Part shown: in pieces, positions 1-60,984 of the stretch
Layout: each line of letters starts with the position of its first letter
Numbering within the stretch: the stretch's first letter is position 1
Source: Patescibacteria group bacterium
Lineage (GTDB): Bacteria > Patescibacteriota > Microgenomatia > UBA8517
DNA: 60,984 nucleotides
Assembly: GCA_036381415.1 (NCBI GenBank)
Contig: DASVCV010000005.1
Span: forward strand, 1-60,984
Reading direction: 5' to 3'
Translations under genes and position numbers: made by a program
Notes under the pieces: model-generated
The model's input: the letters and a program-made list of their open reading frames with translations, nothing else
Told to the model about the DNA's origin: nothing
Databases searched by the model: none

Positions 1-2681
1 TTGGAGTTTTATTGCTTTTAGCACAAATTCTCTTCCCTCGAGGCCCCAGAGTGGCAAACGATTTTCCTCTTATCTCAAGTCAAGTTTTAAAAAGTAATTT
101 TTCTTTACCCTACATTTGGAGTGACAAAACTGCAGAGGGAATGGGGGAGTATGCTGGAGCTACACTTTGGTCATGGCCACTTAATTTTGTGTCTGGGATT
201 TTTGGAATTCTTAACTTTGGTTTTCCGACTATAGAACTTATATTTTTGATGGTTCCTTCCTTTGTAATCGCGGTTATTTCTGTGAGAAGGGTGTTGGATA
301 AATTTAAAATTGAAGAACCAGGCAAATCTATAGGGACCTTACTATATGTTACAACCACATATTTTTTGCTTTTAATTGATGGGGGGCAACTTTCTATTGC
401 TTTAACATATGCCTTTTTCCCCCTGGTATTTTTACTTTTTGTCAATTCTATTCATAGTTCTTTTAAGAAGAGAATAATTGCTGCTTTAGCAGTATCTGCA
501 CTTGGATTTTTAGATCTTAGGTTTGTATATCTGTTGGGAATTCTTATTTTTGTCCACTTTTTATACAACTTATTTTTAAGTGAAGATAGGAAAAAATTGT
601 TTTTTGGATACCTGTTTTCAGGATTCATAAGTGGAATAGTATTTGTATTACTCCATTTATATTGGATTTTACCTTTAGTATTTGTTAGGGATAACTTGCT
701 CCCTCCTTCATATGATGCTGGTATAAAAAGCTTTACTACTCTTTATCACTCTTTGGCACTTTTACAGCCGAATTGGTATGTAAATGTTTTTGGTAAAATT
801 TCTCCTTTGAGATTTGATTTTGTTTTAATTCCCATTTTAGTTTTTCTAGCGCCAATTTTGAAAAAGAAAGATAAAACGGTTGGATTTTGGCTTTTAGTTT
901 CGTTGATATCAATATTTTTAGCAAAAGGAACGGCACCGCCTTTTGGAGAAGTTTATGCGCTTATATATGCTAAAGTACCTGGTTTTAACTTGTTTAGAGA
1001 TTCAACCAAATTTTTCTTTTTGGTTGCACTTTCTTACTGTGTGCTATTGGCAATTGTAGTTAATCAGATATCAAAGAAAGTAAAAACAGCTCCTTTGTTT
1101 TTAATTTTCTACCTATTATTGTTGGTTTCTCCGGTTTACTTGGGTAAAATGACAGGAGTTTTTTCAAAGCCTGCATATCAAAGCGGTTACGAGAGTTTGA
1201 ACAGAGAATTGGAAAATGATTCACAGTTTGGTAGAGTTTTATGGATTCCTAGCAGGCCACCTTTAGGATATTCTGATCTAAATCATCCTTATGTGGAAGC
1301 ACTGAGAATGGTTATTGCAAGACCTTTTGCTATTGGAAGAGTGGGAGATTATGAATTATTTAATTTTTTAAGAGAGTCGCCATTTGTTGGACAAATCCTT
1401 AAAGTATCCTCTATTAGATATTTGGTTTATCCATACCCAGACACAAGAAGGGAAGATTTGAAGAAGGACAACATTGATTATTATCACTCATTTTTATCTC
1501 AGATATCAAAATTGCCGTGGGTAGAGGAGCTTCATAACTATGGAAGTGATTCTTTTCCCATTCCCCTATTAAAAGTTAAAGATAGCCAGGATCATTTATA
1601 TATATCTTCTAACTTGTTTGGAATTTTAGGGTCAGATGAAATTTATGAGAATTTGATGAAAGTTAAAGATTTTGATTTGTCTCGTAATGCATTAGTTTTC
1701 TTGGAGGAAAAGACGAATGCTAGCAAAAAATTTGCAGAGACTTTCGGAAGGATAGTTTTATATAACAAATCAGAGATAGATTTAAAGGGAAGTTTAGTAG
1801 ATTCTTCTTTATTACTTTTTCCTTCAAAAATATTAAATCTTGATCCGGACAGCTCTGGCTGGTGGAAAAGGGATGGACGGGATGTGTCAGCTTGGAGAAA
1901 CTTTATGCAGGATAAATATCAAATTGATAATTTGGATTTTGATTATGGTGGTGGTTGGGCGATAGCAGAAGGAAAGTTAAAGTTGAAATTAGACAAACTT
2001 AATATACAAAAGGGAGATATACTTCTTGCTCGTGTAATGAAGAGCAGCCGTGGAGGTAAGATAAATTTTATTGAGGGAGGTAAAAGTGTTGGAGTTTTAA
2101 GTACAAAAACTGATGGTACGCAAAAAATTAATATTAAACTATCTGGCTCTGTGGTACCCAAGTTTTTTACTTTTAATAGAGCCAGCTTTGATTGGGTTGA
2201 GGTTGGAAATTTAGATGAGGGTAAAGAAATTATTTTGGAGACTGAAGGGGATATTAATGTAGTTAATGCATTAGCAGTGATTCCAGCAAGTAAATGGAGT
2301 GAAATTGAAACTGAAGTTAAAAATTTAAGGAAAGAAGGGAAAATTTTAGAGTGGGATAAGATAAATAGCGGTAATTTAAGAGTTTTTGAAACTCCAAACA
2401 CAGTTAATCTTTCATACAAGGAAATAAATCCTACTCTCTATAAGATAAGTGTAAAGGGGATTACTAAGCCTGTTGTTATTGCTTTTTCTGAAACCTATGA
2501 TAATAATTGGCACCTTAATAATAGTGAAGGGTTATCACTTTATAGCCTTATAAACGGTTTTGAGGTAGAAAAAGATGGAGATTATATTTTGGAGTTTGCT
2601 CCTCAGAAGTATGTTGATGTTGGGCTAATTGGAACTTTGATGGGAATTTTGCTTGTAATATTGATATTGATTTTGTGTTGA
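1..2681 (+). CDS. Large polytopic membrane protein, AftD/YfhO-like GT-C glycosyltransferase candidate (5' end probably outside window)
   Basis: ORF track 12..2681 starts at a TTG and the frame stays open back to nt 3. Many hydrophobic helices in the N-terminal ~400 aa, then a large soluble domain and one C-terminal TM (LIGTLMGILLVILILILC). Architecture and the N-terminal W..G.G..P pattern resemble DUF3367/AftD- or YfhO-type GT-C enzymes; function is by resemblance only. Confidence 0.5.
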   Translation, partial: GVLLLLAQILFPRGPRVANDFPLISSQVLKSNFSLPYIWSDKTAEGMGEYAGATLWSWPLNFVSGIFGILNFGFPTIELIFLMVPSFVIAVISVRRVLDKFKIEEPGKSIGTLLYVTTTYFLLLIDGGQLSIALTYAFFPLVFLLFVNSIHSSFKKRIIAALAVSALGFLDLRFVYLLGILIFVHFLYNLFLSEDRKKLFFGYLFSGFISGIVFVLLHLYWILPLVFVRDNLLPPSYDAGIKSFTTLYHSLALLQPNWYVNVFGKISPLRFDFVLIPILVFLAPILKKKDKTVGFWLLVSLISIFLAKGTAPPFGEVYALIYAKVPGFNLFRDSTKFFFLVALSYCVLLAIVVNQISKKVKTAPLFLIFYLLLLVSPVYLGKMTGVFSKPAYQSGYESLNRELENDSQFGRVLWIPSRPPLGYSDLNHPYVEALRMVIARPFAIGRVGDYELFNFLRESPFVGQILKVSSIRYLVYPYPDTRREDLKKDNIDYYHSFLSQISKLPWVEELHNYGSDSFPIPLLKVKDSQDHLYISSNLFGILGSDEIYENLMKVKDFDLSRNALVFLEEKTNASKKFAETFGRIVLYNKSEIDLKGSLVDSSLLLFPSKILNLDPDSSGWWKRDGRDVSAWRNFMQDKYQIDNLDFDYGGGWAIAEGKLKLKLDKLNIQKGDILLARVMKSSRGGKINFIEGGKSVGVLSTKTDGTQKINIKLSGSVVPKFFTFNRASFDWVEVGNLDEGKEIILETEGDINVVNALAVIPASKWSEIETEVKNLRKEGKILEWDKINSGNLRVFETPNTVNLSYKEINPTLYKISVKGITKPVVIAFSETYDNNWHLNNSEGLSLYSLINGFEVEKDGDYILEFAPQKYVDVGLIGTLMGILLVILILILC

Positions 2682-2719
2682 ATCTGGTATTACAATGGTT
2701 GGGCTTAGAAATAGAATAA

Positions 2720-3478
2720 ATGACGAAAAAAATTGCTGTTTTAGGTGCTGGGGAAATAGGATCTTCTATTAAGAAGATAGCTGAAGTAGTTGGCTATAAG
2801 GTTTTTGTTAGAGAACTAAAGTATGATGAGATTAACGGTGAAGGCGTGGAAGCTCTTCATGTTTGTATTCCTTATAAAGGTGAACAGTTTATAGATTTTG
2901 TATCTAAGGCTGTAAAAGACTCAAAGGCAAAAATAGTTATAATTCATGGAACAGTTCCTCCTGGTATTACAAATAAGCTTGCTAAAAGAATTAAAATTCC
3001 TACTGCAAACTCTCCTGTAAGAGGAAACCATCCTGATTTGTACAAATCTATAAAGAGTGAGTTTGTAAAATATGTTGGAGGGGTAGATAAGAAGTCAACA
3101 AGACTGGCAATTAAACATTTGAGAGATTTAGGTATAAAGCATGTAGAAGACGGAGGATCTGCAATTAATACTGAACTAGGCAAGATGGTTAACATTTTAG
3201 GGTATGCATGGTCAATAATATTTTGTAAATGGGTAGATCAAATGTGTAAGGATTATAAAGCAGACTTTGATGTTGTTTATACCAAATTTACTGAAAGTTA
3301 TAATGACGGATATAAAAAAACTAGACCTAATGTGCATCAGCCAATTTTGAAACCTGTAAAAGGACCAATTGGAGGACATTGTGTAATTGCCGATACTATT
3401 CTTTTAGAGCAAGTTTATAAGAGTTCAATTGGTAAATTTATTCTTCAAAAAGATAAGGAATATAAGAAGGAAGTTTAG
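2720..3478 (+). CDS. Short NAD-binding nucleotide-sugar dehydrogenase-like protein
   Basis: N-terminal Rossmann motif KIAVLGAGEIGSS. GGHCV near the C-terminus resembles the catalytic-Cys motif GGSC of UDP-glucose/GDP-mannose dehydrogenases. At 252 aa it lacks the usual C-terminal domain. Confidence 0.45.
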   Translation: MTKKIAVLGAGEIGSSIKKIAEVVGYKVFVRELKYDEINGEGVEALHVCIPYKGEQFIDFVSKAVKDSKAKIVIIHGTVPPGITNKLAKRIKIPTANSPVRGNHPDLYKSIKSEFVKYVGGVDKKSTRLAIKHLRDLGIKHVEDGGSAINTELGKMVNILGYAWSIIFCKWVDQMCKDYKADFDVVYTKFTESYNDGYKKTRPNVHQPILKPVKGPIGGHCVIADTILLEQVYKSSIGKFILQKDKEYKKEV

Positions 3479-3490
3479 CCTTAGGTTTAG

Positions 3491-3496
3491 TATAAT
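3491..3496 (+). promoter_or_regulatory. -10 box TATAAT 7 nt upstream of ATG 3504 (possible internal promoter, leaderless flippase mRNA)
   Basis: TATAAT at 3491-3496, then ctaagga, then ATG. Confidence 0.35.
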
Positions 3497-3503
3497 CTAA
3501 GGA

Positions 3504-4778
3504 ATGAGCAGATTAAAAAATATTTTTGGGACTGCTACTTTTAGACAATCTAGCTTAGTTTCTTCAGCAACGATTATAAATGGTATTTTAGGACTTGCCT
3601 TTTATATAACAACTGCAAGATTTTTAGGTCCATCCTTGTTTGGAGTTTTAGGTCTTGGTATTGCAATAGCAACAGCAGTATCTGATATTTCTGATTTTGG
3701 AATAAATGCTGGAATAGTTAGATTTGTTGGAAAGTATTCAAATAAACCATTAGTTGCGAATAAGTATTTAAAAATTTCATTGAAGATAAAAGGCGTTGTT
3801 GCGTTTAGTGTCTTGATTTTGGGATTTATAATAGCTCCCTTTTTGGCAACAAATATTTTTGGAAAGCCTGAATTATTATTACCAATTGAAATTGCCTTTG
3901 TTGGAGTTGGATTTACTCTTTTATATGGGTTTACAACTTCTGCACTTCAAGCCTTACAAAAATTTAAGGAGTGGAGTGTAATTCAAATAGGAACTAATTT
4001 ATTAAGATTGGTTCTAATTTTTCTTCTTTTTTCAGCAGGTGCACTGGGCCTAGTGAATTCAATGTTAATTTATATTTTAATGCCTTTGGCGGGTTTTGTA
4101 TTCGGACTTTTGCTTTTAAGAGAAAGGTTTTGGGAAGCAAAGGGAGAAAAGGGAAAACTAAAAGAACTTATTCATTTTAACAAGTGGGTGGCTGCTTTTA
4201 TTTTTGTATCTGCAATTTCTTCTAGGCTTGACACTTTTATATCAGCAAGATTACTTACTTCTGATGGTTTAGGAATTTATTCTGCTGCAACCCAGCTTAC
4301 TCAGATTGTTCCTCAAATTGCAGGAGCTTTGGGTACTGTAATTGCTCCTAAGATGGCTAGTATGACAGATATAAATAAACTGGCTAAATATTATAAAAAA
4401 GTTCAGGTAATGGTAGTTGGAATTGCTGGACTTGGGCTAATTGGAATCCCAATTGCTAGTTTTGTTATTCCCTATTTGTATGGAAACAAATATGAGGGAG
4501 CAATTCTAATTTTTGTCCTTCTATTTATTGCTAGTTTGATATTTTTGATTTCAATACCAATTCATAACGCAATAATTTACTATTTTTCATATCCTAAGCT
4601 TTTCTTGTGGTTATCAATTGGACACTTTTTAATAATATTTTTTGTTGGGTGGAATCTAATATCAACTTATGGGGCAATAGGGGCTGCCTTTTCTGTACTT
4701 ATTGGATCGTTGTTCAATTTTGTTGTTCCACTGGGGTGGCTAGTAAATAAAATTTACCGTAATGAAGAAAAAAAATAA
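3504..4778 (+). CDS. Wzx-type oligo/polysaccharide flippase (MOP superfamily)
   Basis: 424 aa and hydrophobic throughout, with roughly 12-14 helices. Length and N-terminal pattern are typical of polysaccharide flippases, and it lies in a glycosyltransferase cluster. Confidence 0.65.
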   Translation: MSRLKNIFGTATFRQSSLVSSATIINGILGLAFYITTARFLGPSLFGVLGLGIAIATAVSDISDFGINAGIVRFVGKYSNKPLVANKYLKISLKIKGVVAFSVLILGFIIAPFLATNIFGKPELLLPIEIAFVGVGFTLLYGFTTSALQALQKFKEWSVIQIGTNLLRLVLIFLLFSAGALGLVNSMLIYILMPLAGFVFGLLLLRERFWEAKGEKGKLKELIHFNKWVAAFIFVSAISSRLDTFISARLLTSDGLGIYSAATQLTQIVPQIAGALGTVIAPKMASMTDINKLAKYYKKVQVMVVGIAGLGLIGIPIASFVIPYLYGNKYEGAILIFVLLFIASLIFLISIPIHNAIIYYFSYPKLFLWLSIGHFLIIFFVGWNLISTYGAIGAAFSVLIGSLFNFVVPLGWLVNKIYRNEEKK

Positions 4779-5466
4779 AGTAATTGTAGTAATGCCGGCT
4801 TACAATGCTGAAAAAACACTAAAGAAAACTTTTGCAGACATTCCTAAAAAAATTGTGGGTGAAATAATTCTAGTTGATGATGGGAGTCATGATAGAACAG
4901 TGGAGGCTGCAAGAAAGCTGAAGATAAAAACGTTTGTACATCCTCAAAACAGAGGATATGGAGGCAACCAAAAAACCTGCTATACGCTTGCTTTAAATGA
5001 TGGAGCAACAATAGTTGTTATGATTCATCCTGACTACCAATATGACAGTACTCTCACTTACGAGCTTATAAATCCAATACTAGAGGGACGGTTTGATATT
5101 ATGCTTGGATCAAGGATAAGAACTAGGAAAGAAGTTTTGAAAGGAGGGATGCCTGCTTATAAATATTTTGCTAATAGATTTTTGACAATTGTAGAAAATA
5201 TTGTTTTGGGACTGAATTTGTCAGAATATCATACAGGATTTAGGGCATTTGATAGCAGAGTACTAAAAACTCTTCCATTTCATAAATTCTCAGATGATTT
5301 TGTTTTTGATCAGCAGATTTTAATTGCAGCCAGCAAAAAAGGTTTTAGGATAGGAGAAACTCCTGTTCCTGTAAGATATTTTTCTGATTCATCCTCAATT
5401 AATTTCTTAAGGTCGTTTAAGTATGGATTAGAAACTTTAATTTCTTTGGCAACATTGGGTATATGA
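4762..5466 (+). CDS. GT2 glycosyltransferase, polyprenyl-phosphate sugar synthase (DPM1/GtrB/ArnC)-like
   Basis: VIVVMPAYNAEKTL ... LVDDGSHDRT ... HPDYQYD, i.e. GT-A fold motifs with a DxD-like element. Confidence 0.7.
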   Translation: MKKKNKVIVVMPAYNAEKTLKKTFADIPKKIVGEIILVDDGSHDRTVEAARKLKIKTFVHPQNRGYGGNQKTCYTLALNDGATIVVMIHPDYQYDSTLTYELINPILEGRFDIMLGSRIRTRKEVLKGGMPAYKYFANRFLTIVENIVLGLNLSEYHTGFRAFDSRVLKTLPFHKFSDDFVFDQQILIAASKKGFRIGETPVPVRYFSDSSSINFLRSFKYGLETLISLATLGI

Positions 5467-6287
5467 CAATTTCCACTCACACAATAGTTTGTAATGAAGA
5501 AAGATATATTTGGTACTCACTTATGAGTGTAGCTAACTATGTTGAGAAACTTATTGTTTGGGATACAGGAAGTACTGATTCAACAGTTGAGATTATTAAA
5601 GAGGTAGAGAAAAAACTAGGTGATAAGCTTGAATTTAGACAATTGGGAAAGGTTGGACCGAGTGAGCTGACCGAACTTAGGCAAAAGATGTTGGCGGCAA
5701 CTAAATCTGATTGGTTTATCATTCTCGATGGGGATGAGGTTTGGTGGGACTCTTCAATTAGAAAGCTTGTAAAAACTATTAATAGAGATGGAGAGAAACT
5801 AAACTGCCTAGTTTCTCCGTACTACAACTTAATTGGAGACATATATCATTACCAGGAGGATTCTATAAGTAAATATGTAATAGATGGGAGGAAAGGGTTT
5901 TTAAACATAAGGGCTGTGAATACAAAAATCCCGGGACTTAACGTAGTTAATCCATATCCAAAAGAAGCCTATGTTAATGAAAATGGAATATTTCTTCAGG
6001 AAATGCCTAAGAAGGAAAGGAAGTTAGTGGAGGCAAAGTATTTACATTTTACACACCTACTTCGATCTGGAAATGTTTCTAAAAATAGTGAGGCAACTTT
6101 AAGGGGAAAGAAATACAAATATGAAATAGGTAATGAGTTTCCACTAGACTTCTATTATCCTGAAGTTTTTTTTAGAGAACGGCCTAATAACGTAAATTCA
6201 GTTTGGGAGATAAATGATGCAGGCTATTATTTGAGAGCAAATGTGGAGACTGCACTTAGAAAACTAAAGAGGAAATTTATGAAATGA
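5463..6287 (+). CDS. GT2-like glycosyltransferase
   Basis: VCNEERYI ... WDTGSTDST ... ILDGDE. Paralogous pattern to ORF 10203..10946. 4-nt ATGA overlap with the upstream gene. Confidence 0.55.
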   Translation: MTISTHTIVCNEERYIWYSLMSVANYVEKLIVWDTGSTDSTVEIIKEVEKKLGDKLEFRQLGKVGPSELTELRQKMLAATKSDWFIILDGDEVWWDSSIRKLVKTINRDGEKLNCLVSPYYNLIGDIYHYQEDSISKYVIDGRKGFLNIRAVNTKIPGLNVVNPYPKEAYVNENGIFLQEMPKKERKLVEAKYLHFTHLLRSGNVSKNSEATLRGKKYKYEIGNEFPLDFYYPEVFFRERPNNVNSVWEINDAGYYLRANVETALRKLKRKFMK

Positions 6288-7087
6288 GGCAGAATGGGGA
6301 TGCAAAAAAAAGAATGGAGAGGGAAGTCTGGGGAAGTAAAAGGTATTACGACATCCTTCATAAAGAAAATCTTAAAAATAAACATAAGTCAGAGTTAATT
6401 CTAAAAGAGTATGCAAAAAAAGCTTACACAATTTTAGATTTGGGATGCGGGGAAGGATCTAGGCTAAACATATTGTGTGGCAAGAAACAGAAAGGAGTTG
6501 GGATTGATATAAGCCCACTTGCTATTAAACTTGCAAAAAAGAATTATCCTTATCTTAAGTTTTTAAAAAGTGATTTAGAAAATATACCACTTGAGAGCAG
6601 TTTGTTTGATTTTGTTTACGCAGCTTATGTTATTGAGCACTTAACTAGTCCTGAGAAAGTAATTAGTGAGGCAATAAGAGTAGCTAAACCAGGAGGAAAG
6701 ATACTTTTTGTGTCTCCTAATTTTGGTTCTCCAAATAGGGCATCTCCTCCATTTAAAGGATCAAGAATTAGAAAGCTTGTGAGAGGATTTTTTAATGACT
6801 TTTTCCTTAAGGAAAGTAATCTTAACTGGTTAAGAGTAGAACCAATTGCAGGTAAAGATAAATATGAGTCTGACTGGGATACCATTTCTGAACCATATCT
6901 TGGAAGCTTAATTAGATTTATGAAGTCTAATGGATGCAAAGTACTATTTAAAGATTCTTTGTGGGAGGAAGAACTGAAAGAAGCAAAACTTACGCAGAAG
7001 ATTTTTAGGTATTTAGGAGAAAGAGGATTTTACCCATTTTCATTATGGGGACCTCAGCTTATTATTGTTTGTCAGAAGGAAAAATAA
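6284..7087 (+). CDS. Class I SAM-dependent methyltransferase
   Basis: Motif I ILDLGCGEGS, with acidic post-I and later motifs (VYAAYVIEHL, KPGGKILF). Confidence 0.75.
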   Translation: MRQNGDAKKRMEREVWGSKRYYDILHKENLKNKHKSELILKEYAKKAYTILDLGCGEGSRLNILCGKKQKGVGIDISPLAIKLAKKNYPYLKFLKSDLENIPLESSLFDFVYAAYVIEHLTSPEKVISEAIRVAKPGGKILFVSPNFGSPNRASPPFKGSRIRKLVRGFFNDFFLKESNLNWLRVEPIAGKDKYESDWDTISEPYLGSLIRFMKSNGCKVLFKDSLWEEELKEAKLTQKIFRYLGERGFYPFSLWGPQLIIVCQKEK

Positions 7088-7770
7088 TGGATAAAGTTGG
7101 AAAGAAAACATTAGAAGTGATGAGCGAAGCCCATTTTTACAATAAGTGGCTTTTTAAACAGATATCTTATTGGGTAAAAGGAGATATTTTGGAAGTTGGA
7201 GCAGGGATAGGTAATTTTACTGAATTATTAAAAAATAAAGGAAAAGTGACAGCGCTCGACCTTAATCCAGACTATATAAAGATTTTAAAAAAGAACTTAC
7301 AAGGAAGAGCTGGATTTGGGGATATAGAAAAAGGAAAGTATTTTTTTAAAAACAGAAAGTTTGACACTATAATCTGTATGAATGTGCTTGAACACACTAA
7401 AGATGATGAGGAAGCTTTAAGAAACATGTTTAATCTTTCAAAAAAAGGAGGAAGACTTATACTATTAGTCCCTGCGTGCTCTTTTGCGTATAGCGGTATG
7501 GATGAGGATTTGGGACATTGGAGAAGATATAACAAAAAAGAAGCGGAAGTTAAGTTGAGAAAGGCAGGATTTAGGATAGAAAGAAGCTTTTATTTAAATG
7601 TTTTTGGACTTTTTGGCTGGTGGTTTAATGGAAAAGTATTAGGTAAGAGAAATATACATTCTGGGCAGCTTAAAATTTTTGATACAATTGCACAACCAAT
7701 TTTAAAGCTTGAAGAAATAATTCGTCCTCCATTTGGTCTTTCAGTGGTAACAGTTGGAATAAAGAAATGA
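7087..7770 (+). CDS. Class I SAM-dependent methyltransferase
   Basis: ILEVGAGIGNF motif I, CMNVLEH, KKGGRLILLVP. Start moved to ATG 7087 (TAATG overlap with the upstream stop) rather than track start 7045, which overlaps the previous gene by 43 nt. Confidence 0.75.
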   Translation: MDKVGKKTLEVMSEAHFYNKWLFKQISYWVKGDILEVGAGIGNFTELLKNKGKVTALDLNPDYIKILKKNLQGRAGFGDIEKGKYFFKNRKFDTIICMNVLEHTKDDEEALRNMFNLSKKGGRLILLVPACSFAYSGMDEDLGHWRRYNKKEAEVKLRKAGFRIERSFYLNVFGLFGWWFNGKVLGKRNIHSGQLKIFDTIAQPILKLEEIIRPPFGLSVVTVGIKK

Positions 7771-8492
7771 AAAAGAATAGAAAAAAGTTGCTACTATCTA
7801 TAATAATTCCTGCATATAACGAAGAGAAAACAATTGCTCAAATTATTAAAAAAGTTAAGAAAGCCAAAGTTCATAAAGATATAAGAAAAGAAATTATTGT
7901 AATTGACGATGCGTCTTACGATAAAACACACTCACTTCTTCAAAAGACAAAAGGTATAAAAGTATTAAAACATAAAGAAAATATGGGTAAAGGGGCTGCC
8001 GTAAGAACTGGATTAGAAGAGGCAAAAGGAGACTTAATAATAGTACAGGATGCGGATCTAGAATATGACCCGAATGATTATGCGAGGCTTATGGAACCTA
8101 TAATGAAGAAAAAAACGAAAGTAGTATATGGTAGCAGATTGAGAAATTATCCTATTAGGATAGTTGGTACAAGCAGAACTCCTCTTTTGGCACATTATCT
8201 AGGAAATAAATTTTTGACTCTTTTTACAAACTTCTTATATGGAGGCGAAATTACAGATATGGAAACATGCTACAAGGTTTTTCATAAAGAGGTGGTTGAT
8301 GGATTGGTTCTTAATGCGCAGAGATTTGATTTTGAGCCAGAGATAACTGCTAAAATTTTAAAAAGAGGCTACAAAATTTATGAAGTGCCGATTAATGTTA
8401 AGCCAAGAGGGTACAATGAAGGTAAGAAGATAGGTTGGAAAGATGGATTTGGAGCAGTATACACATTGGTTAAATACCGCTTTTTAGATTAG
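7767..8492 (+). CDS. GT2 glycosyltransferase, polyprenyl-phosphate sugar synthase (GtrB/DPM1)-like
   Basis: LSIIIPAYNEEKTI ... VIDDASYDKT ... VQDADLEYDP. ATGA overlap with the upstream gene. Confidence 0.7.
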   Translation: MKKNRKKLLLSIIIPAYNEEKTIAQIIKKVKKAKVHKDIRKEIIVIDDASYDKTHSLLQKTKGIKVLKHKENMGKGAAVRTGLEEAKGDLIIVQDADLEYDPNDYARLMEPIMKKKTKVVYGSRLRNYPIRIVGTSRTPLLAHYLGNKFLTLFTNFLYGGEITDMETCYKVFHKEVVDGLVLNAQRFDFEPEITAKILKRGYKIYEVPINVKPRGYNEGKKIGWKDGFGAVYTLVKYRFLD

Positions 8493-8503
8493 ATATTAAG
8501 GAT

Positions 8504-9436
8504 ATGAAAATAGCAATATTAAGTTTCTACAGTGGGTTAGCTGATCGTGGAGTTGAGACATGGGCCCAGTCAGTTAAAGAAAAAGTAAAGAGTTACGATA
8601 TACAAATTTTAGGTGGAGAGAAATATGAGAATAATATTGATTTGGATAATAAACATTATATATATTGGCAATTTTTGATATTGAGACACGCCATATCAAC
8701 TCTTTTGGTGTGGATCAGGTATGATATTGTTGTTCCCACTAATGGGACCGTGCAAACTTTGATTTGTAGAGTTGTAACTTTCTTTTATGGTAAGAAAATG
8801 ATTGTTTTTGGACATTCGGGACCTGGAGCGGATGATAAATTTAATTTACTTTGCAGCCCTAATGTGTTTGTTGCATTTTCTTCCTCCCAGGCAGATTGGG
8901 TAAATAAATATAAGTTACCTTGGACAAAGGTTGTTGTGATTCCACATGCAGTGGACACGTCTTTTTTTAAACCAGCAAAAAGGAAAGTGGAGGAAAATGT
9001 TGTTTTGTGTGTTGCTGCGAATATTCCTGACAAACGAGTTGGTTTGGTAAGAGAGGCAGTGGAGAGAATCACAGATGCAAGATTTATGGCTGTAGGGAGT
9101 GGAAATAAATTTAGATATCCTCACAGTAAAATGCCTGAAGTTTACCAGAGGGCTAAAGTATTTTGTTTTGTGCCTAAATCTCACGAGGCTTTTGGCTTGG
9201 TTTTTTTGGAAGCTATGGCAAGCAATCTTCCTATTGTTACGATAGATGATCCAGTAAGGAGAGAAATTGTTGGGGAGGCAGGAGTTTTTGTTGCTGATCC
9301 TCAAAATGTGATAAAACTAGTTGAGGGGATTAAATTTGCCTTAAAAAGAAATTGGGGAAATATACCAAGAAGGCAAGCAGAGTGGTTTAGCTGGGTGAAT
9401 GTATCAAGTAAGTATGAGGAACTTTTTAAAAGTTAA
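8504..9436 (+). CDS. GT-B glycosyltransferase (GT4-like)
   Basis: C-terminal EAFGLVFLEAMASNLPIV, the E-x7-E type GT4 signature. Confidence 0.65.
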   Translation: MKIAILSFYSGLADRGVETWAQSVKEKVKSYDIQILGGEKYENNIDLDNKHYIYWQFLILRHAISTLLVWIRYDIVVPTNGTVQTLICRVVTFFYGKKMIVFGHSGPGADDKFNLLCSPNVFVAFSSSQADWVNKYKLPWTKVVVIPHAVDTSFFKPAKRKVEENVVLCVAANIPDKRVGLVREAVERITDARFMAVGSGNKFRYPHSKMPEVYQRAKVFCFVPKSHEAFGLVFLEAMASNLPIVTIDDPVRREIVGEAGVFVADPQNVIKLVEGIKFALKRNWGNIPRRQAEWFSWVNVSSKYEELFKS

Positions 9437-9441
9437 AATAT

Positions 9442-10206
9442 ATGAGTGACTTGGATTTGGCTAATTTTTATTCTCAGGAGAAAAGACTTTCTTACAATCC
9501 GATAAATTCAATCGTTTTAAAAAGAGCGGGTTTAAGGAAATTGATTGCTTTTGATGATAGATTTGATTGCGTATCTTATTTATTGAATAAAATTATTAAG
9601 GAAAGTAGAAAAGAAAAATTAAGAATGCTAGATATTGGGGTTGGGGATGCAGTTTATGAGAGCATGGTTGAGGAGGACTTACTTAGCAAGGTTGATGTTG
9701 CTGGTGTTGATATATCGAAAGAACAGTTAAAAAGGGCAAAGAAATATTTAAAAGTTGCCAAAGTGGTCAATTTGGATAGCCAGAAATTACCTTTTAAAAA
9801 GAATTCATTTGATATTGTTTTAGTGTCTGAAGTTTTAGAACATGTTTTTTATCCTGATAAAGTATTTAAAGAAGGATTAAGAGTTTTGGCTAAAGGGGGC
9901 TATTTTGTTTTGACATATCCAAATAGTGGGGCACTTCAAATTAGATTGTCTCTTCTTTTTTCTGGTTTTTCTCCTCTTCTTAATTTTTCAAAGAATAAAG
10001 AACATATTAGATTTTTTAATAAGACTGATATTTTGTCATTTTTGTCAAAGGATACCAAGATTGTGTATTATCAGGGCTTAGGATCATTTTTGTTCGCTGA
10101 TTGGAATTTTGATAGAAAGATCTTTATGCCTCGCTTCTTGGAAATAATTGGTAACAAATACTTACCTCAGCTAGCTTTGGGAAATTTGTTAGTATTTAGA
10201 AAATGA
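9442..10206 (+). CDS. Class I SAM-dependent methyltransferase
   Basis: MLDIGVGDA motif I, VLVSEVLEHV, AKGGYFVLTYP. Confidence 0.7.
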   Translation: MSDLDLANFYSQEKRLSYNPINSIVLKRAGLRKLIAFDDRFDCVSYLLNKIIKESRKEKLRMLDIGVGDAVYESMVEEDLLSKVDVAGVDISKEQLKRAKKYLKVAKVVNLDSQKLPFKKNSFDIVLVSEVLEHVFYPDKVFKEGLRVLAKGGYFVLTYPNSGALQIRLSLLFSGFSPLLNFSKNKEHIRFFNKTDILSFLSKDTKIVYYQGLGSFLFADWNFDRKIFMPRFLEIIGNKYLPQLALGNLLVFRK

Positions 10207-10946
10207 GAATATCTGCAGTTGTAATTACGTTAAATGAAGAAAAGAATTTAGCAAGATGTTTAGCTTCGGTTGCTGACTGGGTTAGCGAAATTGTTGTTGT
10301 CGATTCAGGAAGCACCGACAGTACTATAAAGATTGCAAAGAAATTTGGTTCTAAAATATATACAAGAAAGTTTGATAATTATGCAGATCAGAAGAATTTT
10401 GCGGACAGTAAGGCAAGTTGTGAGTGGATACTATCTTTAGATGCGGATGAGGAAGTTACAGAAGAACTGGCTAGGGAAGTAAAAATTTCAATAGAAACTT
10501 TGGATTGTAATGGGTTTTTGATTCCTAGAAGAAATATCATTTTTGGAAAGGAGATTAAATATACAAGGTGGTCTCCCGACAAGCATGTTTGGCTATTTAA
10601 AAAAAGTAAGGGTAGTTGGCTAGGGGGAGTGCATGAAGAAATAAGAATAGATGGCAAAGTTTGTGTATTAAAAAATGCAAAAATCCATTATTCACATCCA
10701 ACTGTGTTTGATTTTTTTTCAATGCTTAACTCATACACTGACTTAGAGGCAAAGAGAAAGATACAAAATGGTGAGCATTTTTCACTATTTAAAATGTTTT
10801 TTGACCCTTTAAAGTCTTTTATAGGAAGGTTTGTGTATAAAAAGGGATTTTTGGATGGATGGCGTGGTTTTGTGCTTTCATACTTAATGGGAATTTATAG
10901 AATGGTAACTTGGATAAAAATATGGGAAAAACAAAAGGGAAATTAA
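10203..10946 (+). CDS. GT2-like glycosyltransferase
   Basis: ISAVVITLNEEKNL ... VVDSGSTDST ... SLDADEE. ATGA overlap with the upstream gene. Confidence 0.65.
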   Translation: MRISAVVITLNEEKNLARCLASVADWVSEIVVVDSGSTDSTIKIAKKFGSKIYTRKFDNYADQKNFADSKASCEWILSLDADEEVTEELAREVKISIETLDCNGFLIPRRNIIFGKEIKYTRWSPDKHVWLFKKSKGSWLGGVHEEIRIDGKVCVLKNAKIHYSHPTVFDFFSMLNSYTDLEAKRKIQNGEHFSLFKMFFDPLKSFIGRFVYKKGFLDGWRGFVLSYLMGIYRMVTWIKIWEKQKGN

Positions 10947-12379
10947 TTTATATCATATTATTTTTTGCATTTTTGGTTAGGCTTATTGGCCTTAATCAAA
11001 GCCTTTGGCTTGATGAGGCAATAGGAGCTATTGCTGCCAAGAATTTTACCTATACACATTTACTGACCAACTTTTTGAAGGTCGACAATCACCCGCCGCT
11101 TTATTATCTACTGTTGAAGTTTTGGACAAGAATTTTTGGATATTCTGAAATTTCATTAAGAATGCCATCAGTACTATTTGGTGTTGCAACTATTTATGTA
11201 GTTTATTTAATAGCACGAAAGATTAGTCAGAGAAGATATATTGCATATCTTGCAGCATCCTTTTTGTCATTTTCTTCCTTTTTTATCTATTACTCTCAGG
11301 AAGCAAGAATGTATGCAATGGCTGCTTTTTTTGCGGCTTTAGCTTTCTACGCATTCATAAAACTTTTGGAGAAGTCTGAGAATGTTTGGTGGGCAGTTTT
11401 TTCAGCCAGCTTAACTTTTCTTGTATTTACTGATTACATGCCTATCTTTTTGCTTCCAGTATTTTGGATTTGGTCTATGTATGCAAAGAGAACTGATCAT
11501 AAATGGATAAGCAAGTTTGTAGTATCACACCTTCCAATTGTTGGTATTGGAATATTTTGGCTACCTATATTTTTAGCTCAGAAAGAAGGTGGAGCTTGGC
11601 TACTTGCAACTGTGCCTAACTGGAGAAAAATAGCAGGGGGAGCAAATTTAAAAGAAATTATATTGGTGTGGACAAAATTTGTTTTTGGAAGAATTTCATT
11701 AGTTAATAAAAAAATGTACTATTTATTAATTTTTGGAGCTTCTATTCCAGTTGTGCTTTCACTATTAAAAGCATTAAAACCAAAGAGGAACGTAATTGTA
11801 TGGATGTGGTTTATTATACCGATGTTGGGAGGACTTTTTGCCTCAATTTTCTTCCCAGCCTTTATTTATTTTAGATATTTATATATTGTTCCAGCATTTT
11901 ATTTGTTAATTGCTATGGGGATTTTTGGATATAAGAATAAAAAAGTAGAAGCAATACTTATTGGGTTAATAATTATATTTAACATTTTAAGCTGGTTTAT
12001 CTATATAAAAGATAGAACACAGCAAAGAGAAGAATGGAGGCAGGCAACGGAGTATGTTGAAAGCAAAGGAAATAAAGATAATATTGCCCTATTTGAATAT
12101 CCAGACCCATTTGCTCCTTACAGATGGTATATGAAAGGTAGGATAGAAGCCCGGGGTGTACTAGACTCCATTATTGTGATGGATTCTAATAAAGTAAAAA
12201 GCTTAGTTGATGATGCGGTAAGAAATAAAAAAGAAGTTTATCATTTTGAATATTTAAGAGATTTGTCAGACCAGCAAAGATTGGTTGAGGAGAGATTAAG
12301 GCAGGATGGGTTTGTGGTAGATAGCCAAAATGGAGATTTTGTGGGGGTAGGTATTATAACTAAGTGGGTAAGAAGGTAA
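10910..12379 (+). CDS. GT-C glycosyltransferase, family 39 (ArnT/PMT)-like
   Basis: Polytopic membrane protein. The N-terminal LWLDEA...HPPLYY pattern is typical of the first periplasmic loop of ArnT/PMT_2 enzymes. C-terminal soluble domain. Alternative start at ATG 10922. Confidence 0.65.
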   Translation: MDKNMGKTKGKLIYIILFFAFLVRLIGLNQSLWLDEAIGAIAAKNFTYTHLLTNFLKVDNHPPLYYLLLKFWTRIFGYSEISLRMPSVLFGVATIYVVYLIARKISQRRYIAYLAASFLSFSSFFIYYSQEARMYAMAAFFAALAFYAFIKLLEKSENVWWAVFSASLTFLVFTDYMPIFLLPVFWIWSMYAKRTDHKWISKFVVSHLPIVGIGIFWLPIFLAQKEGGAWLLATVPNWRKIAGGANLKEIILVWTKFVFGRISLVNKKMYYLLIFGASIPVVLSLLKALKPKRNVIVWMWFIIPMLGGLFASIFFPAFIYFRYLYIVPAFYLLIAMGIFGYKNKKVEAILIGLIIIFNILSWFIYIKDRTQQREEWRQATEYVESKGNKDNIALFEYPDPFAPYRWYMKGRIEARGVLDSIIVMDSNKVKSLVDDAVRNKKEVYHFEYLRDLSDQQRLVEERLRQDGFVVDSQNGDFVGVGIITKWVRR

Positions 12380-12384
12380 ATAAA

Positions 12385-13752
12385 ATGAGTATTAAAAAGA
12401 TATTAGGAATAATAATTTTATTAAATATTGCCGGACTTTTGGCTATTAATTTTTTTCCTTACCCTGAAAACTTTGTATATCCATATTTGACCAGCCATGG
12501 ATTAATCCCCTATAAGCAAATATTTGACCAACATTTCCCAGGCCTTCTTTTTTTCCCAATTAATTTCTACAGTTTGGGGATGAGGACACCTGAAGACGCG
12601 AGGTTTTGGCTACTTGCAACTGTAGTTATAAATCACATACTTATTTTTCTACTATCAGGAAAATTGTTTAAATCAAAATGGTATATTCTTCCCAATTTAT
12701 TATATGCCGTATTTCAGCCATTTTTTGAGGGTTATGTACTTTGGATTGACTCTATTGCTCCAATATTTTTGCTAACTGGCGCTTATTTTTTAATAACTAA
12801 AGATAAAGAGGAGTTAAAGATTAGACATTATTTATTGTCAGGATTGTTTTTAGGTATTGGAATTGTTTTTAAACAGATATTTTTACCAATAGTGGGGTTG
12901 GTATTTATTTATCTGTTTTTGAAAGAGAAAAACAAATCTAAAGCACTGGCTTTTTTAATTTTTCCTACAATACTTACTTCCCTATTATTTATCTACATGA
13001 AGGGGAGGGGAGTTTGGGATGATTTCTGGTTTTGGACAGTTAAATTTAATGCAACAACTTTTGCAAAATTTGGAAGAAAATATCCAAGTGTTGGTGAATT
13101 AGCAAAAACAAGTTTAGTCTTTGGTTTTGGATTAGTAAGTTGGGTTTATATAATTTTAAAGGATTGGTCGCACAATAAAGTGGTACTTGGATTGTTTCTT
13201 GTGGGTGGCCTTATGTTTGCATATGCCAGATTTGACTTTGTGCACTTACAGCCAGCTTTGCCTTTTGCTGTTTTAATTATTAGTTTGTTTTTAGAAAAAG
13301 TTCCTAAAAATAAATATTTATTGAAAGGAATAGGTGTTTGGGTATTAATAACAGGTCTAATTGTTATTAGATTTTATAAAATGAATGTAGGGAATAGTGT
13401 GTACTTTTTTGGAGATAAAGAGGCAAAACTCAGCCAAGAAGTAGAAAAATATGCCAAACCAGGCGAGAGTGTTTTTGCATTTGCTACTACCCCTGCAATT
13501 TATCCTATGACTAATACCCTTCCTTCAGGACATATCTTTGTATTTGATTTCCCCTGGTTTATGATGGAGGCTCAAACTAGAGTTCTTTTGGGATTAGAAT
13601 CTGATCCACCTAAGGTGGTTATTAAGGATGACAATGCAATTATAGATGGTATGAAGTTTATAGACTACATGCAGGATATAAATATCTATATAGAAAAGAA
13701 ATATAAGACAGTGGGTACCATAGACGGAATTAAGATAATGATCCCCAGATAG
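12385..13752 (+). CDS. Polytopic membrane protein, second GT-C-like candidate
   Basis: About 10+ hydrophobic helices followed by a ~110-aa soluble tail. Start placed at ATG 12385, preceded by AAGAAGG; the track gives GTG 12364. Function inferred from architecture and context only. Confidence 0.4.
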   Translation: MSIKKILGIIILLNIAGLLAINFFPYPENFVYPYLTSHGLIPYKQIFDQHFPGLLFFPINFYSLGMRTPEDARFWLLATVVINHILIFLLSGKLFKSKWYILPNLLYAVFQPFFEGYVLWIDSIAPIFLLTGAYFLITKDKEELKIRHYLLSGLFLGIGIVFKQIFLPIVGLVFIYLFLKEKNKSKALAFLIFPTILTSLLFIYMKGRGVWDDFWFWTVKFNATTFAKFGRKYPSVGELAKTSLVFGFGLVSWVYIILKDWSHNKVVLGLFLVGGLMFAYARFDFVHLQPALPFAVLIISLFLEKVPKNKYLLKGIGVWVLITGLIVIRFYKMNVGNSVYFFGDKEAKLSQEVEKYAKPGESVFAFATTPAIYPMTNTLPSGHIFVFDFPWFMMEAQTRVLLGLESDPPKVVIKDDNAIIDGMKFIDYMQDINIYIEKKYKTVGTIDGIKIMIPR

Positions 13753-13815
13753 GTATAAATATGGTAAGAAAGATCTTGGCTCCATCTAACGGATCAGATG
13801 TAGTAAAATTGAAGA

Positions 13816-14910
13816 GTGAAAGTTGGAATTGATATATCACAGATTGTGTATGGGACAGGTGTTTCTTCCTATACAAAAGAGCTTGTCAGAAAGATCCTAG
13901 AGATTGATAGAGAGGATAGATTTATCCTTTGGGGTGGATCCTTAAGACACAAGGAAATTATCAGGCAATATGCCTTTTCTTTAAAAGGAAACTTTGAGTT
14001 AAAGATTTCTCCCCTTTCCCCTAATATGGCTGATTTTATGTGGAATAGGATGCATAAAATTAATGTAGAAAGATTTGTTGGAAAGGTTGATGTTTTCCAT
14101 TCATCTGACTGGACCCAACCACCTACTCGTGCTTTTAAAGTTACAACTGTTCATGATTTAGCTCCTCTTAAGTTTCCAAAACTAACTCATCCAAGGATAG
14201 TTGCAGTACATAAAAGAAGACTTTACTGGGTGGTCAATGAAGTAGATAGGATTATTGTTCCATCTATTAGTACTAAGGAAGATCTTATAAAAGTAGGGGG
14301 AAAGGAAGAAAGAATAGTTGTTATTCCAGAAGCAGCTGGAGATGTGTTTAAACCACAGAGTGAGGAAGCCATTAATGCAGTTAAGACTAAGTATGGAATA
14401 AAAGAAGATTACATAATGACTGTTGGATATGGAGAGAGAAAAAATACTAGAAGGTTAATAGAAGCATATGGAAAAGTAAAAAGAAAAAATTTGAAACTTG
14501 TTATAGTTGGAGGAGTAAGAAAAGAAAGTTTAGAAAGGGGTGTTACATATACTGGTTATGTGTCAGATAGTGATTTGGCAGCATTTTACAGCGGCTCACG
14601 AGGGCTAATCTATCCATCCATCTATGAGGGGTTTGGACTTCCAGTTCTACAAGCTTTTAGCTGTGACTGTCCTGTTGTAACTTCTAATACATCAAGCCTT
14701 CCTGAAGTTGCTGGAGAAGCAGCAGTATTAGTTGATCCAGAAAACATTAATTTAATTGCTGAAGGAATTGAGGAGGTTTTAGTAAGACCTAGCAAGTGGA
14801 TTAAGAAAGGAAGGGTGCAGGTAAAGAAGTTTTCTTGGGAGAAGGCGGCCAGAGAAACACTTAGAGTTTATAGAAGCGGATTTCCGAGCGGAGAAAAGAT
14901 TTCCGCATAA
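13816..14910 (+). CDS. GT4 glycosyltransferase
   Basis: GTG start. EGFGLPVLQAFSCDCPVVTS GT4 signature. Family resemblance to ORF 21560..22675. Confidence 0.75.
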   Translation: MKVGIDISQIVYGTGVSSYTKELVRKILEIDREDRFILWGGSLRHKEIIRQYAFSLKGNFELKISPLSPNMADFMWNRMHKINVERFVGKVDVFHSSDWTQPPTRAFKVTTVHDLAPLKFPKLTHPRIVAVHKRRLYWVVNEVDRIIVPSISTKEDLIKVGGKEERIVVIPEAAGDVFKPQSEEAINAVKTKYGIKEDYIMTVGYGERKNTRRLIEAYGKVKRKNLKLVIVGGVRKESLERGVTYTGYVSDSDLAAFYSGSRGLIYPSIYEGFGLPVLQAFSCDCPVVTSNTSSLPEVAGEAAVLVDPENINLIAEGIEEVLVRPSKWIKKGRVQVKKFSWEKAARETLRVYRSGFPSGEKISA

Positions 14911-14918
14911 CAAAGATT

Positions 14919-16136
14919 ATGGAAGAACCTAAAACAGTATATATTGGAATAGATGGCAATGAAGCAAACATCGCCATGAGAGTTGGAGTTAATGAGTACG
15001 CATATCAGATCTTATGGGGATTATGGAGATTAATTAGTTACACGCGTGAAAAGCAAATTGTGCCCAAAGATAGGGAAAAAGCCTATTCTGAAAAGGTGAC
15101 CAAACCTATAGTAATTACTGTTTTTCTGAAGTACCCCCCTCAGCCTCACATGCCACCTGCAAGTGATAACTTTAGATATAAAGTATTAGGTGGAGGAGGT
15201 ATGTGGATTGTCACCCGTCTCATGCCGCACTTGTTTATGAGTCATGATAGGCTAGATGTCTTCTTTACGCCTAGTCACTATATACCACCCTTTGCTCTCC
15301 AGCCTCGCGTGTGCTCAATAATGGACCTTGGTTACCTTGTATTTTCGGGCCAATTTAGAAAAAGAGACTATTGGCAGTTACGTTTGTGGAGTGCTTGGTC
15401 AATGGCTAGGTCAAAAAGAGTGTTGGCCATATCATCAAGCACAAAGGATGATATTGTACGACACTATCCAGGCTACTTATCAAAAATAGTAGTCACACCA
15501 CTTGGGTATGATGCATCCACCTACAATGAGAGACGTAGTAGAGAGGATATTAGGCATATAGAGGAGGTCAAGAAGAAGTACTCTATAGTAAATAATTATA
15601 TTTTGTTCTTGGGTACCCTTAAGCCAAGCAAAAACATAGAAGGGTTAGTCGAAGCCTGGGGAAAAATTGTCAACAAATATTCTGATTTTACCCTTGTTAT
15701 TGGTGGAAAAAGAGGGTGGCTCTACGATACAATTTTTTCAAAAGTGAAAAATTTGGGGCTCACTGGCCGAGTTGTATTTACTGATTACTTAAATGAGGAA
15801 GACAAAGTTTCTCTTATAAAAGGGGCACATGTTTTTGTAATACCATCTTTCTGGGAAGGGTTTGGAATTGATGCATTAACATCTATGGCAAGCGGAGTGC
15901 CAGTTGTTGCAGGAGACAGAGGAAGTTTGAAAGAGGTGGTAGGAAATGCTGGACTATTGGTGAATCCCAAAGACACAGATGATATTGCAAATAAAATATC
16001 AGAAGTTTTGGGGATGAGCAAAAAGGAATATAATAGAATAGTTGTGAAAGGTCTTGAGAAAGCAAAAGAGTTTTCTTGGGAAAAGACAGCAAAGGTTACT
16101 TTAGAAACTTTGGTAGAAGTTGCAGAAGGAAAATAA
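14919..16136 (+). CDS. GT4 glycosyltransferase
   Basis: EGFGIDALTSMASGVPVV signature. The N-terminal half is visibly more GC-rich than its neighbours. Confidence 0.75.
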   Translation: MEEPKTVYIGIDGNEANIAMRVGVNEYAYQILWGLWRLISYTREKQIVPKDREKAYSEKVTKPIVITVFLKYPPQPHMPPASDNFRYKVLGGGGMWIVTRLMPHLFMSHDRLDVFFTPSHYIPPFALQPRVCSIMDLGYLVFSGQFRKRDYWQLRLWSAWSMARSKRVLAISSSTKDDIVRHYPGYLSKIVVTPLGYDASTYNERRSREDIRHIEEVKKKYSIVNNYILFLGTLKPSKNIEGLVEAWGKIVNKYSDFTLVIGGKRGWLYDTIFSKVKNLGLTGRVVFTDYLNEEDKVSLIKGAHVFVIPSFWEGFGIDALTSMASGVPVVAGDRGSLKEVVGNAGLLVNPKDTDDIANKISEVLGMSKKEYNRIVVKGLEKAKEFSWEKTAKVTLETLVEVAEGK

Positions 16137-16139
16137 ATT

Positions 16140-16732
16140 ATGAAAGATAAAAACGGAAAAAGATTAACACTGGGTGAGACAATTAAAAAAATAATAAACC
16201 GCTTCTACAATTATTTTTTAGATTTTGAGTTAATGATACTTAGATGGTCTGGCAATATTCCATTCCATACAATTAGAAAATTTATCTACAGACTTGCTGG
16301 AGTAAAATTGGCAAAGGGTCAGCAATACACATGTGGGCAAATTTTTTTAACCCAGCAAATGTTGAGATAGGGGAAGACACTATTGTTGGAGATCATGTGT
16401 TTTTTGATGGAAGAGCAAAACTTAAGATTGGAAACCACACTGATGTTGCATCCCAAGTTTTAATTTATAACTCGGAGCATGATTTAAACAGTATGGAGTT
16501 TAAAGCAAGAGAGGAAAGTGTTGAAATTGGAGATTATGTCTTTATAGGACCAAGAGTGATAATTATGCCGGGAGTGAGAATTGGTAATGGTGCAGTTGTA
16601 GCAGGGGGAGCTGTGGTTACAAAAAATGTAGAGGATTTTAAAATTGTAGGAGGAGTTCCTGCAAAAGAAATAGGAGAGAGAAAAAATAAAAATCTTTCAT
16701 ATAGACTAGGCCGTGCAAGACTATTCCAGTAA
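16140..16732 (+). pseudogene. Hexapeptide-repeat (left-handed beta-helix) sugar O-acetyltransferase, split by a 1-nt frameshift
   Basis: ORF 16140..16370 ends ...RKFIYRLAGVKLAKGQQ. The next frame is open from 16277 and reads ...KIGKGSAIHMWANFFNPANVEIGEDTIVGD... continuing into ORF 16331..16732 with hexapeptide repeats. One extra A in the A4 run at 16304-16307 would give RLAGVKIGKGSAIH, the usual family N-terminus. Confidence 0.7.
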
Positions 16733-17239
16733 ATGGCTAAAGCTTTCAAAATTGTATATATAATAGTATCTGTTCTGTTTTTGGTGTATTTGATACTTCC
16801 TGCTCCTAGTTTTCCTTATCCTCCTTCAAACTCGTCACAATCTGATGAGCCTGCGGATACTGAGTCTAGTTTAAGAAGGGCATACTTTACCGATTCTACT
16901 AGGGAAGAAGTAATACAAAACTACATGACACAGTTTAGAAGTGGTGTTCTTCCTACACTTAGGCTTAATCTTCCCCCTGAAGATGCCCAGACAGTTATTA
17001 GGGATCAAACCAGAAGCACTTTTTTGGAAGAACTGGTACATCCATTCCGCGAGTCATTCTATATAAATGGTTTTGAACCTAAAGATGAAAAAGACATTAT
17101 TCAGATAAAAGGTGTGAATTGGAGGCAAAAGATTACTGTTAAATATGTCGAAAGCTCTCTTTGGGTAAGACTTGGGATTGCAGTTCCTACCCTTGTACTT
17201 GGCTACTTAATTATCAGGCAGTGGGCAAAGGAAGTGTAA
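16733..17239 (+). CDS. Hypothetical bitopic membrane protein
   Basis: N-terminal TM (IVYIIVSVLFLVYLIL) and C-terminal TM. ATG immediately follows the upstream stop. Confidence 0.45.
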   Translation: MAKAFKIVYIIVSVLFLVYLILPAPSFPYPPSNSSQSDEPADTESSLRRAYFTDSTREEVIQNYMTQFRSGVLPTLRLNLPPEDAQTVIRDQTRSTFLEELVHPFRESFYINGFEPKDEKDIIQIKGVNWRQKITVKYVESSLWVRLGIAVPTLVLGYLIIRQWAKEV

Positions 17240-17241
17240 AA

Positions 17242-18141
17242 ATGGACTTATCTATTGTTATAACAAGCTTCAACACAGAAAACCTTCTAAAGGAGTGTAT
17301 TGAGTCTATTGTTAAACACACTAAGGGAATTAAGTATGAAGTTATTGTAGTTGATAATGCATCAAGTGATGGATCGGTAGCTGCAGCTAAGAGGCTTAAA
17401 GTAAAAGTAATTGAAAGCAAAGAGAATTTGGGGTTTACAAAAGGAAATAATCTGGGCATAGAGGCTGCAAAAGGCAAATATATACTTCTTTTAAACTCAG
17501 ATACTTTAATATCAGATAATACTTTAGGGGAAATAATTAGTTATATGAATGCTAATCCCAGGGTTGGAGTTGCAACATGTGCTTTAAAAAACAAGGATGG
17601 CAGTTTGCAGGGAACTGGAGGCTATTTTCCAACACTAATAAGAGTATTTTCCTGGATGACAATTGGAGATATTCCATTTGTTGACTTAATAATTAAGCCG
17701 TTTCATCCAATGCATGAGAAATCCCTTTTTAAAGGAGATGGCTTCTATAAAAAGGAAAAGGATTTAGATTGGGTGACAGGAGCATTTCTATTAGGAAGGA
17801 GAGAGGTTTTTGAACAAAATAAAGGCTTGGATGAAGACTATTTTATGTACGGGGAGGATGTAGATTTTTGTTTTAAGGCTAAAAAAAGAGGATGGAAGGT
17901 GAAGTACTTGCCACAATTTAGCATTACTCATTATGGAGGAGCAAGCTCAACACGCGAGTTTCCACTCCTTTCTGAATATAAAGGAATTAAGATTTTTTAC
18001 AAAAAGCACTATCCATCCTGGCAGTATCCGATACTTCGAATACTATTAAAAATTGGATCTTTAGGTAGAATGGTAGTGTTAGGGTTATTGGAAGGAGGAG
18101 AATCAGCAAAAATATATGCAAAAGCTTTTGGACAGGCTTAA
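17242..18141 (+). CDS. GT2 glycosyltransferase (rhamnosyl/galactosyl-transferase-like)
   Basis: DLSIVITSFNTENLL ... VVDNASSDGS ... NLGFTKGNN ... LNSDT ... GEDVDFC. Start moved to ATG 17242, 2 nt after the upstream stop. Confidence 0.8.
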   Translation: MDLSIVITSFNTENLLKECIESIVKHTKGIKYEVIVVDNASSDGSVAAAKRLKVKVIESKENLGFTKGNNLGIEAAKGKYILLLNSDTLISDNTLGEIISYMNANPRVGVATCALKNKDGSLQGTGGYFPTLIRVFSWMTIGDIPFVDLIIKPFHPMHEKSLFKGDGFYKKEKDLDWVTGAFLLGRREVFEQNKGLDEDYFMYGEDVDFCFKAKKRGWKVKYLPQFSITHYGGASSTREFPLLSEYKGIKIFYKKHYPSWQYPILRILLKIGSLGRMVVLGLLEGGESAKIYAKAFGQA

Positions 18142-19489
18142 ATTTGATAGTTTGATTAAATATGGAATAGCTGCAATTTTAATTGCAGTTCCTCTATATC
18201 CTAAATTTCCTTTCTTAAATATTCCTGGAACTTATGTATCTGTAAGACTAGAAGACTTTCTAATTATGGTAGTAAGCATTATTTGGGGAATATCTATAAT
18301 TCCGCGTATTAAGTATGTATTTAAAGATAAGGTAAATATTGCCATTTTTCTATTTTTTGCAGTTAGTTTAGTTTCTACTATTTCAGGAATATTACTTACT
18401 CAGACAGTAGTTGCACATATTGGACTACTTCATTGGCTAAGAAGAGTGGAGTATCTTATTGGATTTTTTATAGCTTCGACAACTCTTAGGTCTGAAAAAG
18501 ATTTGATATTTTACATAAAAAGCATTGCACTAGTTGTTGTGGTTGTTTTTGTATATGGATGGGGTCAAAAATACTATACTTGGCCAGTAATTACTACCCA
18601 AAATGATCAGTTTTCCCAGGGAATAGCGCTTAGATACATGCCTGGAGGTCATCTAGTGTCAACTTTTGCAGGACACTACGATTTAGCTTCATTTGTAATA
18701 TTGGTTGCTCCTATTTTTGTAGCGCTTCTTTTTGCAAGCAAAGAATCTTTACGTGAGGTATTGAAGGATAAAAGATTAGTTATTACAAAAGGAGCTCTTA
18801 TAGCTCTTATTCTTATGTCTTTTTGGTTGGTTGCAAATACAGCCTCAAGAATTTCATCCATGTCATTTTTGATTAGCCTTTCCCTTGCTCTTATTTTCGT
18901 AAGAAAAGTTAGATTGATTCCAATAGTGGTTATATTAGGATTTTTATTCTTTTTCCTAACAAGCAACTTGGTTGGAAGATATCTGGAAATATTTAATGTT
19001 GTAGTTAAAAAGGTCACAGGGCAGGTTCACATAGTCAAAGATGCATATGCACAAGAAAGAAGGTTGAATGCACTTACTCCCACTCCTACACCAATTCCTG
19101 TCTTACAAGATCTTTCAACTTCAATTAGGCTTAATGTTGAGTGGCCAAGAGCCTTAAGAGCTTTTGAGAAGAATCCGCTTTTAGGGACTGGGTTTTCTTC
19201 TATTACTCTAGCTACTGATAATGATTACTTAAGAACAATAGGAGAATTGGGAGCTTTGGGGTTTGCAAGCTTAATGCTTCTTCTTTTTAGGATTGTGAGA
19301 GGTTTAATTAAAAGGCTTCCAATTCCTAAGACAATTGATATTAAGTCAGCCTATATGGTTGGTATAATTGCTGCGCTTCCAGGAGTGTTTATAAATGCAG
19401 TGTTTATAGATATTTTTGAAGCTTCAAAATTTGCAATTATGTTTTGGATATTAGTTGGTTTTTGTTTTTCCAATTTTGAGAGGAAATAA
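18116..19489 (+). CDS. O-antigen ligase/polymerase-like (Wzy_C family) membrane protein
   Basis: Polytopic, with a large loop containing NPLLGTGFSS, a pattern typical of O-antigen ligase-like proteins. Confidence 0.6.
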   Translation: MQKLLDRLKFDSLIKYGIAAILIAVPLYPKFPFLNIPGTYVSVRLEDFLIMVVSIIWGISIIPRIKYVFKDKVNIAIFLFFAVSLVSTISGILLTQTVVAHIGLLHWLRRVEYLIGFFIASTTLRSEKDLIFYIKSIALVVVVVFVYGWGQKYYTWPVITTQNDQFSQGIALRYMPGGHLVSTFAGHYDLASFVILVAPIFVALLFASKESLREVLKDKRLVITKGALIALILMSFWLVANTASRISSMSFLISLSLALIFVRKVRLIPIVVILGFLFFFLTSNLVGRYLEIFNVVVKKVTGQVHIVKDAYAQERRLNALTPTPTPIPVLQDLSTSIRLNVEWPRALRAFEKNPLLGTGFSSITLATDNDYLRTIGELGALGFASLMLLLFRIVRGLIKRLPIPKTIDIKSAYMVGIIAALPGVFINAVFIDIFEASKFAIMFWILVGFCFSNFERK

Positions 19490-19498
19490 TCCCTTCGT

Positions 19499-20695
19499 AT
19501 GAAAATATTAATGTTAGTTCCATTTCTACCTAATACCTACACTTCTGGTGGCCAGACAAGATGGTATAACCTTATTAAATACTTATCTGAAAGGCATGAA
19601 ATTACACTCTACTCTCTTTTAAAGGATGAATCTGAGAGAAGATTTGTTCCTGAGCTTGAAAAATACTGTAAAAAAGTAAAGGTGTTCTCAAGACCAGAGT
19701 CACCTTGGACATTTAGAAACTTATTTTTGACTGCATTTTCTTTCTATCCTCTTCTTGTTATTCGTAACTGGTCTTTTAAAGAAAGAAAAGAGATCAAAGA
19801 AGAACTAGAAAAGGAGAAATATGATCTAATTCATGCTGAGGCATTTTATGTTATGCCCCATTTGCCAGCAACTCATATTCCAAACATTCTTGTTGAGCAG
19901 ACGATTGAGTATCAGGTTTATAAACACCATGTTGATACTCAAGTTCCCTGGATCTTAAAGCCTATTTATATGATTGATATTATTAAGCTTAGATATTGGG
20001 AAAGGTATTTTTGGAAGAAAACTACGAGGCTTATTGCAGTAAGTGAAGATGACAAAAAGGTAATGCAGGAGGAGATCCCGGGAATTAAGGTTGAAGTAAT
20101 ACCAAATGGAGTGGATGCTGACTATTTTGCTAAAAAGAAGGTAGAAAGGAAGACTCCTCCACGTATTTTATATCTAGGAAACTTTAAGTGGATTCAAAAT
20201 TCTGAAGCGTTAGGGCTACTTGTAAGTGAGGTTTGGCCAAGGGTAAAGAGTGCTTTCCCAAAATCCTTATTATGGGTAGTAGGAAGAGATATTCCCAAAG
20301 AAATTACAAATATGGCTAAAGATCCTGAGAATAAGATTGAGGTTACCGAGGCTATTGAGGATCCAAGAGATGCCTACCAGGGGTCATCTGTCATGGTACT
20401 TCCTATTAAAGGTTCAGGGGGTACAAGATTAAAGGTAATTGAAGCTATGGCTTCAGCACTACCTATTGTTTCTACTCAGAATGGAGTAGGTGGATTAGGC
20501 CTCATACCAGGAAAACATGCACTTGTTTCTGATTCAATTGAAAAAATAGCAACTGACACAGTTCTTCTTTTAACGGACAGAAAAAAGGCAGAAAAGATAG
20601 GCAAGGCAGGTCAAGAATTTGTTAGAAAAGTTTATGACTGGAAGATAATAGTAAAACTACACGATGCAATATATAAGGAGGTAATTAATGAGTAA
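19499..20695 (+). CDS. GT4 glycosyltransferase
   Basis: GGTRLKVIEAMASALPIVST signature and a GT-B length. Confidence 0.75.
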   Translation: MKILMLVPFLPNTYTSGGQTRWYNLIKYLSERHEITLYSLLKDESERRFVPELEKYCKKVKVFSRPESPWTFRNLFLTAFSFYPLLVIRNWSFKERKEIKEELEKEKYDLIHAEAFYVMPHLPATHIPNILVEQTIEYQVYKHHVDTQVPWILKPIYMIDIIKLRYWERYFWKKTTRLIAVSEDDKKVMQEEIPGIKVEVIPNGVDADYFAKKKVERKTPPRILYLGNFKWIQNSEALGLLVSEVWPRVKSAFPKSLLWVVGRDIPKEITNMAKDPENKIEVTEAIEDPRDAYQGSSVMVLPIKGSGGTRLKVIEAMASALPIVSTQNGVGGLGLIPGKHALVSDSIEKIATDTVLLLTDRKKAEKIGKAGQEFVRKVYDWKIIVKLHDAIYKEVINE

Positions 20696-21563
20696 GAGTG
20701 GCAAGATTGATCTTTCGATTATAATTTTAAATTTTAATACAAAAGAGCTTCTTCAAGACTGTTTACTTTCTTTAAAGAAAGTAGAGAAGAAGGCTAATTT
20801 TGAGGTAATAGTAAGTGATAACGGTAGTGAAGATGGATCAGTTGAGATGATTAAAAAAGACTTTCCTCAGGTGGTTTTAGTGGAAAATAAAAAAAACCTG
20901 GGATTTGCTGCAGGAAATAATGCTGCAAAAAGTGCGGCAAAAGGAGAGTTTGTTCTTTTTCTTAATTCAGATACAGTAGTGCCTGAAGGAACAATCGGCA
21001 AATCATTAGAATATATAAAAGAGGATTTAAGTGTTGGCGCAGTTTCTTGCAAAACAGTACTACCTAGCGGAGAACTTGATAGGGATGCTAGAAGATCATT
21101 TCCTACTCCCTGGGTTGCATTTACTCACTTTTCTCATCTAGATAGAATTTTTCCAAAGTCTCATATATTTTCAAAATATTGGTATGGGTACATACCAGCC
21201 AATGTTACTCATGACATTGATGTACTTCAGGGAGCGTTTTGCTTAACTAGAAAGAAAATATTAGATGATATTGGGTGGTTTGATGAAGATTATTTTTTGG
21301 ATGGAGAAGATGTGGATTTGTGTTGGAGAATCAAAGAGAAGGGTTTTAGGATTGTTTACTATCCTGATGTTTCAATTTTGCATGTAAAGAAAGGAACAAA
21401 GAAGAAAGTAAAGAGCAGGAAAAATGTTGCAGCTGGGGTGGATGCTATGGAGATATTTTATAGAAAGAGGCTATGGAGTAGGTATCCTCTAATTATCAAT
21501 TTAAAAATGATTGCATTTATTAAATTTATGAAGGTGATTAGGATTATTAGAAGCTATATATGA
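20688..21563 (+). CDS. GT2 glycosyltransferase (paralog of 17242..18141)
   Basis: DLSIIILNFNTKELL ... VSDNGSEDGS ... NLGFAAGNN ... LNSDT ... GEDVDLC. Confidence 0.8.
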   Translation: MSKSGKIDLSIIILNFNTKELLQDCLLSLKKVEKKANFEVIVSDNGSEDGSVEMIKKDFPQVVLVENKKNLGFAAGNNAAKSAAKGEFVLFLNSDTVVPEGTIGKSLEYIKEDLSVGAVSCKTVLPSGELDRDARRSFPTPWVAFTHFSHLDRIFPKSHIFSKYWYGYIPANVTHDIDVLQGAFCLTRKKILDDIGWFDEDYFLDGEDVDLCWRIKEKGFRIVYYPDVSILHVKKGTKKKVKSRKNVAAGVDAMEIFYRKRLWSRYPLIINLKMIAFIKFMKVIRIIRSYI

Positions 21564-22675
21564 AAATACTTCTTGATGCAAGGTTGTATGGATTGGAAAA
21601 TGCAGGAATTGGTAGATATGTTGTTAATTTAGTAGGGGAATTGTCAAAAATAGATTCTAAAAATGAATATATAATACTTCTTGGCAAAAAATACTTTGAG
21701 AGTTTAGATTTACCTTCTAACTGGAAGAAAGTTTTGGTAGAATCAAAACACTACAGTGTTTCAGAACAAATAAAACTGCCAAAAATTATTGCAAAGTACA
21801 ATCCTGATTTAGTTCACTTTCTTCATTTTAATGTGCCAATTTTATATAGAGGAAAGTATGTTGTGACAATACATGATTTACTAATGCAGACTCATAGAGG
21901 AGTGGGAGCAACTACTCTTCCTATATATTTATATTACCCAAAGCACCTTGGATCCAAATTTGTTTTTAGAAAAGGAGTGAAAAGCGCAAAAAGAATTATA
22001 GTTCCGTCGAGTGCAGTAAGAGATGAAGTCTGTTCCTACTTTAAATTGGATTGCAACAAAGTAGAGGTTATTTATGAGGGAGTGGATGATGCAATAACTG
22101 GAAAAATATCTAAATCTAAAATTGAGACACCATATTTCCTGTATGTAGGGAGTGCATACCCACATAAGAATTTAGAAAGAGCAATTCAAGCTGCAACATT
22201 ATTAAAGACAACTTTAGCAATTGCTTGTGCAAGGAGTGTGTTTTTAGAAAGACTTGAGAGGTTGGTACAAAAAAATAACGCAAGTGAGTTTGTAAAGATT
22301 TTGGGATTTGTTCCTGATAATGAATTGGGAGGACTTTATAAGAATTCATTAGGATTTGTGTTTCCATCACTTTCAGAAGGGTTTGGACTTCCTGGACTTG
22401 AAGCTATGGCAAGGGGAACAGTGGTAGCTGCATCAGATACTCCTGTTTTTAAGGAGATTTATAAAGAGAATGCAGTTTATTTTGATCCTTATAGTATGGA
22501 AAGCATTAAAGAGGCGATGGAGAAAATTGTAAATATGGATGAAAGTGCAAGAAGCAGGATGATTCTGAAAGGAAAAGATTTTGTAAAAAGGTACAGTTGG
22601 ACTAAAATGGCCAAAGAAACTTTAGATATATATGAAAAGACAGCTAAAAGTAGCCTTGGTGTACGATCGGGTTAA
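21560..22675 (+). CDS. GT4 glycosyltransferase
   Basis: EGFGLPGLEAMARGTVVAAS signature. ATGA overlap with the upstream gene. Confidence 0.75.
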   Translation: MKILLDARLYGLENAGIGRYVVNLVGELSKIDSKNEYIILLGKKYFESLDLPSNWKKVLVESKHYSVSEQIKLPKIIAKYNPDLVHFLHFNVPILYRGKYVVTIHDLLMQTHRGVGATTLPIYLYYPKHLGSKFVFRKGVKSAKRIIVPSSAVRDEVCSYFKLDCNKVEVIYEGVDDAITGKISKSKIETPYFLYVGSAYPHKNLERAIQAATLLKTTLAIACARSVFLERLERLVQKNNASEFVKILGFVPDNELGGLYKNSLGFVFPSLSEGFGLPGLEAMARGTVVAASDTPVFKEIYKENAVYFDPYSMESIKEAMEKIVNMDESARSRMILKGKDFVKRYSWTKMAKETLDIYEKTAKSSLGVRSG

Positions 22676-23717
22676 TAAATGGGGTGGAGCAGAAAGAGTG
22701 CTTTTAGTACTCCATGAACTTTTTCCAGATGCACCACTTTTCACGTCAGTTTATTCACAAGATAGGGCAGAGTGGGCTGAAGTTTTTCCTAATGTAATCC
22801 CCTCTTTCTTACAAAAAATTCCATTTGCCAAAGATAATCATGAATATTTTGCAAGTTTAATGCCACTTGCTTTTAGGTCGCACAATATCAAAGGATATGA
22901 TGTTGTTATTTCAGTTACTTCTGAGTTTGCAAAAGCTGTTAGAACAGATGGTATTCATATTTGCTACTGTCTTACTCCAACTCGTTATTTATGGAGTTCA
23001 TTTGATGACTACTTTAAAAATCCAATGTTAAGAATAGGGAGTACTCCCCTTATTTCATTTTTAAAAAACTGGGATAGGAAGGTTGCACAAGAACCTGATG
23101 CAATTGTTTCAATATCCAAGGAAGTCAGAAAGAGAGTTAAAGACTACTATGGCAGAAATTCCAAAATTATTTTTCCCCCAGTGGAGGTGGAAAAATTTAA
23201 CAGAAGAAAGGGAAGTAAAAGAAAAGGAGATTTTTATTTAGTAGTTTCCAGATTAGTTTCATATAAGAAAGTGGATCTTGTAATTGAGGTGTTTAATGAG
23301 TTGGGGTATCCCCTTATTATTGTTGGAAAAGGAAAAGAAGAGAAGAATTTAAAAAAAATAGCTAACCGAAATATTAAGTTTGCTAGTGAACTTACTGATA
23401 ACAAACTTAGATATTATTATTCTAACTGCAAGGCTTTGGTATTCCCTCAGTTGGAAGATTTTGGAATAGTGGCAGTGGAAGCACAGGCAGCAGGTGCTCC
23501 TGTTATTGCATATAAGAAAGGTGGAGCACTCGATACTGTAATTGATGGAAAGACTGGAATATTTTTTAAGAAACAAAATAGAGAATCTTTAATAGAAGCT
23601 ATAAAGAGATTTGAAAAGATGAAGTTTGGACAGGGTACAATTGTAGCAAATGCAAAGAGATTTTCAGTTAAAAGGTTTAAAAAGGAGTTCTTAACAATAG
23701 TAGAGTCTATATGTTAG
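22632..23717 (+). CDS. GT4 glycosyltransferase
   Basis: EDFGIVAVEAQAAGAPVIA signature. Track start overlaps the upstream gene by 44 nt; in-frame TTG 22656 or GTG 22659 are alternatives. Confidence 0.7.
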   Translation: MKRQLKVALVYDRVNKWGGAERVLLVLHELFPDAPLFTSVYSQDRAEWAEVFPNVIPSFLQKIPFAKDNHEYFASLMPLAFRSHNIKGYDVVISVTSEFAKAVRTDGIHICYCLTPTRYLWSSFDDYFKNPMLRIGSTPLISFLKNWDRKVAQEPDAIVSISKEVRKRVKDYYGRNSKIIFPPVEVEKFNRRKGSKRKGDFYLVVSRLVSYKKVDLVIEVFNELGYPLIIVGKGKEEKNLKKIANRNIKFASELTDNKLRYYYSNCKALVFPQLEDFGIVAVEAQAAGAPVIAYKKGGALDTVIDGKTGIFFKKQNRESLIEAIKRFEKMKFGQGTIVANAKRFSVKRFKKEFLTIVESIC

Positions 23718-23730
23718 TATTACAATTACT

Positions 23731-24825
23731 ATGAAAATTGTGATTTTCTGCGGTGGGCATGGTACCCGTCTTTGGCCAATAAGTAGAGTCTCTTTCCCCA
23801 AACCTTTTGTCCCTCTTTTGAAAGAGAAATCCCTTTTTCAAATAACTTATGAAAGATACCGCAAAGATTATTCCCCAAAAGATATATTCATTTCAACTGA
23901 AGATAAATATTTAAAGTTTGTAAAAGAACAGGCTCCTGAGGTTCCTAAAGAAAATATAATACTAGAACCAGAGCGAAGAGATACTTTGGCTGCTTATGGG
24001 CTTGTTACTATATTTATGAATAAGCGTTTTCCTGGGGAACCTGTTTTATTTTCCTGGGCAAAGCATTTAATTAGAAGAGAAAGAGTGTTTTTGGATGCAG
24101 TGAAGGCAGCTGGAAAACACACTAAAGAGACTGGAGTGGGTGTTTCTATTGACTCAAAACCAGAATTTCCAAGTGTTAATAATGGCTGGGTTAAAAAGGG
24201 TACAAGTTTGGGATTTTTGGGAGGATCAGTTTACTACAAGCTAGAAAAGCAAGTTGAAAAGCCGGAGTTGGCTTTAGCTAAAAGACTATTTTTGTCTGGA
24301 AGCTGGCTAATTCATACAGGTTATAAAGTTTGGGATACTGAGAAACTTCTTGGATACTACAAACAGTATCAGCCTGAAATGTATAAAGGTCTAATGAAAA
24401 TTTCAGCTGCAATGGGAACTAAGCTTTGGAAAACAGAGCTTTATAGACAGTACCATGCTTTCCCTAAGACATCCATAGACTATGGAATTTTAGAAAAGCT
24501 ACCAGCTGACTCATTTGTAACTTTAGAGGCTGATATGGGGTGGGAAGATGTGGGAATATCTTGGGAAACATACTACAAAGGTTTAGTTACTTCTACACTT
24601 AAGGATGATACTGTTGAAGAAGGTGGAGTGGATACAGAGTACTTAGATGCTGAAAGGAATTTAGTAATAGGTACTAAGGGCAAGATGATAGGAATTGTTG
24701 GAGTTTCTGACATAGCAGTTATTGATACTCCAGATGGTCTTTTGATTTGTAAGCTGTCAGATAGCCAAAAAGTTAAAAAACTATATGAAATGATTGAGAA
24801 GAAGAATTCCAAATATGTTGATTAA
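23731..24825 (+). CDS. Mannose-1-phosphate guanylyltransferase (GDP-mannose pyrophosphorylase)-like nucleotidyltransferase
   Basis: N-terminal FCGGHGTRLWPISR...PKPF, the signature of the NTP-sugar transferase/ManC family. No PMI domain. Confidence 0.7.
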   Translation: MKIVIFCGGHGTRLWPISRVSFPKPFVPLLKEKSLFQITYERYRKDYSPKDIFISTEDKYLKFVKEQAPEVPKENIILEPERRDTLAAYGLVTIFMNKRFPGEPVLFSWAKHLIRRERVFLDAVKAAGKHTKETGVGVSIDSKPEFPSVNNGWVKKGTSLGFLGGSVYYKLEKQVEKPELALAKRLFLSGSWLIHTGYKVWDTEKLLGYYKQYQPEMYKGLMKISAAMGTKLWKTELYRQYHAFPKTSIDYGILEKLPADSFVTLEADMGWEDVGISWETYYKGLVTSTLKDDTVEEGGVDTEYLDAERNLVIGTKGKMIGIVGVSDIAVIDTPDGLLICKLSDSQKVKKLYEMIEKKNSKYVD

Positions 24826-24833
24826 CTAAAACT

Positions 24834-25469
24834 ATGTTTGAGTTTATAAAACGCCTTATTGATATAACCCTTTCCTTACTTCTTCTTATTATTTTTTCTC
24901 CAGTTATAATTGCATCTGCAATTGCAATTAAACTAACGTCTCCCGGGCCTGTATTTGCAGATACTCCAAAGAGAGTTGGCAAAGATAATAAACTATTTTA
25001 CCCTTTTAAATTTAGATCAATGATAGCTAATGCTCATGAGCTATTAAGAACTGATCCAAAGTTTAAAGCTCTGTATGAAGAGTATAAAAAATCAAGTTAT
25101 AAGCTGCATACTGATCCTAGGGTTACTCCTGTTGGAAAGTTTATTAGAAAACACTCTATTGATGAAATACCTCAATTTATAAACGTATTAAAAGGAGAAA
25201 TGAGCATTGTGGGCCCTAGGCCATATTATCCTGAGGAATTAAAGGAGCAGCTTGAAAAATACCCAATGGTAACCAAGTATTTAAATGATGTGATATCTGT
25301 GAGGCCTGGAATAACTGGATATTGGCAAGTATCTGGAAGAAGTGATGTAAATTTTGATAAAAGGATAGAAATGGATGCCTACTATGCTAGAAAAAGATCG
25401 ATACTTCTTGATTTATCTATACTTGCTAAAACTCCTTGGGCAATGATATCTGGAAAAGGTGCTGTATAA
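24834..25469 (+). CDS. Small monotopic phosphoglycosyl transferase (bacterial sugar transferase; PglC/WbaP C-domain-like), pathway initiator
   Basis: KRLIDITLSLLLL re-entrant helix, FKFRSM, DEIPQFINVLKGEMSIVGPRP, RPGITGYWQVSGRS. Confidence 0.8.
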   Translation: MFEFIKRLIDITLSLLLLIIFSPVIIASAIAIKLTSPGPVFADTPKRVGKDNKLFYPFKFRSMIANAHELLRTDPKFKALYEEYKKSSYKLHTDPRVTPVGKFIRKHSIDEIPQFINVLKGEMSIVGPRPYYPEELKEQLEKYPMVTKYLNDVISVRPGITGYWQVSGRSDVNFDKRIEMDAYYARKRSILLDLSILAKTPWAMISGKGAV

Positions 25470-25471
25470 AA

Positions 25472-25480
25472 TGTTAATAT
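25472..25480 (+). promoter_or_regulatory. Extended -10 TGtTAATAT, 6 nt upstream of ATG 25487
   Basis: tgttaatat, then tagaac, then ATG. Confidence 0.4.
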
Positions 25481-25486
25481 TAGAAC

Positions 25487-27610
25487 ATGCCTGACGAGAC
25501 GCCCACAATTCCTCATATAGATTTAAGTGAAGATAAAGCTAAAGAAGGAGAAATGCTTGAAGTAAATCCAACTGTTGATCCTGAGGCAGCTAGTGTAGAG
25601 GCAAAGGTTGAGGAAAATACACCTGAGATTGGTGAAGAAGCTATCAAAGATGATGTTAAAGTAGAAAAAGAAGATCCGGTTGTAATTAACCATACTGCAA
25701 CTAATGGAGGATATATGGGAACACCAAGAAGAAAAAAGATAAAGAAAATATTAGGAATAACAGCATTAGCTGTTGTTATTTTTATTGCAATATTAGCTCT
25801 TGCAGTTGGAATTCCTGGTTATTCTGTTTATAAAAAAGTACAAGTAGTTATGGCTGATGGAAATTCTTTAAAAGATGCATTCAGCAAACAAAACATTGGT
25901 GATATTAAAACAGGGCTTACTAAAATTGAAAAAGATTTAGGTTCACTTCAAGGTTCATACAATGCCTTAGGTTGGTTAAAGGTTGTTCCTTTTGTTGGAC
26001 CTTATTGGAAAGATGGAGATGCTGCAATTAAAGGCGGAATATATGGAGTTCAGGCAGGTCAGATGGGAGTAAAAACCTTAGAGCCTTATGCTGACATTAT
26101 TGGATTTGGGGGAGACAAGGCAAAAAGTGGTGAAGAGACTGCAAATGACCGTATGGAGTTTGTGGTAAAAACAATCAGCCAGATTGCACCACAAGTAGAA
26201 GAAATTGGAAAGAAAGCAACTCAGGCAAAAAATGAGATAGATAAAATAGATGCAAATAGATATCCGGAAACTTTTAAGGGTAAAAAGATTAGGGAAAACA
26301 TAAAGAAGGTTCAAGAATTGGTTGATGAGGGAACTTCATTTTTAAGTCAGAGCAAGCCATTACTAGATGCTGCTCCAAGCTTACTAGGAATTGATTCACC
26401 TAAAACTTACTTAGTTCTTTTCCAAAATGATAAGGAACTTCGTCCGACAGGAGGATTTATAACAGCATATTCAATAATGACTGTTAGTAAGGGTAAATTT
26501 GAGCCAGTATCTTCAAATGATATTTATAATCTAGATAAGTCATATGTTCCAAATGTTGCCGCCCCTTCTCCAATTGTTAAATATATTGCGGGTCCATACA
26601 CCATTAACCGAAACTTAAGGCTAAGAGATATGAATTGGGATCCTGACTATAAAACTGCAATGGAACTTTTCAGTAAAGAAGCAAAGAAAGCTGGGGTGAC
26701 TGGAATTGATGGAATAATAGCAGTAGATACTTCAGTTGTTGTAAATATCTTAAATGTAATTGGACCAGTTGGAGTTCCTGGATTTGGAAACTTTAGTACC
26801 GAAATTGTTCCACAATGCAATTGTCCTCAGGTTATATTTGAACTAGAAAGTTTTGCAGATGTAGAAGGATCAATTGTTTGGGATCAAAATGATCCAACTA
26901 AAATTATTTATGCCCCACCTAATTTTGATAATAGGAAGAAGATTGTTGGACCTTTGATGAATTCAGTACTTAGAAATGCTTTGGGACAACCTAAGGAGAA
27001 GATTGCTTCTTTATTCCAGGCTGGGTGGGATTCAGTAACTCAAAAACATGTTCTTTTGTATATGTTTGATGAGAAAACCCAAGAAGGCGCTGAAGCATTT
27101 AATATTGCAGGAAGAATGAAAGATTATGATGGAGACTATCTTCATATAAATGATGCAAACTTGGGGGGAAGAAAAGCAAACCTGTATGCTACCCAGGAAG
27201 TTGTTCAGGATGTAAAAGTGGCAGGTGATGGATCAGTTGAAAAGACTGTGACAATTACTTATAAAAATCCTCAGGGATATGATGGATGGCTTAATTCAGT
27301 TCTTCCAACTTGGACAAGAGTGTATGTACCAAAAGGATCAACTCTTATTTCATCTGACGGGTTTGATGATAAAGGTGAGACTTATGAGGAGCATGGAAAG
27401 ACAGTGTTTTCAGGCGGGTTTAAGTTAAGGCCACAAGGAGTTGTAAAGATAACTTTAAAATATAAACTACCATTTAAGGTAAAAGGGGAATACAAGCTTC
27501 TTGTTCAGAAACAAGCAGGAACCGGTTCTCCGCTTTTCTCTGTTAATATAGGAAGACAAAAAGATGAGGGGTATCTTCTAACAGATAAAGAATACAGATT
27601 TAAGATTTGA
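25487..27610 (+). CDS. DUF4012-like surface protein (acidic N-terminus, one TM, large extracytoplasmic domain)
   Basis: TM at ILGITALAVVIFIAILALAVGI. The motif LVLFQNDKELRPTGGFITAY matches the N-x-E-x-R-x-TGG core that I recall for DUF4012. Confidence 0.55.
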   Translation: MPDETPTIPHIDLSEDKAKEGEMLEVNPTVDPEAASVEAKVEENTPEIGEEAIKDDVKVEKEDPVVINHTATNGGYMGTPRRKKIKKILGITALAVVIFIAILALAVGIPGYSVYKKVQVVMADGNSLKDAFSKQNIGDIKTGLTKIEKDLGSLQGSYNALGWLKVVPFVGPYWKDGDAAIKGGIYGVQAGQMGVKTLEPYADIIGFGGDKAKSGEETANDRMEFVVKTISQIAPQVEEIGKKATQAKNEIDKIDANRYPETFKGKKIRENIKKVQELVDEGTSFLSQSKPLLDAAPSLLGIDSPKTYLVLFQNDKELRPTGGFITAYSIMTVSKGKFEPVSSNDIYNLDKSYVPNVAAPSPIVKYIAGPYTINRNLRLRDMNWDPDYKTAMELFSKEAKKAGVTGIDGIIAVDTSVVVNILNVIGPVGVPGFGNFSTEIVPQCNCPQVIFELESFADVEGSIVWDQNDPTKIIYAPPNFDNRKKIVGPLMNSVLRNALGQPKEKIASLFQAGWDSVTQKHVLLYMFDEKTQEGAEAFNIAGRMKDYDGDYLHINDANLGGRKANLYATQEVVQDVKVAGDGSVEKTVTITYKNPQGYDGWLNSVLPTWTRVYVPKGSTLISSDGFDDKGETYEEHGKTVFSGGFKLRPQGVVKITLKYKLPFKVKGEYKLLVQKQAGTGSPLFSVNIGRQKDEGYLLTDKEYRFKI

Positions 27611-27612
27611 GA

Positions 27613-28152
27613 ATGAGATCTTATTCTTCACAAGGCATAATTCTTGCCCGAAGAAATTATGGAGAGGCAGATAGAGTTTTATCTGTGATGACAGATAATT
27701 TAGGGAGAATTTCACTTCTTGCAAAAGGTGTAAGAAGACCAAAAAGCCGAAAAAGAGGACATATTGAAGTTTTTAATTTAGTGAAATTCCAAGCAAGTGA
27801 AGGACGAGGTCTTGGTTTAATGACTGAAGCAGAAGTTATTAATGATTACAATAAATTAAGACAGGATTTAAAAAAAATGTCTGTTGCCTACTTTTTTTCA
27901 GAGGTAATAGGAAAGATTACAAGAGAAGGTGAACCTCACAAAGAATTGTTTGGCCTTTTAAAAGATTATTTAGAGGAAATTTGTACGTCTTCAAATTTGA
28001 GGCAACTAAGAAGTGAATTTACAAGAAAAGCATTGGTTTCTGTTGGGTTCTGGCCAGAAGGAAAGAAAATGGATAATCCAGATTATATTTTAGAAGATGT
28101 AACAGAGAGAAAAATGTCATCTGTCAGAGTTGGCCGAAAAATTACTTCTTAA
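27613..28152 (+). CDS. recO: DNA repair protein RecO
   Basis: N-terminal OB-fold pattern GIILARRNYGEADRVLSVMT...GRISLLAKGVRRPKS. ATG 27613 chosen over TTG 27607. Confidence 0.65.
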   Translation: MRSYSSQGIILARRNYGEADRVLSVMTDNLGRISLLAKGVRRPKSRKRGHIEVFNLVKFQASEGRGLGLMTEAEVINDYNKLRQDLKKMSVAYFFSEVIGKITREGEPHKELFGLLKDYLEEICTSSNLRQLRSEFTRKALVSVGFWPEGKKMDNPDYILEDVTERKMSSVRVGRKITS

Positions 28153-28915
28153 TACAGAAAAAGCTTCCTGATGGACTTAGCTCTGGAAGTGAAATTCCAG
28201 TTGTGTGAAATGAAGAGGCAGATCCTCCATCAAGATTTAGAGCATCATCTATTTTTATGTTTTTGGCTTTAGCAAAATCAGAAAGAAGTGAGGGAAGGTC
28301 CCCAAGATTAGGACCTTGATAAACTGATTTGGGGTCATAGAAAGCTATAAAAAATATTTTTCCATTTGAAAGGGCTACTACAATTCTTCGACTTTCTTTA
28401 TCAGAGTTTATTTTTAGAGATGTGGGATAGTTATTTTGAAATAGTATTGGACCTGATTGAAGTGCGATTCTGGTGTTTTGGGTTTGAGAGTCTGTTGATA
28501 TTGAGGCAATGTTTGTTTTTGAGATTTTAAAAAACCCATTAAAAAGAAGATTCTCCTGATATTCTCCTACCCTTTTATCATCTGTTACAAAAAGGCCAAT
28601 AGGTGCATTTTCTAAGGAGTAGAATCCCCCATTTGTAAGCTCATCGCATTTATATTTATCAGTAACATCAAAGGCGGTTTCTTTTTCATTAAAGTTAGGA
28701 ATTAAGGAAATTTTATCAGCAACTGTTTCAATCCAGACAGCTTTTAGAGTTTTTCCATTGTAGTTTAAATTAAGTGTATTAGCAGGAGTTACTATGCCAG
28801 AAGTTTCATTTGTTTGTTCTTGAGTACTTGGAGTTTGGTTTACGATAGTAAGAGCTATAAATAGGACTGCAAGAAAGGCTAGAACTACTATGGAAAAGAT
28901 ATAGATTTTTCTCAT
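28142..28915 (-). CDS. Phosphodiester glycosidase (DUF2233/NAGPA-like) family protein, membrane-anchored
   Basis: N-terminal TM and a C-terminal NLDGGSASSF motif typical of this family. 11-nt convergent overlap with recO. Confidence 0.45.
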   Translation of the reverse strand: MRKIYIFSIVVLAFLAVLFIALTIVNQTPSTQEQTNETSGIVTPANTLNLNYNGKTLKAVWIETVADKISLIPNFNEKETAFDVTDKYKCDELTNGGFYSLENAPIGLFVTDDKRVGEYQENLLFNGFFKISKTNIASISTDSQTQNTRIALQSGPILFQNNYPTSLKINSDKESRRIVVALSNGKIFFIAFYDPKSVYQGPNLGDLPSLLSDFAKAKNIKIDDALNLDGGSASSFHTTGISLPELSPSGSFFCIKK

Positions 28916-28921
28916 GTATAT

Positions 28922-28927
28922 ATTGTA
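28922..28927 (-). promoter_or_regulatory. -10 box TACAAT (minus strand), 6 nt upstream of ATG 28915
   Basis: Minus strand reads tagTACAATatatacATG. Confidence 0.4.
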
Positions 28928-28960
28928 CTAAATTTATTGCTTCCTAGCTTATTGTTGAGC

Positions 28961-28966
28961 TATAAT
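28961..28966 (+). promoter_or_regulatory. -10 box TATAAT, 6 nt upstream of ATG 28973; TTGCTT 28937-28942 is a possible -35 (18-nt spacer)
   Basis: ttgctt-N18-tataat, then agccac, then ATG. Confidence 0.4.
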
Positions 28967-28972
28967 AGCCAC

Positions 28973-29257
28973 ATGTCTGAGATTGAAGCTAAAGTTGTGT
29001 CTCAAGCTAAAAGAATTACTTCTGAATTTTTCCTAATGCCTAGCGCACAGGTTGTTGGTCTACCATGTAGTGATTGTCGTTACTTGTCTGTAAGTGGTCA
29101 GAAGCGGGTAAATGGAGCTGTTGTCCCAATTCAAAGCTGTAAAAAAAGGGCAGATGCTACACCACAAAGGGTACAGTATGAGGGAGATTGTGGGGAGTTT
29201 CGTTCTAAGAGCCAAGCTTCATATTTTCCTTCTGATCCAGAAGCTTGGATGCCTTAA
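28973..29257 (+). CDS. Hypothetical small protein with 4 Cys
   Basis: ORF only. Start placed at the first ATG (the track starts at TTG 28937). No recognisable family. Confidence 0.3.
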   Translation: MSEIEAKVVSQAKRITSEFFLMPSAQVVGLPCSDCRYLSVSGQKRVNGAVVPIQSCKKRADATPQRVQYEGDCGEFRSKSQASYFPSDPEAWMP

Positions 29258-29264
29258 TTCCGGG

Positions 29265-29273
29265 TGCTAATAT
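29265..29273 (+). promoter_or_regulatory. Extended -10 TGcTAATAT, 6 nt upstream of GTG 29280
   Basis: tgctaatat, then taagtt, then GTG. Confidence 0.35.
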
Positions 29274-29279
29274 TAAGTT

Positions 29280-29996
29280 GTGCCAAGTTATTTGATATTA
29301 TTTTTAATTGCTGGAATATTTGCTGAGTGTGTGGGGACAATTGCAGGATTTGGTGCATCTACCATACTGGTTCCTCTAACTTCTCTTTTTATACCTATAA
29401 AAGAAACAATAGTTTTAGTTGGAGTTTTCCATATGTTTGGAACACTGGCTAGAACTGTTGCTTTTAGAGGAGGGATTAATTGGAGAATTGCGTTGTTGTT
29501 TGGTGTTCCAAGTTTAATTTTTTCGATTATTGGAGCTTATTTTCTTTCTTATATATCAGGAGAAGCTTTGCAAAAAATACTTGGAGTTGCACTTATTGTG
29601 TATGCAATAAATTCCCTACTAAAAAATGGAATTAAGCTTCCTAAAAAAGATTGGGTGTTAGTTTTTGGTGGAACTACTGTTGGATTTTTAGCAGGCCTTA
29701 TTGGAACAGCAGGAGCTTTAAGAGGAGCATTTTTAACAGCACAGAAGTTAAAAAAGGAGGTTTATTTGGGTACAGGAGCAATTGTTGGAGTTGGAGCAGA
29801 TGTAGCAAGAGTTATAGTTTATAAAAATACAGGACTTATTAATTATTCTTCACAGACTATGGTTTTGTTACTTGTTACTGCAGTTTTTGGAACAATTATA
29901 GGAAGTTTTGTTGTTTCTAGATTTAAAGAAGGAGTTTTTATGAAATTTGTAATGGTTGCGCTTCTAATTGCGGGAGTAAGAATTCTTCTACCATAA
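29280..29996 (+). CDS. TauE/SafE family anion exporter-like membrane protein
   Basis: LIAGIFAECVGTIAGFGAST... and two 4-TM halves, typical of TauE/SafE (DUF81). Confidence 0.65.
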   Translation: MPSYLILFLIAGIFAECVGTIAGFGASTILVPLTSLFIPIKETIVLVGVFHMFGTLARTVAFRGGINWRIALLFGVPSLIFSIIGAYFLSYISGEALQKILGVALIVYAINSLLKNGIKLPKKDWVLVFGGTTVGFLAGLIGTAGALRGAFLTAQKLKKEVYLGTGAIVGVGADVARVIVYKNTGLINYSSQTMVLLLVTAVFGTIIGSFVVSRFKEGVFMKFVMVALLIAGVRILLP

Positions 29997-29998
29997 TC

Positions 29999-30007
29999 TG
30001 GTAAAAT
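29999..30007 (+). promoter_or_regulatory. Extended -10 TGGTAAAAT, 7 nt upstream of ATG 30015
   Basis: tggtaaaat, then atcctcc, then ATG. The same 9-mer occurs at 41010 and 59055. Confidence 0.4.
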
Positions 30008-30014
30008 ATCCTCC

Positions 30015-30428
30015 ATGGTTGAGGTTGATAGAACTAGAAATATTTGTAACGAGGTTGGGTGTAAGGCTTGCTGTTGCCATGATATGTGGTATGTGACAAA
30101 GCAGAATGAGAAGGATGTCCTTTCATGGTTTCCAAAAGCTGTAGCTACATATGAAGAAGCAATGACCCATAGAGCTCCAGGAGTTTATTACTGCAAATAT
30201 TTAGATGGGTATTTGATTCATGCTGTAGGTTGGTGCCCTAATTTAGATAGGGTAACAAGAAACTGCACTCGGAGTGAGAGTAACAGACCTCCTGCTTGCA
30301 GCAATTTTAGTATTGCGGATTCTAGCTGCAATGAATCAAGAAAAGAAGATGGATTTTTACCCATCACAGCTGAGGAAGTAATGGAAAAAATTGTCTCAGG
30401 TGTGGATTTAGAGCTCGAGAAGTGGTAA
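30015..30428 (+). CDS. YkgJ-like cysteine-cluster (CxxCxxCC) protein
   Basis: CNEVGCKACCC followed by C..L...........C......R..C...NRPPAC, resembling the UPF0153/YkgJ Zn/Fe-chelating domain. Confidence 0.45.
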   Translation: MVEVDRTRNICNEVGCKACCCHDMWYVTKQNEKDVLSWFPKAVATYEEAMTHRAPGVYYCKYLDGYLIHAVGWCPNLDRVTRNCTRSESNRPPACSNFSIADSSCNESRKEDGFLPITAEEVMEKIVSGVDLELEKW

Positions 30429-30481
30429 AATAAGCTTACTTAAGCCCAAAAGGGTTGTTTTTATACCTACTTAGGTAATAT

Positions 30482-30874
30482 ATGTCCAAGAATATTCAGG
30501 TTGATGACTACATAAACAGATTAGGGGACGAACAGAAAAAACTTGCTCTAAAACTTCGTGCAATAATTTTTAAGACATTTCCAGATATCAAAGAAGAGTT
30601 TAAATGGAGTCTTCCTTACTATATGCCTGTTTGCTACATCGGTGCTTTTAAAGACCATGTAAACCTTGGCATTCTTTTTGGTGGATTGATTAAGGATGCA
30701 AAACTTCAGGAAATGATGGAAGGAACTGGAGCCCTAATGAGACATGTAAAAATCTACAAGATGAGTGATATTGATCAGTCTAAAATTTCAAGAATATTAA
30801 AAGAAGCTTATAAACAATATCTTCAGGGTCAGGTAGATAAAGCTGATGCTAAAAGAATAAAGCTGGCTTCCTAA
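30482..30874 (+). CDS. DUF1801 (YdhG-like) domain protein
   Basis: DDYINRLGDEQKKLALKLRAIIFKTFPDIKEEFKWSLPYY, the typical DUF1801 N-terminus. Confidence 0.55.
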   Translation: MSKNIQVDDYINRLGDEQKKLALKLRAIIFKTFPDIKEEFKWSLPYYMPVCYIGAFKDHVNLGILFGGLIKDAKLQEMMEGTGALMRHVKIYKMSDIDQSKISRILKEAYKQYLQGQVDKADAKRIKLAS

Positions 30875-30939
30875 AAAACTTCAACAACTTGCAAATGTTT
30901 TGTATACTAAATTAATTGTAGAGTACAATTAGAATTGGT

Positions 30940-31371
30940 ATGAAGATTAAAAGCAGCGCTTTTGAGAATAATGAGAAAATTCCTCCTAAGTATACTTGTG
31001 ACGGAGAAAAAATAAGTCCTCCTTTAGCATTTTTAGATGTTCCAGTTGAAGCAAAGTCATTAGTTTTAATAGTGGAAGATCCTGATAGTACGAATGGAAC
31101 TTTTACTCATTGGATTACCTGGAATATACCATCTGATAGTTTAGGAATAGGTGAAGGCGGAATGGCAGGAATTGAAGGAATAAATTCGGAAGGAATTGGA
31201 GGATATACTCCTCCTTGCCCCATATGTGGGCAGCACAGATATTTTTTTAGATTGTATGCTGTTGACACCACTTTTGATTTAACAACTACTGTAAAAAGGA
31301 GTGACTTGGATGAAAAAATGAAGGGACATATAGTTAGTGAAGCAAGACTTATTGGAAGATATGGACGTTAA
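30940..31371 (+). CDS. YbhB/YbcL family PEBP (Raf-kinase-inhibitor-like) protein
   Basis: KYTCDGEKISPPL, VEDPD, THWITWNIP, PPCP..HRYFFRLYA. Confidence 0.8.
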   Translation: MKIKSSAFENNEKIPPKYTCDGEKISPPLAFLDVPVEAKSLVLIVEDPDSTNGTFTHWITWNIPSDSLGIGEGGMAGIEGINSEGIGGYTPPCPICGQHRYFFRLYAVDTTFDLTTTVKRSDLDEKMKGHIVSEARLIGRYGR

Positions 31372-31835
31372 TTTAGTCTCCAAAGAGAATAGTTAAGAAG
31401 AGTAGCAAATGAGACCCAGGCAAGATATGGAAGAAGGATAATGGCAGCTTTTTTGTCTATTTTTGCAAAAGAAATAATTATATAAAGGATCATTATCCAA
31501 AGAACAACTATTACTGCCAATGCTCTTGTTATATCTTTAAGTCCAAAAAAGACAATTGACCAAAGAGTGTTTAGTAAAAGATGAAGTAAAAATATTGCAA
31601 CAGCCTTTTTGTTATTCTTTACTTTTAAGATTATTAGATAAAGGGATGCTCCCATTAGTGCATAAAGAGTTGTCCATACAGGCCCAAAGATCCAATTGGG
31701 CGGACTAAAATCGGGTTTGACTAGTGTTTTGTACCAAGTAGGAATTGAGGAGAAGGTAAAGAGAGATCCTAGAATTCCAGCTGCCTCACACAAGAGGATA
31801 CATGCTATTAAAAGTTTTGGATTTTTAATATTCAT
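31368..31835 (-). CDS. tspO: TspO/MBR tryptophan-rich sensory protein
   Basis: Five TM helices with PPNWIFGPVWTTLYALMG and W-rich motifs. The stop overlaps the PEBP gene stop (TTAA). Confidence 0.8.
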   Translation of the reverse strand: MNIKNPKLLIACILLCEAAGILGSLFTFSSIPTWYKTLVKPDFSPPNWIFGPVWTTLYALMGASLYLIILKVKNNKKAVAIFLLHLLLNTLWSIVFFGLKDITRALAVIVVLWIMILYIIISFAKIDKKAAIILLPYLAWVSFATLLNYSLWRLN

Positions 31836-31917
31836 TAGTTAAATATTGCACATATTCCACATTTGTTGCAATTACAAAAATAGTGGATTAATAATTAATT
31901 GGAAGGGGGTGATTAAA

Positions 31918-32184
31918 TTGAAAAAAGTTAGTGCTCACACAACCGGTCTTATTTTTGGAATGCTATTTGGACTTTGGCATGCTGTTTGGGCAATTTTAGT
32001 TATGGCGGGATTAGCTGCTCCAGTGCTTGATTGGATTTATGGACTGCACTTTTTGTCTAATCCATTTAAGGTTATGGCTTTTGATCTAACAACTGCAGTT
32101 ATGCTTGTAGTATTTACATCAGTTGTTGGCTACATTGTCGGTTGGGTATCAGCAATAATTTGGAATACTCTTACTAAGAAGTAA
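31918..32184 (+). CDS. Small hypothetical membrane protein (about 88 aa)
   Basis: Strong SD GGAAGGGGGTGA 31901-31912 lies 5 nt before TTG 31918. Three hydrophobic helices. Confidence 0.45.
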   Translation: MKKVSAHTTGLIFGMLFGLWHAVWAILVMAGLAAPVLDWIYGLHFLSNPFKVMAFDLTTAVMLVVFTSVVGYIVGWVSAIIWNTLTKK

Positions 32185-32226
32185 TGAGAGTTGATAAACT
32201 TTAGGCGTTAGGTGGAGTATTTGTTG

Positions 32227-32232
32227 TATAAT
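32227..32232 (+). promoter_or_regulatory. -10 box TATAAT, 7 nt upstream of ATG 32240
   Basis: tataat, then ttgtcac, then ATG. Confidence 0.4.
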
Positions 32233-32239
32233 TTGTCAC

Positions 32240-33061
32240 ATGGTACGCGATAAATTTTCAGCCACCTGGTTGTCTCATTCTTCAATTAATGATTATTTAA
32301 AGTGCCCTAGACTTTACTATTTAAGACATATTTATAAAGATCCAAAAACTGGAAGAAAAATAACTAGAATACAGCCTCCTTTAGCTTTGGGCCAGGCAGT
32401 TCATACTTCTATTGAAGCTTTAGCTAAACTTCCAGTAGAAGAAAGAAAAATTAATGAGCTTCTTAACATTTACGAAAAGAATTGGGAAAAAATTTCAGGT
32501 AAAAAAGGTGGATTTAAAGATAGCCTTCAGGAGGAAGAATACAAAGAAAGAGGAAGAAGAATGATTAAAAGAGTAATTAGCAACCCGGGTCCGGTGTTAA
32601 GAAAAGCTATTAGAATTAGACAAGATCTTCCTTATTATTGGCTTTCTGAAGAAGACAATATTATTCTTTGCGGCAAAATTGACTGGCTAGAATATGATAC
32701 TGACTCTGACTCAGTTTATATTATTGATTTTAAAACTGGGAAAAACGATGAAGACCCAGATTCAATGCAGCTCCCTATCTACTATTTAATTACAGCAAAC
32801 ACTCAGACAAAGCCAGTTAAGAAAATATTTTACTGGTATTTGGATAGAGATGATAATCCGGTTGAAATGCCTTTGCCTGATTTTAAAGAGGCAGAAAAAA
32901 GAATACTTGATGTTGCAAAGAAAGTAGCACTAGCAAGGAAGATTAACCATCTAGATTGTAAGACAGGAAGGTGTCCACATTGTCAGGATTTAGAAGATAT
33001 TGTTGCGGGAAGAGGTGAATTTGTGGGTGAGAGTGACTGGCAGGATGTTTATATAATTTAA
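32240..33061 (+). CDS. PD-(D/E)XK nuclease, Cas4/AddB-nuclease-like with 4-Cys cluster
   Basis: GKIDW (D), IIDFKTGK (D/E-x-K), QLPIYY (QxxxY). One N-terminal Cys (YLKCPRLYY) plus C-terminal CKTGRCPHC, the arrangement of the Cas4-type Fe-S cluster. Confidence 0.6.
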   Translation: MVRDKFSATWLSHSSINDYLKCPRLYYLRHIYKDPKTGRKITRIQPPLALGQAVHTSIEALAKLPVEERKINELLNIYEKNWEKISGKKGGFKDSLQEEEYKERGRRMIKRVISNPGPVLRKAIRIRQDLPYYWLSEEDNIILCGKIDWLEYDTDSDSVYIIDFKTGKNDEDPDSMQLPIYYLITANTQTKPVKKIFYWYLDRDDNPVEMPLPDFKEAEKRILDVAKKVALARKINHLDCKTGRCPHCQDLEDIVAGRGEFVGESDWQDVYII

Positions 33062-33072
33062 CTTCTAATTTT

Positions 33073-34170
33073 TTACTTGGTGGTTGCAACTTCTTTTTTA
33101 TATCTTTGAACAACAAGAAGCATTGCAAATTCAATTAATGTATCTCCTAAAGCTTTAAACTGGTCGAAGTAAAAAACTAATAAGTTAATTATAGTAAGGG
33201 ATGCAAGGAGTCCTACTGTTGAAAAAAATATTGCCTTCTTGGAATTTTTAACTAAAAGAAAACGAATGGATGCGACATAAATTACTCCAATTACCCCTTC
33301 TGTTGCTACTTTTAACAAATACCAGGGAAATATTCTTGGGGAGGAAATTTCTTTGAAAGACATTAAAACATTTATGACATCTCCTATATTTTTTGTTTCA
33401 AGAGCTACTCTAATAAGAAGAGGGAGCTCGCCTGTGAAGGCATTAACAGCAAGAAGGGCAAGGCCAGCGATAAACACAAGTTCAAGTCCTTTTTTAGTAA
33501 CTACCTTTTGTTCAAGGAATTTTAACTTTCTAACATACTTGGCTGGGATTATTAATTTGGCTGGTTTTTCTACTACTGTGTCCTTTTCTATAAAAAGAAG
33601 AAGTGAGTTTGCTAGGTGTTTGTAGTGAAAATTTTCGGATTCTTTTGAAATTTTGGTTAGGCTTCTAACTAAGTCTCTTTTTTCATCTGGAGCAAGCTCC
33701 AGGTCAAGAGCATCTTGAAACAAATCCATACTTTTGAAGAGCTCTTTTCTTTCATCAAATTTTTTGTTTTCCTTTTTTAAGGAATAGTAAAGAAGAACAA
33801 GTAGAACAAAGAAAGCATAGATTATTGGAGCTGCTGGTGGATAGAAATAATTGTTGGTGGATGTAATAAATTTTCCAACTTCATCAATAAATAAACCCAC
33901 TCCTATTCCTGAAGCTAATGCTGAAATCTTGAAAGACCACTTATTTGAAAAAATTATGGGAACTAAGGTAGCTACAAAAAGAAGAAGACCGCCCCAGAGA
34001 ACATGTGCAAAATGAATTGAACCACGTCCTAGCTGTGGATAACCTGCAGTTGCAAGATATAGTCTAGTTACAATCACAGAAAGAGCAAAGGAAGTAAGCA
34101 TGATTCTAAGATAATTTTCAAAACCATACCTTTTAACAGGAGCCATTCTTCTTTGGATGTAGGTTATCAT
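33073..34170 (-). CDS. Hypothetical polytopic membrane protein
   Basis: Long ORF with TM clusters at both ends and a charged central segment. No family recognised. Confidence 0.45.
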   Translation of the reverse strand: MITYIQRRMAPVKRYGFENYLRIMLTSFALSVIVTRLYLATAGYPQLGRGSIHFAHVLWGGLLLFVATLVPIIFSNKWSFKISALASGIGVGLFIDEVGKFITSTNNYFYPPAAPIIYAFFVLLVLLYYSLKKENKKFDERKELFKSMDLFQDALDLELAPDEKRDLVRSLTKISKESENFHYKHLANSLLLFIEKDTVVEKPAKLIIPAKYVRKLKFLEQKVVTKKGLELVFIAGLALLAVNAFTGELPLLIRVALETKNIGDVINVLMSFKEISSPRIFPWYLLKVATEGVIGVIYVASIRFLLVKNSKKAIFFSTVGLLASLTIINLLVFYFDQFKALGDTLIEFAMLLVVQRYKKEVATTK

Positions 34171-34176
34171 TAACTT

Positions 34177-34182
34177 ATCATA
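34177..34182 (-). promoter_or_regulatory. -10-like TATGAT (minus strand), 6 nt upstream of ATG 34170
   Basis: Minus strand reads gaTATGATaagttaATG. Confidence 0.35.
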
Positions 34183-34203
34183 TCTCTTTTTGAAGAATTT
34201 AGG

Positions 34204-34209
34204 TATAAT
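34204..34209 (+). promoter_or_regulatory. -10 box TATAAT, 6 nt upstream of glyQS ATG 34216
   Basis: aggtataat, then aagctc, then ATG. Confidence 0.45.
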
Positions 34210-34215
34210 AAGCTC

Positions 34216-35526
34216 ATGAGTGAAGTAACTCTGGAAAAACTTGTTGCACTTTGTAAAAGACGCGGTTTTATTTTTCAGGGATCTGAGATTTATGGTGGAT
34301 TGGGGGGAACTTGGGATTATGGGCCAACAGGATCTCTTTTAAAGAAGAATTTAAAAGATTTATGGTGGTATGATATGGTGCAGATGAGGGATGATGTTGT
34401 TGGAGTAGATGCTGCAATTTTAATGAATCCTACTACTTGGGAGGCTTCAGGGCACACTCAATCATTTGCTGATCCTTTAGTTGAATGTAAAATTTGCCAT
34501 GAAAGATTTAGAGCGGATAAACCAAAAGAAATTGAAGCTCATGAGAAAAGCCACAAAGGCAAGAAGGTCGAGTGGACCCAGCCACAGCAATTTAACATTT
34601 TAGTTAAAACCTATTTAGGTGTGATTGAAGACAAGAAAAAACCGGTTTATCTTCGAGGAGAAATAACTGCAGGGGTGCATGTCAATTTCAAGAATGTAGT
34701 TGACTCAACCCGTGTAAAGATTCCTTTTGGTATAGCTCAAGTTGGAAAAGCATTTAGAAATGAAATAACTCCAGGGAATTTTATATTTAGATCCAGGGAG
34801 TTTGAACAGATGGAAGTACAGTTTTATATTGAACCTCATGAAGAAGAAGGTAAGAAATGGTTTGAGTACTGGAAGAATGAAAGAATGAATTGGTACTTAA
34901 AACTTGGGATGAAGAAAGAAAACTTAAGATTTAGAGACCATGAGTTAAATGAAAGAGCTCACTATGCAAAAGCAGCTACTGATATTGAATATAAAGCTCC
35001 TTGGGGGTGGGATGAGTTTATGGGAATACACCATAGAGGAGATTGGGATTTAAAAAGACACAGTCAATACAGCGGGAAAGATTTAAGCTACAAAAATCCA
35101 GTAACTGGGGAGAGCTTTATTCCTTGGGATATAGAAACTTCTGCTGGAGTTGATAGGTCACTTCTATTCTTACTTCTTGATGCATATTATGAAGATGGCA
35201 AGAGAGTTGTATTAAAACTACATCCCAAACTTGCTCCTTATAAAGTAGCAGTTTTCCCACTTTTAGCTAATAAAGAAGAATTAGTTGGTAAAGCAAGAAA
35301 AATCTATGAAGATTTAAAGGCACATTACTTTGCAACTTGGGATGATAGAGGAAATATAGGGAAAAGATATTTTGCACAGGATGAAATTGGAACTCCATAC
35401 TGTGTAACAGTAGACTTTCAAAGTCTGGAAGATGATACAGTTACTATTCGTGATAGAGATACTGCAAAGCAGGAAAGAATAAAGGTAGCTGAACTATTGC
35501 AGTTTTTGAAAAAGAAGATAGAATAA
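34216..35526 (+). CDS. glyQS: Glycine--tRNA ligase (dimeric class II GlyQS type)
   Basis: LCKRRGFIFQGSEIYGG..GTWDYGP.G, FRNEITPGNFIFRSREFEQME, C-terminal anticodon-binding domain. Confidence 0.92.
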   Translation: MSEVTLEKLVALCKRRGFIFQGSEIYGGLGGTWDYGPTGSLLKKNLKDLWWYDMVQMRDDVVGVDAAILMNPTTWEASGHTQSFADPLVECKICHERFRADKPKEIEAHEKSHKGKKVEWTQPQQFNILVKTYLGVIEDKKKPVYLRGEITAGVHVNFKNVVDSTRVKIPFGIAQVGKAFRNEITPGNFIFRSREFEQMEVQFYIEPHEEEGKKWFEYWKNERMNWYLKLGMKKENLRFRDHELNERAHYAKAATDIEYKAPWGWDEFMGIHHRGDWDLKRHSQYSGKDLSYKNPVTGESFIPWDIETSAGVDRSLLFLLLDAYYEDGKRVVLKLHPKLAPYKVAVFPLLANKEELVGKARKIYEDLKAHYFATWDDRGNIGKRYFAQDEIGTPYCVTVDFQSLEDDTVTIRDRDTAKQERIKVAELLQFLKKKIE

Positions 35527-35532
35527 TTTCAA

Positions 35533-35835
35533 ATGGCGGAGAGAATCTTCCTAGTTGAGCAGCCCCGTGAGTATGAGTGGAGTAATTATATTATTGCTCA
35601 TGAATTTGAAGCACCAGATGGGGTAGGTGGAGCTTGGTTATCTACTGGAAGGGGATCTCATGGTTTAGTAGATTCTGTTCCAGGTGAGATAGCAGCTGCA
35701 ATTGAGCCTGATGACAACTTAGTTTTTGCTTTTGCGCCTGGTGTTTCCCACAGAAATCAAGCCACATTTAGAGAGGGCTTTGTAAAGGCTGTCAAAGATG
35801 CGAAAAGTGAGAAAGGAGCTAATTCTAATGCTTGA
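35533..35835 (+). CDS. Hypothetical small acidic protein
   Basis: ORF only. Weak resemblance to the next ORF. Confidence 0.35.
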   Translation: MAERIFLVEQPREYEWSNYIIAHEFEAPDGVGGAWLSTGRGSHGLVDSVPGEIAAAIEPDDNLVFAFAPGVSHRNQATFREGFVKAVKDAKSEKGANSNA

Positions 35836-36130
35836 GAGAGCTTTTGAGATAACTAATCTTATTAATTACGATGATTTAACGAGTAGAGGAGTAGATGCAG
35901 CTGATTGTGATTTGCCTAGTGGAATAGATGGAGAATGGGAACAAAATGGAGACGGTTGGGCGGGAGAGGCTGAAGATATAGGAAGAATGGTTGGGTGGGT
36001 ACTTAAAGATGGAGAAACATGTGTTTTTAAATTTGTAAATAAGTTTGATGAGAAAACTAAAGAAAAGTTTTATAAAGGATTATTGGATGTGCTAAGGAAG
36101 AAAGAAACCTTGACTCCCGCTAATTTTTGA
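35828..36130 (+). CDS. Hypothetical small acidic protein
   Basis: Start set to ATG 35828, giving an 8-nt overlap with the upstream gene. Confidence 0.35.
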   Translation: MLERAFEITNLINYDDLTSRGVDAADCDLPSGIDGEWEQNGDGWAGEAEDIGRMVGWVLKDGETCVFKFVNKFDEKTKEKFYKGLLDVLRKKETLTPANF

Positions 36131-36144
36131 GTCATCATTTATAT

Positions 36145-36795
36145 ATGAAGAAATATTTACCTATTATTCTTTTAATAGTAGGGATACTTGTTTTAGTAGG
36201 AGTTGTAGTTTTGGTTAAGAAAGCAACTCAAGGACCAACTACAGAAAATACCCCAGTTGAAGAAGAAACAGCTCCTGAACTTGCAAAGGAACTAAGGCCA
36301 TTTACGTCTTTAATTCCAAAAAGTGATGGGCATTGGCTAAAGCTTCGAGTGGAAGATATGAAAGTTCCAAATGCAGTGAGCCTTGATTATGAGCTGCTTT
36401 ATAAAACAGGAGATGGAAGAACACAAGGAGTGCCTGGAACTGTTGCTATTAAAGGAGTTGGACTAATTGAACGTGATTTACTTTTGGGATCTGAATCATC
36501 TGGAAAGTTTAGATATGATCAGGGAGTAGAAAAAGGAACACTTACTTTGAGATTTAGAAATGACAAAGGAAAGCTTGTTGCCAAACTCGTTACTGATTGG
36601 CATTTACAATCAGATGGTCCAGAACTTACTTCAGTAGATGGGAAATTTACTTATACTTTGAATAAAACTGCAACTGGAGTCTGGTTTGTAACAATGATGC
36701 CATTTGGAACTAAACAGGGAGCTTCAAATGTGGTTGTAGCAAGTGGAGACTATGCAATCTTTTCTTCAGATGGTTTAGCTCACTCAGGAAAATAA
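36145..36795 (+). CDS. Hypothetical membrane-anchored extracytoplasmic protein
   Basis: ATG 36145 (MKKYLPIILLIVGILVLVGVVVLV signal anchor) followed by a beta-rich domain. Confidence 0.4.
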   Translation: MKKYLPIILLIVGILVLVGVVVLVKKATQGPTTENTPVEEETAPELAKELRPFTSLIPKSDGHWLKLRVEDMKVPNAVSLDYELLYKTGDGRTQGVPGTVAIKGVGLIERDLLLGSESSGKFRYDQGVEKGTLTLRFRNDKGKLVAKLVTDWHLQSDGPELTSVDGKFTYTLNKTATGVWFVTMMPFGTKQGASNVVVASGDYAIFSSDGLAHSGK

Positions 36796-36857
36796 CTTCT
36801 TTGTTTTTTCCAATTTTCTTTTGATTCTTACTTAATCTTTTTCGGGTGAATTTTCAC

Positions 36858-36886
36858 TTGACAACAGCGTGAAAATATATCATTAT
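36858..36886 (+). promoter_or_regulatory. Candidate dcw promoter: TTGACA (36858-36863), 17 nt spacer, CATTAT (36881-36886)
   Basis: Perfect -35 and a moderate -10. The spacer contains CGTGAAAA (36868-36875). GTGAA-tt-TTCAC palindrome at 36847-36858. Confidence 0.45.
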
Positions 36887-36908
36887 GGTGGAAAGTGGTA
36901 TAAAGTGG
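36887..36908 (+). promoter_or_regulatory. Direct repeats GGTGG-AAAGTGG-tat-AAAGTGG (MraZ-box-like operator)
   Basis: AAAGTGG at 36892-36898 and 36902-36908 (10-bp period), with a degenerate GTGG at 36888-36891. They lie between the putative -10 and the mraZ ATG. Confidence 0.5.
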
Positions 36909-36928
36909 TGACTGCCTAAACAAACAAT

Positions 36929-37372
36929 ATGTTAATAGGATCATATTTAGGCAGTATAGGAGAAAGGCGAAGAGTAGCAGTACCTAAGAAATTTCTAAGT
37001 GAATTAGGAGAAAGGGTAATAATTGCGAAGTGGTATGAGGATTGTCTTATTTTAGTTAGTGAGAACTTTTGGGAAGAGCTTTTAACAAGACTTACAGGTG
37101 GAAATAGAGTAATTAGCTTCGGGGTAAGAGATATAGAAAGATTTATTTTGGGAAGTGCATATGAGACTGAGCCTGACAGTCAGGGAAGAATAATAATACC
37201 TGAGATTTTGGGGAAGTACGCTTACTTAGGAAAGGAGGTTATGTTTGCAGGACTTGGAGATAGAGTTGAGATTTGGGCAAGAGAAAAGTGGGAAGAGAAT
37301 GCAAAAAGCTTAGAAGGAACAACAAAGGAATATATTGAAGTGTTAGCAAAGGATAAGGGAAATGGAAAATAA
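36929..37372 (+). CDS. mraZ: Transcriptional regulator MraZ
   Basis: Two SpoVT/AbrB-like halves, with RRVAVPKKF and GRIIIPEIL motifs. First gene of the dcw cluster. Confidence 0.9.
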   Translation: MLIGSYLGSIGERRRVAVPKKFLSELGERVIIAKWYEDCLILVSENFWEELLTRLTGGNRVISFGVRDIERFILGSAYETEPDSQGRIIIPEILGKYAYLGKEVMFAGLGDRVEIWAREKWEENAKSLEGTTKEYIEVLAKDKGNGK

Positions 37373-38246
37373 TAACGAACATATACCTGTCCTTCTAAAA
37401 GAAGCATTGGAAGCATTGCACATTAAAAATCAAGGAAGCTATATAGATGCAACACTCGGAGCTGGGGGACATACAATTGAAATCTGCAAATTGGGTGGAA
37501 AAGTATTAGGAATTGATGCAGACAGCGATATGCTTGAAGTTGCCCGAAAACGCCTTAAAGATGCCTGCCCTGGTGTTTTTACAGCACACGGAAACTTCAG
37601 AAATATATCTAGAATTGCCAGAGAAAATGGATTTAGTGTGGTGGATGGAATTTTGTTTGATCTAGGTATAAGTACACTTCACCTAAAGGATTTTAAACGA
37701 GGATTTTCATTTGGAGAGCCTGACTCAGCACTTGATATGAGGCTAGATGCTAAATATCAAAATGTAACGGGAGCAGATTTACTTAATGTATTAAGAGAAG
37801 ACCAACTGGCAAGACTATTTGGAGAGGCAATGGATTATAAACCTGCTAAGAAATTGGCAGAGGAAGTTGTTAAAGCAAGAGCTATTAAGAGAATAAAGAC
37901 AGTGGAAGACTTCTTAAAAGTTATTGAGAAATTGCCAAAGGTAAATTTTAAAGTAAATCCAGCTACAAAGCCTTTCATGGCTTTAAGAATTGCAGTAAAT
38001 AGCGAACTTGATAGTTTGAAAGAAGGACTTGCTGGTGCTTTTGAGCTTTTAAAGACAAAAGGAAGAATTGCAGTTATTACTTTTCATTCTGGGGAAGACA
38101 AAATAGTTAAGGAAATATTTGGGGAGTGGGAAAAACAGACAAGAGGTAAAGAAGTAACTAAGAAGCCTATTGTTCCTACTAATGAAGAGATTGAGTTGAA
38201 CAAAAAGGCAAGAAGTGCAAAGTTAAGAGTTTTTGAGAAAAATTAG
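37362..38246 (+). CDS. rsmH: 16S rRNA (cytosine1402-N4)-methyltransferase RsmH
   Basis: HIPVLLKE, DATLGAGGH, DLGISTLHL, ITFHSGEDKIVK. Confidence 0.92.
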   Translation: MENNNEHIPVLLKEALEALHIKNQGSYIDATLGAGGHTIEICKLGGKVLGIDADSDMLEVARKRLKDACPGVFTAHGNFRNISRIARENGFSVVDGILFDLGISTLHLKDFKRGFSFGEPDSALDMRLDAKYQNVTGADLLNVLREDQLARLFGEAMDYKPAKKLAEEVVKARAIKRIKTVEDFLKVIEKLPKVNFKVNPATKPFMALRIAVNSELDSLKEGLAGAFELLKTKGRIAVITFHSGEDKIVKEIFGEWEKQTRGKEVTKKPIVPTNEEIELNKKARSAKLRVFEKN

Positions 38247-38260
38247 TTTAATTTATAAGG

Positions 38261-38581
38261 ATGAAATCAAAAACATTAAACAGTAAAGGATATGGAAAGT
38301 TAATAAAGAGGGTGCCTAAAGTGCTGGCAGTTTGTTTAATTGTTTTTGCACTTGCTACCATTCTTCTTACTATTGAATCTTCAGCTCAGGGAGCAACACT
38401 TACTGCTCTTGAAACAAAGGTAAATCAAATTGAATCCCAAAATCAGGAATTAAGATCAGATTTAGTTGTTTCTACTTCTTTGGCCAAAGTGGGAGAGGAA
38501 GCAAGCAAAATTGGAATGGTAAAGCCAGAAAAGCTTACCTATCTAAGTAATGAAAAGCCGGTTGCTAATAAAATTCCTTGA
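38261..38581 (+). CDS. ftsL: FtsL-like bitopic cell-division protein
   Basis: One TM plus a coiled-coil segment (LETKVNQIESQNQELRSDL). Position between rsmH and ftsI. Confidence 0.5.
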   Translation: MKSKTLNSKGYGKLIKRVPKVLAVCLIVFALATILLTIESSAQGATLTALETKVNQIESQNQELRSDLVVSTSLAKVGEEASKIGMVKPEKLTYLSNEKPVANKIP

Positions 38582-38583
38582 TA

Positions 38584-40320
38584 ATGACAATGGCAACTCG
38601 AGTTAGAATAGTAAGTGTTTTGTTTTTGGTTGGAAGTATAGCCTTAGTAATAAGGCTTTTTTATTGGCAAGCAATTAGAGCTAGTGAGCTTTCAGATCAG
38701 GCAAGGCTTCAGTATCAATCAGAAGAAAAAGTACTAGCAAAAAGAGGAAGCATTTTGGCATCAGATGGGACTTGGCTTGCTACAAACATTGATTCCTATT
38801 TAGTTTTTATTTCCAAGCCCGATTTAAAAGAAAAATCAAGAACAGTTGCCAACAAGCTCGCTGCTATTTTAGTTGAAAAAAAGGATGGAGAAAGTGCAGG
38901 GGATTATCAAAAGGATTTACTGTCAGAAGCAAGTAGAATTGAAGGATTAATTGAAAATACTAAGTCAGTTTGGATTCCAATTAAACACAAAGTAGAACTT
39001 AATATTAAAAGAAACATAGAGGCATTGGGAATTGCTGGAGTGGGCTTTGATACAGAACCTGTAAGATTTTATCCTGAGGCATCTTCTTCAGCCCAGGTAC
39101 TGGGTTTTGTTGGAAAAGATAATGCAGGAGATGACAAAGGATATTTTGGACTAGAAGGGTATTATGATTTAACTCTTTCTGGAAAACCTGGATATATTAA
39201 CAGGGAATCAAATGCTGCTGGAATTCCAATTCTTTTTGGGAACTCCAAAGAGATTGATCCAGTTGAAGGAGTGGACCTTACAACTCATATTGATAAGACG
39301 GTGCAGATGTATGCTGAAAAAGAACTTGAAAAAGGAATACAGGATTATGGAGCAAAAGGAGGAACGGTAATAATAATGGATCCTAATGATGGATCAGTTT
39401 TAGCAATGGCTTCCTACCCTTATTATGATCCTGGAAAATATTGGGAGTTTACCAGTGATAAATTTAAAAATCCTGCAATTTCAGATGGATTTGAACCAGG
39501 ATCTATTATGAAGCCGTTGGTTGTTGCAGCTGGTCTTGATGCAGGAGCTATAAAGGTTGATACAATCTGTGACATCTGTGATGGACCTGTAAAAGTAGAT
39601 AAATATGAAATTGAGACATGGAACCATGAGTATCATCCCAATTCTTCAATGACTGATATTATAGTTAATTCAGACAATGTTGGTATGACTTTTATAGGAA
39701 GAAAGCTTGGAGCTGATAAATTGTATGACTACTTTAATAAATTTGGATTTGGAGAGACAACCGGAGTAGATCTTCAGGGAGAGGTAAGTCCCCAAATAAG
39801 AAAAAAAGGAACTTGGAATATAGTGGATTTGGCAACTGCTACTTTTGGACAGGGTGTTGCTGTTACTCCAATACAGATGGCAAGAGCAATATGTGCAGTT
39901 GCAAATGGTGGGTATTTAGTTAAACCTCAGGTTGTAGAAAAAATAGGAAAAGGTGATTGGGCAAATGAAGTAAAGCAGGAAAAAGGAGAAAGAGTGATAT
40001 CACAAAAAACTGCAGAAGAAGTAAGAGATATGATGATACAAGCAATTGAAAGAGGGGAATCTAAGTGGGCTGCTCCTAAAGGATTTAAAATAGCTGGAAA
40101 AACTGGAACAGCTCAAATTCCAGTTGCTGGACATTATGATGATAAAAAGACAATTGCTAGCTTTATTGGATTTGCTCCTGCTAACAAACCAAGGTTTGCA
40201 ATGCTTGTGACATTAACTGAGCCTAGTTCTTCTCAATGGGGGTCAGAAACTGCAGCTCCTCTTTGGTTTAATATAGCCAGAGATATTTTTCCTTACCTTG
40301 GAATTCAGCCTGAAAATTAG
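38584..40320 (+). CDS. ftsI: Class B penicillin-binding protein / peptidoglycan D,D-transpeptidase (FtsI-like)
   Basis: SxxK (GSIMKP), SxN (NSDNVG), KTG (GKTGTA). N-terminal TM. ATG 38584 (the track gives TTG 38578). Confidence 0.85.
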   Translation: MTMATRVRIVSVLFLVGSIALVIRLFYWQAIRASELSDQARLQYQSEEKVLAKRGSILASDGTWLATNIDSYLVFISKPDLKEKSRTVANKLAAILVEKKDGESAGDYQKDLLSEASRIEGLIENTKSVWIPIKHKVELNIKRNIEALGIAGVGFDTEPVRFYPEASSSAQVLGFVGKDNAGDDKGYFGLEGYYDLTLSGKPGYINRESNAAGIPILFGNSKEIDPVEGVDLTTHIDKTVQMYAEKELEKGIQDYGAKGGTVIIMDPNDGSVLAMASYPYYDPGKYWEFTSDKFKNPAISDGFEPGSIMKPLVVAAGLDAGAIKVDTICDICDGPVKVDKYEIETWNHEYHPNSSMTDIIVNSDNVGMTFIGRKLGADKLYDYFNKFGFGETTGVDLQGEVSPQIRKKGTWNIVDLATATFGQGVAVTPIQMARAICAVANGGYLVKPQVVEKIGKGDWANEVKQEKGERVISQKTAEEVRDMMIQAIERGESKWAAPKGFKIAGKTGTAQIPVAGHYDDKKTIASFIGFAPANKPRFAMLVTLTEPSSSQWGSETAAPLWFNIARDIFPYLGIQPEN

Positions 40321-40934
40321 TAATTAGGAATTACAATTTCTGTTTTTTCAGGAATTATCTTCTCTGGATCCTTGTCTAAGAAAGTGTTATTTTCAAGAAT
40401 TTTTTTCCAGTAGTTTTCATTTCCAAAGTATCTAATGGACAAAAATTTCAAAGTTTTTTGAGTGTTTGCGTTGTAAACTTTGTATATAAATTTATCTTTT
40501 AACTGCTTAATTGGTTTACCGAATTCGGGTTTAAAGACCATCTCTTTCAAGTTCTTTTTTGTTATATCTCTCATTTCGAAATGTAAGTGGGGATGGGTAC
40601 AATGTTCTCCTGTTTGGCCAGATAATCCAATCAAATCTCCATCTTTTACTGTTTGCCCTAGTTTTACGAGTGCTTTATCAAGGTGAGCATATAAAATTAC
40701 AATATTTCCATACCTTGTGCCAATTACATTACCCATTCCTTCATGGAATTCTCTTCTTACGACAATGCCTGGGTAAGCTGCAAAGATTGTTGTTCCTACA
40801 GGAGTTTTAAAATCGACTCCTGGGTGTTTATTGTCAAAAATGGTATAGAAACTGTTTCGTTTGGGGTTAGCGGTGTTATCTTCACCAAACGGTTGACTAA
40901 TATCTGGGTTTTCAACTGGATACATGAGGTTCAT
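40317..40934 (-). CDS. M23 family metallopeptidase with LysM-like C-terminus, no signal peptide
   Basis: HPGVDF (HxxxD) and HPHLHFE (HxH). C-terminal ...YFGNENYWKKILENN...IVIP resembles LysM. Extended -10 TGATAAAAT (40953-40945, minus strand) lies 10 nt upstream of the ATG. Confidence 0.7.
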   Translation of the reverse strand: MNLMYPVENPDISQPFGEDNTANPKRNSFYTIFDNKHPGVDFKTPVGTTIFAAYPGIVVRREFHEGMGNVIGTRYGNIVILYAHLDKALVKLGQTVKDGDLIGLSGQTGEHCTHPHLHFEMRDITKKNLKEMVFKPEFGKPIKQLKDKFIYKVYNANTQKTLKFLSIRYFGNENYWKKILENNTFLDKDPEKIIPEKTEIVIPNY

Positions 40935-41009
40935 ACTGAGATGTATTTTATCAGATTAAGGTTTTTATTAACGAAACAGTGTCAAAATACTGTTGAGAAT
41001 TGATAGATG

Positions 41010-41018
41010 TGGTAAAAT
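41010..41018 (+). promoter_or_regulatory. Extended -10 TGGTAAAAT upstream of ORF 41035
   Basis: Identical 9-mer to 29999 and 59055. 16 nt to ATG 41035. Confidence 0.35.
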
Positions 41019-41034
41019 ACAAATCTGTCACTAT

Positions 41035-41829
41035 ATGGCTGAGATATATTTCCCAGGAAAAACCATTTCTGAACAGGAATCTCAACTTTGGACGCCTGAG
41101 AGCTATTTAAGAGTGCCTTCAACAGAGAGAAAGAATGGGTTTTACATAAAAGGTAAAGTTGTGGAGAGCGCTCCAATTAATCCCCTGTATTGGACAGACC
41201 AACATTCCCCTTACAATTTTTTTGAGTTTGAAGCTAGTAGTGTGCAGGAAGAATTAGGATACAAATCTGACCAATTAAGACAGGATGCCTGTGGAATTAC
41301 CAGTTTACATATTGTTTTGGGAAGCTTATCAGGAACTTATCAGAGATATTGTCCTACTGTCGGAATGTTAGCTAAGAAAGCTTTATCTTTTCATAGAAAT
41401 GACTTAAAAGATGGGGAAAATGTTGTAAAGAAAGGAAACCCGGTTTTTAATTTAAAAGTTGGTTGGTACCACAATGCATTGATTTATGTTGCGGGGAAAT
41501 TTGGAGTGGATGGGCACAGGTTTCAAGATGCAACATTGGAAGAGGTGTCTGATGAGATGGAAAGATTGAATGATGGTGGCAAGAGGGCTCTTGCTATCGT
41601 TTCTGTAAAAGATTGTTACAGGAATGCAAAGATTTGGAGGGGTGTAAGCCATCTTGTAGTTGTTAATGGTGCTAAACTTAATAGAAAAGGAGAAGTTGTG
41701 GAGTTAAAAGTAACAGATCCAAGCAGCCGTGCTTCAGTTGGAGAACCTATTGAGAAGTGGGTAAGAGTAGATAGAGAACAAAGAAATAACTTTCTAGGTA
41801 AGGCAATTTTTCTATATACTAATAAGTGA
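41035..41829 (+). CDS. Papain-like cysteine peptidase (C39-like) candidate, no signal peptide
   Basis: QDACGITSLHIVLG (Q/C catalytic-type motif) and a later GVSHLVVVNG (His). Start at the first ATG. Confidence 0.4.
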   Translation: MAEIYFPGKTISEQESQLWTPESYLRVPSTERKNGFYIKGKVVESAPINPLYWTDQHSPYNFFEFEASSVQEELGYKSDQLRQDACGITSLHIVLGSLSGTYQRYCPTVGMLAKKALSFHRNDLKDGENVVKKGNPVFNLKVGWYHNALIYVAGKFGVDGHRFQDATLEEVSDEMERLNDGGKRALAIVSVKDCYRNAKIWRGVSHLVVVNGAKLNRKGEVVELKVTDPSSRASVGEPIEKWVRVDREQRNNFLGKAIFLYTNK

Positions 41830-43016
41830 TGGGCAAATTTAATGTTGTAGTTTTATTTGGGGGAAGATCTACTGAACATGAAATTTCTATTATTTCTGCA
41901 ACTCAGGTTTTAAATGCATTAAATAAAGAAAAATATAATGTGATTCCACTTTATATCTCTAAAAAAGGGGAATGGGTTAAAGGGGATACTTCATTTTTTA
42001 AGGCAGAAACTTTTAAGAATTTAGAGAAGGCAGTTGAGAAAAAGAAATTCCAGTTTATTGCTCCAAGTCCTGAGATTAACTATTTAGTTGATAAGCCAGG
42101 AAGCTATAACTTTCTAAAAGGGGTTGTAAAAGAAAAAATTGATATTGTGCTTCCCATATTTCATGGAAGATTTGGAGAAGATGGATCAGTGCAAGGACTT
42201 TTTGAGTTTGCAGGACTAGCCTATGCAGGGTGTAATGTTCAAGCATCTGCAATTGGAATGGATAAAATGGTAAGTAAAAGAGTTGCTCAGGCAATTGGGG
42301 TACCAGTTTTACCAGGCAACTGGATTGGGAAAGTTGAGTGGGCGAAAAGTAGGAGTAAGTCATTGGATATGGTAATGAAAGGACTTAAGTATCCTGTTTT
42401 TGTAAAGCCAGTACATCTTGGGTCTTCCATTGGAGTAACAAGAGCCTCTAATAAAAAAGAACTGGAAAATGCACTAGAAGTTGGTTTTTACTATGATACT
42501 AAGGTTTTGGTGGAGCAGGGATTGGTTAATGCAATGGAGGTAAATATTTCACTTCTAGGAAATAATCCATATGAATTTTCTGCAACAGAAAAACCAGTAG
42601 CATCAAGTGAAGTATTGTCCTTTGAGGATAAATATATATCTAAAGATGATAAACCATCAAAGGGAATGGCTACACTTAAAAGAATAATTCCAGCTCCAAT
42701 TAAAAAAACTACTGAAGATAAAATTAAAGAGTATGCAGACAGATTTTTTGCTGAAATCGGTGGAGAAGGAATTGTTAGAATGGACTTTCTTCTTACAAAA
42801 GATGAAAAGCATATTTATTTAAATGAAATTAATACCATGCCGGGATCATTAGCCTTTTATTTATGGGAAAAGACAGGAGTGACATTTAGTAAGCTTTTGG
42901 ACAAATTAATTGATTTAGGATTGGCAAGAAAAGATGAAGAGAAGAAATTAAACTACACTTTTAAGAGCAATGTACTTGGAGGGTACAGAGGTGGAGTGAA
43001 GGGTAAAAAGTTTTAA
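41826..43016 (+). CDS. ddl: D-alanine--D-alanine ligase
   Basis: VVLFGGRSTEHEISIISA, PIFHGRFGEDGSVQGLFE, ATP-grasp motifs, NEINTMPG. Confidence 0.9.
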   Translation: MMGKFNVVVLFGGRSTEHEISIISATQVLNALNKEKYNVIPLYISKKGEWVKGDTSFFKAETFKNLEKAVEKKKFQFIAPSPEINYLVDKPGSYNFLKGVVKEKIDIVLPIFHGRFGEDGSVQGLFEFAGLAYAGCNVQASAIGMDKMVSKRVAQAIGVPVLPGNWIGKVEWAKSRSKSLDMVMKGLKYPVFVKPVHLGSSIGVTRASNKKELENALEVGFYYDTKVLVEQGLVNAMEVNISLLGNNPYEFSATEKPVASSEVLSFEDKYISKDDKPSKGMATLKRIIPAPIKKTTEDKIKEYADRFFAEIGGEGIVRMDFLLTKDEKHIYLNEINTMPGSLAFYLWEKTGVTFSKLLDKLIDLGLARKDEEKKLNYTFKSNVLGGYRGGVKGKKF

Positions 43017-43020
43017 ATTT

Positions 43021-44412
43021 CTAATAGTTCTGGGTTACATCATTTTCTAGAAATATCCAATCAAATTCTTTTTTAAGCTTATTTATTGTATTAAAGTAAT
43101 CTTCTCTATTATCTTCAATAAATTCTACAATTTTTTCATTGTTTAAACCTTTTGAGAAAGAAACAGTCCTGTTGTTTTTCCCCACCAATACTATTTTGTC
43201 AAAGATATTTTGAGCATATACTCCCAAATCAATATGAGTTTGTTTTTCCATTTCTCCAAGTTCTACTAATCCTGGGGTAACTAGTACTTTTTTACCTTTA
43301 ATGTTTTTTGCAGTGTTTATGGTTTCTCTAAATCCCTGAGGGTTGCTGCTATAAGTATTATTTACAATAACTGCTTTTCCATCAGTTTGAGAAAGAACAA
43401 ATCTATTGTCTACTGGATTTAGGGATTTTATTCTTTCAACTATATAGGAAGGAGACAATCCTAGTTTGTGTGCCATTGAGGAGGCTGCCTCAATATTTTT
43501 TACACTAGCAAAACCAAACAGCTTTGTTTTAACAGAATATTTTTTGGGTCCAAAGAATAAATCGAAGCTAGATCCATTTTTATCAAATTTAATATTTTGT
43601 GCTTTAAGAAATCCAGTTGGATTTGTGATCTTCCTTTTTGTTAGTTCATTTTGGATATTTTCATCATTAAGGTTAAAAACCATATTGGTTTTATCTTTGA
43701 CTGCATCCACTAGTTCAAATTTAGCTTTAATAGTGTTTTCTAAACTTCCAAACCGCTCAAAGTGCTGGGTAGTAATCCCAGTTAGTATTCCGTAGGTGGG
43801 CGGGACCATGTAAGTAAGAGTATTAATCTCACCTATATTGTAAGCTGCCATTTCACAAATAAAGTACTCATGGTTTTTATCTAGTTCAAGATCTACTACT
43901 TTTGCAATTCCAAAGATGGTGTTAAAGCTTTCTGGGGTTTTTAGAACATCAAACTTTGCCTTTAAAATTTGGTAGAGAATTTCTTTGGTTGAACTTTTTC
44001 CAAAACTTCCTGTAATTCCAATTACTTTTAAATTTTTAAAGGAAGTAACCTTCTTTCGAGTGTTTTCTATAGTTTTATTTTTGTTATACATTTCATATGG
44101 TTTTAGAAGGAGCAAAGAAAACAAGAGTGTTATGTAAGGCTGGGTAAGAAGAATTAGAAGTACTATAAAAGATGCTAAGAGTGATTTGGTAATTAGCAGA
44201 GTTAAGAGAGGGAAAGCTAAAGATATAAGTGTAAATAAAACTGCAAGATATTTTACTTTTTGAGTAATAACAAAAGGTTTTTTGCTAGGAACTGATCTTT
44301 TAAAAAAGTTTTTAAGTATCCATTTTAAAAATCTTAAATATTTATATTCTTCTAGCTGAAGGATGGCAAAGTTGAGTTTTATTGGAAAAATTGCTTTTAA
44401 GATTTTTTTCAT
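43021..44412 (-). CDS. murF: Mur ligase, MurF-like (UDP-MurNAc-tripeptide--D-Ala-D-Ala ligase) with N-terminal transmembrane region
   Basis: GITGSFGKSSTKE P-loop, TGITTQHFERFGS, NNTYSSNP, TPGLVELGE. The first ~110 aa carry two hydrophobic helices instead of the usual soluble N-domain. Confidence 0.65.
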   Translation of the reverse strand: MKKILKAIFPIKLNFAILQLEEYKYLRFLKWILKNFFKRSVPSKKPFVITQKVKYLAVLFTLISLAFPLLTLLITKSLLASFIVLLILLTQPYITLLFSLLLLKPYEMYNKNKTIENTRKKVTSFKNLKVIGITGSFGKSSTKEILYQILKAKFDVLKTPESFNTIFGIAKVVDLELDKNHEYFICEMAAYNIGEINTLTYMVPPTYGILTGITTQHFERFGSLENTIKAKFELVDAVKDKTNMVFNLNDENIQNELTKRKITNPTGFLKAQNIKFDKNGSSFDLFFGPKKYSVKTKLFGFASVKNIEAASSMAHKLGLSPSYIVERIKSLNPVDNRFVLSQTDGKAVIVNNTYSSNPQGFRETINTAKNIKGKKVLVTPGLVELGEMEKQTHIDLGVYAQNIFDKIVLVGKNNRTVSFSKGLNNEKIVEFIEDNREDYFNTINKLKKEFDWIFLENDVTQNY

Positions 44413-45146
44413 ATGCTGTCCTTTAAAATTTCTAAGAACTTTTCAGGTTTATCAAACTGAGGATGATGACCAGCATTCCAAACTATTTTTATTCTGGAGT
44501 TTTTTATAAGGGTGTTAAATCTTTTAGCAGAAGATAATGGTACTTCTTTATCCTTGTCCCCCCAGATAATCACTGCTGGGGTCTGAATCTTTTCTAAATC
44601 TTTGGAAATATCCTGAGAAACTATTTTTTTAAAACTTTCTTTAAGATTGCCTGCGTTTCTGTAATCGCTGGAAGCAAGTTTATCAAATATTTTATTTTTT
44701 AAATTTTTAGGCATGAAAAACATTAAAGGTTTAATTATTTTTGAAAGTGCTATTTTTAAACTAGTTAAGGATGATTTTTTATCAACTCCTGAGGCATCTA
44801 TTAAGATAAGCTTTTTGATGTTGGGCATTTGGGAGGTAACTACAGCTAGTGTTTTTCCTCCAAATGAGTGGCCAACAAGAATGGGGTTTTTCAAGTTTAG
44901 CTTTTGAATGAAAGATTTTAAGAAATCTGAGTAGGCATAGGTGTCGAAGGATGTTTCAGGGTGTGAGGATGCACCAAATCCTGGAAGATCAACTGCAACA
45001 ACATAATTATCTTTAGCTAGTTCTTTAGCAGTAGGTATCCAATCATTTAAACTTCTTCCCCAGCCATGAACTATCAGGATATTTTGGTTTTTTGGGCTTC
45101 CAAATACTTCGTAGTTTGTAAGAATACCATCAATTATGGTCTGCAT
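44409..45146 (-). CDS. Alpha/beta-fold hydrolase
   Basis: HGWG oxyanion motif, GHSFGG nucleophile elbow, C-terminal GH. 4-nt overlap with murF. Confidence 0.75.
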   Translation of the reverse strand: MQTIIDGILTNYEVFGSPKNQNILIVHGWGRSLNDWIPTAKELAKDNYVVAVDLPGFGASSHPETSFDTYAYSDFLKSFIQKLNLKNPILVGHSFGGKTLAVVTSQMPNIKKLILIDASGVDKKSSLTSLKIALSKIIKPLMFFMPKNLKNKIFDKLASSDYRNAGNLKESFKKIVSQDISKDLEKIQTPAVIIWGDKDKEVPLSSAKRFNTLIKNSRIKIVWNAGHHPQFDKPEKFLEILKDSI

Positions 45147-45154
45147 ACCCTACT

Positions 45155-45160
45155 ATTATA
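45155..45160 (-). promoter_or_regulatory. -10 box TATAAT (minus strand), 8 nt upstream of ATG 45146
   Basis: Minus strand reads ttgttataTATAATagtagggtATG. Confidence 0.4.
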
Positions 45161-45225
45161 TAACAATTTAATTTTTCACGGTTGTTAGGGAGGTGACAAA
45201 TATCATATAATTTAGAGAATTCTAT

Positions 45226-46278
45226 ATGCCAACGACTAATTTGTTGCCTCTTGCTCTGGGGCTTGTAATATTCTCCTTTCTTATTCATGCAGTTTTGATT
45301 GTTCCTTTTATAGATCTGCTTTATAAATTAAAACTAACTAGGAGGAAAGAGGGCTTAAAAGGCAAGCCTTCTTTATTTGATAAGCTGCATGATAAAAAGG
45401 CGGGTACTCCAACAGGAGGAGGGGTATTAATAGTAGCTTCAGTATCAATTATTTTTGCAATTCTTTTCCCAATAGTTAGCTATATGGGGGTGTTTATTCA
45501 AACTGCACATGGGTTAACCAATGAGCTGTTTGTAATATTTTTTACCTTTATATCATTTGGACTGCTTGGACTACTGGATGATTATGTAAAGATATTTGGA
45601 AAAGGAAGAGCAGGAAACTTGGGGCAAATGTTTGGATTAACTAAAAGAACTAAGTTTGGATTGCAGTGGATATTGGGTTTGGTAGTTGGATTTTGGCTAT
45701 ATAACTATTTAGGCATTAGATTTATTCATATTCCTTTAGTAGATGTAGTTATTAATCTTGGGGTTTGGTATATTCCTTTTGCTGCATTTGTTATTGTATT
45801 TTTTACAAATGCATTTAACTTTACAGACGGCCTAGATGGTCTTGCTTCAGGACTTCTTATGATTTATTTATTTGCATTTGTAATTATTGCAGCGGGGAAT
45901 CTTGATACCCCGCTTTCTTTATTTATTGCACTTTGGCTAGGTGGAGTAATTGCATTTCTTTACTTTAATACCTGGCCGGCCCGTATATTTTTAGGTGATA
46001 CTGGGGCTTTGTCGTTTGGTGCAATGATTGCAGTTATTGGACTTGTGACAGGAAATGTTGCTACTTTGTTTGTTATTGGAGGAATATTTGTGATTGAGGC
46101 ATTTTCTTCTTTAATTCAAATTTTAGGATGGAAATTTTTGCATCGGCCTATTTTTCCCATTGCTCCAATTCACCATGCTTTTCTTGCCATGGGGTGGGAA
46201 GAGCCAAAAATAGTAATGAGGGCATGGCTTGCCGGCATTATGCTTGCTATTTTTGGTCTTTGGCTTGCCAGGATTTAG
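45226..46278 (+). CDS. mraY: Phospho-N-acetylmuramoyl-pentapeptide-transferase
   Basis: LLDDYVKI, NAFNFTDGLDGLA, FLGDTGALSFGA. Possible promoter TTGTTA 45182-45187 with TATAAT 45206-45211. Confidence 0.92.
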   Translation: MPTTNLLPLALGLVIFSFLIHAVLIVPFIDLLYKLKLTRRKEGLKGKPSLFDKLHDKKAGTPTGGGVLIVASVSIIFAILFPIVSYMGVFIQTAHGLTNELFVIFFTFISFGLLGLLDDYVKIFGKGRAGNLGQMFGLTKRTKFGLQWILGLVVGFWLYNYLGIRFIHIPLVDVVINLGVWYIPFAAFVIVFFTNAFNFTDGLDGLASGLLMIYLFAFVIIAAGNLDTPLSLFIALWLGGVIAFLYFNTWPARIFLGDTGALSFGAMIAVIGLVTGNVATLFVIGGIFVIEAFSSLIQILGWKFLHRPIFPIAPIHHAFLAMGWEEPKIVMRAWLAGIMLAIFGLWLARI

Positions 46279-46294
46279 AGGCTACACTATTAAT

Positions 46295-47449
46295 GTGCAA
46301 AGACAGAAAGAAGTACATAAAATCGACAGAGGTTTTTTAATTCTAACTATTGTTCTTACTATAGTTGGACTTCTGGCAGTTGCTGATGCATCTGCTCCCC
46401 AAGCACAGGCCTTTTTCCATGACAGCTTCTTTTTTGTTAAGCAGCAGCTAATTTGGGCTCTTGCTGGATTTATTGCATTGTTTGTAACAGCAAATATTCC
46501 ATATCATTACTGGAAGAAGATTGCCATTTATGCTTTTGGCATAAATGTGATTCTTCTAATTGCAGTTTTAATTCCATCTGTTGGAAGCAGACTACTCGGG
46601 GCAAGAAGGTGGATTTCTTTTGGACCGATTGTTTTTCAGCCATCAGAACTTGTTAAGTTTACACTTGCAACATATATGGCTTCTCTTCTTTCTTCTAAAA
46701 AAAGAATTTTTACTTACATAATTCCTCTTGCAGTTGTAGCCAGCCTAATTATGCTTCAGCCTGACCTTGGAACGACAATAGTTGTAATAGTAGTAGGGTT
46801 TGTGCAGCTATTTATTGCTGGAGTTCCCATGCTTCCATTTTTAGGAATTGGAGTTGGGGGAGGAGTTGTAGGGGCAATTCTTATTCTTCTTTCAGCATAT
46901 AGGAAGCAAAGGTTTCTTGAGTTTTTAAAAACAACTGCAGATCCATTGGGTTCTTCATACCATGTCAGACAGGTTTTAATTGCACTGGGATCCGGAGGTT
47001 TATTTGGAGTGGGGCTGGGCCAGTCCAGGCAAAAGAATTTATTTTTACCGGAAAGTGCAACTGACTCTGTATTTGCTGTTATTGCAGAAGAGATTGGTTT
47101 TGTTGGAGCAACTTTAGTTATAGCTTTACTTGTTTTTTACCTGTATAGGGCAGTTAAGATTGCCCAGAGAGCTCCAGATGAGTTTGGAACGCTTCTTGCG
47201 AGCGGAATTATTGCCTGGATTGGAGCACAAATGTTTTTGAATATTGGATCAATGGTTGCTGTAATTCCGCTTACTGGAGTTCCCTTACCCTTTTTCTCAT
47301 ATGGAGGATCCTCACTTACCATGATATTAGGAGGAGTGGGAATACTACTTAATATTTCTAAGTATTCTAAAAGTACTATACAATTAGATAGTAGAAGAGT
47401 GAAAAGGGAGAAAAATATGGCTAGAAGGAGACATGTACATGAACAGTAA
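46295..47449 (+). CDS. ftsW: SEDS family peptidoglycan polymerase FtsW
   Basis: QPSELVKF, LQPDLGT, PESATDSVFAVIAEE.GF.G, PLPFFSYGGSS. GTG 46295 chosen; track start 46229 overlaps mraY by 50 nt. Confidence 0.8.
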   Translation: MQRQKEVHKIDRGFLILTIVLTIVGLLAVADASAPQAQAFFHDSFFFVKQQLIWALAGFIALFVTANIPYHYWKKIAIYAFGINVILLIAVLIPSVGSRLLGARRWISFGPIVFQPSELVKFTLATYMASLLSSKKRIFTYIIPLAVVASLIMLQPDLGTTIVVIVVGFVQLFIAGVPMLPFLGIGVGGGVVGAILILLSAYRKQRFLEFLKTTADPLGSSYHVRQVLIALGSGGLFGVGLGQSRQKNLFLPESATDSVFAVIAEEIGFVGATLVIALLVFYLYRAVKIAQRAPDEFGTLLASGIIAWIGAQMFLNIGSMVAVIPLTGVPLPFFSYGGSSLTMILGGVGILLNISKYSKSTIQLDSRRVKREKNMARRRHVHEQ

Positions 47450-48545
47450 AAGAGTGGTTTTTACAGGAGGCCATGCTGGAACTACTGCAATAGCTGTTAT
47501 TGAGGAAGTAAAAAGGCAGAATCTGGGTTGGGATATTTATTGGATTGGGCCCAAAAAAACATTTGAAGGAAAGGCAATTTCTTCATATCATTCACGGGTG
47601 TTTCCTAGGCTTGGAGTAGTTTATAAAGGAATAAACACAGGTAGACTTCAAAGAAGGCTATCTATTTGGACTATTCCATCAATACTTAGGATTCCATTTG
47701 GATTTATACAAGCTTTTAGACAAATAACAGCTATTAAACCAAGTGCTGTAGTTTCTTTTGGAGGTTATGTGGCATTTCCTGTAGCTGCAGCTGCCTGGAT
47801 TTTAGGCATTCCAGTTATTATTCATGAACAGACAATGGCAGCTGGGTTAGCTAATAAGCTGACTTCATTTTTTGCCAGAAAAATAGCATTAGCTAGAAAG
47901 GCTAGTGAGGAATACTATTCCAAAGGAAAAACAGAAGTAACAGGAAATCCAATAATGAGTGCCATACTTTCGGTTAAACCCAAAACTAAAATTGGAAACC
48001 CTCCTACAATTTATATTACAGGAGGGTCATCTGGAGCACAGGCTATAAATAGAGCAGTTAATAGTGTTTTAGAAAAAATTCTTCTTAACTACAAAGTAAT
48101 TCATCAAACAGGAGATTTAGATTTTTCTTTCTTTGAAAAGAGAAAAGAAAGTATGGATAAAAAACTAAAAGATAGGTATGAAGTATTTGGATTTATGGAT
48201 CCGTCAGAAATATATAAGGTTTATGAGAAAGCTGACATTATTATTTCTAGGGCTGGAGCAAATACAGTGAGTGAAATTATGACAATAGGGATTCCATCTA
48301 TTTTAATTCCAATCCCATGGGCTAGATATGATGAGCAGACTAAAAATGCAGATTTGGCTAAAGTATCAGGTATTGCGAGAGTTCTTAAACAGAATGTTTT
48401 AGCTGGTCAAAAATTGTTAGATGAGATTGAAGGAACAAAAAAGGAGTGGGTGCATATGGTTAATAGTATGGATAGATCTATAGGACTTCTTGATAAAGGA
48501 GCTTCATTACGCGTAGTTGATATAATCAAAAGGTATATAAAGTGA
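47433..48545 (+). CDS. murG: UDP-GlcNAc--MurNAc-pentapeptide GlcNAc transferase MurG
   Basis: FTGGHAGTTAIAV, HEQT, ITGGSSGAQ, RAGANTVSE. Alternative start at ATG 47439. Confidence 0.85.
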   Translation: MYMNSKRVVFTGGHAGTTAIAVIEEVKRQNLGWDIYWIGPKKTFEGKAISSYHSRVFPRLGVVYKGINTGRLQRRLSIWTIPSILRIPFGFIQAFRQITAIKPSAVVSFGGYVAFPVAAAAWILGIPVIIHEQTMAAGLANKLTSFFARKIALARKASEEYYSKGKTEVTGNPIMSAILSVKPKTKIGNPPTIYITGGSSGAQAINRAVNSVLEKILLNYKVIHQTGDLDFSFFEKRKESMDKKLKDRYEVFGFMDPSEIYKVYEKADIIISRAGANTVSEIMTIGIPSILIPIPWARYDEQTKNADLAKVSGIARVLKQNVLAGQKLLDEIEGTKKEWVHMVNSMDRSIGLLDKGASLRVVDIIKRYIK

Positions 48546-49204
48546 AAGATTTACTCTTTTTTATACCAGCTATAGTTTTAATTGCATTGGGATTTGGAGT
48601 GCCACGCATAGTTAAGGCAACGAGTATCACATGCAGCAGTCAGAATGGAGGATGTTCTGACTATGTTGTGGAAAAAATATTTAAAGCAAAAGGAATGAGT
48701 GTGTATGATGCAAAAGCCTACTTAAATAAAGTTTTTCTAAAAGAAACGAGAGTGACTGCATATACTGCTAAATTTAAAGTGCCTAATAAGCTAATGGTGT
48801 GGGTGGTTGAAAGAAAGCCAATTGCAGCAATATCAACTGGTGGTGCGAATTACTCTTTAATTGACAAAGAAGGAGTGGTCTTGGGAACGAGTAGTGAAAC
48901 AAAACTTCCTATAATTGTTGCGGAAGGAAGGAGTAAGGTAGATGAGCCTCTCGTATTTAGCTCCAACATAATGTATTATCTTAATCTACTCTATCAAACG
49001 AAACTTGCCCACTTAAAAGAAGATGGAAGCCTAGAAGTTGACAATATAAGGGGCATGAAAGTGGTTTTTCCAAGTGAAGGAGACAGAGATATTCTTCTGG
49101 GATCGTTAAAAATCACTCTTTCAGGCTTGCAAGGGAGCCTTGCGGACTCTAGAATAAAAATAATAGATTTAAGATTTAAAAATCCTGTCTTAAAACCAAA
49201 TTAA
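48542..49204 (+). CDS. ftsQ: FtsQ/DivIB-like cell-division protein
   Basis: N-terminal TM plus a POTRA-like region. Position between murG and ftsA. GTGA overlap with murG. Confidence 0.55.
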   Translation: MKDLLFFIPAIVLIALGFGVPRIVKATSITCSSQNGGCSDYVVEKIFKAKGMSVYDAKAYLNKVFLKETRVTAYTAKFKVPNKLMVWVVERKPIAAISTGGANYSLIDKEGVVLGTSSETKLPIIVAEGRSKVDEPLVFSSNIMYYLNLLYQTKLAHLKEDGSLEVDNIRGMKVVFPSEGDRDILLGSLKITLSGLQGSLADSRIKIIDLRFKNPVLKPN

Positions 49205-49206
49205 AT

Positions 49207-50463
49207 ATGAGCAAAACCAGAATAATAGCAGCACTTGATATCGGTTCTTCAAAAATTACTACTCTTATTGGACAAGTTTTGACTGATCAGGTTACTTTTG
49301 AAAATACTATAAATATTATTGGAGCTGCATCTTCCCCTTCTAAAGGAGTTAAGAAGGGACAGATAGTAGATATTGAGCAGGCAGTTGAAGCAACCATTGT
49401 TTCTGTTGAAGCTGCAGAAAGAATGGCTGGTTTTAATCTTAACTCAGCTTATGTATCTGTGGGAGGAGGACACATTGCTTCCCAAAACTCAACTGGAGTG
49501 GTTGCAATATCAGACCCACAAGGAGAAGTAGGACCTCCCGATGTAAACCGTGTAATTGAAGCTGCAAGAGCAATTTCACTTCCAACTTCAAGGCAAATTA
49601 TCCATGTTATGCCAAGAGAATTTATAGTTGATGGAGAAGCTGGTGTAAAAGACCCTGTTGGAATGACTGGAGTGAGACTTGAAGTTGAAACTCATTTAGT
49701 AACAGCATCCCAGGCATCTTTAAAGAATTTAACTAAAACAATACAGGAAGTAGGAATTGCTATTGAGGAAAATGTATTTTCGGGACTTGCATCAAGTATT
49801 TCTACACTTTCTGAGACAGAAAAGGAGTTAGGGTGTGTGTTAGTTGATATTGGAGGAGGAACTACTTCTATAGCAGCATTTGTAGATGGAGCATTATCCT
49901 ATTCAGGAACAATACCAGTTGGAGCAAAAAATGTTACTAATGATTTAGCAATTGGACTAAGGGTGTCTCTTGATACTGCTGAGAAAATAAAGCTCAGATT
50001 GTCTGAAAAGCCAAAGGAGACAGATGGAAAATCTGATTTAATTGAAATTACTGATGAATCAGGACAAACCAAGAAAGTATCTAAAAGAACTTTGACTGAA
50101 GGAATAATAAGGCCACGTTTAAATGAAATATTTACAATGATTAGATTGGATTTGGAAAAAGCTGGTATTATCAACAGAATTCCATCTGGGGCAATTATTA
50201 CAGGTGGAGGAGCACAGACTGTAGGAGTAATGGATTCTGTAAAGAGAATGTTGTCAGTACCTGTTAGAATAGGAGTACCTGGAGGAGTGGGAGGATTAGT
50301 TGATGATATAATCAATCCTGCCTATTCCACACCGGTTGGCCTTATTCTTTATGGAGCAAGCAGGAATCCAACAGGCGGCAGGGATGGGGGACGCAAACTA
50401 AAGCTTCCCAAGAGTGGTATATTAGGTAGAGTTGTGGATAGTATTAAGGATCTTCTGCCCTAA
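49207..50463 (+). CDS. ftsA: Cell-division protein FtsA
   Basis: ALDIGSSKITTLIG, VDIGGGTTSIA, ITGGGAQ. Confidence 0.92.
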   Translation: MSKTRIIAALDIGSSKITTLIGQVLTDQVTFENTINIIGAASSPSKGVKKGQIVDIEQAVEATIVSVEAAERMAGFNLNSAYVSVGGGHIASQNSTGVVAISDPQGEVGPPDVNRVIEAARAISLPTSRQIIHVMPREFIVDGEAGVKDPVGMTGVRLEVETHLVTASQASLKNLTKTIQEVGIAIEENVFSGLASSISTLSETEKELGCVLVDIGGGTTSIAAFVDGALSYSGTIPVGAKNVTNDLAIGLRVSLDTAEKIKLRLSEKPKETDGKSDLIEITDESGQTKKVSKRTLTEGIIRPRLNEIFTMIRLDLEKAGIINRIPSGAIITGGGAQTVGVMDSVKRMLSVPVRIGVPGGVGGLVDDIINPAYSTPVGLILYGASRNPTGGRDGGRKLKLPKSGILGRVVDSIKDLLP

Positions 50464-50542
50464 AGATGCTTGTGATTTTGAATCAAAATTATTGAATTTG
50501 ATTTTTTAAATTCCAGCATATAGAATCTGCTAACAAATAAAT

Positions 50543-51712
50543 ATGGCACTTGTAAAACCTGATGCGGCACGCATTGCTAAAATAAAAGTTATTGGAGTTG
50601 GTGGTGGAGGAGGAAATGCAGTTTCTTCGATGGTTGAAACAGGTCAGATTGCAGGTGTTGAGTTTATTGTATTAAACACTGATGCCCAGGTACTTCTTAA
50701 CAATGCATCTCCAACTAAACTTCAAATAGGAGAAAAACTTACTAAGGGATTAGGAGTTGGAGGAAATCCTGAAGTTGGTGCACAAGCAGCTGAAGAATCA
50801 ATGGAGAAAATTAAAGAACTTCTAGTTGGATCTGATATGGTCTTTGTTACAGCAGGCGAGGGCGGAGGAACCGGAACTGGAGCTGCACCTGTGATTGCAA
50901 GAATTGCAAAAGAAACAGGAGCACTAACTGTTGCAATTGTTACAAAACCTTTCAGCTTTGAAGGAACCAGAAGAATGGTGTATGCAGAGGAAGGAATAGA
51001 TAAATTAAGAAAAGAAGTTGATACATTAATTGTTATTCCTAACCAAAGAATTATGGATGTGGTGGACAGGAAAGTCACACTTCTTGAAGCATTTAAGGTA
51101 GCTGACTCAGTATTAGGCCAAGCTGTAGCAGGAATTGCTGAGATTATTACAACTCCAGGTCTTGTTAACGTTGATTTTGCTGACGTTAAAGCAATTATGA
51201 AAGATGCAGGGTCAGCCTTGCTTGGTATTGGACATGGAGTGGGAGAAAATAGAGCCCAAATGGCAGCAAGAGCCGCAGTATCTTCTCCACTACTTGATCT
51301 ATCAATTGAGGGAGCAAGAGGAGTTCTATTTAATATCTGTGGAGGAAGTGACTTAACCATGTTTGAGGTTGATGAGGCAGCAAGAATTATTTCATCAACT
51401 GCAGACCATGATGCAAATGTTATTTTTGGAGCAGTGGTTGATGAAAAACTGGCAGATCAGGTGAGAGTTACTGTTATTGCAACAGGATTTGATGAAACAA
51501 GATCTAAGATTGCTCAGATTGGAAGACAGCAAACACCTCCACCCATGCAGGGAGTCGTTAGTGAACCAACATCAAGACCAGAACAATTAGAGAAAGAACC
51601 AACAAAGAGAGAGGATGAAGATAAAGAGGAAGACTATTTAGCTCCTAAAGAGGAAAGGGATGAGTTTGGAAAAGATTTTGATATTCCAGCTTTTCTTCGT
51701 AAAATCCACTAA
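50543..51712 (+). CDS. ftsZ: Cell-division GTPase FtsZ
   Basis: GVGGGGGNAV, NTDAQ, GGGTGTGAAPVIA, with an acidic linker and C-terminal DIPAFLRK peptide. Possible promoter TTGATT 50498-50503, 17 nt spacer, TAGAAT 50521-50526. Confidence 0.95.
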   Translation: MALVKPDAARIAKIKVIGVGGGGGNAVSSMVETGQIAGVEFIVLNTDAQVLLNNASPTKLQIGEKLTKGLGVGGNPEVGAQAAEESMEKIKELLVGSDMVFVTAGEGGGTGTGAAPVIARIAKETGALTVAIVTKPFSFEGTRRMVYAEEGIDKLRKEVDTLIVIPNQRIMDVVDRKVTLLEAFKVADSVLGQAVAGIAEIITTPGLVNVDFADVKAIMKDAGSALLGIGHGVGENRAQMAARAAVSSPLLDLSIEGARGVLFNICGGSDLTMFEVDEAARIISSTADHDANVIFGAVVDEKLADQVRVTVIATGFDETRSKIAQIGRQQTPPPMQGVVSEPTSRPEQLEKEPTKREDEDKEEDYLAPKEERDEFGKDFDIPAFLRKIH

Positions 51713-51718
51713 TTTTTA

Positions 51719-52420
51719 ATGAGTAATGTGTTTTTTGAATCTTTAAGCACAAAAATCATTAATGAAGATTTTTTAAAGACAGACTTAATAGGAAAAGAAA
51801 GTGTAGATTTAGTTGTTACTTCACCTCCATACAACGTAGACATTAAGTATAATTCTCACAAAGATAATTTATCCTACAAAGAATATATAGAGTTTAGTAG
51901 AAAGTGGCTTAATAAGGCATTTAGTCTAATGAAGTCAGGTGGAAGGCTGTGTTTAAATGTTCCTCTTGATACAGATAAAGATGGGAAAAGAAGCATATAT
52001 GCAGATTTGACAGTTATTGCTAAAAAAGTTGGATTTAAATACAAAGGGACAATTATCTGGAATAAACAGAATGTAAAGAATAAATATGCAATGGTTTTTT
52101 CAAAAAATATAGAAGTAATAATTATTTTCTATAAAGATGAGTGGAAACCAGTGAAGAAGGAATATATGGAGTGGGTAAATGAGACTTGGAAGTTTTCAGG
52201 AGAAAATGCAACAAGAATGGGACATCCGGCTGCCTTTCCAATAGAACTTCCAACAAGATTAATAAAAATGTTTAGTGAAAAGGAAGATGTAGTTTTAGAT
52301 CCTTTCATGGGAAGTGGAACAACATTGGTTGCTGCAAAGAAAAATGAAAGAAAAGGGATTGGAGTGGAGATAGATGAAAAATATTGTGAGTTAGCAAGAA
52401 CAAGAAGTGTTTCTATATAA
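51719..52420 (+). CDS. Beta-class amino DNA methyltransferase (N4-C or N6-A), orphan
   Basis: Motif IV VVTSPPYN near the N-terminus and motif I LDPFMGSGTT near the C-terminus (beta permutation). HPAAFPIELP. Only 233 aa. No nuclease gene adjacent. Confidence 0.75.
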   Translation: MSNVFFESLSTKIINEDFLKTDLIGKESVDLVVTSPPYNVDIKYNSHKDNLSYKEYIEFSRKWLNKAFSLMKSGGRLCLNVPLDTDKDGKRSIYADLTVIAKKVGFKYKGTIIWNKQNVKNKYAMVFSKNIEVIIIFYKDEWKPVKKEYMEWVNETWKFSGENATRMGHPAAFPIELPTRLIKMFSEKEDVVLDPFMGSGTTLVAAKKNERKGIGVEIDEKYCELARTRSVSI

Positions 52421-52427
52421 AATTTTG

Positions 52428-52436
52428 TGTTATAAT
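52428..52436 (+). promoter_or_regulatory. Extended -10 TGtTATAAT, promoter of the ileS leader
   Basis: tgttataat at 52428-52436, inside the 201-nt gap before ileS. Confidence 0.5.
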
Positions 52437-52443
52437 TTCTTAA

Positions 52444-52620
52444 AGCGGAGAGGAAGTAATCACTTCCAAGCTAAAGGAAGAAATCTTAATTGAAAGTAGA
52501 ACCTTTCGGGTAAGCCCGTTACAGCAGTCAATAAGAAGCAAATAAGCAAAGCTTGTTTCCTTGAAATAAGGTGGTACCACGGTATAGCCGTCCTTAGTAT
52601 AATAGAGAGGACGGTTTTTT
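52444..52620 (+). promoter_or_regulatory. T-box riboswitch leader (Ile specifier candidate AUC)
   Basis: T-box/antiterminator: AAGG (52568-71), UGGUACC bulge (52572-78), ACGG (52579-82), UAUAG loop, CCGU (52588-91), CCUU (52592-95). F-box CCGUUA 52516-21. AGUA/GAA S-turn elements 52495-98 and 52480-82. K-turn-like base AGC-GGAGA.../...AA-GCU 52444-72. Sits upstream of an aminoacyl-tRNA synthetase gene. Confidence 0.75.
52588..52620 (+). terminator. Intrinsic terminator of the T-box leader, 3' arm contains the ileS SD
   Basis: CCGTCCT (52588-94) pairs with AGGACGG (52608-14), followed by T6 (52615-20). GAGAGGA 52605-11 is the only SD-like element before ATG 52622. Confidence 0.7.
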
Positions 52621-52621
52621 A

Positions 52622-55450
52622 ATGGCAAATAAATATTTCGAATCAGTTGATCCAAAAGTTAATTTTCCAGAGCTTGAAAATAAAATTATTAAGTTTTGGA
52701 AGGGTAATGATGTTTTTAAGGAGTCTGTTGAATCCCGGCCTGTTTCTAAAAAATGGAATTTTCTTGATGGTCCTCCTTTTATAACTGGCCTTCCCCATTA
52801 TGGAAGTCTTCTTTCTAGTATTCCAAAGGATTTATTCCCAAGATTCTGGACAATGAAAGGCTACAGAGTCCGTCGTGTTTGGGGTTGGGATTGTCATGGA
52901 TTGCCTGCTGAAAACAAAGTTGAGACTAAATTAGGACTTAAAAGTAAACGCGATATTGAAGAAAAGATTGGTGTAAAGAAATTTATAGATGAATGTAAGT
53001 CATACGTTTCTGAAGTATCTAATGAGTGGGAGTGGTATGTAGATCATGTAGGAAGGTGGGTTGATTTTAAGAATGCATACAAAACAATGGATTTATCTTA
53101 TATGGAATCTGTTATGTGGGTATTTAAGAATATGTATGATAAAGGACATATTTATAAAGGGCTTAGGGTATCTTTGTATTGTCCTCATGATTCAACTCCA
53201 ATTTCTAATTTTGAAGTGGCAATGGATCCTGAAGAAAACTATAAAGATGTTACAGAACCAGCAGATACTTATAAATATAAAGTAAAAGGAGAAGAAGATA
53301 CTTATCTACTTGCCTGGTCAACTACTCCTTGGAATAAACTTGCAACTCCAGCATTGGCAGTCAATCCCAAACTTACCTATGTAAAAGTAAAACAGGGAGG
53401 TAAGTATTATATTTTAGCTAAAACTACTTTAAAAATACTTAACCAGGATGATCCTTACAAAATAATTGAAACATATAAAGGATCAGATCTGGTAGGACTT
53501 GCCTTTGAACCTCATTATGATTTTTATAAAGTAGAACCTGGGAAAAAAGCTTTTGTTGTAGTTGGTGGGGATTTTGTTACAGCAGATGAAGGAACTGGAA
53601 TTGTAACAATTGCTGCATATGGAGAGGAAGATTTGACTCTAATGCAGAAAGAAAATATACAAATAGTTCTTCATGTTGATGATACTGGAATAATTACAAA
53701 AGATTCTCCAGTTGCAGGTGGAATGTATTACTTAGATGCAAATGAAAAGATAAATGAAGATTTAAGAAAAAGAGGATTAATTTATAGAGAAGATAAACTA
53801 ACTCACTCTGTTGCACATTGCTGGAGGTGTCATACCAGGCTTTATTATGCTCCTCAAAATGCCTGGTTTGTAAATGTGCAGGACTTAAAAGCGCGTCTTA
53901 AGAAAAATAATGAAGTTGTAAATTGGTTTCCAAAACATTTTAAATATGGACGCTTTCTTAAGAGCATGGAGGCAGCTCCTGATTGGTGCATATCAAGAAG
54001 CAGGTATTGGGGATCTCCAGTTCCTGTTTGGGAGTGTGAGTGTGGAGAAATGTATGTTCCAGGATCTATTAAGGAATTAGAAGAATTATCAGGAACAAAA
54101 ATAAAAGACTTACATAAACCTGAGATTGATGAAGTAACTATTAAGTGTAAGAAATGCGGCAAAGATGCAAAGCGAGTTCCTGAAGTACTTGATAGCTGGA
54201 TTGAAGCTGGGTCTGCTTCTTTTGCAGAAAGACATTTTCCTTTTGAAAAAGGACTAGATTTAAAGGACTTTTTTCCACCTGATTTTATAGTTGAATATAC
54301 AGGACAGATTAGAGCTTGGTTTTATGTTCTTCATGTAATTGGGACTGCCTTATATGACAGTAATGCCTTTAAAAATGTGGTGGTAACAGGAGTAATTTTG
54401 GGTACTGATGGGAGAAAGATGAGCAAAAACTATGGAAACTATCCAGATCCAAAACAGATGCTTGAGAAGTATGGAGGGGATGCCTTAAGGCTTTATTTAA
54501 TGGGTTCTCCTGTGATGCATGGAGAGGATATCTTAATTTCAGAAGAACAATATAGAAACCAAGTTAGGGGCACACTTTTAATTTTGTGGAATATTTATAA
54601 CTTTTTTGTAACTTATGCAAATATTGATGGATGGAGTCCAAATGCAAAGACAACTAAATCTTTACATGTTTTAGATAAATGGATACTATCACTACTAAAT
54701 AAACTTGTAGAAGAAGTGACTGCGAGTCTTGAAAGCTATGACACAGTAGGTGCGATTGCATCTGTACAGGACTTCATAGGAAATTTATCTAACTGGTACA
54801 TAAGAAGATCAAGAAATAGAGTTGGACCAGGCGCAACAGATGAGGCAGATAAATCTGCTTTTTATGAAACCACACAGAAAGTTTTAACTACCTTAACTGC
54901 AGTTTGTGCACCAATTATTCCTTTTACTGTTGAGGAGATTTATAAAAATCTAACAAAAGAAAAATCTGTCCATCTTAGTAACTGGCCAAAAGCAGATGGT
55001 GAGACTAATGAAAAACTTATAGATCAAATGAAACTAGTAAGAGAAGTTGTAGAAAAAGCACATGCTGTTAGAAAAGAAGAAAAAATACCAGTAAGGAAGC
55101 CGTTATCTGTTTTGAAAGTAAAAAGTCCAAAGGAGAAAGTGGATTCTTCTTTAGTTGACCTTATAAAGGATGAAGTAAATGTTAAAGAAGTAAAGTGGGT
55201 AAAGGGAGAGAGTTTGGAGGTTACCCTTGATACAAAAATAACACCAGAACTTGAGGAGGAGGCAAAGGCTAGAGAATTGGTAAGAAAGATTCAGGGAGAA
55301 AGAAGAAAACTTGGAATGGATCTTACTCAAATGGTAGATGTCACTACAGATTGGATGCCAAAAGACAAGAAGCTAGTTAATTATGTGACTTCCAAAACTC
55401 TAATAAATAATATTTCAGAAGGTGCGTTTAAAGTAGTACCATCTAAATAA
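52622..55450 (+). CDS. ileS: Isoleucine--tRNA ligase
   Basis: PPFITGLPHYGS (HIGH region), GWDCHGLP, editing-domain TTPWT-like TTPWN, KMSKN (KMSKS). Confidence 0.95.
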   Translation: MANKYFESVDPKVNFPELENKIIKFWKGNDVFKESVESRPVSKKWNFLDGPPFITGLPHYGSLLSSIPKDLFPRFWTMKGYRVRRVWGWDCHGLPAENKVETKLGLKSKRDIEEKIGVKKFIDECKSYVSEVSNEWEWYVDHVGRWVDFKNAYKTMDLSYMESVMWVFKNMYDKGHIYKGLRVSLYCPHDSTPISNFEVAMDPEENYKDVTEPADTYKYKVKGEEDTYLLAWSTTPWNKLATPALAVNPKLTYVKVKQGGKYYILAKTTLKILNQDDPYKIIETYKGSDLVGLAFEPHYDFYKVEPGKKAFVVVGGDFVTADEGTGIVTIAAYGEEDLTLMQKENIQIVLHVDDTGIITKDSPVAGGMYYLDANEKINEDLRKRGLIYREDKLTHSVAHCWRCHTRLYYAPQNAWFVNVQDLKARLKKNNEVVNWFPKHFKYGRFLKSMEAAPDWCISRSRYWGSPVPVWECECGEMYVPGSIKELEELSGTKIKDLHKPEIDEVTIKCKKCGKDAKRVPEVLDSWIEAGSASFAERHFPFEKGLDLKDFFPPDFIVEYTGQIRAWFYVLHVIGTALYDSNAFKNVVVTGVILGTDGRKMSKNYGNYPDPKQMLEKYGGDALRLYLMGSPVMHGEDILISEEQYRNQVRGTLLILWNIYNFFVTYANIDGWSPNAKTTKSLHVLDKWILSLLNKLVEEVTASLESYDTVGAIASVQDFIGNLSNWYIRRSRNRVGPGATDEADKSAFYETTQKVLTTLTAVCAPIIPFTVEEIYKNLTKEKSVHLSNWPKADGETNEKLIDQMKLVREVVEKAHAVRKEEKIPVRKPLSVLKVKSPKEKVDSSLVDLIKDEVNVKEVKWVKGESLEVTLDTKITPELEEEAKARELVRKIQGERRKLGMDLTQMVDVTTDWMPKDKKLVNYVTSKTLINNISEGAFKVVPSK

Positions 55451-56487
55451 TGAAGGTTGCCCAGGGAGTATTCAAAAAAGACACAGGACTTGTAATTGGA
55501 GTAATAATTCTAATAGCAATCAGCTTAATAATACTTAGATCTATTGCTCCTTTTGTGTTTCCTCTTTACTTTGTTTATTTAATTGTTGCCATAGCTTTAT
55601 TTATTTTTTTCTCTCAAATTGATTTTGACTCAATTTCTCTTTTTTACGTCTATTTTTACATTGGAAGCATATTTCTACTTATTGCACCATTAGTTATTGG
55701 GCAAGTTACCCGCGGAACTGTCAGGTGGATTCCTTTAGGACCAATTGCCATTCAGCCTGCTGAAATTGTAAGGCCATTTTTATTAGTTTTCTTTGCCAAG
55801 TTTTATACGCTTCGGGAAGTGTCTGTTAAAAGATTTTTGGTTTCAAACTTTTTGTTTTTAGTTCCTTTTTTTCTAATTTTAGTTCAACCTTCCTTGGGGG
55901 TAGCTATTATGACTGCTGTTGGTTATTTAGGAATTGTAATAGCATCTACTTTTAAGAAGAAATATTTGGTTGGATTTGCAGTAATATGTGCAGTGCTGGC
56001 CCCGCTTTTGTGGCAATTCCTTGCACCGTACCAAAAGGGACGCATATTGAGCTTTATATCTGGAACTGATAGCAGCTACAACAGCATTCAATCTATGATT
56101 GCAGTTGGTTCTGGTAGATTTTTAGGAATGGGACTAGGTAAGGGAGTTGAGACTCAATTAGCTTTTTTACCTGAAAAACATACTGACTTTGTGTTTGCTG
56201 CAATTTCAGAAGAATTAGGGTTTGTTGGAGCAGCACTTACAGTTTGTGTTATCTTTTTTGTTCTTTACAGAATTATTAAGATTTTGGAAGTCTCACAGGG
56301 AGTAGGAGCTAGGATATTTATATCTGGTATGTTTCTAACCCTTTTTGTTCAGGTAGTAGTACACATTGGAATGAATATGGGACTTTTTCCTATTACTGGA
56401 CTTCCACTTCCTTTGGTTTCAGCTGGAGGATCTTCACTTGTAGCTACAATGATTGCATTGGGAATGGTGATAGGGGCTAAAAAGTAA
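55450..56487 (+). CDS. rodA: SEDS family protein RodA-like
   Basis: QPAEIVRP, VQPSLG, PEKHTDFVFAAISEELGF.G, PLPLVSAGGSS. TAATG overlap with the ileS stop. Confidence 0.8.
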   Translation: MKVAQGVFKKDTGLVIGVIILIAISLIILRSIAPFVFPLYFVYLIVAIALFIFFSQIDFDSISLFYVYFYIGSIFLLIAPLVIGQVTRGTVRWIPLGPIAIQPAEIVRPFLLVFFAKFYTLREVSVKRFLVSNFLFLVPFFLILVQPSLGVAIMTAVGYLGIVIASTFKKKYLVGFAVICAVLAPLLWQFLAPYQKGRILSFISGTDSSYNSIQSMIAVGSGRFLGMGLGKGVETQLAFLPEKHTDFVFAAISEELGFVGAALTVCVIFFVLYRIIKILEVSQGVGARIFISGMFLTLFVQVVVHIGMNMGLFPITGLPLPLVSAGGSSLVATMIALGMVIGAKK

Positions 56488-56510
56488 TATAATTTTTTTA
56501 GTTTCTTATT

Positions 56511-56984
56511 ATGTCAGAGCCAATATCTGAAGTTCCTACACAGCCAAAAGCACCTAAGGTCATAATTGGGAATTTTGAGCAAAATTCTCCTGAATTTTAC
56601 TTTTATAGACAAGCTGCTGTAACAGAGGGGGTTTCTCCTGATTTTGAGGTAGTTACAACTAGAACAAAACAGCAAGAGTCCTATGTTCAAATGAGGGTTC
56701 CAAAAATTATGGAAAAGAGGATTAAAGATAAAATAAGGAAAGCAATGAGTACACCCCAAGCTAGGGTATTAAGCAAGGCTTATTGGGGGCAGCCAATGGA
56801 GAATGGTGAAATATCAGAGGCTTTTGGAGATAATGAGCAATCTGTAAAACTAACAGAATATTGGAACAGAAGGAAGATAGGTAAGGAAAGTGGAAATACT
56901 ATTGGGATAGAGCCTTTTGCGCCTAGTGAGATGGAAAATCTTATTAATGAGGTATATAATACACTACCGGAGCAGAAAAAATGA
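56511..56984 (+). CDS. Hypothetical protein, translationally coupled to rplU
   Basis: ORF only. ATGA overlap with the rplU start. Confidence 0.4.
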   Translation: MSEPISEVPTQPKAPKVIIGNFEQNSPEFYFYRQAAVTEGVSPDFEVVTTRTKQQESYVQMRVPKIMEKRIKDKIRKAMSTPQARVLSKAYWGQPMENGEISEAFGDNEQSVKLTEYWNRRKIGKESGNTIGIEPFAPSEMENLINEVYNTLPEQKK

Positions 56985-57283
56985 AATACGCAATAGTTAG
57001 GATCAAAGGACACCAATATAAAGTTCATGAGGGAGAGGAAATATTGGTAGACAAAATAGAAGAAAAAAAGGTTGAACCTGAAGTACTTTTGGTGGCAGAA
57101 GAGGACAAAGTTAAGGTTGGAAAGCCAGTTTTAACTGATGCAAAAGTAGGAGTTAAAATTCTAGGGGATGAAAAAGGCGAAAAGATAGTTATTAGGAAAT
57201 TTAAGGCTAAATCACGCTATAGAAGAAAAACAGGTTTTAGAGCATCTCTTACACGTCTTCAGATCTCAAAAATCTCTTTGTAA
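56981..57283 (+). CDS. rplU: 50S ribosomal protein L21
   Basis: MKYAIVRIKGHQYKV.EGE....DKI, KFKAK..YRRK.G.R. Confidence 0.9.
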   Translation: MKYAIVRIKGHQYKVHEGEEILVDKIEEKKVEPEVLLVAEEDKVKVGKPVLTDAKVGVKILGDEKGEKIVIRKFKAKSRYRRKTGFRASLTRLQISKISL

Positions 57284-57325
57284 ATTAAATCGTTTTAATA
57301 TATCAAAGTGTAAAAGAGTACTCTA

Positions 57326-57354
57326 TTGACATCCGTGAAAAGATCAACTAATAT
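57326..57354 (+). promoter_or_regulatory. Promoter: TTGACA (57326-31), 17 nt spacer, TAATAT (57349-54), upstream of rpmA
   Basis: Perfect -35 and spacing. The spacer contains CGTGAAAA (57334-41). Confidence 0.5.
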
Positions 57355-57366
57355 TTAACAAATTAT

Positions 57367-57621
57367 ATGTCAAAACATAAAGCAGCAGGTAAAACAAGAC
57401 AGCACCATAGGCCAAGCGGTAAAAGGCTTGGAGTAAAGGCTTCTGATGGGCAAACAATCAATGCAGGAGCAGTAATAGTAAGACAAAGCGGAACCAGAGT
57501 AAATGCTGGAGTTGGGGCTAAAGTAGGACGTGATCATACAGTGTACGCCAAAGTTGCTGGTCAAGTTAAATTTGGCCAAAGATTGGGTAAAAAGACAGTT
57601 TCAGTGGTAACGGCTAACTAA
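57367..57621 (+). CDS. rpmA: 50S ribosomal protein L27
   Basis: KHKAAGKT....PSGKRLGVK..DGQ.I.AG.VIVRQ.GT. No N-terminal propeptide. Confidence 0.92.
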   Translation: MSKHKAAGKTRQHHRPSGKRLGVKASDGQTINAGAVIVRQSGTRVNAGVGAKVGRDHTVYAKVAGQVKFGQRLGKKTVSVVTAN

Positions 57622-57624
57622 ATT

Positions 57625-58461
57625 ATGGCTGAAGAAATAGTACAGATTAAGGTAGATGAGCTTCAAGCAAATCCCCTTCAACCCAGGGGTATTATTACAC
57701 CTGAAAGTTTAGTTGATTTAGTAGATTCCATTAAAGAACATGGAGTGCTTGAACCCCTTGTTGTAGCTAAAACCCCTGCTGGATACCAAATTATTGCTGG
57801 GGAAAGAAGATGGAGAGCATCCAGACTTGCAGGACTTACTCATGTTCCAGTAATCATTCGTGAAACATCTCCTAAAGGAATGCTTGAGATGGCATTGGTT
57901 GAAAACGTCCAGAGAGTTGATCTTAACCCCTTAGACCGTGCCAAAGGCTTTGAGAGGCTGATGAATGAGTTTGGACTTACTACAAGCGAGATTGCAGTAA
58001 GGATTGGAAAGTCAGTTGCCTATGTTTCAAATTCAATGAGACTTCTTTCACTTCCAGATGCATTAAAGGACGGACTTCTTTCAGGACTTATATCAGAAGG
58101 ACATGCAAGGGCTTTGGCTGCAATTGATGATCCTTCCCTTGTTATTGAGGCATACAAGATAATTTTAAGAGAATCTGGATCAGTAAGAAGAGCAGAGGAA
58201 TTAGCACGCCGAATGAAGGCAAAATCAAAACAGGCACCTAAGCCACAGGCTAGGATGGCTGATATGAGAATAATTAATGAGGAGATAGATAAAATGCAGG
58301 ATGATATGCAAAAGACACTTAGCCTTGGAAATGGAGATAACTCAACTTCAGTAAAACTAGTTAGATCAAGAAGCCAAACAAGATTAACCTTTGTTTTTAG
58401 AGGTTCTGTTGAGGAAACAGAAGGAAGACTTCAAAAGCTTTTTAAAGCTCTTCAGAGTTAA
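57625..58461 (+). CDS. parB: ParB/Spo0J family chromosome-partitioning protein
   Basis: NPLQPR, LEPLVV, IIAGERRWRA, HTH region TTSEIAVRIGKSVAYVSN. Confidence 0.85.
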   Translation: MAEEIVQIKVDELQANPLQPRGIITPESLVDLVDSIKEHGVLEPLVVAKTPAGYQIIAGERRWRASRLAGLTHVPVIIRETSPKGMLEMALVENVQRVDLNPLDRAKGFERLMNEFGLTTSEIAVRIGKSVAYVSNSMRLLSLPDALKDGLLSGLISEGHARALAAIDDPSLVIEAYKIILRESGSVRRAEELARRMKAKSKQAPKPQARMADMRIINEEIDKMQDDMQKTLSLGNGDNSTSVKLVRSRSQTRLTFVFRGSVEETEGRLQKLFKALQS

Positions 58462-59015
58462 AAGGTGAAGGATTTTACAATACCTGCACTTTGAGGTGGC
58501 CAATAGACAATCCAGGCTCTCCCGTTTATTTTTGATCTATCTATAAAGCCAAAGTTTCTTCCATCGTATGAGTGGTCCCGGTTGTCTCCCATTACCATGT
58601 AATTGTTGGCTGGAACAGTAAGTCCTGTACCTTCAGTTGCTACTACTCCTGCTGAAGTGTATTGATTGGGAATTAGGTAAGGCTCTGATATTTGGCTTCC
58701 ATTTACATATACTTTTCCTCCTTTTACCATTACTTTGTCTCCTGGAATGCCAATAATTCTTTTAATAAACTCATCTTTATAATCAGGAGGAGCTTTAAAA
58801 ACAATTACATCTCCATGTTTTGGATTACCAAATCTGTATGAAACTTTATCTGTTAGGAGATATTCTGCATCATGGAAATCCGGCTCCATTGAGCTACCTT
58901 TAATCTTATGAGGCTGCATGACAAGAAGGTATATAAACAAAAAGATTGATACTGCAAAGACAATTACTTGGAGCATGTCCAGAAAGAATGCACCCAAACG
59001 GCTAAAAATATTCAT
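58458..59015 (-). CDS. lepB: Signal peptidase I
   Basis: GSSMEPDF (catalytic Ser), KRIIGIPGD (Lys box), GDNRDHSYDGR. Stop overlaps the parB stop (TTAA). Confidence 0.87.
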   Translation of the reverse strand: MNIFSRLGAFFLDMLQVIVFAVSIFLFIYLLVMQPHKIKGSSMEPDFHDAEYLLTDKVSYRFGNPKHGDVIVFKAPPDYKDEFIKRIIGIPGDKVMVKGGKVYVNGSQISEPYLIPNQYTSAGVVATEGTGLTVPANNYMVMGDNRDHSYDGRNFGFIDRSKINGRAWIVYWPPQSAGIVKSFTF

Positions 59016-59033
59016 ATCTATTAATTATGTATT

Positions 59034-59063
59034 TTGCCATTATTTTAAGCAAGATGGTAAAAT
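59034..59063 (+). promoter_or_regulatory. tRNA promoter: TTGCCA (59034-39), 18-nt spacer including TG, TGGTAAAAT (59055-63)
   Basis: The -10 ends 11 nt before the tRNA 5' end. Confidence 0.45.
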
Positions 59064-59074
59064 ACAAACACCTA

Positions 59075-59148
59075 GGTCGTGTAGCTCAGTTGGTTAGAGC
59101 GCTTGATTCACATTCATGAGGTCGCAGGTTCGACTCCTGCCACGACCA
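59075..59148 (+). tRNA. tRNA-Val (anticodon CAC)
   Basis: Manual cloverleaf. Acceptor GGTCGTG/CACGACC, D arm GCTC-AGTTGGTTA-GAGC, anticodon arm CTTGA-TTCACAT-TCATG (one U-U mismatch at 28:42). Variable loop AGGTC, T arm GCAGG-TTCGACT-CCTGC, discriminator A. CCA is not encoded. Confidence 0.85.
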
Positions 59149-59547
59149 CTACTTACAAATATATGATTTTACAGAATCTTTTTGTGAAGAGTTAAGAGAG
59201 TCAAAATCTTCTTTTACTGTGCGGTCATCTACTTTTTGAGTCTCAGTTCCCAAGACATTATTTACCAAACCAGATGAGACTAGTACCTTTTTAATTGGAT
59301 CTGGAGTGCTCTCTGATGTAGCAATTGATCTTAAAAAACCTCCACCTTTAAGAATTATTACTCCTCCAATTGCAGCAGTTAAAAGTATACCCACCATTAA
59401 TCCCATGCCGGCTCCTGAGAAGTTCCATTCAAAAAACATTCTGCTCCATTTTGCCATTAATAGAAGTACTACAAAGCCTACTGCACCAATAATAATAAAT
59501 ATTAATGTGGATTGTGGTATTGATATATCTGGCAGGTTAATACTCAC
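59149..59547 (-). CDS. Hypothetical membrane protein
   Basis: GTG start, two or three TM helices, charged C-terminus. The stop codon abuts the tRNA 3' end. TATACT (59559-59554, minus strand) lies 6 nt upstream of the GTG. Confidence 0.4.
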   Translation of the reverse strand: MSINLPDISIPQSTLIFIIIGAVGFVVLLLMAKWSRMFFEWNFSGAGMGLMVGILLTAAIGGVIILKGGGFLRSIATSESTPDPIKKVLVSSGLVNNVLGTETQKVDDRTVKEDFDSLNSSQKDSVKSYICK

Positions 59548-59635
59548 ATAATTAGTATATATAATTTGTCTATAAAAAGTAAAATGCTTTCTATGACGAG
59601 TGTTTTACTTTTAAAACTTTTTTAAAGTTACGCCA

Positions 59636-59662
59636 TTGACAGGCATATATTGATGCTATATT
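59636..59662 (+). promoter_or_regulatory. Promoter candidate: TTGACA (59636-41) and extended -10 TGcTATATT (59654-62)
   Basis: Perfect -35 but a short 15-nt spacer to TATATT. Followed by a strong SD. Confidence 0.4.
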
Positions 59663-59686
59663 TTTATGTTTGAGGAGGTGATATTT

Positions 59687-59848
59687 ATGAATTGTGCCAA
59701 ATGTAAAGGAGAAGCAGAAGGATACAAATGTGCAATTTGTGGTGAAGAAGCAGAAAAGAGTGAAGGACATGAACATGAAGGATCTGACCGTTATATGACT
59801 GCAAAGTGTAAAAACTGTGGGGAAGCAGATGTACACTGCAGCTGCTAA
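59687..59848 (+). CDS. Small Cys/His-rich protein (53 aa; two CxxC...CxxC-type knuckle pairs)
   Basis: SD GAGGAGGTGA 59672-81 lies 5 nt before ATG 59687. MNCAKCKGEAEGYKCAICGEE...HEHE...CKNCGEADVHCSC has 8 Cys and 3 His. Confidence 0.5.
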   Translation: MNCAKCKGEAEGYKCAICGEEAEKSEGHEHEGSDRYMTAKCKNCGEADVHCSC

Positions 59849-59879
59849 AAATTGAATCGTTCTAAGGGTGTGAATGGGT

Positions 59880-59885
59880 TATAAT
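59880..59885 (+). promoter_or_regulatory. -10 box TATAAT, 7 nt upstream of ATG 59893
   Basis: tataat, then tgttttg, then ATG. Confidence 0.4.
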
Positions 59886-59892
59886 TGTTTTG

Positions 59893-60429
59893 ATGGAAAT
59901 AAAAGAAGCAAATACTTCTAAAAATAAAGTCTTAGAAATAGGGCCAGGAAGACACAGGTTTGATAATCCAAACGAAGAAAGAGTTTATTTGGATGTAAAT
60001 GATCAATTTTTAGGAGGAAAAGGCAAGAATCTCCAAGCTGATGCAAGTAAAGGATCTTTGCCGTTTGGAGTTGGTGTTTTTGATAATGTGGAAGCAACTT
60101 TTCCAGATGGAACCGTTTTACGATCTTTAACTGGTTTGGCAAATACTAATTTGTGGCCAGAATTGCATAGAGTACTTAATGATGAAGGTAAGGCAACAAT
60201 TATCACTGAGGAAGATTATAGAAATCAGCAGGGTGAGATTTTAGTTGCAAAGCCACATTTAAAAGTGAAAGAAGCTGCAGAAGCCCAAGGATTTAAGGTT
60301 AATGTTGAGCAGCTAACTAAGGATCAAGTTTCTAAAATTGGTACTAATCAAATGATGGTTCACAGATATTTGTTTAGTAAAAATAGTAAGGATATTTCTC
60401 CTTTTTACAGAATTACAGCCAAAAAGTGA
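59893..60429 (+). CDS. Putative SAM-dependent methyltransferase-like protein
   Basis: VLEIGPG (motif I-like), YLDVN, L..VL...GK. Weak assignment. Confidence 0.35.
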   Translation: MEIKEANTSKNKVLEIGPGRHRFDNPNEERVYLDVNDQFLGGKGKNLQADASKGSLPFGVGVFDNVEATFPDGTVLRSLTGLANTNLWPELHRVLNDEGKATIITEEDYRNQQGEILVAKPHLKVKEAAEAQGFKVNVEQLTKDQVSKIGTNQMMVHRYLFSKNSKDISPFYRITAKK

Positions 60430-60441
60430 ATTTTCTTGGTT

Positions 60442-60984
60442 TTAAGAGGTTTGGATCAAAGTATCCAGTAATGATTGAATCTCATTTTGAATAACTATTG
60501 AAAACTCCTTGTCTATAAATGATGGACTAAACAGTTTTAAGTGAAGCTTTGTCACAGTTAAAAGCGATCTTGCTGCCTGCAGGTTTTCTTTGAAATTTAA
60601 TTTTTGAGCGAGCTCTATTTCAAGTCTAAGAAGGTTATATGTCTGTAGTTTTGTTATTTTTTTCTGATTCCAGGCATTTGCTAAATCTTCCAATAATGAC
60701 TCAAAGGTTGATTGTTGCGATATTTGCGGTGTTTCTCCAATTGTGATTTCGTATGTGTCTACTTCATTATTTGAGATTGATCTATTAAAGGAAGATAACT
60801 GAACTTCTCCATTTTGGTTGTAAAGGTAGGAGTCAAGCTGATACTGCCCAGTGGGTCCAGATATTTCAACCCTATATTCACCATATGCTGGTTTTGGATA
60901 CATAAAAGTATTTAAAGGAGTTCCACTTGTTTGAAGGCTAAAATTATCAGTAATAGGCTGAGAAGTAAATGAAAATCCTTCAAT
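60442..60984 (-). CDS. Hypothetical protein, N-terminus outside window
   Basis: The minus-strand frame upstream of track start 60903 stays open to nt 60984 (IEGFSFTSQPITDNFSLQTSGTPLNTF-MYPKP...). A beta-rich segment is followed by a helical tail. Confidence 0.5.
   Translation of the reverse strand: MEGFSFTSQPITDNFSLQTSGTPLNTFMYPKPAYGEYRVEISGPTGQYQLDSYLYNQNGEVQLSSFNRSISNNEVDTYEITIGETPQISQQSTFESLLEDLANAWNQKKITKLQTYNLLRLEIELAQKLNFKENLQAARSLLTVTKLHLKLFSPSFIDKEFSIVIQNEIQSLLDTLIQTS

What the first reader, a model, noticed from the sequence alone, without database searches (positions are those of the whole stretch)
1..27610. ~25-kb single-strand glycan-assembly operon: Wzx/Wzy-type pathway plus an extracytoplasmic GT-C stage
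Seen: about 27 consecutive same-strand genes with gaps of 0-60 nt, many with ATGA/TAATG start-stop overlaps.
The set has every part of a lipid-linked glycan pathway:
- initiating phosphoglycosyl transferase (24834)
- GDP-mannose supply (23731)
- 6 GT4 and 6 GT2 enzymes
- 3 methyltransferases and an acetyltransferase
- Wzx-like flippase (3504) and Wzy/ligase-like protein (18116)
- three large GT-C-like membrane proteins (1, 10910, 12385)
- a DUF4012 protein
Inference: an organism with no sign of LPS or outer-membrane genes in this window spends over 40% of it on one glycoconjugate, perhaps a surface polymer, glycolipid, or protein/pilus/S-layer glycosylation. The acceptor is unknown, and so is the role of the three GT-C proteins. 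This is the best candidate here for an uncharacterised system.
Basis: partly seen in the sequence, partly recalled or inferred. Interest (0 to 1): 0.7.

Follow-up and report, generated by a model that had tools for sequence, protein, structure and literature searches.

The report
Conserved Microgenomates envelope-glycan gene cluster
The first 28 kb of this contig, from an uncultured ultra-small bacterium (Patescibacteria, Microgenomates group), is the larger part of a roughly 38-kb, uncharacterised gene cluster that is kept in the same gene order across the group and most likely builds a surface sugar polymer partly inside and partly outside the cell membrane.

Summary
Positions 3-27610 hold 26 back-to-back + strand genes.
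- a small priming phosphoglycosyl transferase (PGT) and ManC
- 6 GT4 and 6 GT2 glycosyltransferases
- 3 methyltransferases and a hexapeptide acetyltransferase
- Wzx, a Wzy_C protein and DUF4012
- 3 GT-C membrane glycosyltransferases

New findings:
- The window is a whole contig from a Microgenomates bacterium, and the cluster is cut at its 5' end. Relatives carry at least 10 kb more upstream, including a fourth GT-C that is AftD-like (1125-1187 aa).
- Gene 1 has no Pfam domain, but its AlphaFold model (pLDDT 87) best matches mycobacterial arabinofuranosyltransferase AftD.
- Two of the GT2s resemble polyprenyl-phosphate-sugar synthases, which make the donors that GT-C enzymes need.
- The gene order is conserved across about 70 species-level genomes at only 27-60% protein identity. 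This is therefore a lineage-wide core cluster, not a variable serotype locus.
- No Wzz/PCP, LCP, OPX or GtrA gene was found in the window or in the flanks examined.
- PGT-DUF4012 is a conserved gene pair, and in one case also occurs in an actinobacterial polysaccharide cluster.
- The 194-nt "gap" is the 5' part of a frameshifted acetyltransferase gene.

I found no paper on this cluster. I rate it a new variant of a known kind. The acceptor and the role of DUF4012 remain unknown.

The parts
3..2681 (+). Gene 1: AftD-like GT-C glycosyltransferase (892 aa seen). Its N-terminus is cut by the contig end. It has about 8-9 TM helices, a large outer domain with CBM-like beta-sandwiches, and a C-terminal TM helix.
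   Evidence: No Pfam hit. Weak NCBIfam MmpA match at residues 270-428. AF2 model has pLDDT 87 and pTM 0.84. Best Foldseek PDB match is AftD 6w98 (E 1.4e-11, TMq 0.50), followed by AglB, STT3, ArnT and CBM6. Asp20 in the first outer loop and DGGQ126-129 are invariant. Homologues are 40-47% identical across Woese-, Davies- and Amesbacteria.
2720..3478 (+). 252-aa soluble protein with an NAD-binding-like N-terminus. It is only weakly similar to nucleotide-sugar dehydrogenases and its function is unassigned.
   Evidence: Pfam 2-Hacid_dh_C E 0.0085, below cut-off. TIGR03026 E 1.3e-5, far below cut-off. A homologue was found only in the closest relative.
3504..4778 (+). Wzx-type flippase (MOP family), about 10 TM helices.
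   Evidence: Polysacc_synt 1.3e-27 and Polysacc_synt_3 9.8e-22. TM count. Present after gene 1 in 51 of 57 loci.
4762..5466 (+). GT2a: soluble GT2 that resembles polyprenyl-phosphate-sugar synthases.
   Evidence: PF00535 3.5e-21. NCBIfam PpgS 6.7e-20, AglJ 1.1e-18 and Dol-P-hexose transferase 6e-13, all below their cut-offs.
5463..6287 (+). GT2b glycosyltransferase.
   Evidence: PF00535 8.2e-16. Conserved in 52 of 57 loci.
6284..7087 (+). SAM-dependent methyltransferase a.
   Evidence: Methyltransf_11 4.2e-21.
7045..7770 (+). SAM-dependent methyltransferase b. The real start is probably ATG 7087.
   Evidence: Methyltransf_23/11 about 1e-15. Alternative starts. Conserved in 45 of 57 loci.
7767..8492 (+). 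GT2c: polyprenyl-phosphate-hexose synthase-like GT2 with no TM helix. It is the probable supplier of the lipid-linked monosaccharide donor for the GT-C enzymes.
   Evidence: PF00535 1.7e-34. NCBIfam AglJ 2.8e-33, PpgS 2.3e-21, Dol-P-hexose transferase and ArnC. Best PDB sequence match is P. furiosus Dol-P-Man synthase 5mlz (4.8e-17, full catalytic domain), then ArnC and GtrB. Conserved in 48 of 57 loci at a median 56% identity.
8504..9436 (+). GT4a glycosyltransferase.
   Evidence: Glycos_transf_1 7.7e-18. Conserved in 50 of 57 loci.
9442..10206 (+). SAM-dependent methyltransferase c.
   Evidence: Methyltransf_11 3.6e-20.
10203..10946 (+). GT2d glycosyltransferase.
   Evidence: PF00535 2.7e-18. 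Conserved in 45 of 57 loci.
10910..12379 (+). GT-C glycosyltransferase of the PMT_2/ArnT-like type, about 8-11 TM helices, with a 'LDE' motif in the first outer loop. The start is probably ATG 10922.
   Evidence: PMT_2 6.8e-16 (59.3 bits, cut-off 26.1), PMT 2.1e-7 and TMEM260-like 5e-5. Agl23, mannosyltransferase and Pmt matches are weak. Sequence. Conserved in 43 of 57 loci.
12364..13752 (+). Second PMT_2/GT87-like GT-C glycosyltransferase, about 9 TM helices. The start is probably ATG 12385.
   Evidence: Own PMT_2 hit is 2e-4, below cut-off. 5 of 9 orthologues hit PMT_2, best 2.7e-9. An orthologue hits GT87 at 5.9e-5. DQHFPG in loop 1 is invariant.
13816..14910 (+). GT4b glycosyltransferase.
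   Evidence: Glycos_transf_1 3.6e-25.
14919..16136 (+). GT4c glycosyltransferase.
   Evidence: Glycos_transf_1 4e-32.
16140..16732 (+). Hexapeptide-repeat acetyltransferase, frameshifted. Codons 1-58 are in the frame of ATG 16140 and the rest is in the frame of 16331. The break is at an A4 run (about 16311-16316) where A5 would restore the conserved sequence AGVKIGKGSAIHMWA.
   Evidence: Hexapep 3.2e-15 on 16331-16732. Homologues are about 200 aa, and both halves align in two frames.
16733..17239 (+). 168-aa protein with N- and C-terminal TM helices, of unknown function, conserved next to the acetyltransferase.
   Evidence: No Pfam or NCBIfam hit. TM prediction. Homologues are in the same position in relatives.
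17161..18141 (+). GT2e glycosyltransferase with a C-terminal TM helix. The start is probably ATG 17242.
   Evidence: PF00535 2.4e-28..
18116..19489 (+). Wzy_C-family membrane protein, about 10 TM helices. It could be a repeat-unit polymerase, a ligase or an O-oligosaccharyltransferase; these were not distinguished.
   Evidence: Wzy_C 4e-11, 43.4 bits against cut-off 31.7. No PDB sequence relative. Present in 26 of 29 loci.
19499..20695 (+). GT4d glycosyltransferase.
   Evidence: Glyco_trans_1_4 7.6e-20. TIGR03087-like 1.4e-46, below cut-off. Present in 29 of 29 loci.
20688..21563 (+). GT2f glycosyltransferase with a C-terminal TM helix.
   Evidence: PF00535 6.1e-26. Present in 26 of 29 loci.
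21560..22675 (+). GT4e glycosyltransferase.
   Evidence: Glycos_transf_1 1.7e-27. Present in 29 of 29 loci.
22632..23717 (+). GT4f glycosyltransferase.
   Evidence: Glycos_transf_1 5.4e-31. Present in 28 of 29 loci.
23731..24825 (+). Mannose-1-phosphate guanylyltransferase (ManC type, without the isomerase domain), which supplies GDP-mannose.
   Evidence: NTP_transferase 4.6e-20 plus ManC_GMP_beta-helix 2.6e-11. TIGR01479 5.1e-54, below cut-off, covering model positions 3-349 of 467. Present in 29 of 29 loci.
24834..25469 (+). Small monotopic phosphoglycosyl transferase (PglC/WbaP-C-terminal type, 211 aa), the priming enzyme.
   Evidence: Bac_transf 1.4e-61. EPS_sugtrans 4.7e-76 and WbaP 3.8e-72, both below full-length cut-offs. 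One hydrophobic helix. Present in 29 of 29 loci and immediately upstream of DUF4012 in 55 of 58.
25487..27610 (+). DUF4012 protein (707 aa). It has a disordered N-terminus, one TM helix, a long helical stalk (residues 83-299), an alpha/beta core and a C-terminal beta-sandwich. It is probably an extracytoplasmic assembly or attachment factor; its function is unknown.
   Evidence: DUF4012 4e-23. Homologues are 52-87% identical across Woesebacteria and relatives. AF2 pLDDT 78. No Foldseek PDB hit below 1e-3; two LCP structures appear among weak hits. hhalign against LCP is negative. Actinobacterial homologues sit in polysaccharide clusters.
27607..28152 (+). RecO. It overlaps the DUF4012 stop by 4 nt and is a conserved neighbour, but it is not a glycan-pathway protein.
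   Evidence: RecO_N 7.1e-23. Follows DUF4012 in 54 of 55 loci.

Best explanation
Positions 3-27610 are the 3' three-quarters of a conserved 'superoperon' of at least 38 kb in Microgenomates (Patescibacteria). It assembles one lipid-linked envelope heteroglycan in two compartments.

Proposed sequence (family assignments are shown; the order and the chemistry are inferred):
1. On the cytoplasmic face, the small PGT (24834) primes polyprenyl phosphate.
2. The GT4 enzymes and the non-synthase GT2 enzymes extend the chain, using GDP-mannose from ManC (23731) and other nucleotide sugars.
3. Three methyltransferases and the hexapeptide acetyltransferase decorate the chain.
4. Wzx (3504) flips the polyprenyl-PP-oligosaccharide.
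5. The Wzy_C protein (18116) polymerises it or transfers it to its acceptor.
6. In parallel, two DPMS/ArnC/GtrB/PpgS-like GT2s (7767, 4762) make polyprenyl-P-monosaccharides.
7. Outside the membrane, the GT-C enzymes use these donors to elongate or branch the glycan. They are gene 1 (AftD-like, with CBM-like domains that suggest a glycan acceptor), 10910, 12385, and a second AftD-like enzyme encoded just upstream of the contig end in relatives.
8. DUF4012, anchored by one TM helix and held away from the membrane on a helical stalk, acts late on the PGT-derived end of the polymer, in attachment or assembly.

The product is probably a mannose-containing, O-methylated wall- or membrane-anchored polymer. 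It appears to be a fixed feature of the lineage's monoderm-type envelope. The logic resembles mycobacterial lipomannan/arabinan or streptococcal/lactococcal wall-polysaccharide assembly more than a variable capsule.
For: - Family and fold assignments.
- Complementarity. The whole 28 kb holds only one PGT, one Wzx and one Wzy_C. Wzx lies in the 5' half; the PGT and Wzy_C lie in the 3' half. The halves need each other.
- Tight packing with no real intergenic gap and no excess of terminator-like sites.
- Co-conservation of the 5' half. Of 57 species-level loci with at least 9 kb downstream of the gene-1 homologue, counts are: Wzx 51, GT2b 52, GT2c 48, GT4a 50, GT2d 45, GT-C 43 and 37. An AftD-like gene lies within 5 kb upstream in 50 of 59 loci.
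- Co-conservation of the 3' half. Of 29 loci with at least 9 kb upstream of DUF4012, counts are: PGT 29, ManC 29, GT4 28-29, GT2f 26, Wzy_C 26.
- In GCA_040960095.1 the whole stretch from gene 1 to DUF4012 is colinear over 28.3 kb.
- The order holds even where gene-1 identity falls to 27-28%, for example in Blackburnbacteria.
- GT-C enzymes as a class use polyprenyl-phosphate-linked donors (established knowledge; AftD paper). Two synthase-like GT2s are present.
- An Asp in the first outer loop is invariant in gene 1 (D20) and in 12385 (D48), and 10910 has a DE motif there. This parallels the essential D41 of AftD.
- CBM-like hits for the outer domain of gene 1.
- Uniform GC of 0.32-0.39, so the cluster looks native rather than a transferred island.
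Against: - No biochemical, transcript or glycan data exist.
- No sugar specificity is assignable. Every NCBIfam match is below its equivalog cut-off.
- Wzy_C cannot be resolved into polymerase, ligase or O-oligosaccharyltransferase.
- No chain-length regulator, LCP ligase or small GtrA-type flippase for the polyprenyl-P-sugars was found.
- Three distant genomes (L023, L072, L077) lack the middle module from GT2b to the two PMT_2-like GT-Cs. That part is therefore separable and may decorate rather than build the core.
- The acetyltransferase is frameshifted in this contig.
- The synteny samples are the best-matching loci, so they lean towards relatives that keep the cluster.
Confidence: 0.6

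Rival explanations
1. It is a protein O-glycosylation system. The lipid-linked oligosaccharide would be transferred en bloc to an S-layer protein, pilin or other surface protein by the Wzy_C protein acting as a PglL/PilO/WsaB-type O-oligosaccharyltransferase. The PMT_2-type GT-Cs would add O-mannose-type residues to proteins.
For: - The Wzy_C family includes O-oligosaccharyltransferases (established knowledge), and the hit here is family-level only.
- PMT_2, PMT and TMEM260-like hits on 10910.
- No chain-length regulator and no LCP were found.
- GT2c's best NCBIfam match is AglJ, an S-layer glycoprotein glycosylation enzyme, though below cut-off.
- Sortase and pilus families are enriched in CPR (PMC6744442).
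Against: - Gene 1 and its upstream paralogue resemble AftD, including CBM-like beta-sandwiches, which points to a glycan acceptor.
- DUF4012 occurs in actinobacterial EPS/CPS-type clusters alongside a tyrosine kinase or an ABC transporter.
- About 11 cytoplasmic GTs is many for a protein-linked glycan.
- No target protein gene lies in the cluster.
Confidence: 0.15
2. Two or more separate pathways merely sit side by side. Gene 1 (with the upstream AftD-like gene) would be a conserved anchor, followed by a separable middle module running from Wzx to the two PMT_2-like GT-Cs, which would modify some other glycan or protein. A 3' module (GT4b to DUF4012) would make a Wzy-type polymer.
For: - In L023, L072 and L077 the gene-1 homologue is followed almost directly by GT4b-GT4c-acetyltransferase-GT2e-Wzy_C, without the middle module.
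- RecO, an unrelated gene, is just as tightly linked, so linkage alone does not prove a shared function.
Against: - Only one PGT, one Wzx and one Wzy_C are present, split between the halves.
- The halves are contiguous, without gaps, in nearly all loci and in the fully colinear relative.
Confidence: 0.15
3. It is an ordinary Wzx/Wzy capsule or exopolysaccharide locus of the strain-variable kind seen in many bacteria, with nothing lineage-specific.
For: - The component families are the standard ones.
- DUF4012 next to a priming transferase is already seen in the Bifidobacterium longum EPS locus (PMC5412050).
Against: - Gene order and content are conserved across about 70 species-level genomes at 27-60% identity. 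This is the opposite of the hypervariability typical of capsule and O-antigen loci.
- Three to four GT-C enzymes are present, including AftD-like ones.
- No Wzz/CpsCD, OPX or LCP genes were found.
Confidence: 0.1

Closest known systems
Mycobacterial/corynebacterial lipomannan-lipoarabinomannan and arabinogalactan assembly (PimA/PimB' GT4, Ppm1 GT2 polyprenyl-P-mannose synthase, GT-C enzymes PimE/MptA/MptB/Emb/AftA-D)
   Same: - The same two-compartment logic: cytoplasmic GT4 steps fed by GDP-mannose, a GT2 that makes a polyprenyl-P-sugar, then several GT-C enzymes outside the membrane.
- Gene 1's model best matches AftD (E 1.4e-11), including the CBM-like outer domains.
- The upstream paralogue in relatives hits Pfam GT-C_AftD.
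- An orthologue of 12385 weakly hits GT87, the PimE family.
   Different: - Priming here is by a PGT on polyprenyl-P, with Wzx and Wzy_C, not on phosphatidylinositol or by WecA/ABC-type export.
- No decaprenyl-phospho-arabinose genes (UbiA, DprE1/2) were seen in the window.
- Sequence identity to AftD is about 10-11%.
- The host is a Patescibacterium with no mycolic-acid envelope.
Dual-pathway wall polysaccharides of Gram-positive cocci (Lactococcus CWPS, Enterococcus Epa, streptococcal rhamnose polysaccharides) and the three-component GtrA/GtrB/GtrC-type glycosylation (CsbB/GtcA/YfhO, GacI/GacL)
   Same: - A lipid-linked polymer is made inside the cell and then modified outside by GT-C enzymes.
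- The GT-C enzymes use polyprenyl-P-sugars made by a GtrB/ArnC-like GT2.
- GT2c matches ArnC and GtrB structures by sequence.
   Different: - No GtrA/GtcA-family flippase, no LCP ligase and no rhamnose genes were found.
- Three to four GT-Cs are present rather than one, and two of them are very large and AftD-like.
- The synthase-like GT2s lack the C-terminal TM helices of GtrB/ArnC.
Wzx/Wzy-dependent O-antigen, capsule and EPS loci
   Same: PGT, Wzx, a Wzy_C-family protein, a block of GT2/GT4 enzymes, and modifying methyl- and acetyltransferases.
   Different: - No Wzz/PCP, tyrosine kinase, OPX or LCP genes.
- The locus is conserved across a whole lineage instead of varying between strains.
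- It has an added GT-C stage.
DUF4012-containing EPS/CPS clusters of Actinobacteria (Bifidobacterium longum 105-A cps/eps; Rhodococcus and Streptomyces plasmid clusters)
   Same: - DUF4012 lies next to the priming transferase in B. longum (PMC5412050) and in a Rhodococcus qingshengii plasmid.
- It co-occurs with Wzy_C, hexapeptide acyltransferases and GTs.
   Different: - Those clusters also carry Wzz, a tyrosine kinase or ABC-transporter genes, and they lack the GT-C set.
- Identity to the window protein is only about 22-23%.
- The function of DUF4012 is unknown there too.

Membership tests
Wzx/Wzy-dependent polysaccharide pathway | Initiating polyprenyl-phosphate phosphoglycosyl transferase | tested here: met
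   Bac_transf 1.4e-61 at 24834-25469; EPS_sugtrans 4.7e-76.
Wzx/Wzy-dependent polysaccharide pathway | Wzx (MOP-family) flippase | tested here: met
   Polysacc_synt 1.3e-27 at 3504-4778.
Wzx/Wzy-dependent polysaccharide pathway | Wzy repeat-unit polymerase | tested here: inconclusive
   There is a Wzy_C-family hit (43.4 bits, cut-off 31.7). The family also holds ligases and O-oligosaccharyltransferases, and there is no PDB relative.
Wzx/Wzy-dependent polysaccharide pathway | Chain-length regulator (Wzz/PCP, CpsC/D) and, in monoderms, an LCP ligase | tested here: not met
   No such Pfam hit on any ORF scanned in the window, nor among the precomputed Pfam lists of flanking genes in relatives. 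The rest of the genome was not available.
GT-C glycosyltransferases (AftD-like) - gene 1 | GT-C fold: a multi-TM domain with an outer-facing soluble domain | tested here: met
   AF2 model pLDDT 87. Foldseek top hits are AftD (1.4e-11), AglB, STT3 and ArnT, all with probability 1.00.
GT-C glycosyltransferases (AftD-like) - gene 1 | Conserved acidic residue in the first outer loop (essential D41 in AftD) | tested here: met
   D20 is invariant in 49 sequences and lies between helix 1 and helix 2 of the model. No residue-level structural superposition was available.
GT-C glycosyltransferases (AftD-like) - gene 1 | Sequence membership of Pfam GT-C_AftD (PF11847); arabinofuranosyl transfer from decaprenyl-P-arabinose | tested here: not met
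   Gene 1 has no Pfam hit. Only the upstream paralogue in a relative hits PF11847, and gene 1 shares a 25%-identical 141-residue stretch with it. No DPA-synthesis genes were seen in the window. The sugar transferred is not testable here.
GT-C PMT_2/ArnT-like - 10910 and 12385 | Profile match above the curated cut-off and an acidic motif in outer loop 1 | tested here: met
   10910: PMT_2 59.3 bits against 26.1, with an LDE motif. 12385: its own hit is below cut-off, but 5 of 9 orthologues match (best 2.7e-9) and D48 is invariant.
Three-component extracytoplasmic glycosylation (GtrB-type synthase + GtrA-type flippase + GT-C) | GT2 polyprenyl-phosphate-sugar synthase | tested here: inconclusive
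   GT2c matches DPMS 5mlz at 4.8e-17, plus ArnC and GtrB. GT2a matches PpgS and AglJ. All are below the NCBIfam equivalog cut-offs, and neither protein has a TM helix. Activity is untested.
Three-component extracytoplasmic glycosylation (GtrB-type synthase + GtrA-type flippase + GT-C) | Small GtrA/GtcA-family flippase | tested here: not met
   No GtrA hit in the window. A 105-108-aa, roughly 4-TM protein lies between the two AftD-like genes in relatives but has no family match.
LCP (LytR-CpsA-Psr) phosphotransferases - considered for DUF4012 | LCP fold and sequence profile | tested here: inconclusive
   Foldseek lists 3pe5_A (TMt 0.40) and Cps2A 3tep (TMt 0.31) at E 0.02-0.04, probability 0.98-0.99. 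3pe5 was confirmed as an LCP by sequence. Against this, profile searches against PDB and Pfam find no LCP, and hhalign against a 5-sequence LCP alignment gives a probability of 0.1 or less, even after adding actinobacterial DUF4012 proteins. Treat it as a weak lead only.

The most novel reading that the evidence does not exclude
Microgenomates would carry a lineage-defining, probably indispensable wall polymer of their own, comparable in status to arabinogalactan/lipomannan in Mycobacteriales or teichoic acids in Firmicutes. A hybrid assembly line not described elsewhere would build it: PGT/Wzx/Wzy_C, plus four GT-C enzymes of which two are AftD-like. DUF4012 would be a previously unrecognised attachment enzyme that does the job of the missing LCP ligase in Patescibacteria and many Actinobacteria.
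Probability: 0.2. Interest if true: 0.8.

Novelty: new variant of a known kind. Interest (0 to 1): 0.55.

Why it matters
- **Genome cost.** Related Microgenomates assemblies contain single contigs of about 0.75-0.92 Mb, and such bacteria are thought to depend on other cells. Keeping 35 or more genes (at least 38 kb, roughly 4-5% of a genome of that size) in fixed order across the lineage implies that the product matters for their envelope or for host contact.
- **Experimental handles.** The cluster offers concrete targets for a group with almost no experimental envelope biology: a predicted mannose-rich, methylated polymer to look for in enrichments, and a conserved surface marker for labelling or capture.
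- **AftD-like enzymes outside Actinobacteria.** AftD-type GT-C enzymes have so far been reported only from Actinobacteria. This family is large: 8,789 representatives at 50% identity match the profile.
- **A testable context for DUF4012.** This domain was previously flagged as enriched in CPR and Gram-positive bacteria but has no known function (PMC6744442). The conserved PGT-DUF4012 pair gives it a setting in which it can be tested.

Tried and rejected
- **DUF4012 as a divergent LCP ligase.** Two weak Foldseek hits and a by-eye motif resemblance suggested it. A profile search against PDB, a Pfam scan of 40 members at E up to 10 and three hhalign runs all failed (probability 0.1 or less). One of those runs used a widened alignment with four actinobacterial DUF4012 proteins. 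I kept it only as a low-probability lead.
- **Tracing the source contig for more upstream sequence.** The window is the whole 60,984-bp contig. An exact look-up found only a 5-kb Logan copy with the same edge, and the DUF4012 protein is not on record.
- **The small membrane protein upstream of gene 1 in relatives as a GtrA-type flippase.** It has no family match.
- **Sequence searches of PDB** for 10910, Wzy_C and the 12385 profile found nothing usable.
- **Assigning sugar specificities from NCBIfam.** All matches are far below the equivalog cut-offs.
- **Literature searches** for this cluster in CPR/Patescibacteria/Woesebacteria found nothing specific.
- **The MmpA (trehalose-lipid delivery) match to gene 1.** It scores 51.7 bits against a cut-off of 210 and covers only residues 270-428. 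The AftD-like paralogue also aligns across residues 291-416, so this looks like a shared membrane segment and I did not treat it as membership.
- **Horizontal-transfer island.** Rejected, because GC is uniform and synteny is lineage-wide.

Full report
**1. What is in the sequence**

The window is 60,984 bp with a uniform GC of 0.32-0.39. It equals the full length of its contig: the window's own gene-1 protein is recorded with a longest contig of 60,984 bp.

From position 3 to 28152 there are 27 consecutive + strand ORFs. With plausible start codons, neighbouring genes overlap or are at most 63 nt apart, and six junctions are 4-nt overlaps.

The only large gap, 16137-16330, is not intergenic. 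It encodes the first 58 codons of the hexapeptide acetyltransferase in a different frame from the rest of the gene (16331-16732). Homologues are about 200 aa. An A4 run at about 16311-16316 would restore the conserved sequence AGVKIGKGSAIHMWA if it were A5.

Promoter-like and terminator-like sites within 1-20000 do not exceed shuffled controls (54 against 73.7 ± 8.5; 12 against 11.8 ± 3.4).

**2. Gene assignments**

| Class | Start coordinates |
|---|---|
| GT2 (6) | 4762, 5463, 7767, 10203, 17161, 20688 |
| GT4 (6) | 8504, 13816, 14919, 19499, 21560, 22632 |
| SAM methyltransferases (3) | 6284, 7045, 9442 |
| Hexapeptide acetyltransferase | 16331 |
| Wzx (Polysacc_synt, 1.3e-27) | 3504 |
| Wzy_C (43.4 bits, cut-off 31.7) | 18116 |
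| ManC-type guanylyltransferase | 23731 |
| 211-aa Bac_transf phosphoglycosyl transferase (1.4e-61) | 24834 |
| DUF4012 (4e-23) | 25487 |
| RecO | 27607 |

- 10910 is a PMT_2-type GT-C (6.8e-16).
- 12364/12385 is below the cut-off itself. It is a GT-C by orthologue evidence: 5 of 9 orthologues hit PMT_2 (best 2.7e-9), one hits GT87, and a DQHFPG motif in loop 1 is invariant.
- 2720-3478 and 16733-17239 remain unassigned.

The rest of the window carries housekeeping genes:
- a dcw cluster: MraZ, MraW, a PBP, Ddl, a Mur ligase, MraY, FtsW, MurG, FtsQ, FtsA and FtsZ
- two tRNA synthetases, a second FtsW/RodA-family gene, ParB, signal peptidase and one tRNA-Val

No outer-membrane, LPS, Wzz, LCP or OPX genes were found.

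**3. Gene 1 is an AftD-like GT-C**

- The 892-aa product has no Pfam domain.
- It belongs to a well-conserved family of 870-980-aa proteins named only from Woese-, Davies- and Microgenomates bacteria.
- An AlphaFold model built on 49 sequences is confident (pLDDT 87, pTM 0.84).
- Its best PDB match is mycobacterial arabinofuranosyltransferase AftD (6w98, E 1.4e-11, TMq 0.50). Next come the oligosaccharyltransferases AglB and STT3, then ArnT. CBM6-type modules match the C-terminal beta-sandwiches.
- An invariant Asp (D20) lies in the first outer loop. This is the position of the essential D41 of AftD.
- The family profile finds 8,789 representatives at 50% identity in 1.84 billion proteins, 1,778 of them at E ≤ 1e-30.

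**4. Donor supply for the GT-C stage**

- GT2c (7767) matches Pyrococcus dolichyl-phosphate-mannose synthase over its whole catalytic domain (5mlz, 4.8e-17), then ArnC and GtrB. It also matches the NCBIfam models AglJ, PpgS and Dol-P-hexose transferase.
- GT2a (4762) matches PpgS and AglJ.
- All these matches are below equivalog cut-offs, so the sugar is unknown.
- Mannose is my inference. It rests on the conserved ManC and on the PMT_2/GT87 flavour of the GT-Cs.

**5. The cluster is truncated here and conserved across the lineage**

Upstream of gene-1 homologues, relatives encode the following:
- GT4, GT2, GT2-methyltransferase fusion and methyltransferase genes
- a 1125-1187-aa protein that hits Pfam GT-C_AftD and is a distant paralogue of gene 1
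- a 105-108-aa multi-TM protein

In GCA_040960095.1 the stretch from gene 1 to DUF4012 is colinear over 28.3 kb, with 52-83% protein identity.

A scan of one genome per GTDB species returned 72 loci. All are Microgenomates-type or unnamed Patescibacteria. Some records are titled 'uncultured Gammaproteobacteria', which their gene content contradicts.

Conservation downstream of gene 1, among 57 loci with at least 9 kb downstream:

| Gene | Loci |
|---|---|
| Wzx | 51 |
| GT2b | 52 |
| Methyltransferase b | 45 |
| GT2c | 48 |
| GT4a | 50 |
| GT2d | 45 |
| GT-C (PMT_2) | 43 |
| GT-C b | 37 |

The last two counts are limited by the 10-kb flank. An AftD-like gene lies within 5 kb upstream in 50 of 59 loci.

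Conservation upstream of DUF4012, among 29 metagenome loci with at least 9 kb upstream:

| Gene | Loci |
|---|---|
| PGT | 29 |
| ManC | 29 |
| GT4f / GT4e / GT4d | 28 / 29 / 29 |
| GT2f | 26 |
| Wzy_C | 26 |
| GT2e | 21 |

The PGT is the immediate upstream neighbour of DUF4012 in 55 of 58 loci, and RecO follows DUF4012 in 54 of 55.

The order persists where gene-1 identity is only 27-28%. Three distant genomes lack the middle module (GT2b to the two PMT_2-like GT-Cs).

This pattern is the opposite of the strain-level variability typical of capsule and O-antigen loci (general knowledge).

**6. DUF4012**

- Its model (pLDDT 78) shows a disordered N-terminus, one TM helix, a long helical stalk, an alpha/beta core and a beta-sandwich.
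- No PDB structure matches below E 1e-3. Two LCP-family structures appear among weak hits (3pe5_A with TMt 0.40, and 3tep with TMt 0.31). 3pe5 was confirmed as an LCP by sequence.
- Profile-sequence and profile-profile tests do not support LCP homology.
- Context is informative. DUF4012 follows the priming transferase in the B. longum EPS locus (PMC5412050) and on a Rhodococcus qingshengii plasmid, where export is by an ABC transporter.
- In other Rhodococcus and Streptomyces clusters it sits with Wzy_C, hexapeptide acyltransferases, GTs and a tyrosine kinase.
- Méheust et al. listed the family as enriched in CPR and Gram-positive bacteria, with no function (PMC6744442).
- My inference is that it acts on the PGT-derived, lipid-linked end of the polymer, independent of the export route.

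**7. Mechanism proposed**

Family assignments are shown; the order and the chemistry are inferred.
1. PGT priming.
2. Cytoplasmic extension by GT4 and GT2 enzymes using GDP-mannose and other nucleotide sugars.
3. Methylation and acetylation.
4. Flipping by Wzx.
5. Polymerisation or transfer by Wzy_C.
6. Outside the membrane, elongation or branching by three GT-Cs (four with the upstream gene) using polyprenyl-P-sugars from GT2c and GT2a.
7. Late assembly or attachment involving DUF4012.

One argument for a single pathway is that the whole region has just one PGT, one Wzx and one Wzy_C, split between the two halves.

**8. Comparison, novelty and verdict**

- The closest functional analogues are mycobacterial LM/LAM/arabinan assembly and the dual-pathway wall polysaccharides of Gram-positive cocci.
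- It is not a member of either. There is no phosphatidylinositol or DPA chemistry, no rhamnose genes, and no LCP or GtrA.
- It also fails the chain-length-regulator and ligase features of canonical Wzx/Wzy systems.
- All parts belong to known superfamilies, so this is a new variant of a known kind.
- Its interest lies in lineage-wide conservation in very small genomes, in AftD-like enzymes outside Actinobacteria, and in the conserved PGT-DUF4012 pair.
- I found no publication on it.
- Interest 0.55. Confidence in the main model 0.6.

Noticed in passing
window 16137-16732: The hexapeptide acetyltransferase is split by a frameshift at an A-run (about 16311-16316; A4 where A5 would restore the conserved sequence). 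This is either an assembly error in a homopolymer or a real pseudogene. It also explains the only apparent 194-nt gap in the cluster.
   Followed up: yes
window 27607-28152, and loci L079-L158: RecO overlaps the DUF4012 stop codon by 4 nt and follows DUF4012 in 54 of 55 metagenome loci. In 22 of those 55 loci a class II tRNA synthetase gene (HGTP_anticodon type) also lies within 2 kb. A DNA-repair gene is thus fixed at the end of a glycan operon, for reasons unknown.
   Followed up: partly
window 28142-28915 (- strand): A NAGPA-type phosphodiester glycosidase ('uncovering enzyme'-like, PF09992 1.6e-12) is encoded convergently right after the cluster. It is present in the closest relative (L005) but in only 1 of 55 more distant loci. 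It could trim a phosphodiester-linked sugar on the same polymer.
   Followed up: partly
L002 5958-9844; L003 6317-10004 (upstream of gene-1 homologues, outside the window): A second AftD-like GT-C (1125-1187 aa; PF11847 in one relative) is followed by a 105-108-aa, roughly 4-TM protein with no family match. These lie just before gene 1 in relatives and are missing here only because the contig ends. The small protein is a candidate flippase for polyprenyl-P-sugars.
   Followed up: partly
loci L009, L012, L013 and many others: Many GTDB-representative MAG records that carry this Microgenomates cluster are titled 'uncultured Gammaproteobacteria bacterium' (binchicken/SRP co-assemblies). Their gene content and similarity indicate Patescibacteria, so the record titles look like placeholder mislabels.
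   Followed up: no
window 36929-51712: A compact division and cell-wall (dcw) cluster: MraZ, MraW, a PBP transpeptidase, then a divergent M23 peptidase, Ddl, a Mur ligase on the - strand, MraY, FtsW, MurG, FtsQ-like, FtsA and FtsZ. A DNA N6/N4 methyltransferase follows directly after FtsZ (51719-52420).
   Followed up: no
L005 16495-21069 (- strand, relative GCA_040960095.1): A 1524-aa protein with Laminin_G_3, fn3 and SH3_3 domains, likely a surface or adhesion protein, lies a few kb downstream of the cluster in the closest complete relative. The window has no counterpart at the same place.
   Followed up: no

Follow-up and report, generated by a model that had tools for sequence, protein, structure and literature searches.

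The 180 bases 5' of ileS in an uncultivated Patescibacteria (CPR, Microgenomates) bacterium most likely form a tRNA-Ile-responsive class III T-box that controls ileS, and probably ftsW too, mainly by transcription attenuation. As judged from its sequence, the leader is a genuine tRNA-sensing T-box riboswitch, and what is new here is a class III ultrashort Stem I joined to a predicted intrinsic terminator instead of a ribosome-site mask. The leader was analyzed within a window of 60,984 nt, the whole stretch of DNA under study (GCA_036381415.1 DASVCV010000005.1:1-60984), from a genome of 35% G+C. The features of the locus are as follows.

52428-52436, + strand: extended -10 promoter element TGTTATAAT, read directly in the sequence
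52444-52472, + strand: ultrashort Stem I of 29 nt; Rfam deletion of 74 positions, both helices covarying in 13 leaders
52459-52462, + strand: specifier AUC (Ile codon) with a conserved 3' purine, A; invariant in leader alignments and fitting the downstream IleRS
52473-52506, + strand: miniature Stem II; base helix AAAGG/CCUUU, 52473-77 with 52502-06
52507-52521, + strand: Stem IIA hairpin CGGG-UAAG-CCCG and overlapping F-box CCGUUA; high posterior against the Rfam consensus
52530-52538, + strand: purine-rich linker AAUAAGAAG; conserved as AAU(G/A)AGAAG in most relatives
52540-47 with 52551-58, + strand: Stem III, AAAUAAGC-AAA-GCUUGUUU, an A/U-rich hairpin of 8 bp; formed in both the MFE and the centroid fold
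52568-52595, + strand: antiterminator; Rfam alignment with posterior near 1
52588-52620, + strand: predicted intrinsic terminator; CCGUCCU(U) with (G)AGGACGG, loop of 11-13 nt, then U6
52622-55450, + strand: ileS, encoding IleRS (942 aa); Pfam tRNA-synt_1, Anticodon_1 and DUF5915
55450-56487, + strand: ftsW; Pfam FTSW_RODA_SPOVE, sharing one base with the ileS stop

Detection of the T-box and its locus

A sequence-only reading of this DNA had proposed a complete T-box before ileS. This was borne out by a match to RF00230 at 52439-52598 and by the IleRS reading frame identified downstream with Pfam; when the sequence was reread, every element that had been listed was found in its place. The cmsearch hit expected by that reading was significant by E-value (57.3 bits, E 5.4e-12; Rfam, E-value mode) but lay below the curated threshold. 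At the Rfam gathering score of 93 bits the leader was not reported, and the whole window gave tRNA-Val alone. The score was low because 74 Stem I positions of RF00230 were deleted in the alignment, with 4 nt in their place. The gathering threshold was likewise reached by none of 12 relatives, so that 0 of 13 leaders including that of the window were detected, which makes it probable that annotation undercounts T-boxes in Patescibacteria. The structural model R1 scored the window at 128.6 bits.

The gene upstream of the leader ends at 52420. From the position of the extended -10 element, the transcript is predicted to start at about 52442-44, which is the base of Stem I, and TGnTATAAT likewise stands 7-8 nt 5' of Stem I in L204 and L006. 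Since the -35 element is weak, the element at 52428-36 was absent from the output of a generic promoter scan. The ileS start codon lies 1 nt past the terminator U-run, and ftsW is probably co-transcribed with ileS. An exact-protein lookup found no identical protein on record for the window IleRS, and the only sequencing run with the window sequence was a soil-metagenome DNA run, with no RNA run. No tRNA-Ile gene was found in the window or in the 200+ fetched loci. The discriminator of bacterial tRNA-Ile is usually A73, which is what the UGGU bulge would predict.

Relatives and covariation

Five to six further ileS leaders of the same design were retrieved through IleRS homology alone, among them L004, L006 and L204 of Microgenomates and L206 and L209 of Parcubacteria. 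At these loci, R1 scored 136.6 (L004), 119.7 (L006), 128.7 (L204), 81.2 (L206) and 95.4 (L209). At least 10 more leaders of this design came from a metagenome pattern scan. The family has in common a K-turn-like base, a short helix, an S-turn Stem II, the antiterminator, and a hairpin followed by a U-run. One leader, L128, reaches the antiterminator end in 112 nt, without the IIA/B pseudoknot and without Stem III, and the metagenomic L145, with an intermediate Stem I, resembles class IV with a terminator. A MAFFT alignment of L145 with six ultrashort leaders was dropped on account of a misaligned Stem II.

Covariation had been named in the sequence-only reading as a check on the orthologous leaders, and it supported the proposed fold. 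In an alignment of 13 leaders fitted to the model structure, 97.2% of cells were paired versus 84.2% in shuffles, 12 pairs were altered on both sides, and the observed values were met by 0 of 500 shuffles. All helices of Stem I and the Stem II base covaried, as in the compensatory change between GGAAG/CUUCC and GAAAG/CUUUC. The A1 and A2 helices of the antiterminator provide no covariation support: they do not vary, and the search pattern dictated them in the metagenome set.

Several other candidates were rejected as T-boxes. Matches to the regular expression TGGNACC in L044, L010 and others were attributed to chance, L010 (1-500) and a weak model match in L076 were not T-boxes by Rfam, and high-G+C metagenome matches of 115-130 nt were the 3' parts of canonical leaders with a long Stem I.

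Of the 80 genome loci closest to the window, 77 lack the T-box, and it is also missing from L203, whose IleRS is 72% identical, and from L201, the nearest relative of all (86% IleRS identity), where the spacer is only 56 nt. This distribution, together with the degenerate K-turn and the truncated Stem II, would suit a decaying or non-functional relic. Such a relic is nevertheless very unlikely, as the specifier with its purine, the S-turn, UGGUACC, A1/A2, the terminator and the U-run are all intact, and the cores are invariant among T-box-bearing orthologues with 67-73% identity to the window IleRS while the helices show compensatory changes.

Stem I and the specifier

From its base upward, Stem I has AGC/GCU pairs, then the internal loop GGAGA/AA and the helix GGAAG/CUUCC, which is capped by the apical hexaloop UAAUCA. 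It had initially been drawn as an AAUC loop on 6 bp, but homology favors the hexaloop on a 5-bp helix; an extra U57-A62 pair could shrink the window loop to AAUC, and this pair is not conserved. Across the family, the helix has 4-5 bp and the commonest apical loop is a hexaloop NNAUCA, with 7-9 nt in some relatives and with AUC plus the purine conserved. A K-turn-like base is shared by the family, but the internal loop proposed as K-turn-like is degenerate in the window: GGAGA/AA allows G.A plus A.A and no tandem G.A/A.G. The GA motif is absent from Stem I of L004 and L006, and Parcubacterial relatives carry the canonical UGA...GA.

The AUC-A of the apical loop, already suggested as the specifier, is kept in every orthologue and matches the amino acid of IleRS. 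With A52444 counted as 1, it reads A16-U17-C18-A19, with A39 in the S-turn. A second AUC (52483-85), which had been put forward as an alternative specifier, sits in distal Stem II and lost its standing: it is not conserved, being AGC in L004 and CGC in L006. The existence of this AUC and an open antisense frame of 71-72 codons are the grounds on which the region might have been misread, its true content being a long canonical Stem I, the second AUC as specifier or a 71-aa antisense ORF. We consider this hardly credible. Besides the poor conservation of the second AUC, the upstream gene end at 52420 and the promoter at 52428-36 leave no space in which a canonical Stem I could be hidden, in agreement with the original view of Stem I as ultrashort. 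The antisense ORF (52440-52655, minus strand) was rejected for want of conservation: stops interrupt the frame in L004 and L006, leaving open stretches of at most 47 and 54 codons, respectively.

Stem II to Stem III

All five pairs of the Stem II base helix show two-sided changes across leaders. Above it, the S-turn strands AAGAAA (52478-83) and AAGUAGAA (52494-52501) are conserved in sequence, as are their GAA and AGUA strands among relatives, and the cap is only 2 bp (UC/GA) with the loop UUAAUU. The same miniature form was found in L204. Stem IIA (CGGG/CCCG, 52507-18) and the F-box (52516-21) are conserved in those leaders that carry one, and several Parcubacterial relatives are without IIA/B. 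A candidate IIB pseudoknot pairing, GUAA/UUAC, fits the window and L180; because it is not kept in L004, L006 and L198, the pseudoknot is not claimed. The T-box-bearing relatives closest to the window, L204, L004 and L006, have no Stem III.

Antiterminator and competing hairpin

The antiterminator comprises A1 (AAGG 52568-71 with CCUU 52592-95), the 7-nt T-box bulge UGGUACC (52572-78, beginning with UGGN) and A2 (ACGG 52579-82 with CCGU 52588-91, loop UAUAG). The conservation of this bulge and its flanking helices, anticipated from the window alone, was found in four orthologues retrieved by IleRS homology alone, where the antiterminator is invariant. Its 3' half is also the 5' arm of the terminator, in which CCGUCCU (52588-94) pairs with AGGACGG (52608-14) before U6 (52615-20). 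The predicted free energy is -11.9 kcal/mol for the terminator hairpin versus -6.5 kcal/mol for the antiterminator.

The competition of these two structures, likewise proposed beforehand, was recovered as a hairpin plus U-run in all relatives examined, L204, L206 and L209 included. The competing hairpin was present in 13/13 leaders, and 11 of them passed an explicit rule, the passers having -11.6 to -30.1 kcal/mol and at least 5 U in the next 8 nt; in L145 and L091, a hairpin then U6 was judged by eye. The U-run after the hairpin is U5-U8 in the family. When the window was scanned for a perfect stem of at least 7 bp with at least 4 G-C pairs and then T6, the leader was the sole such site on both strands of the 61 kb, and shuffles gave 0.01. 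A generic terminator scan, which allows loops of no more than 8 nt, missed the leader for that reason, and terminator-like sites were not enriched over 20 kb. From these sequence features, we infer that the hairpin and U-run actually terminate the CPR polymerase.

A purely translational switch, as in Actinobacteria, would leave the hairpin to act as sequestrator alone, with the U-run either serving ribosomes as an A/U-rich landing site or being there by chance. The 35% G+C of the genome and a U-run that adjoins the AUG in the window's clade are compatible with it, yet we regard it as improbable. The U-run always stands directly 3' of the hairpin and is not tied to the start codon, trailing the hairpin whether the AUG sits 0 or 39 nt away. 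It is kept in leaders with 52-58% G+C (L180, L152 and L091) and in those with the AUG 15-39 nt further on. Moreover, the 17-20 bp stems of relatives with U5-U7 are textbook intrinsic terminators, and a stem comparable to that of the window followed by T6 occurs nowhere else in 122 kb (both strands).

Possible translational control

The terminator had also been said to hide the SD. The AGGA of GAGAGGA does lie in its 3' arm, but its role as an SD is doubtful: it must complement UCCU, the T-box strand that is conserved, and is therefore not independent evidence of an SD. In addition, SD-like motifs were not enriched upstream of the genes of this genome (11/59 vs 8.1 ± 2.6 at random positions). 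In Parcubacterial relatives, the start codon is 9-39 nt past the U-run and without an SD; thus, sequestration is not family-wide. The U-run is separated from the start codon by just 0-1 nt in the leaders of the window, L204, L004, L006 and L181, so that the hairpin ends 7-9 nt 5' of the AUG. Because of this proximity, a translational contribution in the window's clade is conceivable.

Under dual control, the hairpin would terminate transcription and, on read-through mRNAs that lose the tRNA, would refold and occlude GAGAGGA (52605-11) and the region 5' of the AUG. The position of the hairpin in these five leaders, an AGGA 10-11 nt 5' of the AUG, and the few window genes with a strong SD, such as AAGGAGG before the ORF at 20688, argue for such a scheme. 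Against it stand the by-product nature of AGGA, its long spacing to the AUG, the lack of SD enrichment and the SD-less Parcubacterial leaders. Dual control is accordingly held to be possible but rather unlikely, and attenuation of transcription is preferred.

Proposed mechanism

In the preferred attenuation reading, transcription would begin at about 52443 at the extended -10 promoter, and the 29-nt Stem I would display AUC-A within its apical hexaloop. The leader presumably binds tRNA-Ile. The S-turn purines of the miniature Stem II would dock on the codon-anticodon duplex and stand in for the missing elbow-binding platform, a geometry inferred from the analogous N. farcinica and M. tuberculosis structures. 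With uncharged tRNA-Ile, pairing of the free NCCA end with the bulge UGGU would stabilize the weak antiterminator, and RNA polymerase would continue into ileS. If the tRNA were charged or absent, CCGUCCU and AGGACGG would pair, and transcription would stop at U6, 1-2 nt 5' of the AUG.

Transcriptional T-boxes have been held to need the elbow-binding platform for quick tRNA capture (PMC7583486 section 6.2), which speaks a priori against an ultrashort Stem I acting during transcription. A long elbow-binding Stem I has been linked to fast-capture transcriptional switches, and the ultrashort Stem I to the slow, reversible switches by which Actinobacteria control translation (PMC7583486 section 6.2; PMC10482949). 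The present family makes this link between Stem I length and regulatory level testable in a different, very large radiation. Either class III binds fast enough, or RNA polymerase in CPR moves slowly or pauses sufficiently, or the output is not termination.

Implications

The combination of ultrashort Stem I and terminator escapes standard annotation. We give about even chances to the broader proposal that class III, elbow-independent T-boxes are genuine co-transcriptional attenuators and that in Patescibacteria, both Microgenomates and Parcubacteria, they are the standard design before ileS. If this is true, the Stem I platform is not needed for kinetic, transcription-level tRNA sensing, and natural T-boxes can function at far smaller sizes than is currently believed, as the length of L128 illustrates. 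In the window's clade, the terminator hairpin may also gate translation of the mRNA, whose AUG touches the U-run. As ftsW overlaps the ileS stop, the switch may couple the charging of Ile-tRNA to a cell-division/cell-wall gene. Leaders of ~110-160 nt to the antiterminator end are also compact natural scaffolds for the engineering of tRNA-responsive switches.

Comparison with known T-box classes

Class III is defined by a short Stem I lacking the platform, a specifier placed in an apical loop of five or six nucleotides, an S-turn Stem II that adjoins Stem I and is needed for tRNA binding, and a Stem IIA/B pseudoknot (PMC10482949). The likeness to actinobacterial ultrashort ileS leaders noted in the sequence-only reading agrees with this definition, as the window has a short, platform-less Stem I, a hexaloop specifier and an adjoining S-turn Stem II, and of the pseudoknot the IIA hairpin and F-box; the comparison is drawn from published descriptions and not from direct sequence alignment. 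Classes III and IV are described as 'mostly' regulating translation (PMC10482949), and an SD sequestrator is therefore a usual trait of class III and not part of a strict definition. The class III-type translational platform, an SD sequestrator without a terminator, is absent from the window and relatives, which have a hairpin with U6-U8.

The actinobacterial class III leaders of Nocardia farcinica (6UFM), Mycobacterium tuberculosis (6UFG) and M. smegmatis share with the window ileS as the regulated gene, AUC-A in an apical hexaloop, a Stem I of ~30 nt without an elbow-binding platform, a neighboring Stem II with an S-turn, Stem IIA/F-box and the UGGN discriminator bulge. Their register A16-C18, A19 and A39 coincides with the window numbering. 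Unlike them, the window has a G+C-rich hairpin with U6 in place of an SD-sequestering helix without a U-run, a Patescibacteria (CPR, Microgenomates) host, a degenerate K-turn and a helix A2 without an insertion. Its Stem II is an S-turn plus 2 bp, versus ~70 nt in a typical Stem II domain (Stem II + IIA/B).

With class I (Bacillus subtilis tyrS; RF00230), the window shares the alternation of antiterminator and terminator, the U-run, the T-box sequence, the S-turn Stem II, Stem IIA/F-box, Stem III and, as predicted, read-through on uncharged tRNA. In contrast to class I, it lacks the distal two-thirds of Stem I (AG bulge, distal loop and interdigitated T-loop platform), its specifier is in the terminal loop and not in an internal loop, and its U-run abuts the AUG. 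Class IV (Actinomyces odontolyticus ileS, with an intermediate Stem I) resembles the window in having no elbow platform, in its ileS target and, as presumed for the window, in depending on Stem II, whereas the specifier of the window is in the apical loop. Class II glyQS leaders and the window are both compact transcriptional T-boxes with a terminator, but glyQS has a long Stem I platform and no Stem II, and the window is the reverse.

Identification of the leader upstream of ileS

In a permissive scan of 52300-52750, the Rfam T-box model RF00230 matched 52439-52598 with 57.3 bits and an E-value of 5.4e-12, and the alignment spanned the model from end to end, with 74 Stem I consensus positions reduced to 4 nt. 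As a result of this deletion, the score fell under the curated cut-off of 93 bits; the search suggested in the sequence-only reading thus supported a T-box by E-value, but not at the cut-off. When Rfam gathering thresholds were applied to the whole window, a tRNA-Val at 59075 was the sole match and no T-box was reported, and RF00230 detected 0 of 12 relatives at its gathering threshold. A scripted read-out located all the T-box elements that had been listed by eye within 52421-52625, and each proposed pair was a standard pair. The leader is almost certainly a T-box. The following features adjoin it.

52428-36, + strand: extended -10 element TGTTATAAT, read in the sequence
52622-55450, + strand: ileS, isoleucyl-tRNA synthetase (Pfam tRNA-synt_1, Anticodon_1, DUF5915)

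The leader is preceded by ftsA, ftsZ, and an N6/N4 DNA methyltransferase gene with its end at 52420, and the G+C content of the window is 35%. In a one-genome-per-species collection, the nearest IleRS genes were those of Patescibacteria (CPR) within the Microgenomates (Levybacteria, Gottesmanbacteria, Woesebacteria, and Daviesbacteria, 61-70% identity), and the protein database agreed on this affinity, with a top IleRS match 86% identical. Downstream, an ftsW-like gene (55450-56487) shares one base with the ileS stop codon. The ileS-ftsW order is conserved, with rplU and rpmA within about one gene further on, and the T-box may also govern this ftsW-like cell-division/cell-wall gene. The tRNA-Val(CAC) at 59075-59149 has discriminator A and a CCA end that is not genome-encoded, as the sequence goes on ACTAC. 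No tRNA-Ile gene was found in the window or the fetched loci.

Stem I, specifier, and Stem II

The gap between the methyltransferase stop codon and Stem I is just 23 nt. Since it holds the extended -10 element, which puts the predicted start of transcription at about 52442-44, at the 5'-most base of Stem I, there is no place for a longer Stem I to be hidden. Together with the 74 deleted model positions, this upheld the ultrashort Stem I first proposed from the sequence. The same promoter and Stem I arrangement was found in two Microgenomates comparison loci, L204 and L006 (L-numbers denote loci retrieved by IleRS homology or by a metagenome scan for the antiterminator pattern).

In the alignments, the Stem I base is a 3-bp AGC/GCU helix; beyond an asymmetric internal loop, a helix of 4-5 bp carries the apical loop, most commonly NNAUCA. 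The upper helix and loop of four leaders are as follows.

Window: GGAAG-UAAUCA-CUUCC
L204: GAAAG-UUAUCA-CUUUC (compensatory change relative to the window)
L180: GGGG-AAAUCA-CCCC
L181: GGAG-CUAUCA-CUCC

The hexaloop is preferred to the 6-bp helix read initially because the sixth pair, U52457-A52462, is possible in the window only. AUC and the purine after it were conserved in all aligned leaders, as expected if the apical-loop AUC followed by A is the specifier; the second AUC (52483-85), put forward as an alternative, was not conserved. The K-turn-like base of Stem I is degenerate in the window clade, with GGAGA/AA in the window and no GA motif in L004 and L006; it is canonical in Parcubacterial leaders. 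Stem II adjoins Stem I without a spacer, and both sides vary at each pair of its 5-bp base helix (e.g., AAAGG/CCUUU, CCGGG/CCCGG, and UCGGA/UCCGA). The S-turn is formed by conserved flanking strands, AAGAA(A) and (A)GUAGAA. Above the S-turn, only 2 bp occur in the window and L204, whereas the distal helix is long in L004 and L006.

Covariation was evaluated in 13 leaders, using an alignment fitted to the structure in which A1 and A2 are invariant and, in the metagenome set, were fixed by the search pattern. In this alignment, 97.2% of cells were paired, compared with 84.2% in shuffles, and 12 of 24 pairs varied on both sides; none of the 500 shuffles reached the observed values. When partners were slid by one column, pairing decreased to 53-56%. 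It is very probable that the leader carries a decoding module of the class III type, that is, of the actinobacterial ultrashort Stem I type.

Probable transcription termination and possible effect on translation

The antiterminator 3' half, CCGUCCU, alternatively pairs with AGGACGG (52608-14), which is followed by U6 (52615-20). The predicted stability of the terminator hairpin was -11.9 kcal/mol and that of the antiterminator -6.5 kcal/mol; judged from these relative values, the arrangement would be default-off, the usual one. Both strands of the window were scanned for T6 preceded by a perfect stem (7 bp or more, including 4 or more G-C pairs) with a loop no longer than 15 nt; the leader site was the sole match, compared with 0.01 in shuffles. 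An equivalent hairpin followed by at least 5 U in the next eight bases was present in every relative examined. The competing terminator described from the sequence was thereby corroborated. In Parcubacterial leaders, the terminator stems measure 17-20 bp, at -23 to -30 kcal/mol.

The start codon directly follows the U-run in the window, L204, L004, L006, and L181, and lies 9-39 nt past it in L128, L160, L198, L171, L180, L206, and L209. The U-run stays with the hairpin at either distance, also in leaders of 52-58% G+C; this pattern would be predicted for a terminator and not for a mask of the ribosome site. Transcription attenuation is the likely main output, as predicted from these sequences.

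The sequence-only reading had also held that the terminator hides a Shine-Dalgarno (SD) element. GAGAGGA does lie within the 3' arm, but its AGGA necessarily complements UCCU of the T-box, and SD-like motifs are not enriched, so this reading is weak. Among crudely called window genes, SD-like tetramers preceded 11 of 59 starts, compared with 8.1 ± 2.6 at random positions, while 16 of 59 starts had a -10-like hexamer 3-18 nt upstream, compared with 2.1 ± 1.4 (examples in the survey are the starts at 3504, 32240, 34216, and 45226). These counts suggest that many mRNAs of this genome are leaderless and that SD elements are little used in it. Dual control, in which the hairpin would also gate translation, is less likely than not but conceivable, since the hairpin end lies 7 nt from the AUG in the window clade.

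Distribution and structural variants

A covariance model, R1, was built from ten ultrashort-type leaders. In loci retrieved by IleRS homology alone, R1 detected the element 5' of ileS in the window (128.6 bits), L004 (Gottesmanbacteria, 136.6 bits), and L006 (119.7 bits), and nothing convincing in the remaining 78 genome loci, whose median ileS upstream spacer was 71 nt. L204, with an IleRS 73% identical, also carries it (128.7 bits). No T-box was present in L203 (IleRS 72% identical) or in the nearest relative, L201 (GCA_040960095.1, 86%), where, in 8541-10001, a methyltransferase gene is followed by an HNH endonuclease gene and then, after a spacer of 56 nt, by ileS; TAAAAT stands 5 nt upstream of its AUG. 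The methyltransferase gene occurs in both, the HNH gene in L201 only, and the T-box in the window only. L201 has the same tRNA-Val gene downstream of ileS, beyond the ParB and signal-peptidase genes. The presence of the leader is patchy even among near neighbours. As the synteny ftsA-ftsZ-[leader]-ileS-ftsW-rplU-rpmA is conserved, the leader is therefore regarded as an old resident that was lost repeatedly; its exchange by recombination is less likely.

The antiterminator-sequence scan of metagenomes yielded 119 leaders, mostly ordinary long-Stem-I T-boxes. Ultrashort Stem I was found before ileS-like genes in L180, L198, L152, L128, L181, L171, L160, and L091, although the ORF downstream of the L152 T-box (MTDFTIISRF...) is not IleRS, and L145 had an intermediate Stem I. 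The L152 contig, which bears an ultrashort AUC T-box, also has a tmRNA gene (2064-2454, - strand, 113.8 bits). The relatives of the L198 IleRS bear the names Nomurabacteria, Paceibacterota, and Parcubacteria, and such a leader is present in L206 and L209, two of the four Parcubacterial ileS loci that were sampled through protein homology alone. Parcubacterial IleRS (L198:5264-8812, L206:1501-5061, L207, L208, and L209) are about 1150-1200 aa long, and a PF00300 His_Phos_1 histidine-phosphatase domain splits their catalytic domain halves.

Stem III is counted among the components of the discriminator core. It is absent from L204:1844-1977, L004:685-845, L006:2318-2470, L198:5050-5211, L128:1376-1487, and L181:9283-9453, and in leaders without it AAUGAGAAGUAAnnAAGG leads straight into helix A1. 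The IIA/B element is also absent from L128, L160, L171, and L181, and L128 reaches the antiterminator end in 112 nt. In L181:9283-9453(-), L198:5050-5211, L152:6169-6410, and L209:1249-1452, the ultrashort Stem I becomes a three-way junction through an additional hairpin (about 15-30 nt), which separates the 3' strand of the upper Stem I helix from the 3' strand of the K-turn. The combination of ultrashort Stem I and terminator extends beyond ileS, as in L085:968-1186(-), where the loop CUAGUCA (GUC, Val) precedes a class I synthetase-like gene with 26% identity to IleRS. In L197:4541-4675, L107:774-888, and L126:916-1030(-), Stem I is likewise a short hairpin, with different candidate codons.

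Comparison with known T-box classes

Four T-box classes have been defined, of which class III, represented by N. farcinica ileS, is marked by a short Stem I that lacks the elbow-binding platform, an apical loop of five or six nucleotides that holds the specifier, and a dependence on Stem II (PMC10482949). Compared through these published descriptions, the window leader shows all three features at the structural level, and the class III residue numbers A16, C18, A19, and S-turn A39 are reproduced when counted from A52444; the suspected likeness to actinobacterial ultrashort ileS leaders was upheld. However, classes III and IV are described as acting "mostly" on translation initiation (PMC10482949), whereas the window leader has a terminator hairpin and U6. 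A 2020 review considers the platform essential in transcriptional T-boxes because tRNA capture must precede polymerase arrival at the terminator (PMC7583486). In TBDB, class II (translational) T-boxes were sought in Actinobacteria only and among truncated-Stem-I sequences that had previously been picked up with the class I model, and our full-text search of the literature found no link of T-boxes with Candidate Phyla Radiation or Patescibacteria. The wording "mostly" (PMC10482949) suggests that there are known exceptions, and a small number of ultrashort leaders with terminators may have been noted by Sherwood et al. (2015). Thus, the terminator-bearing ultrashort leader is a variant of a known T-box kind and not categorically new.
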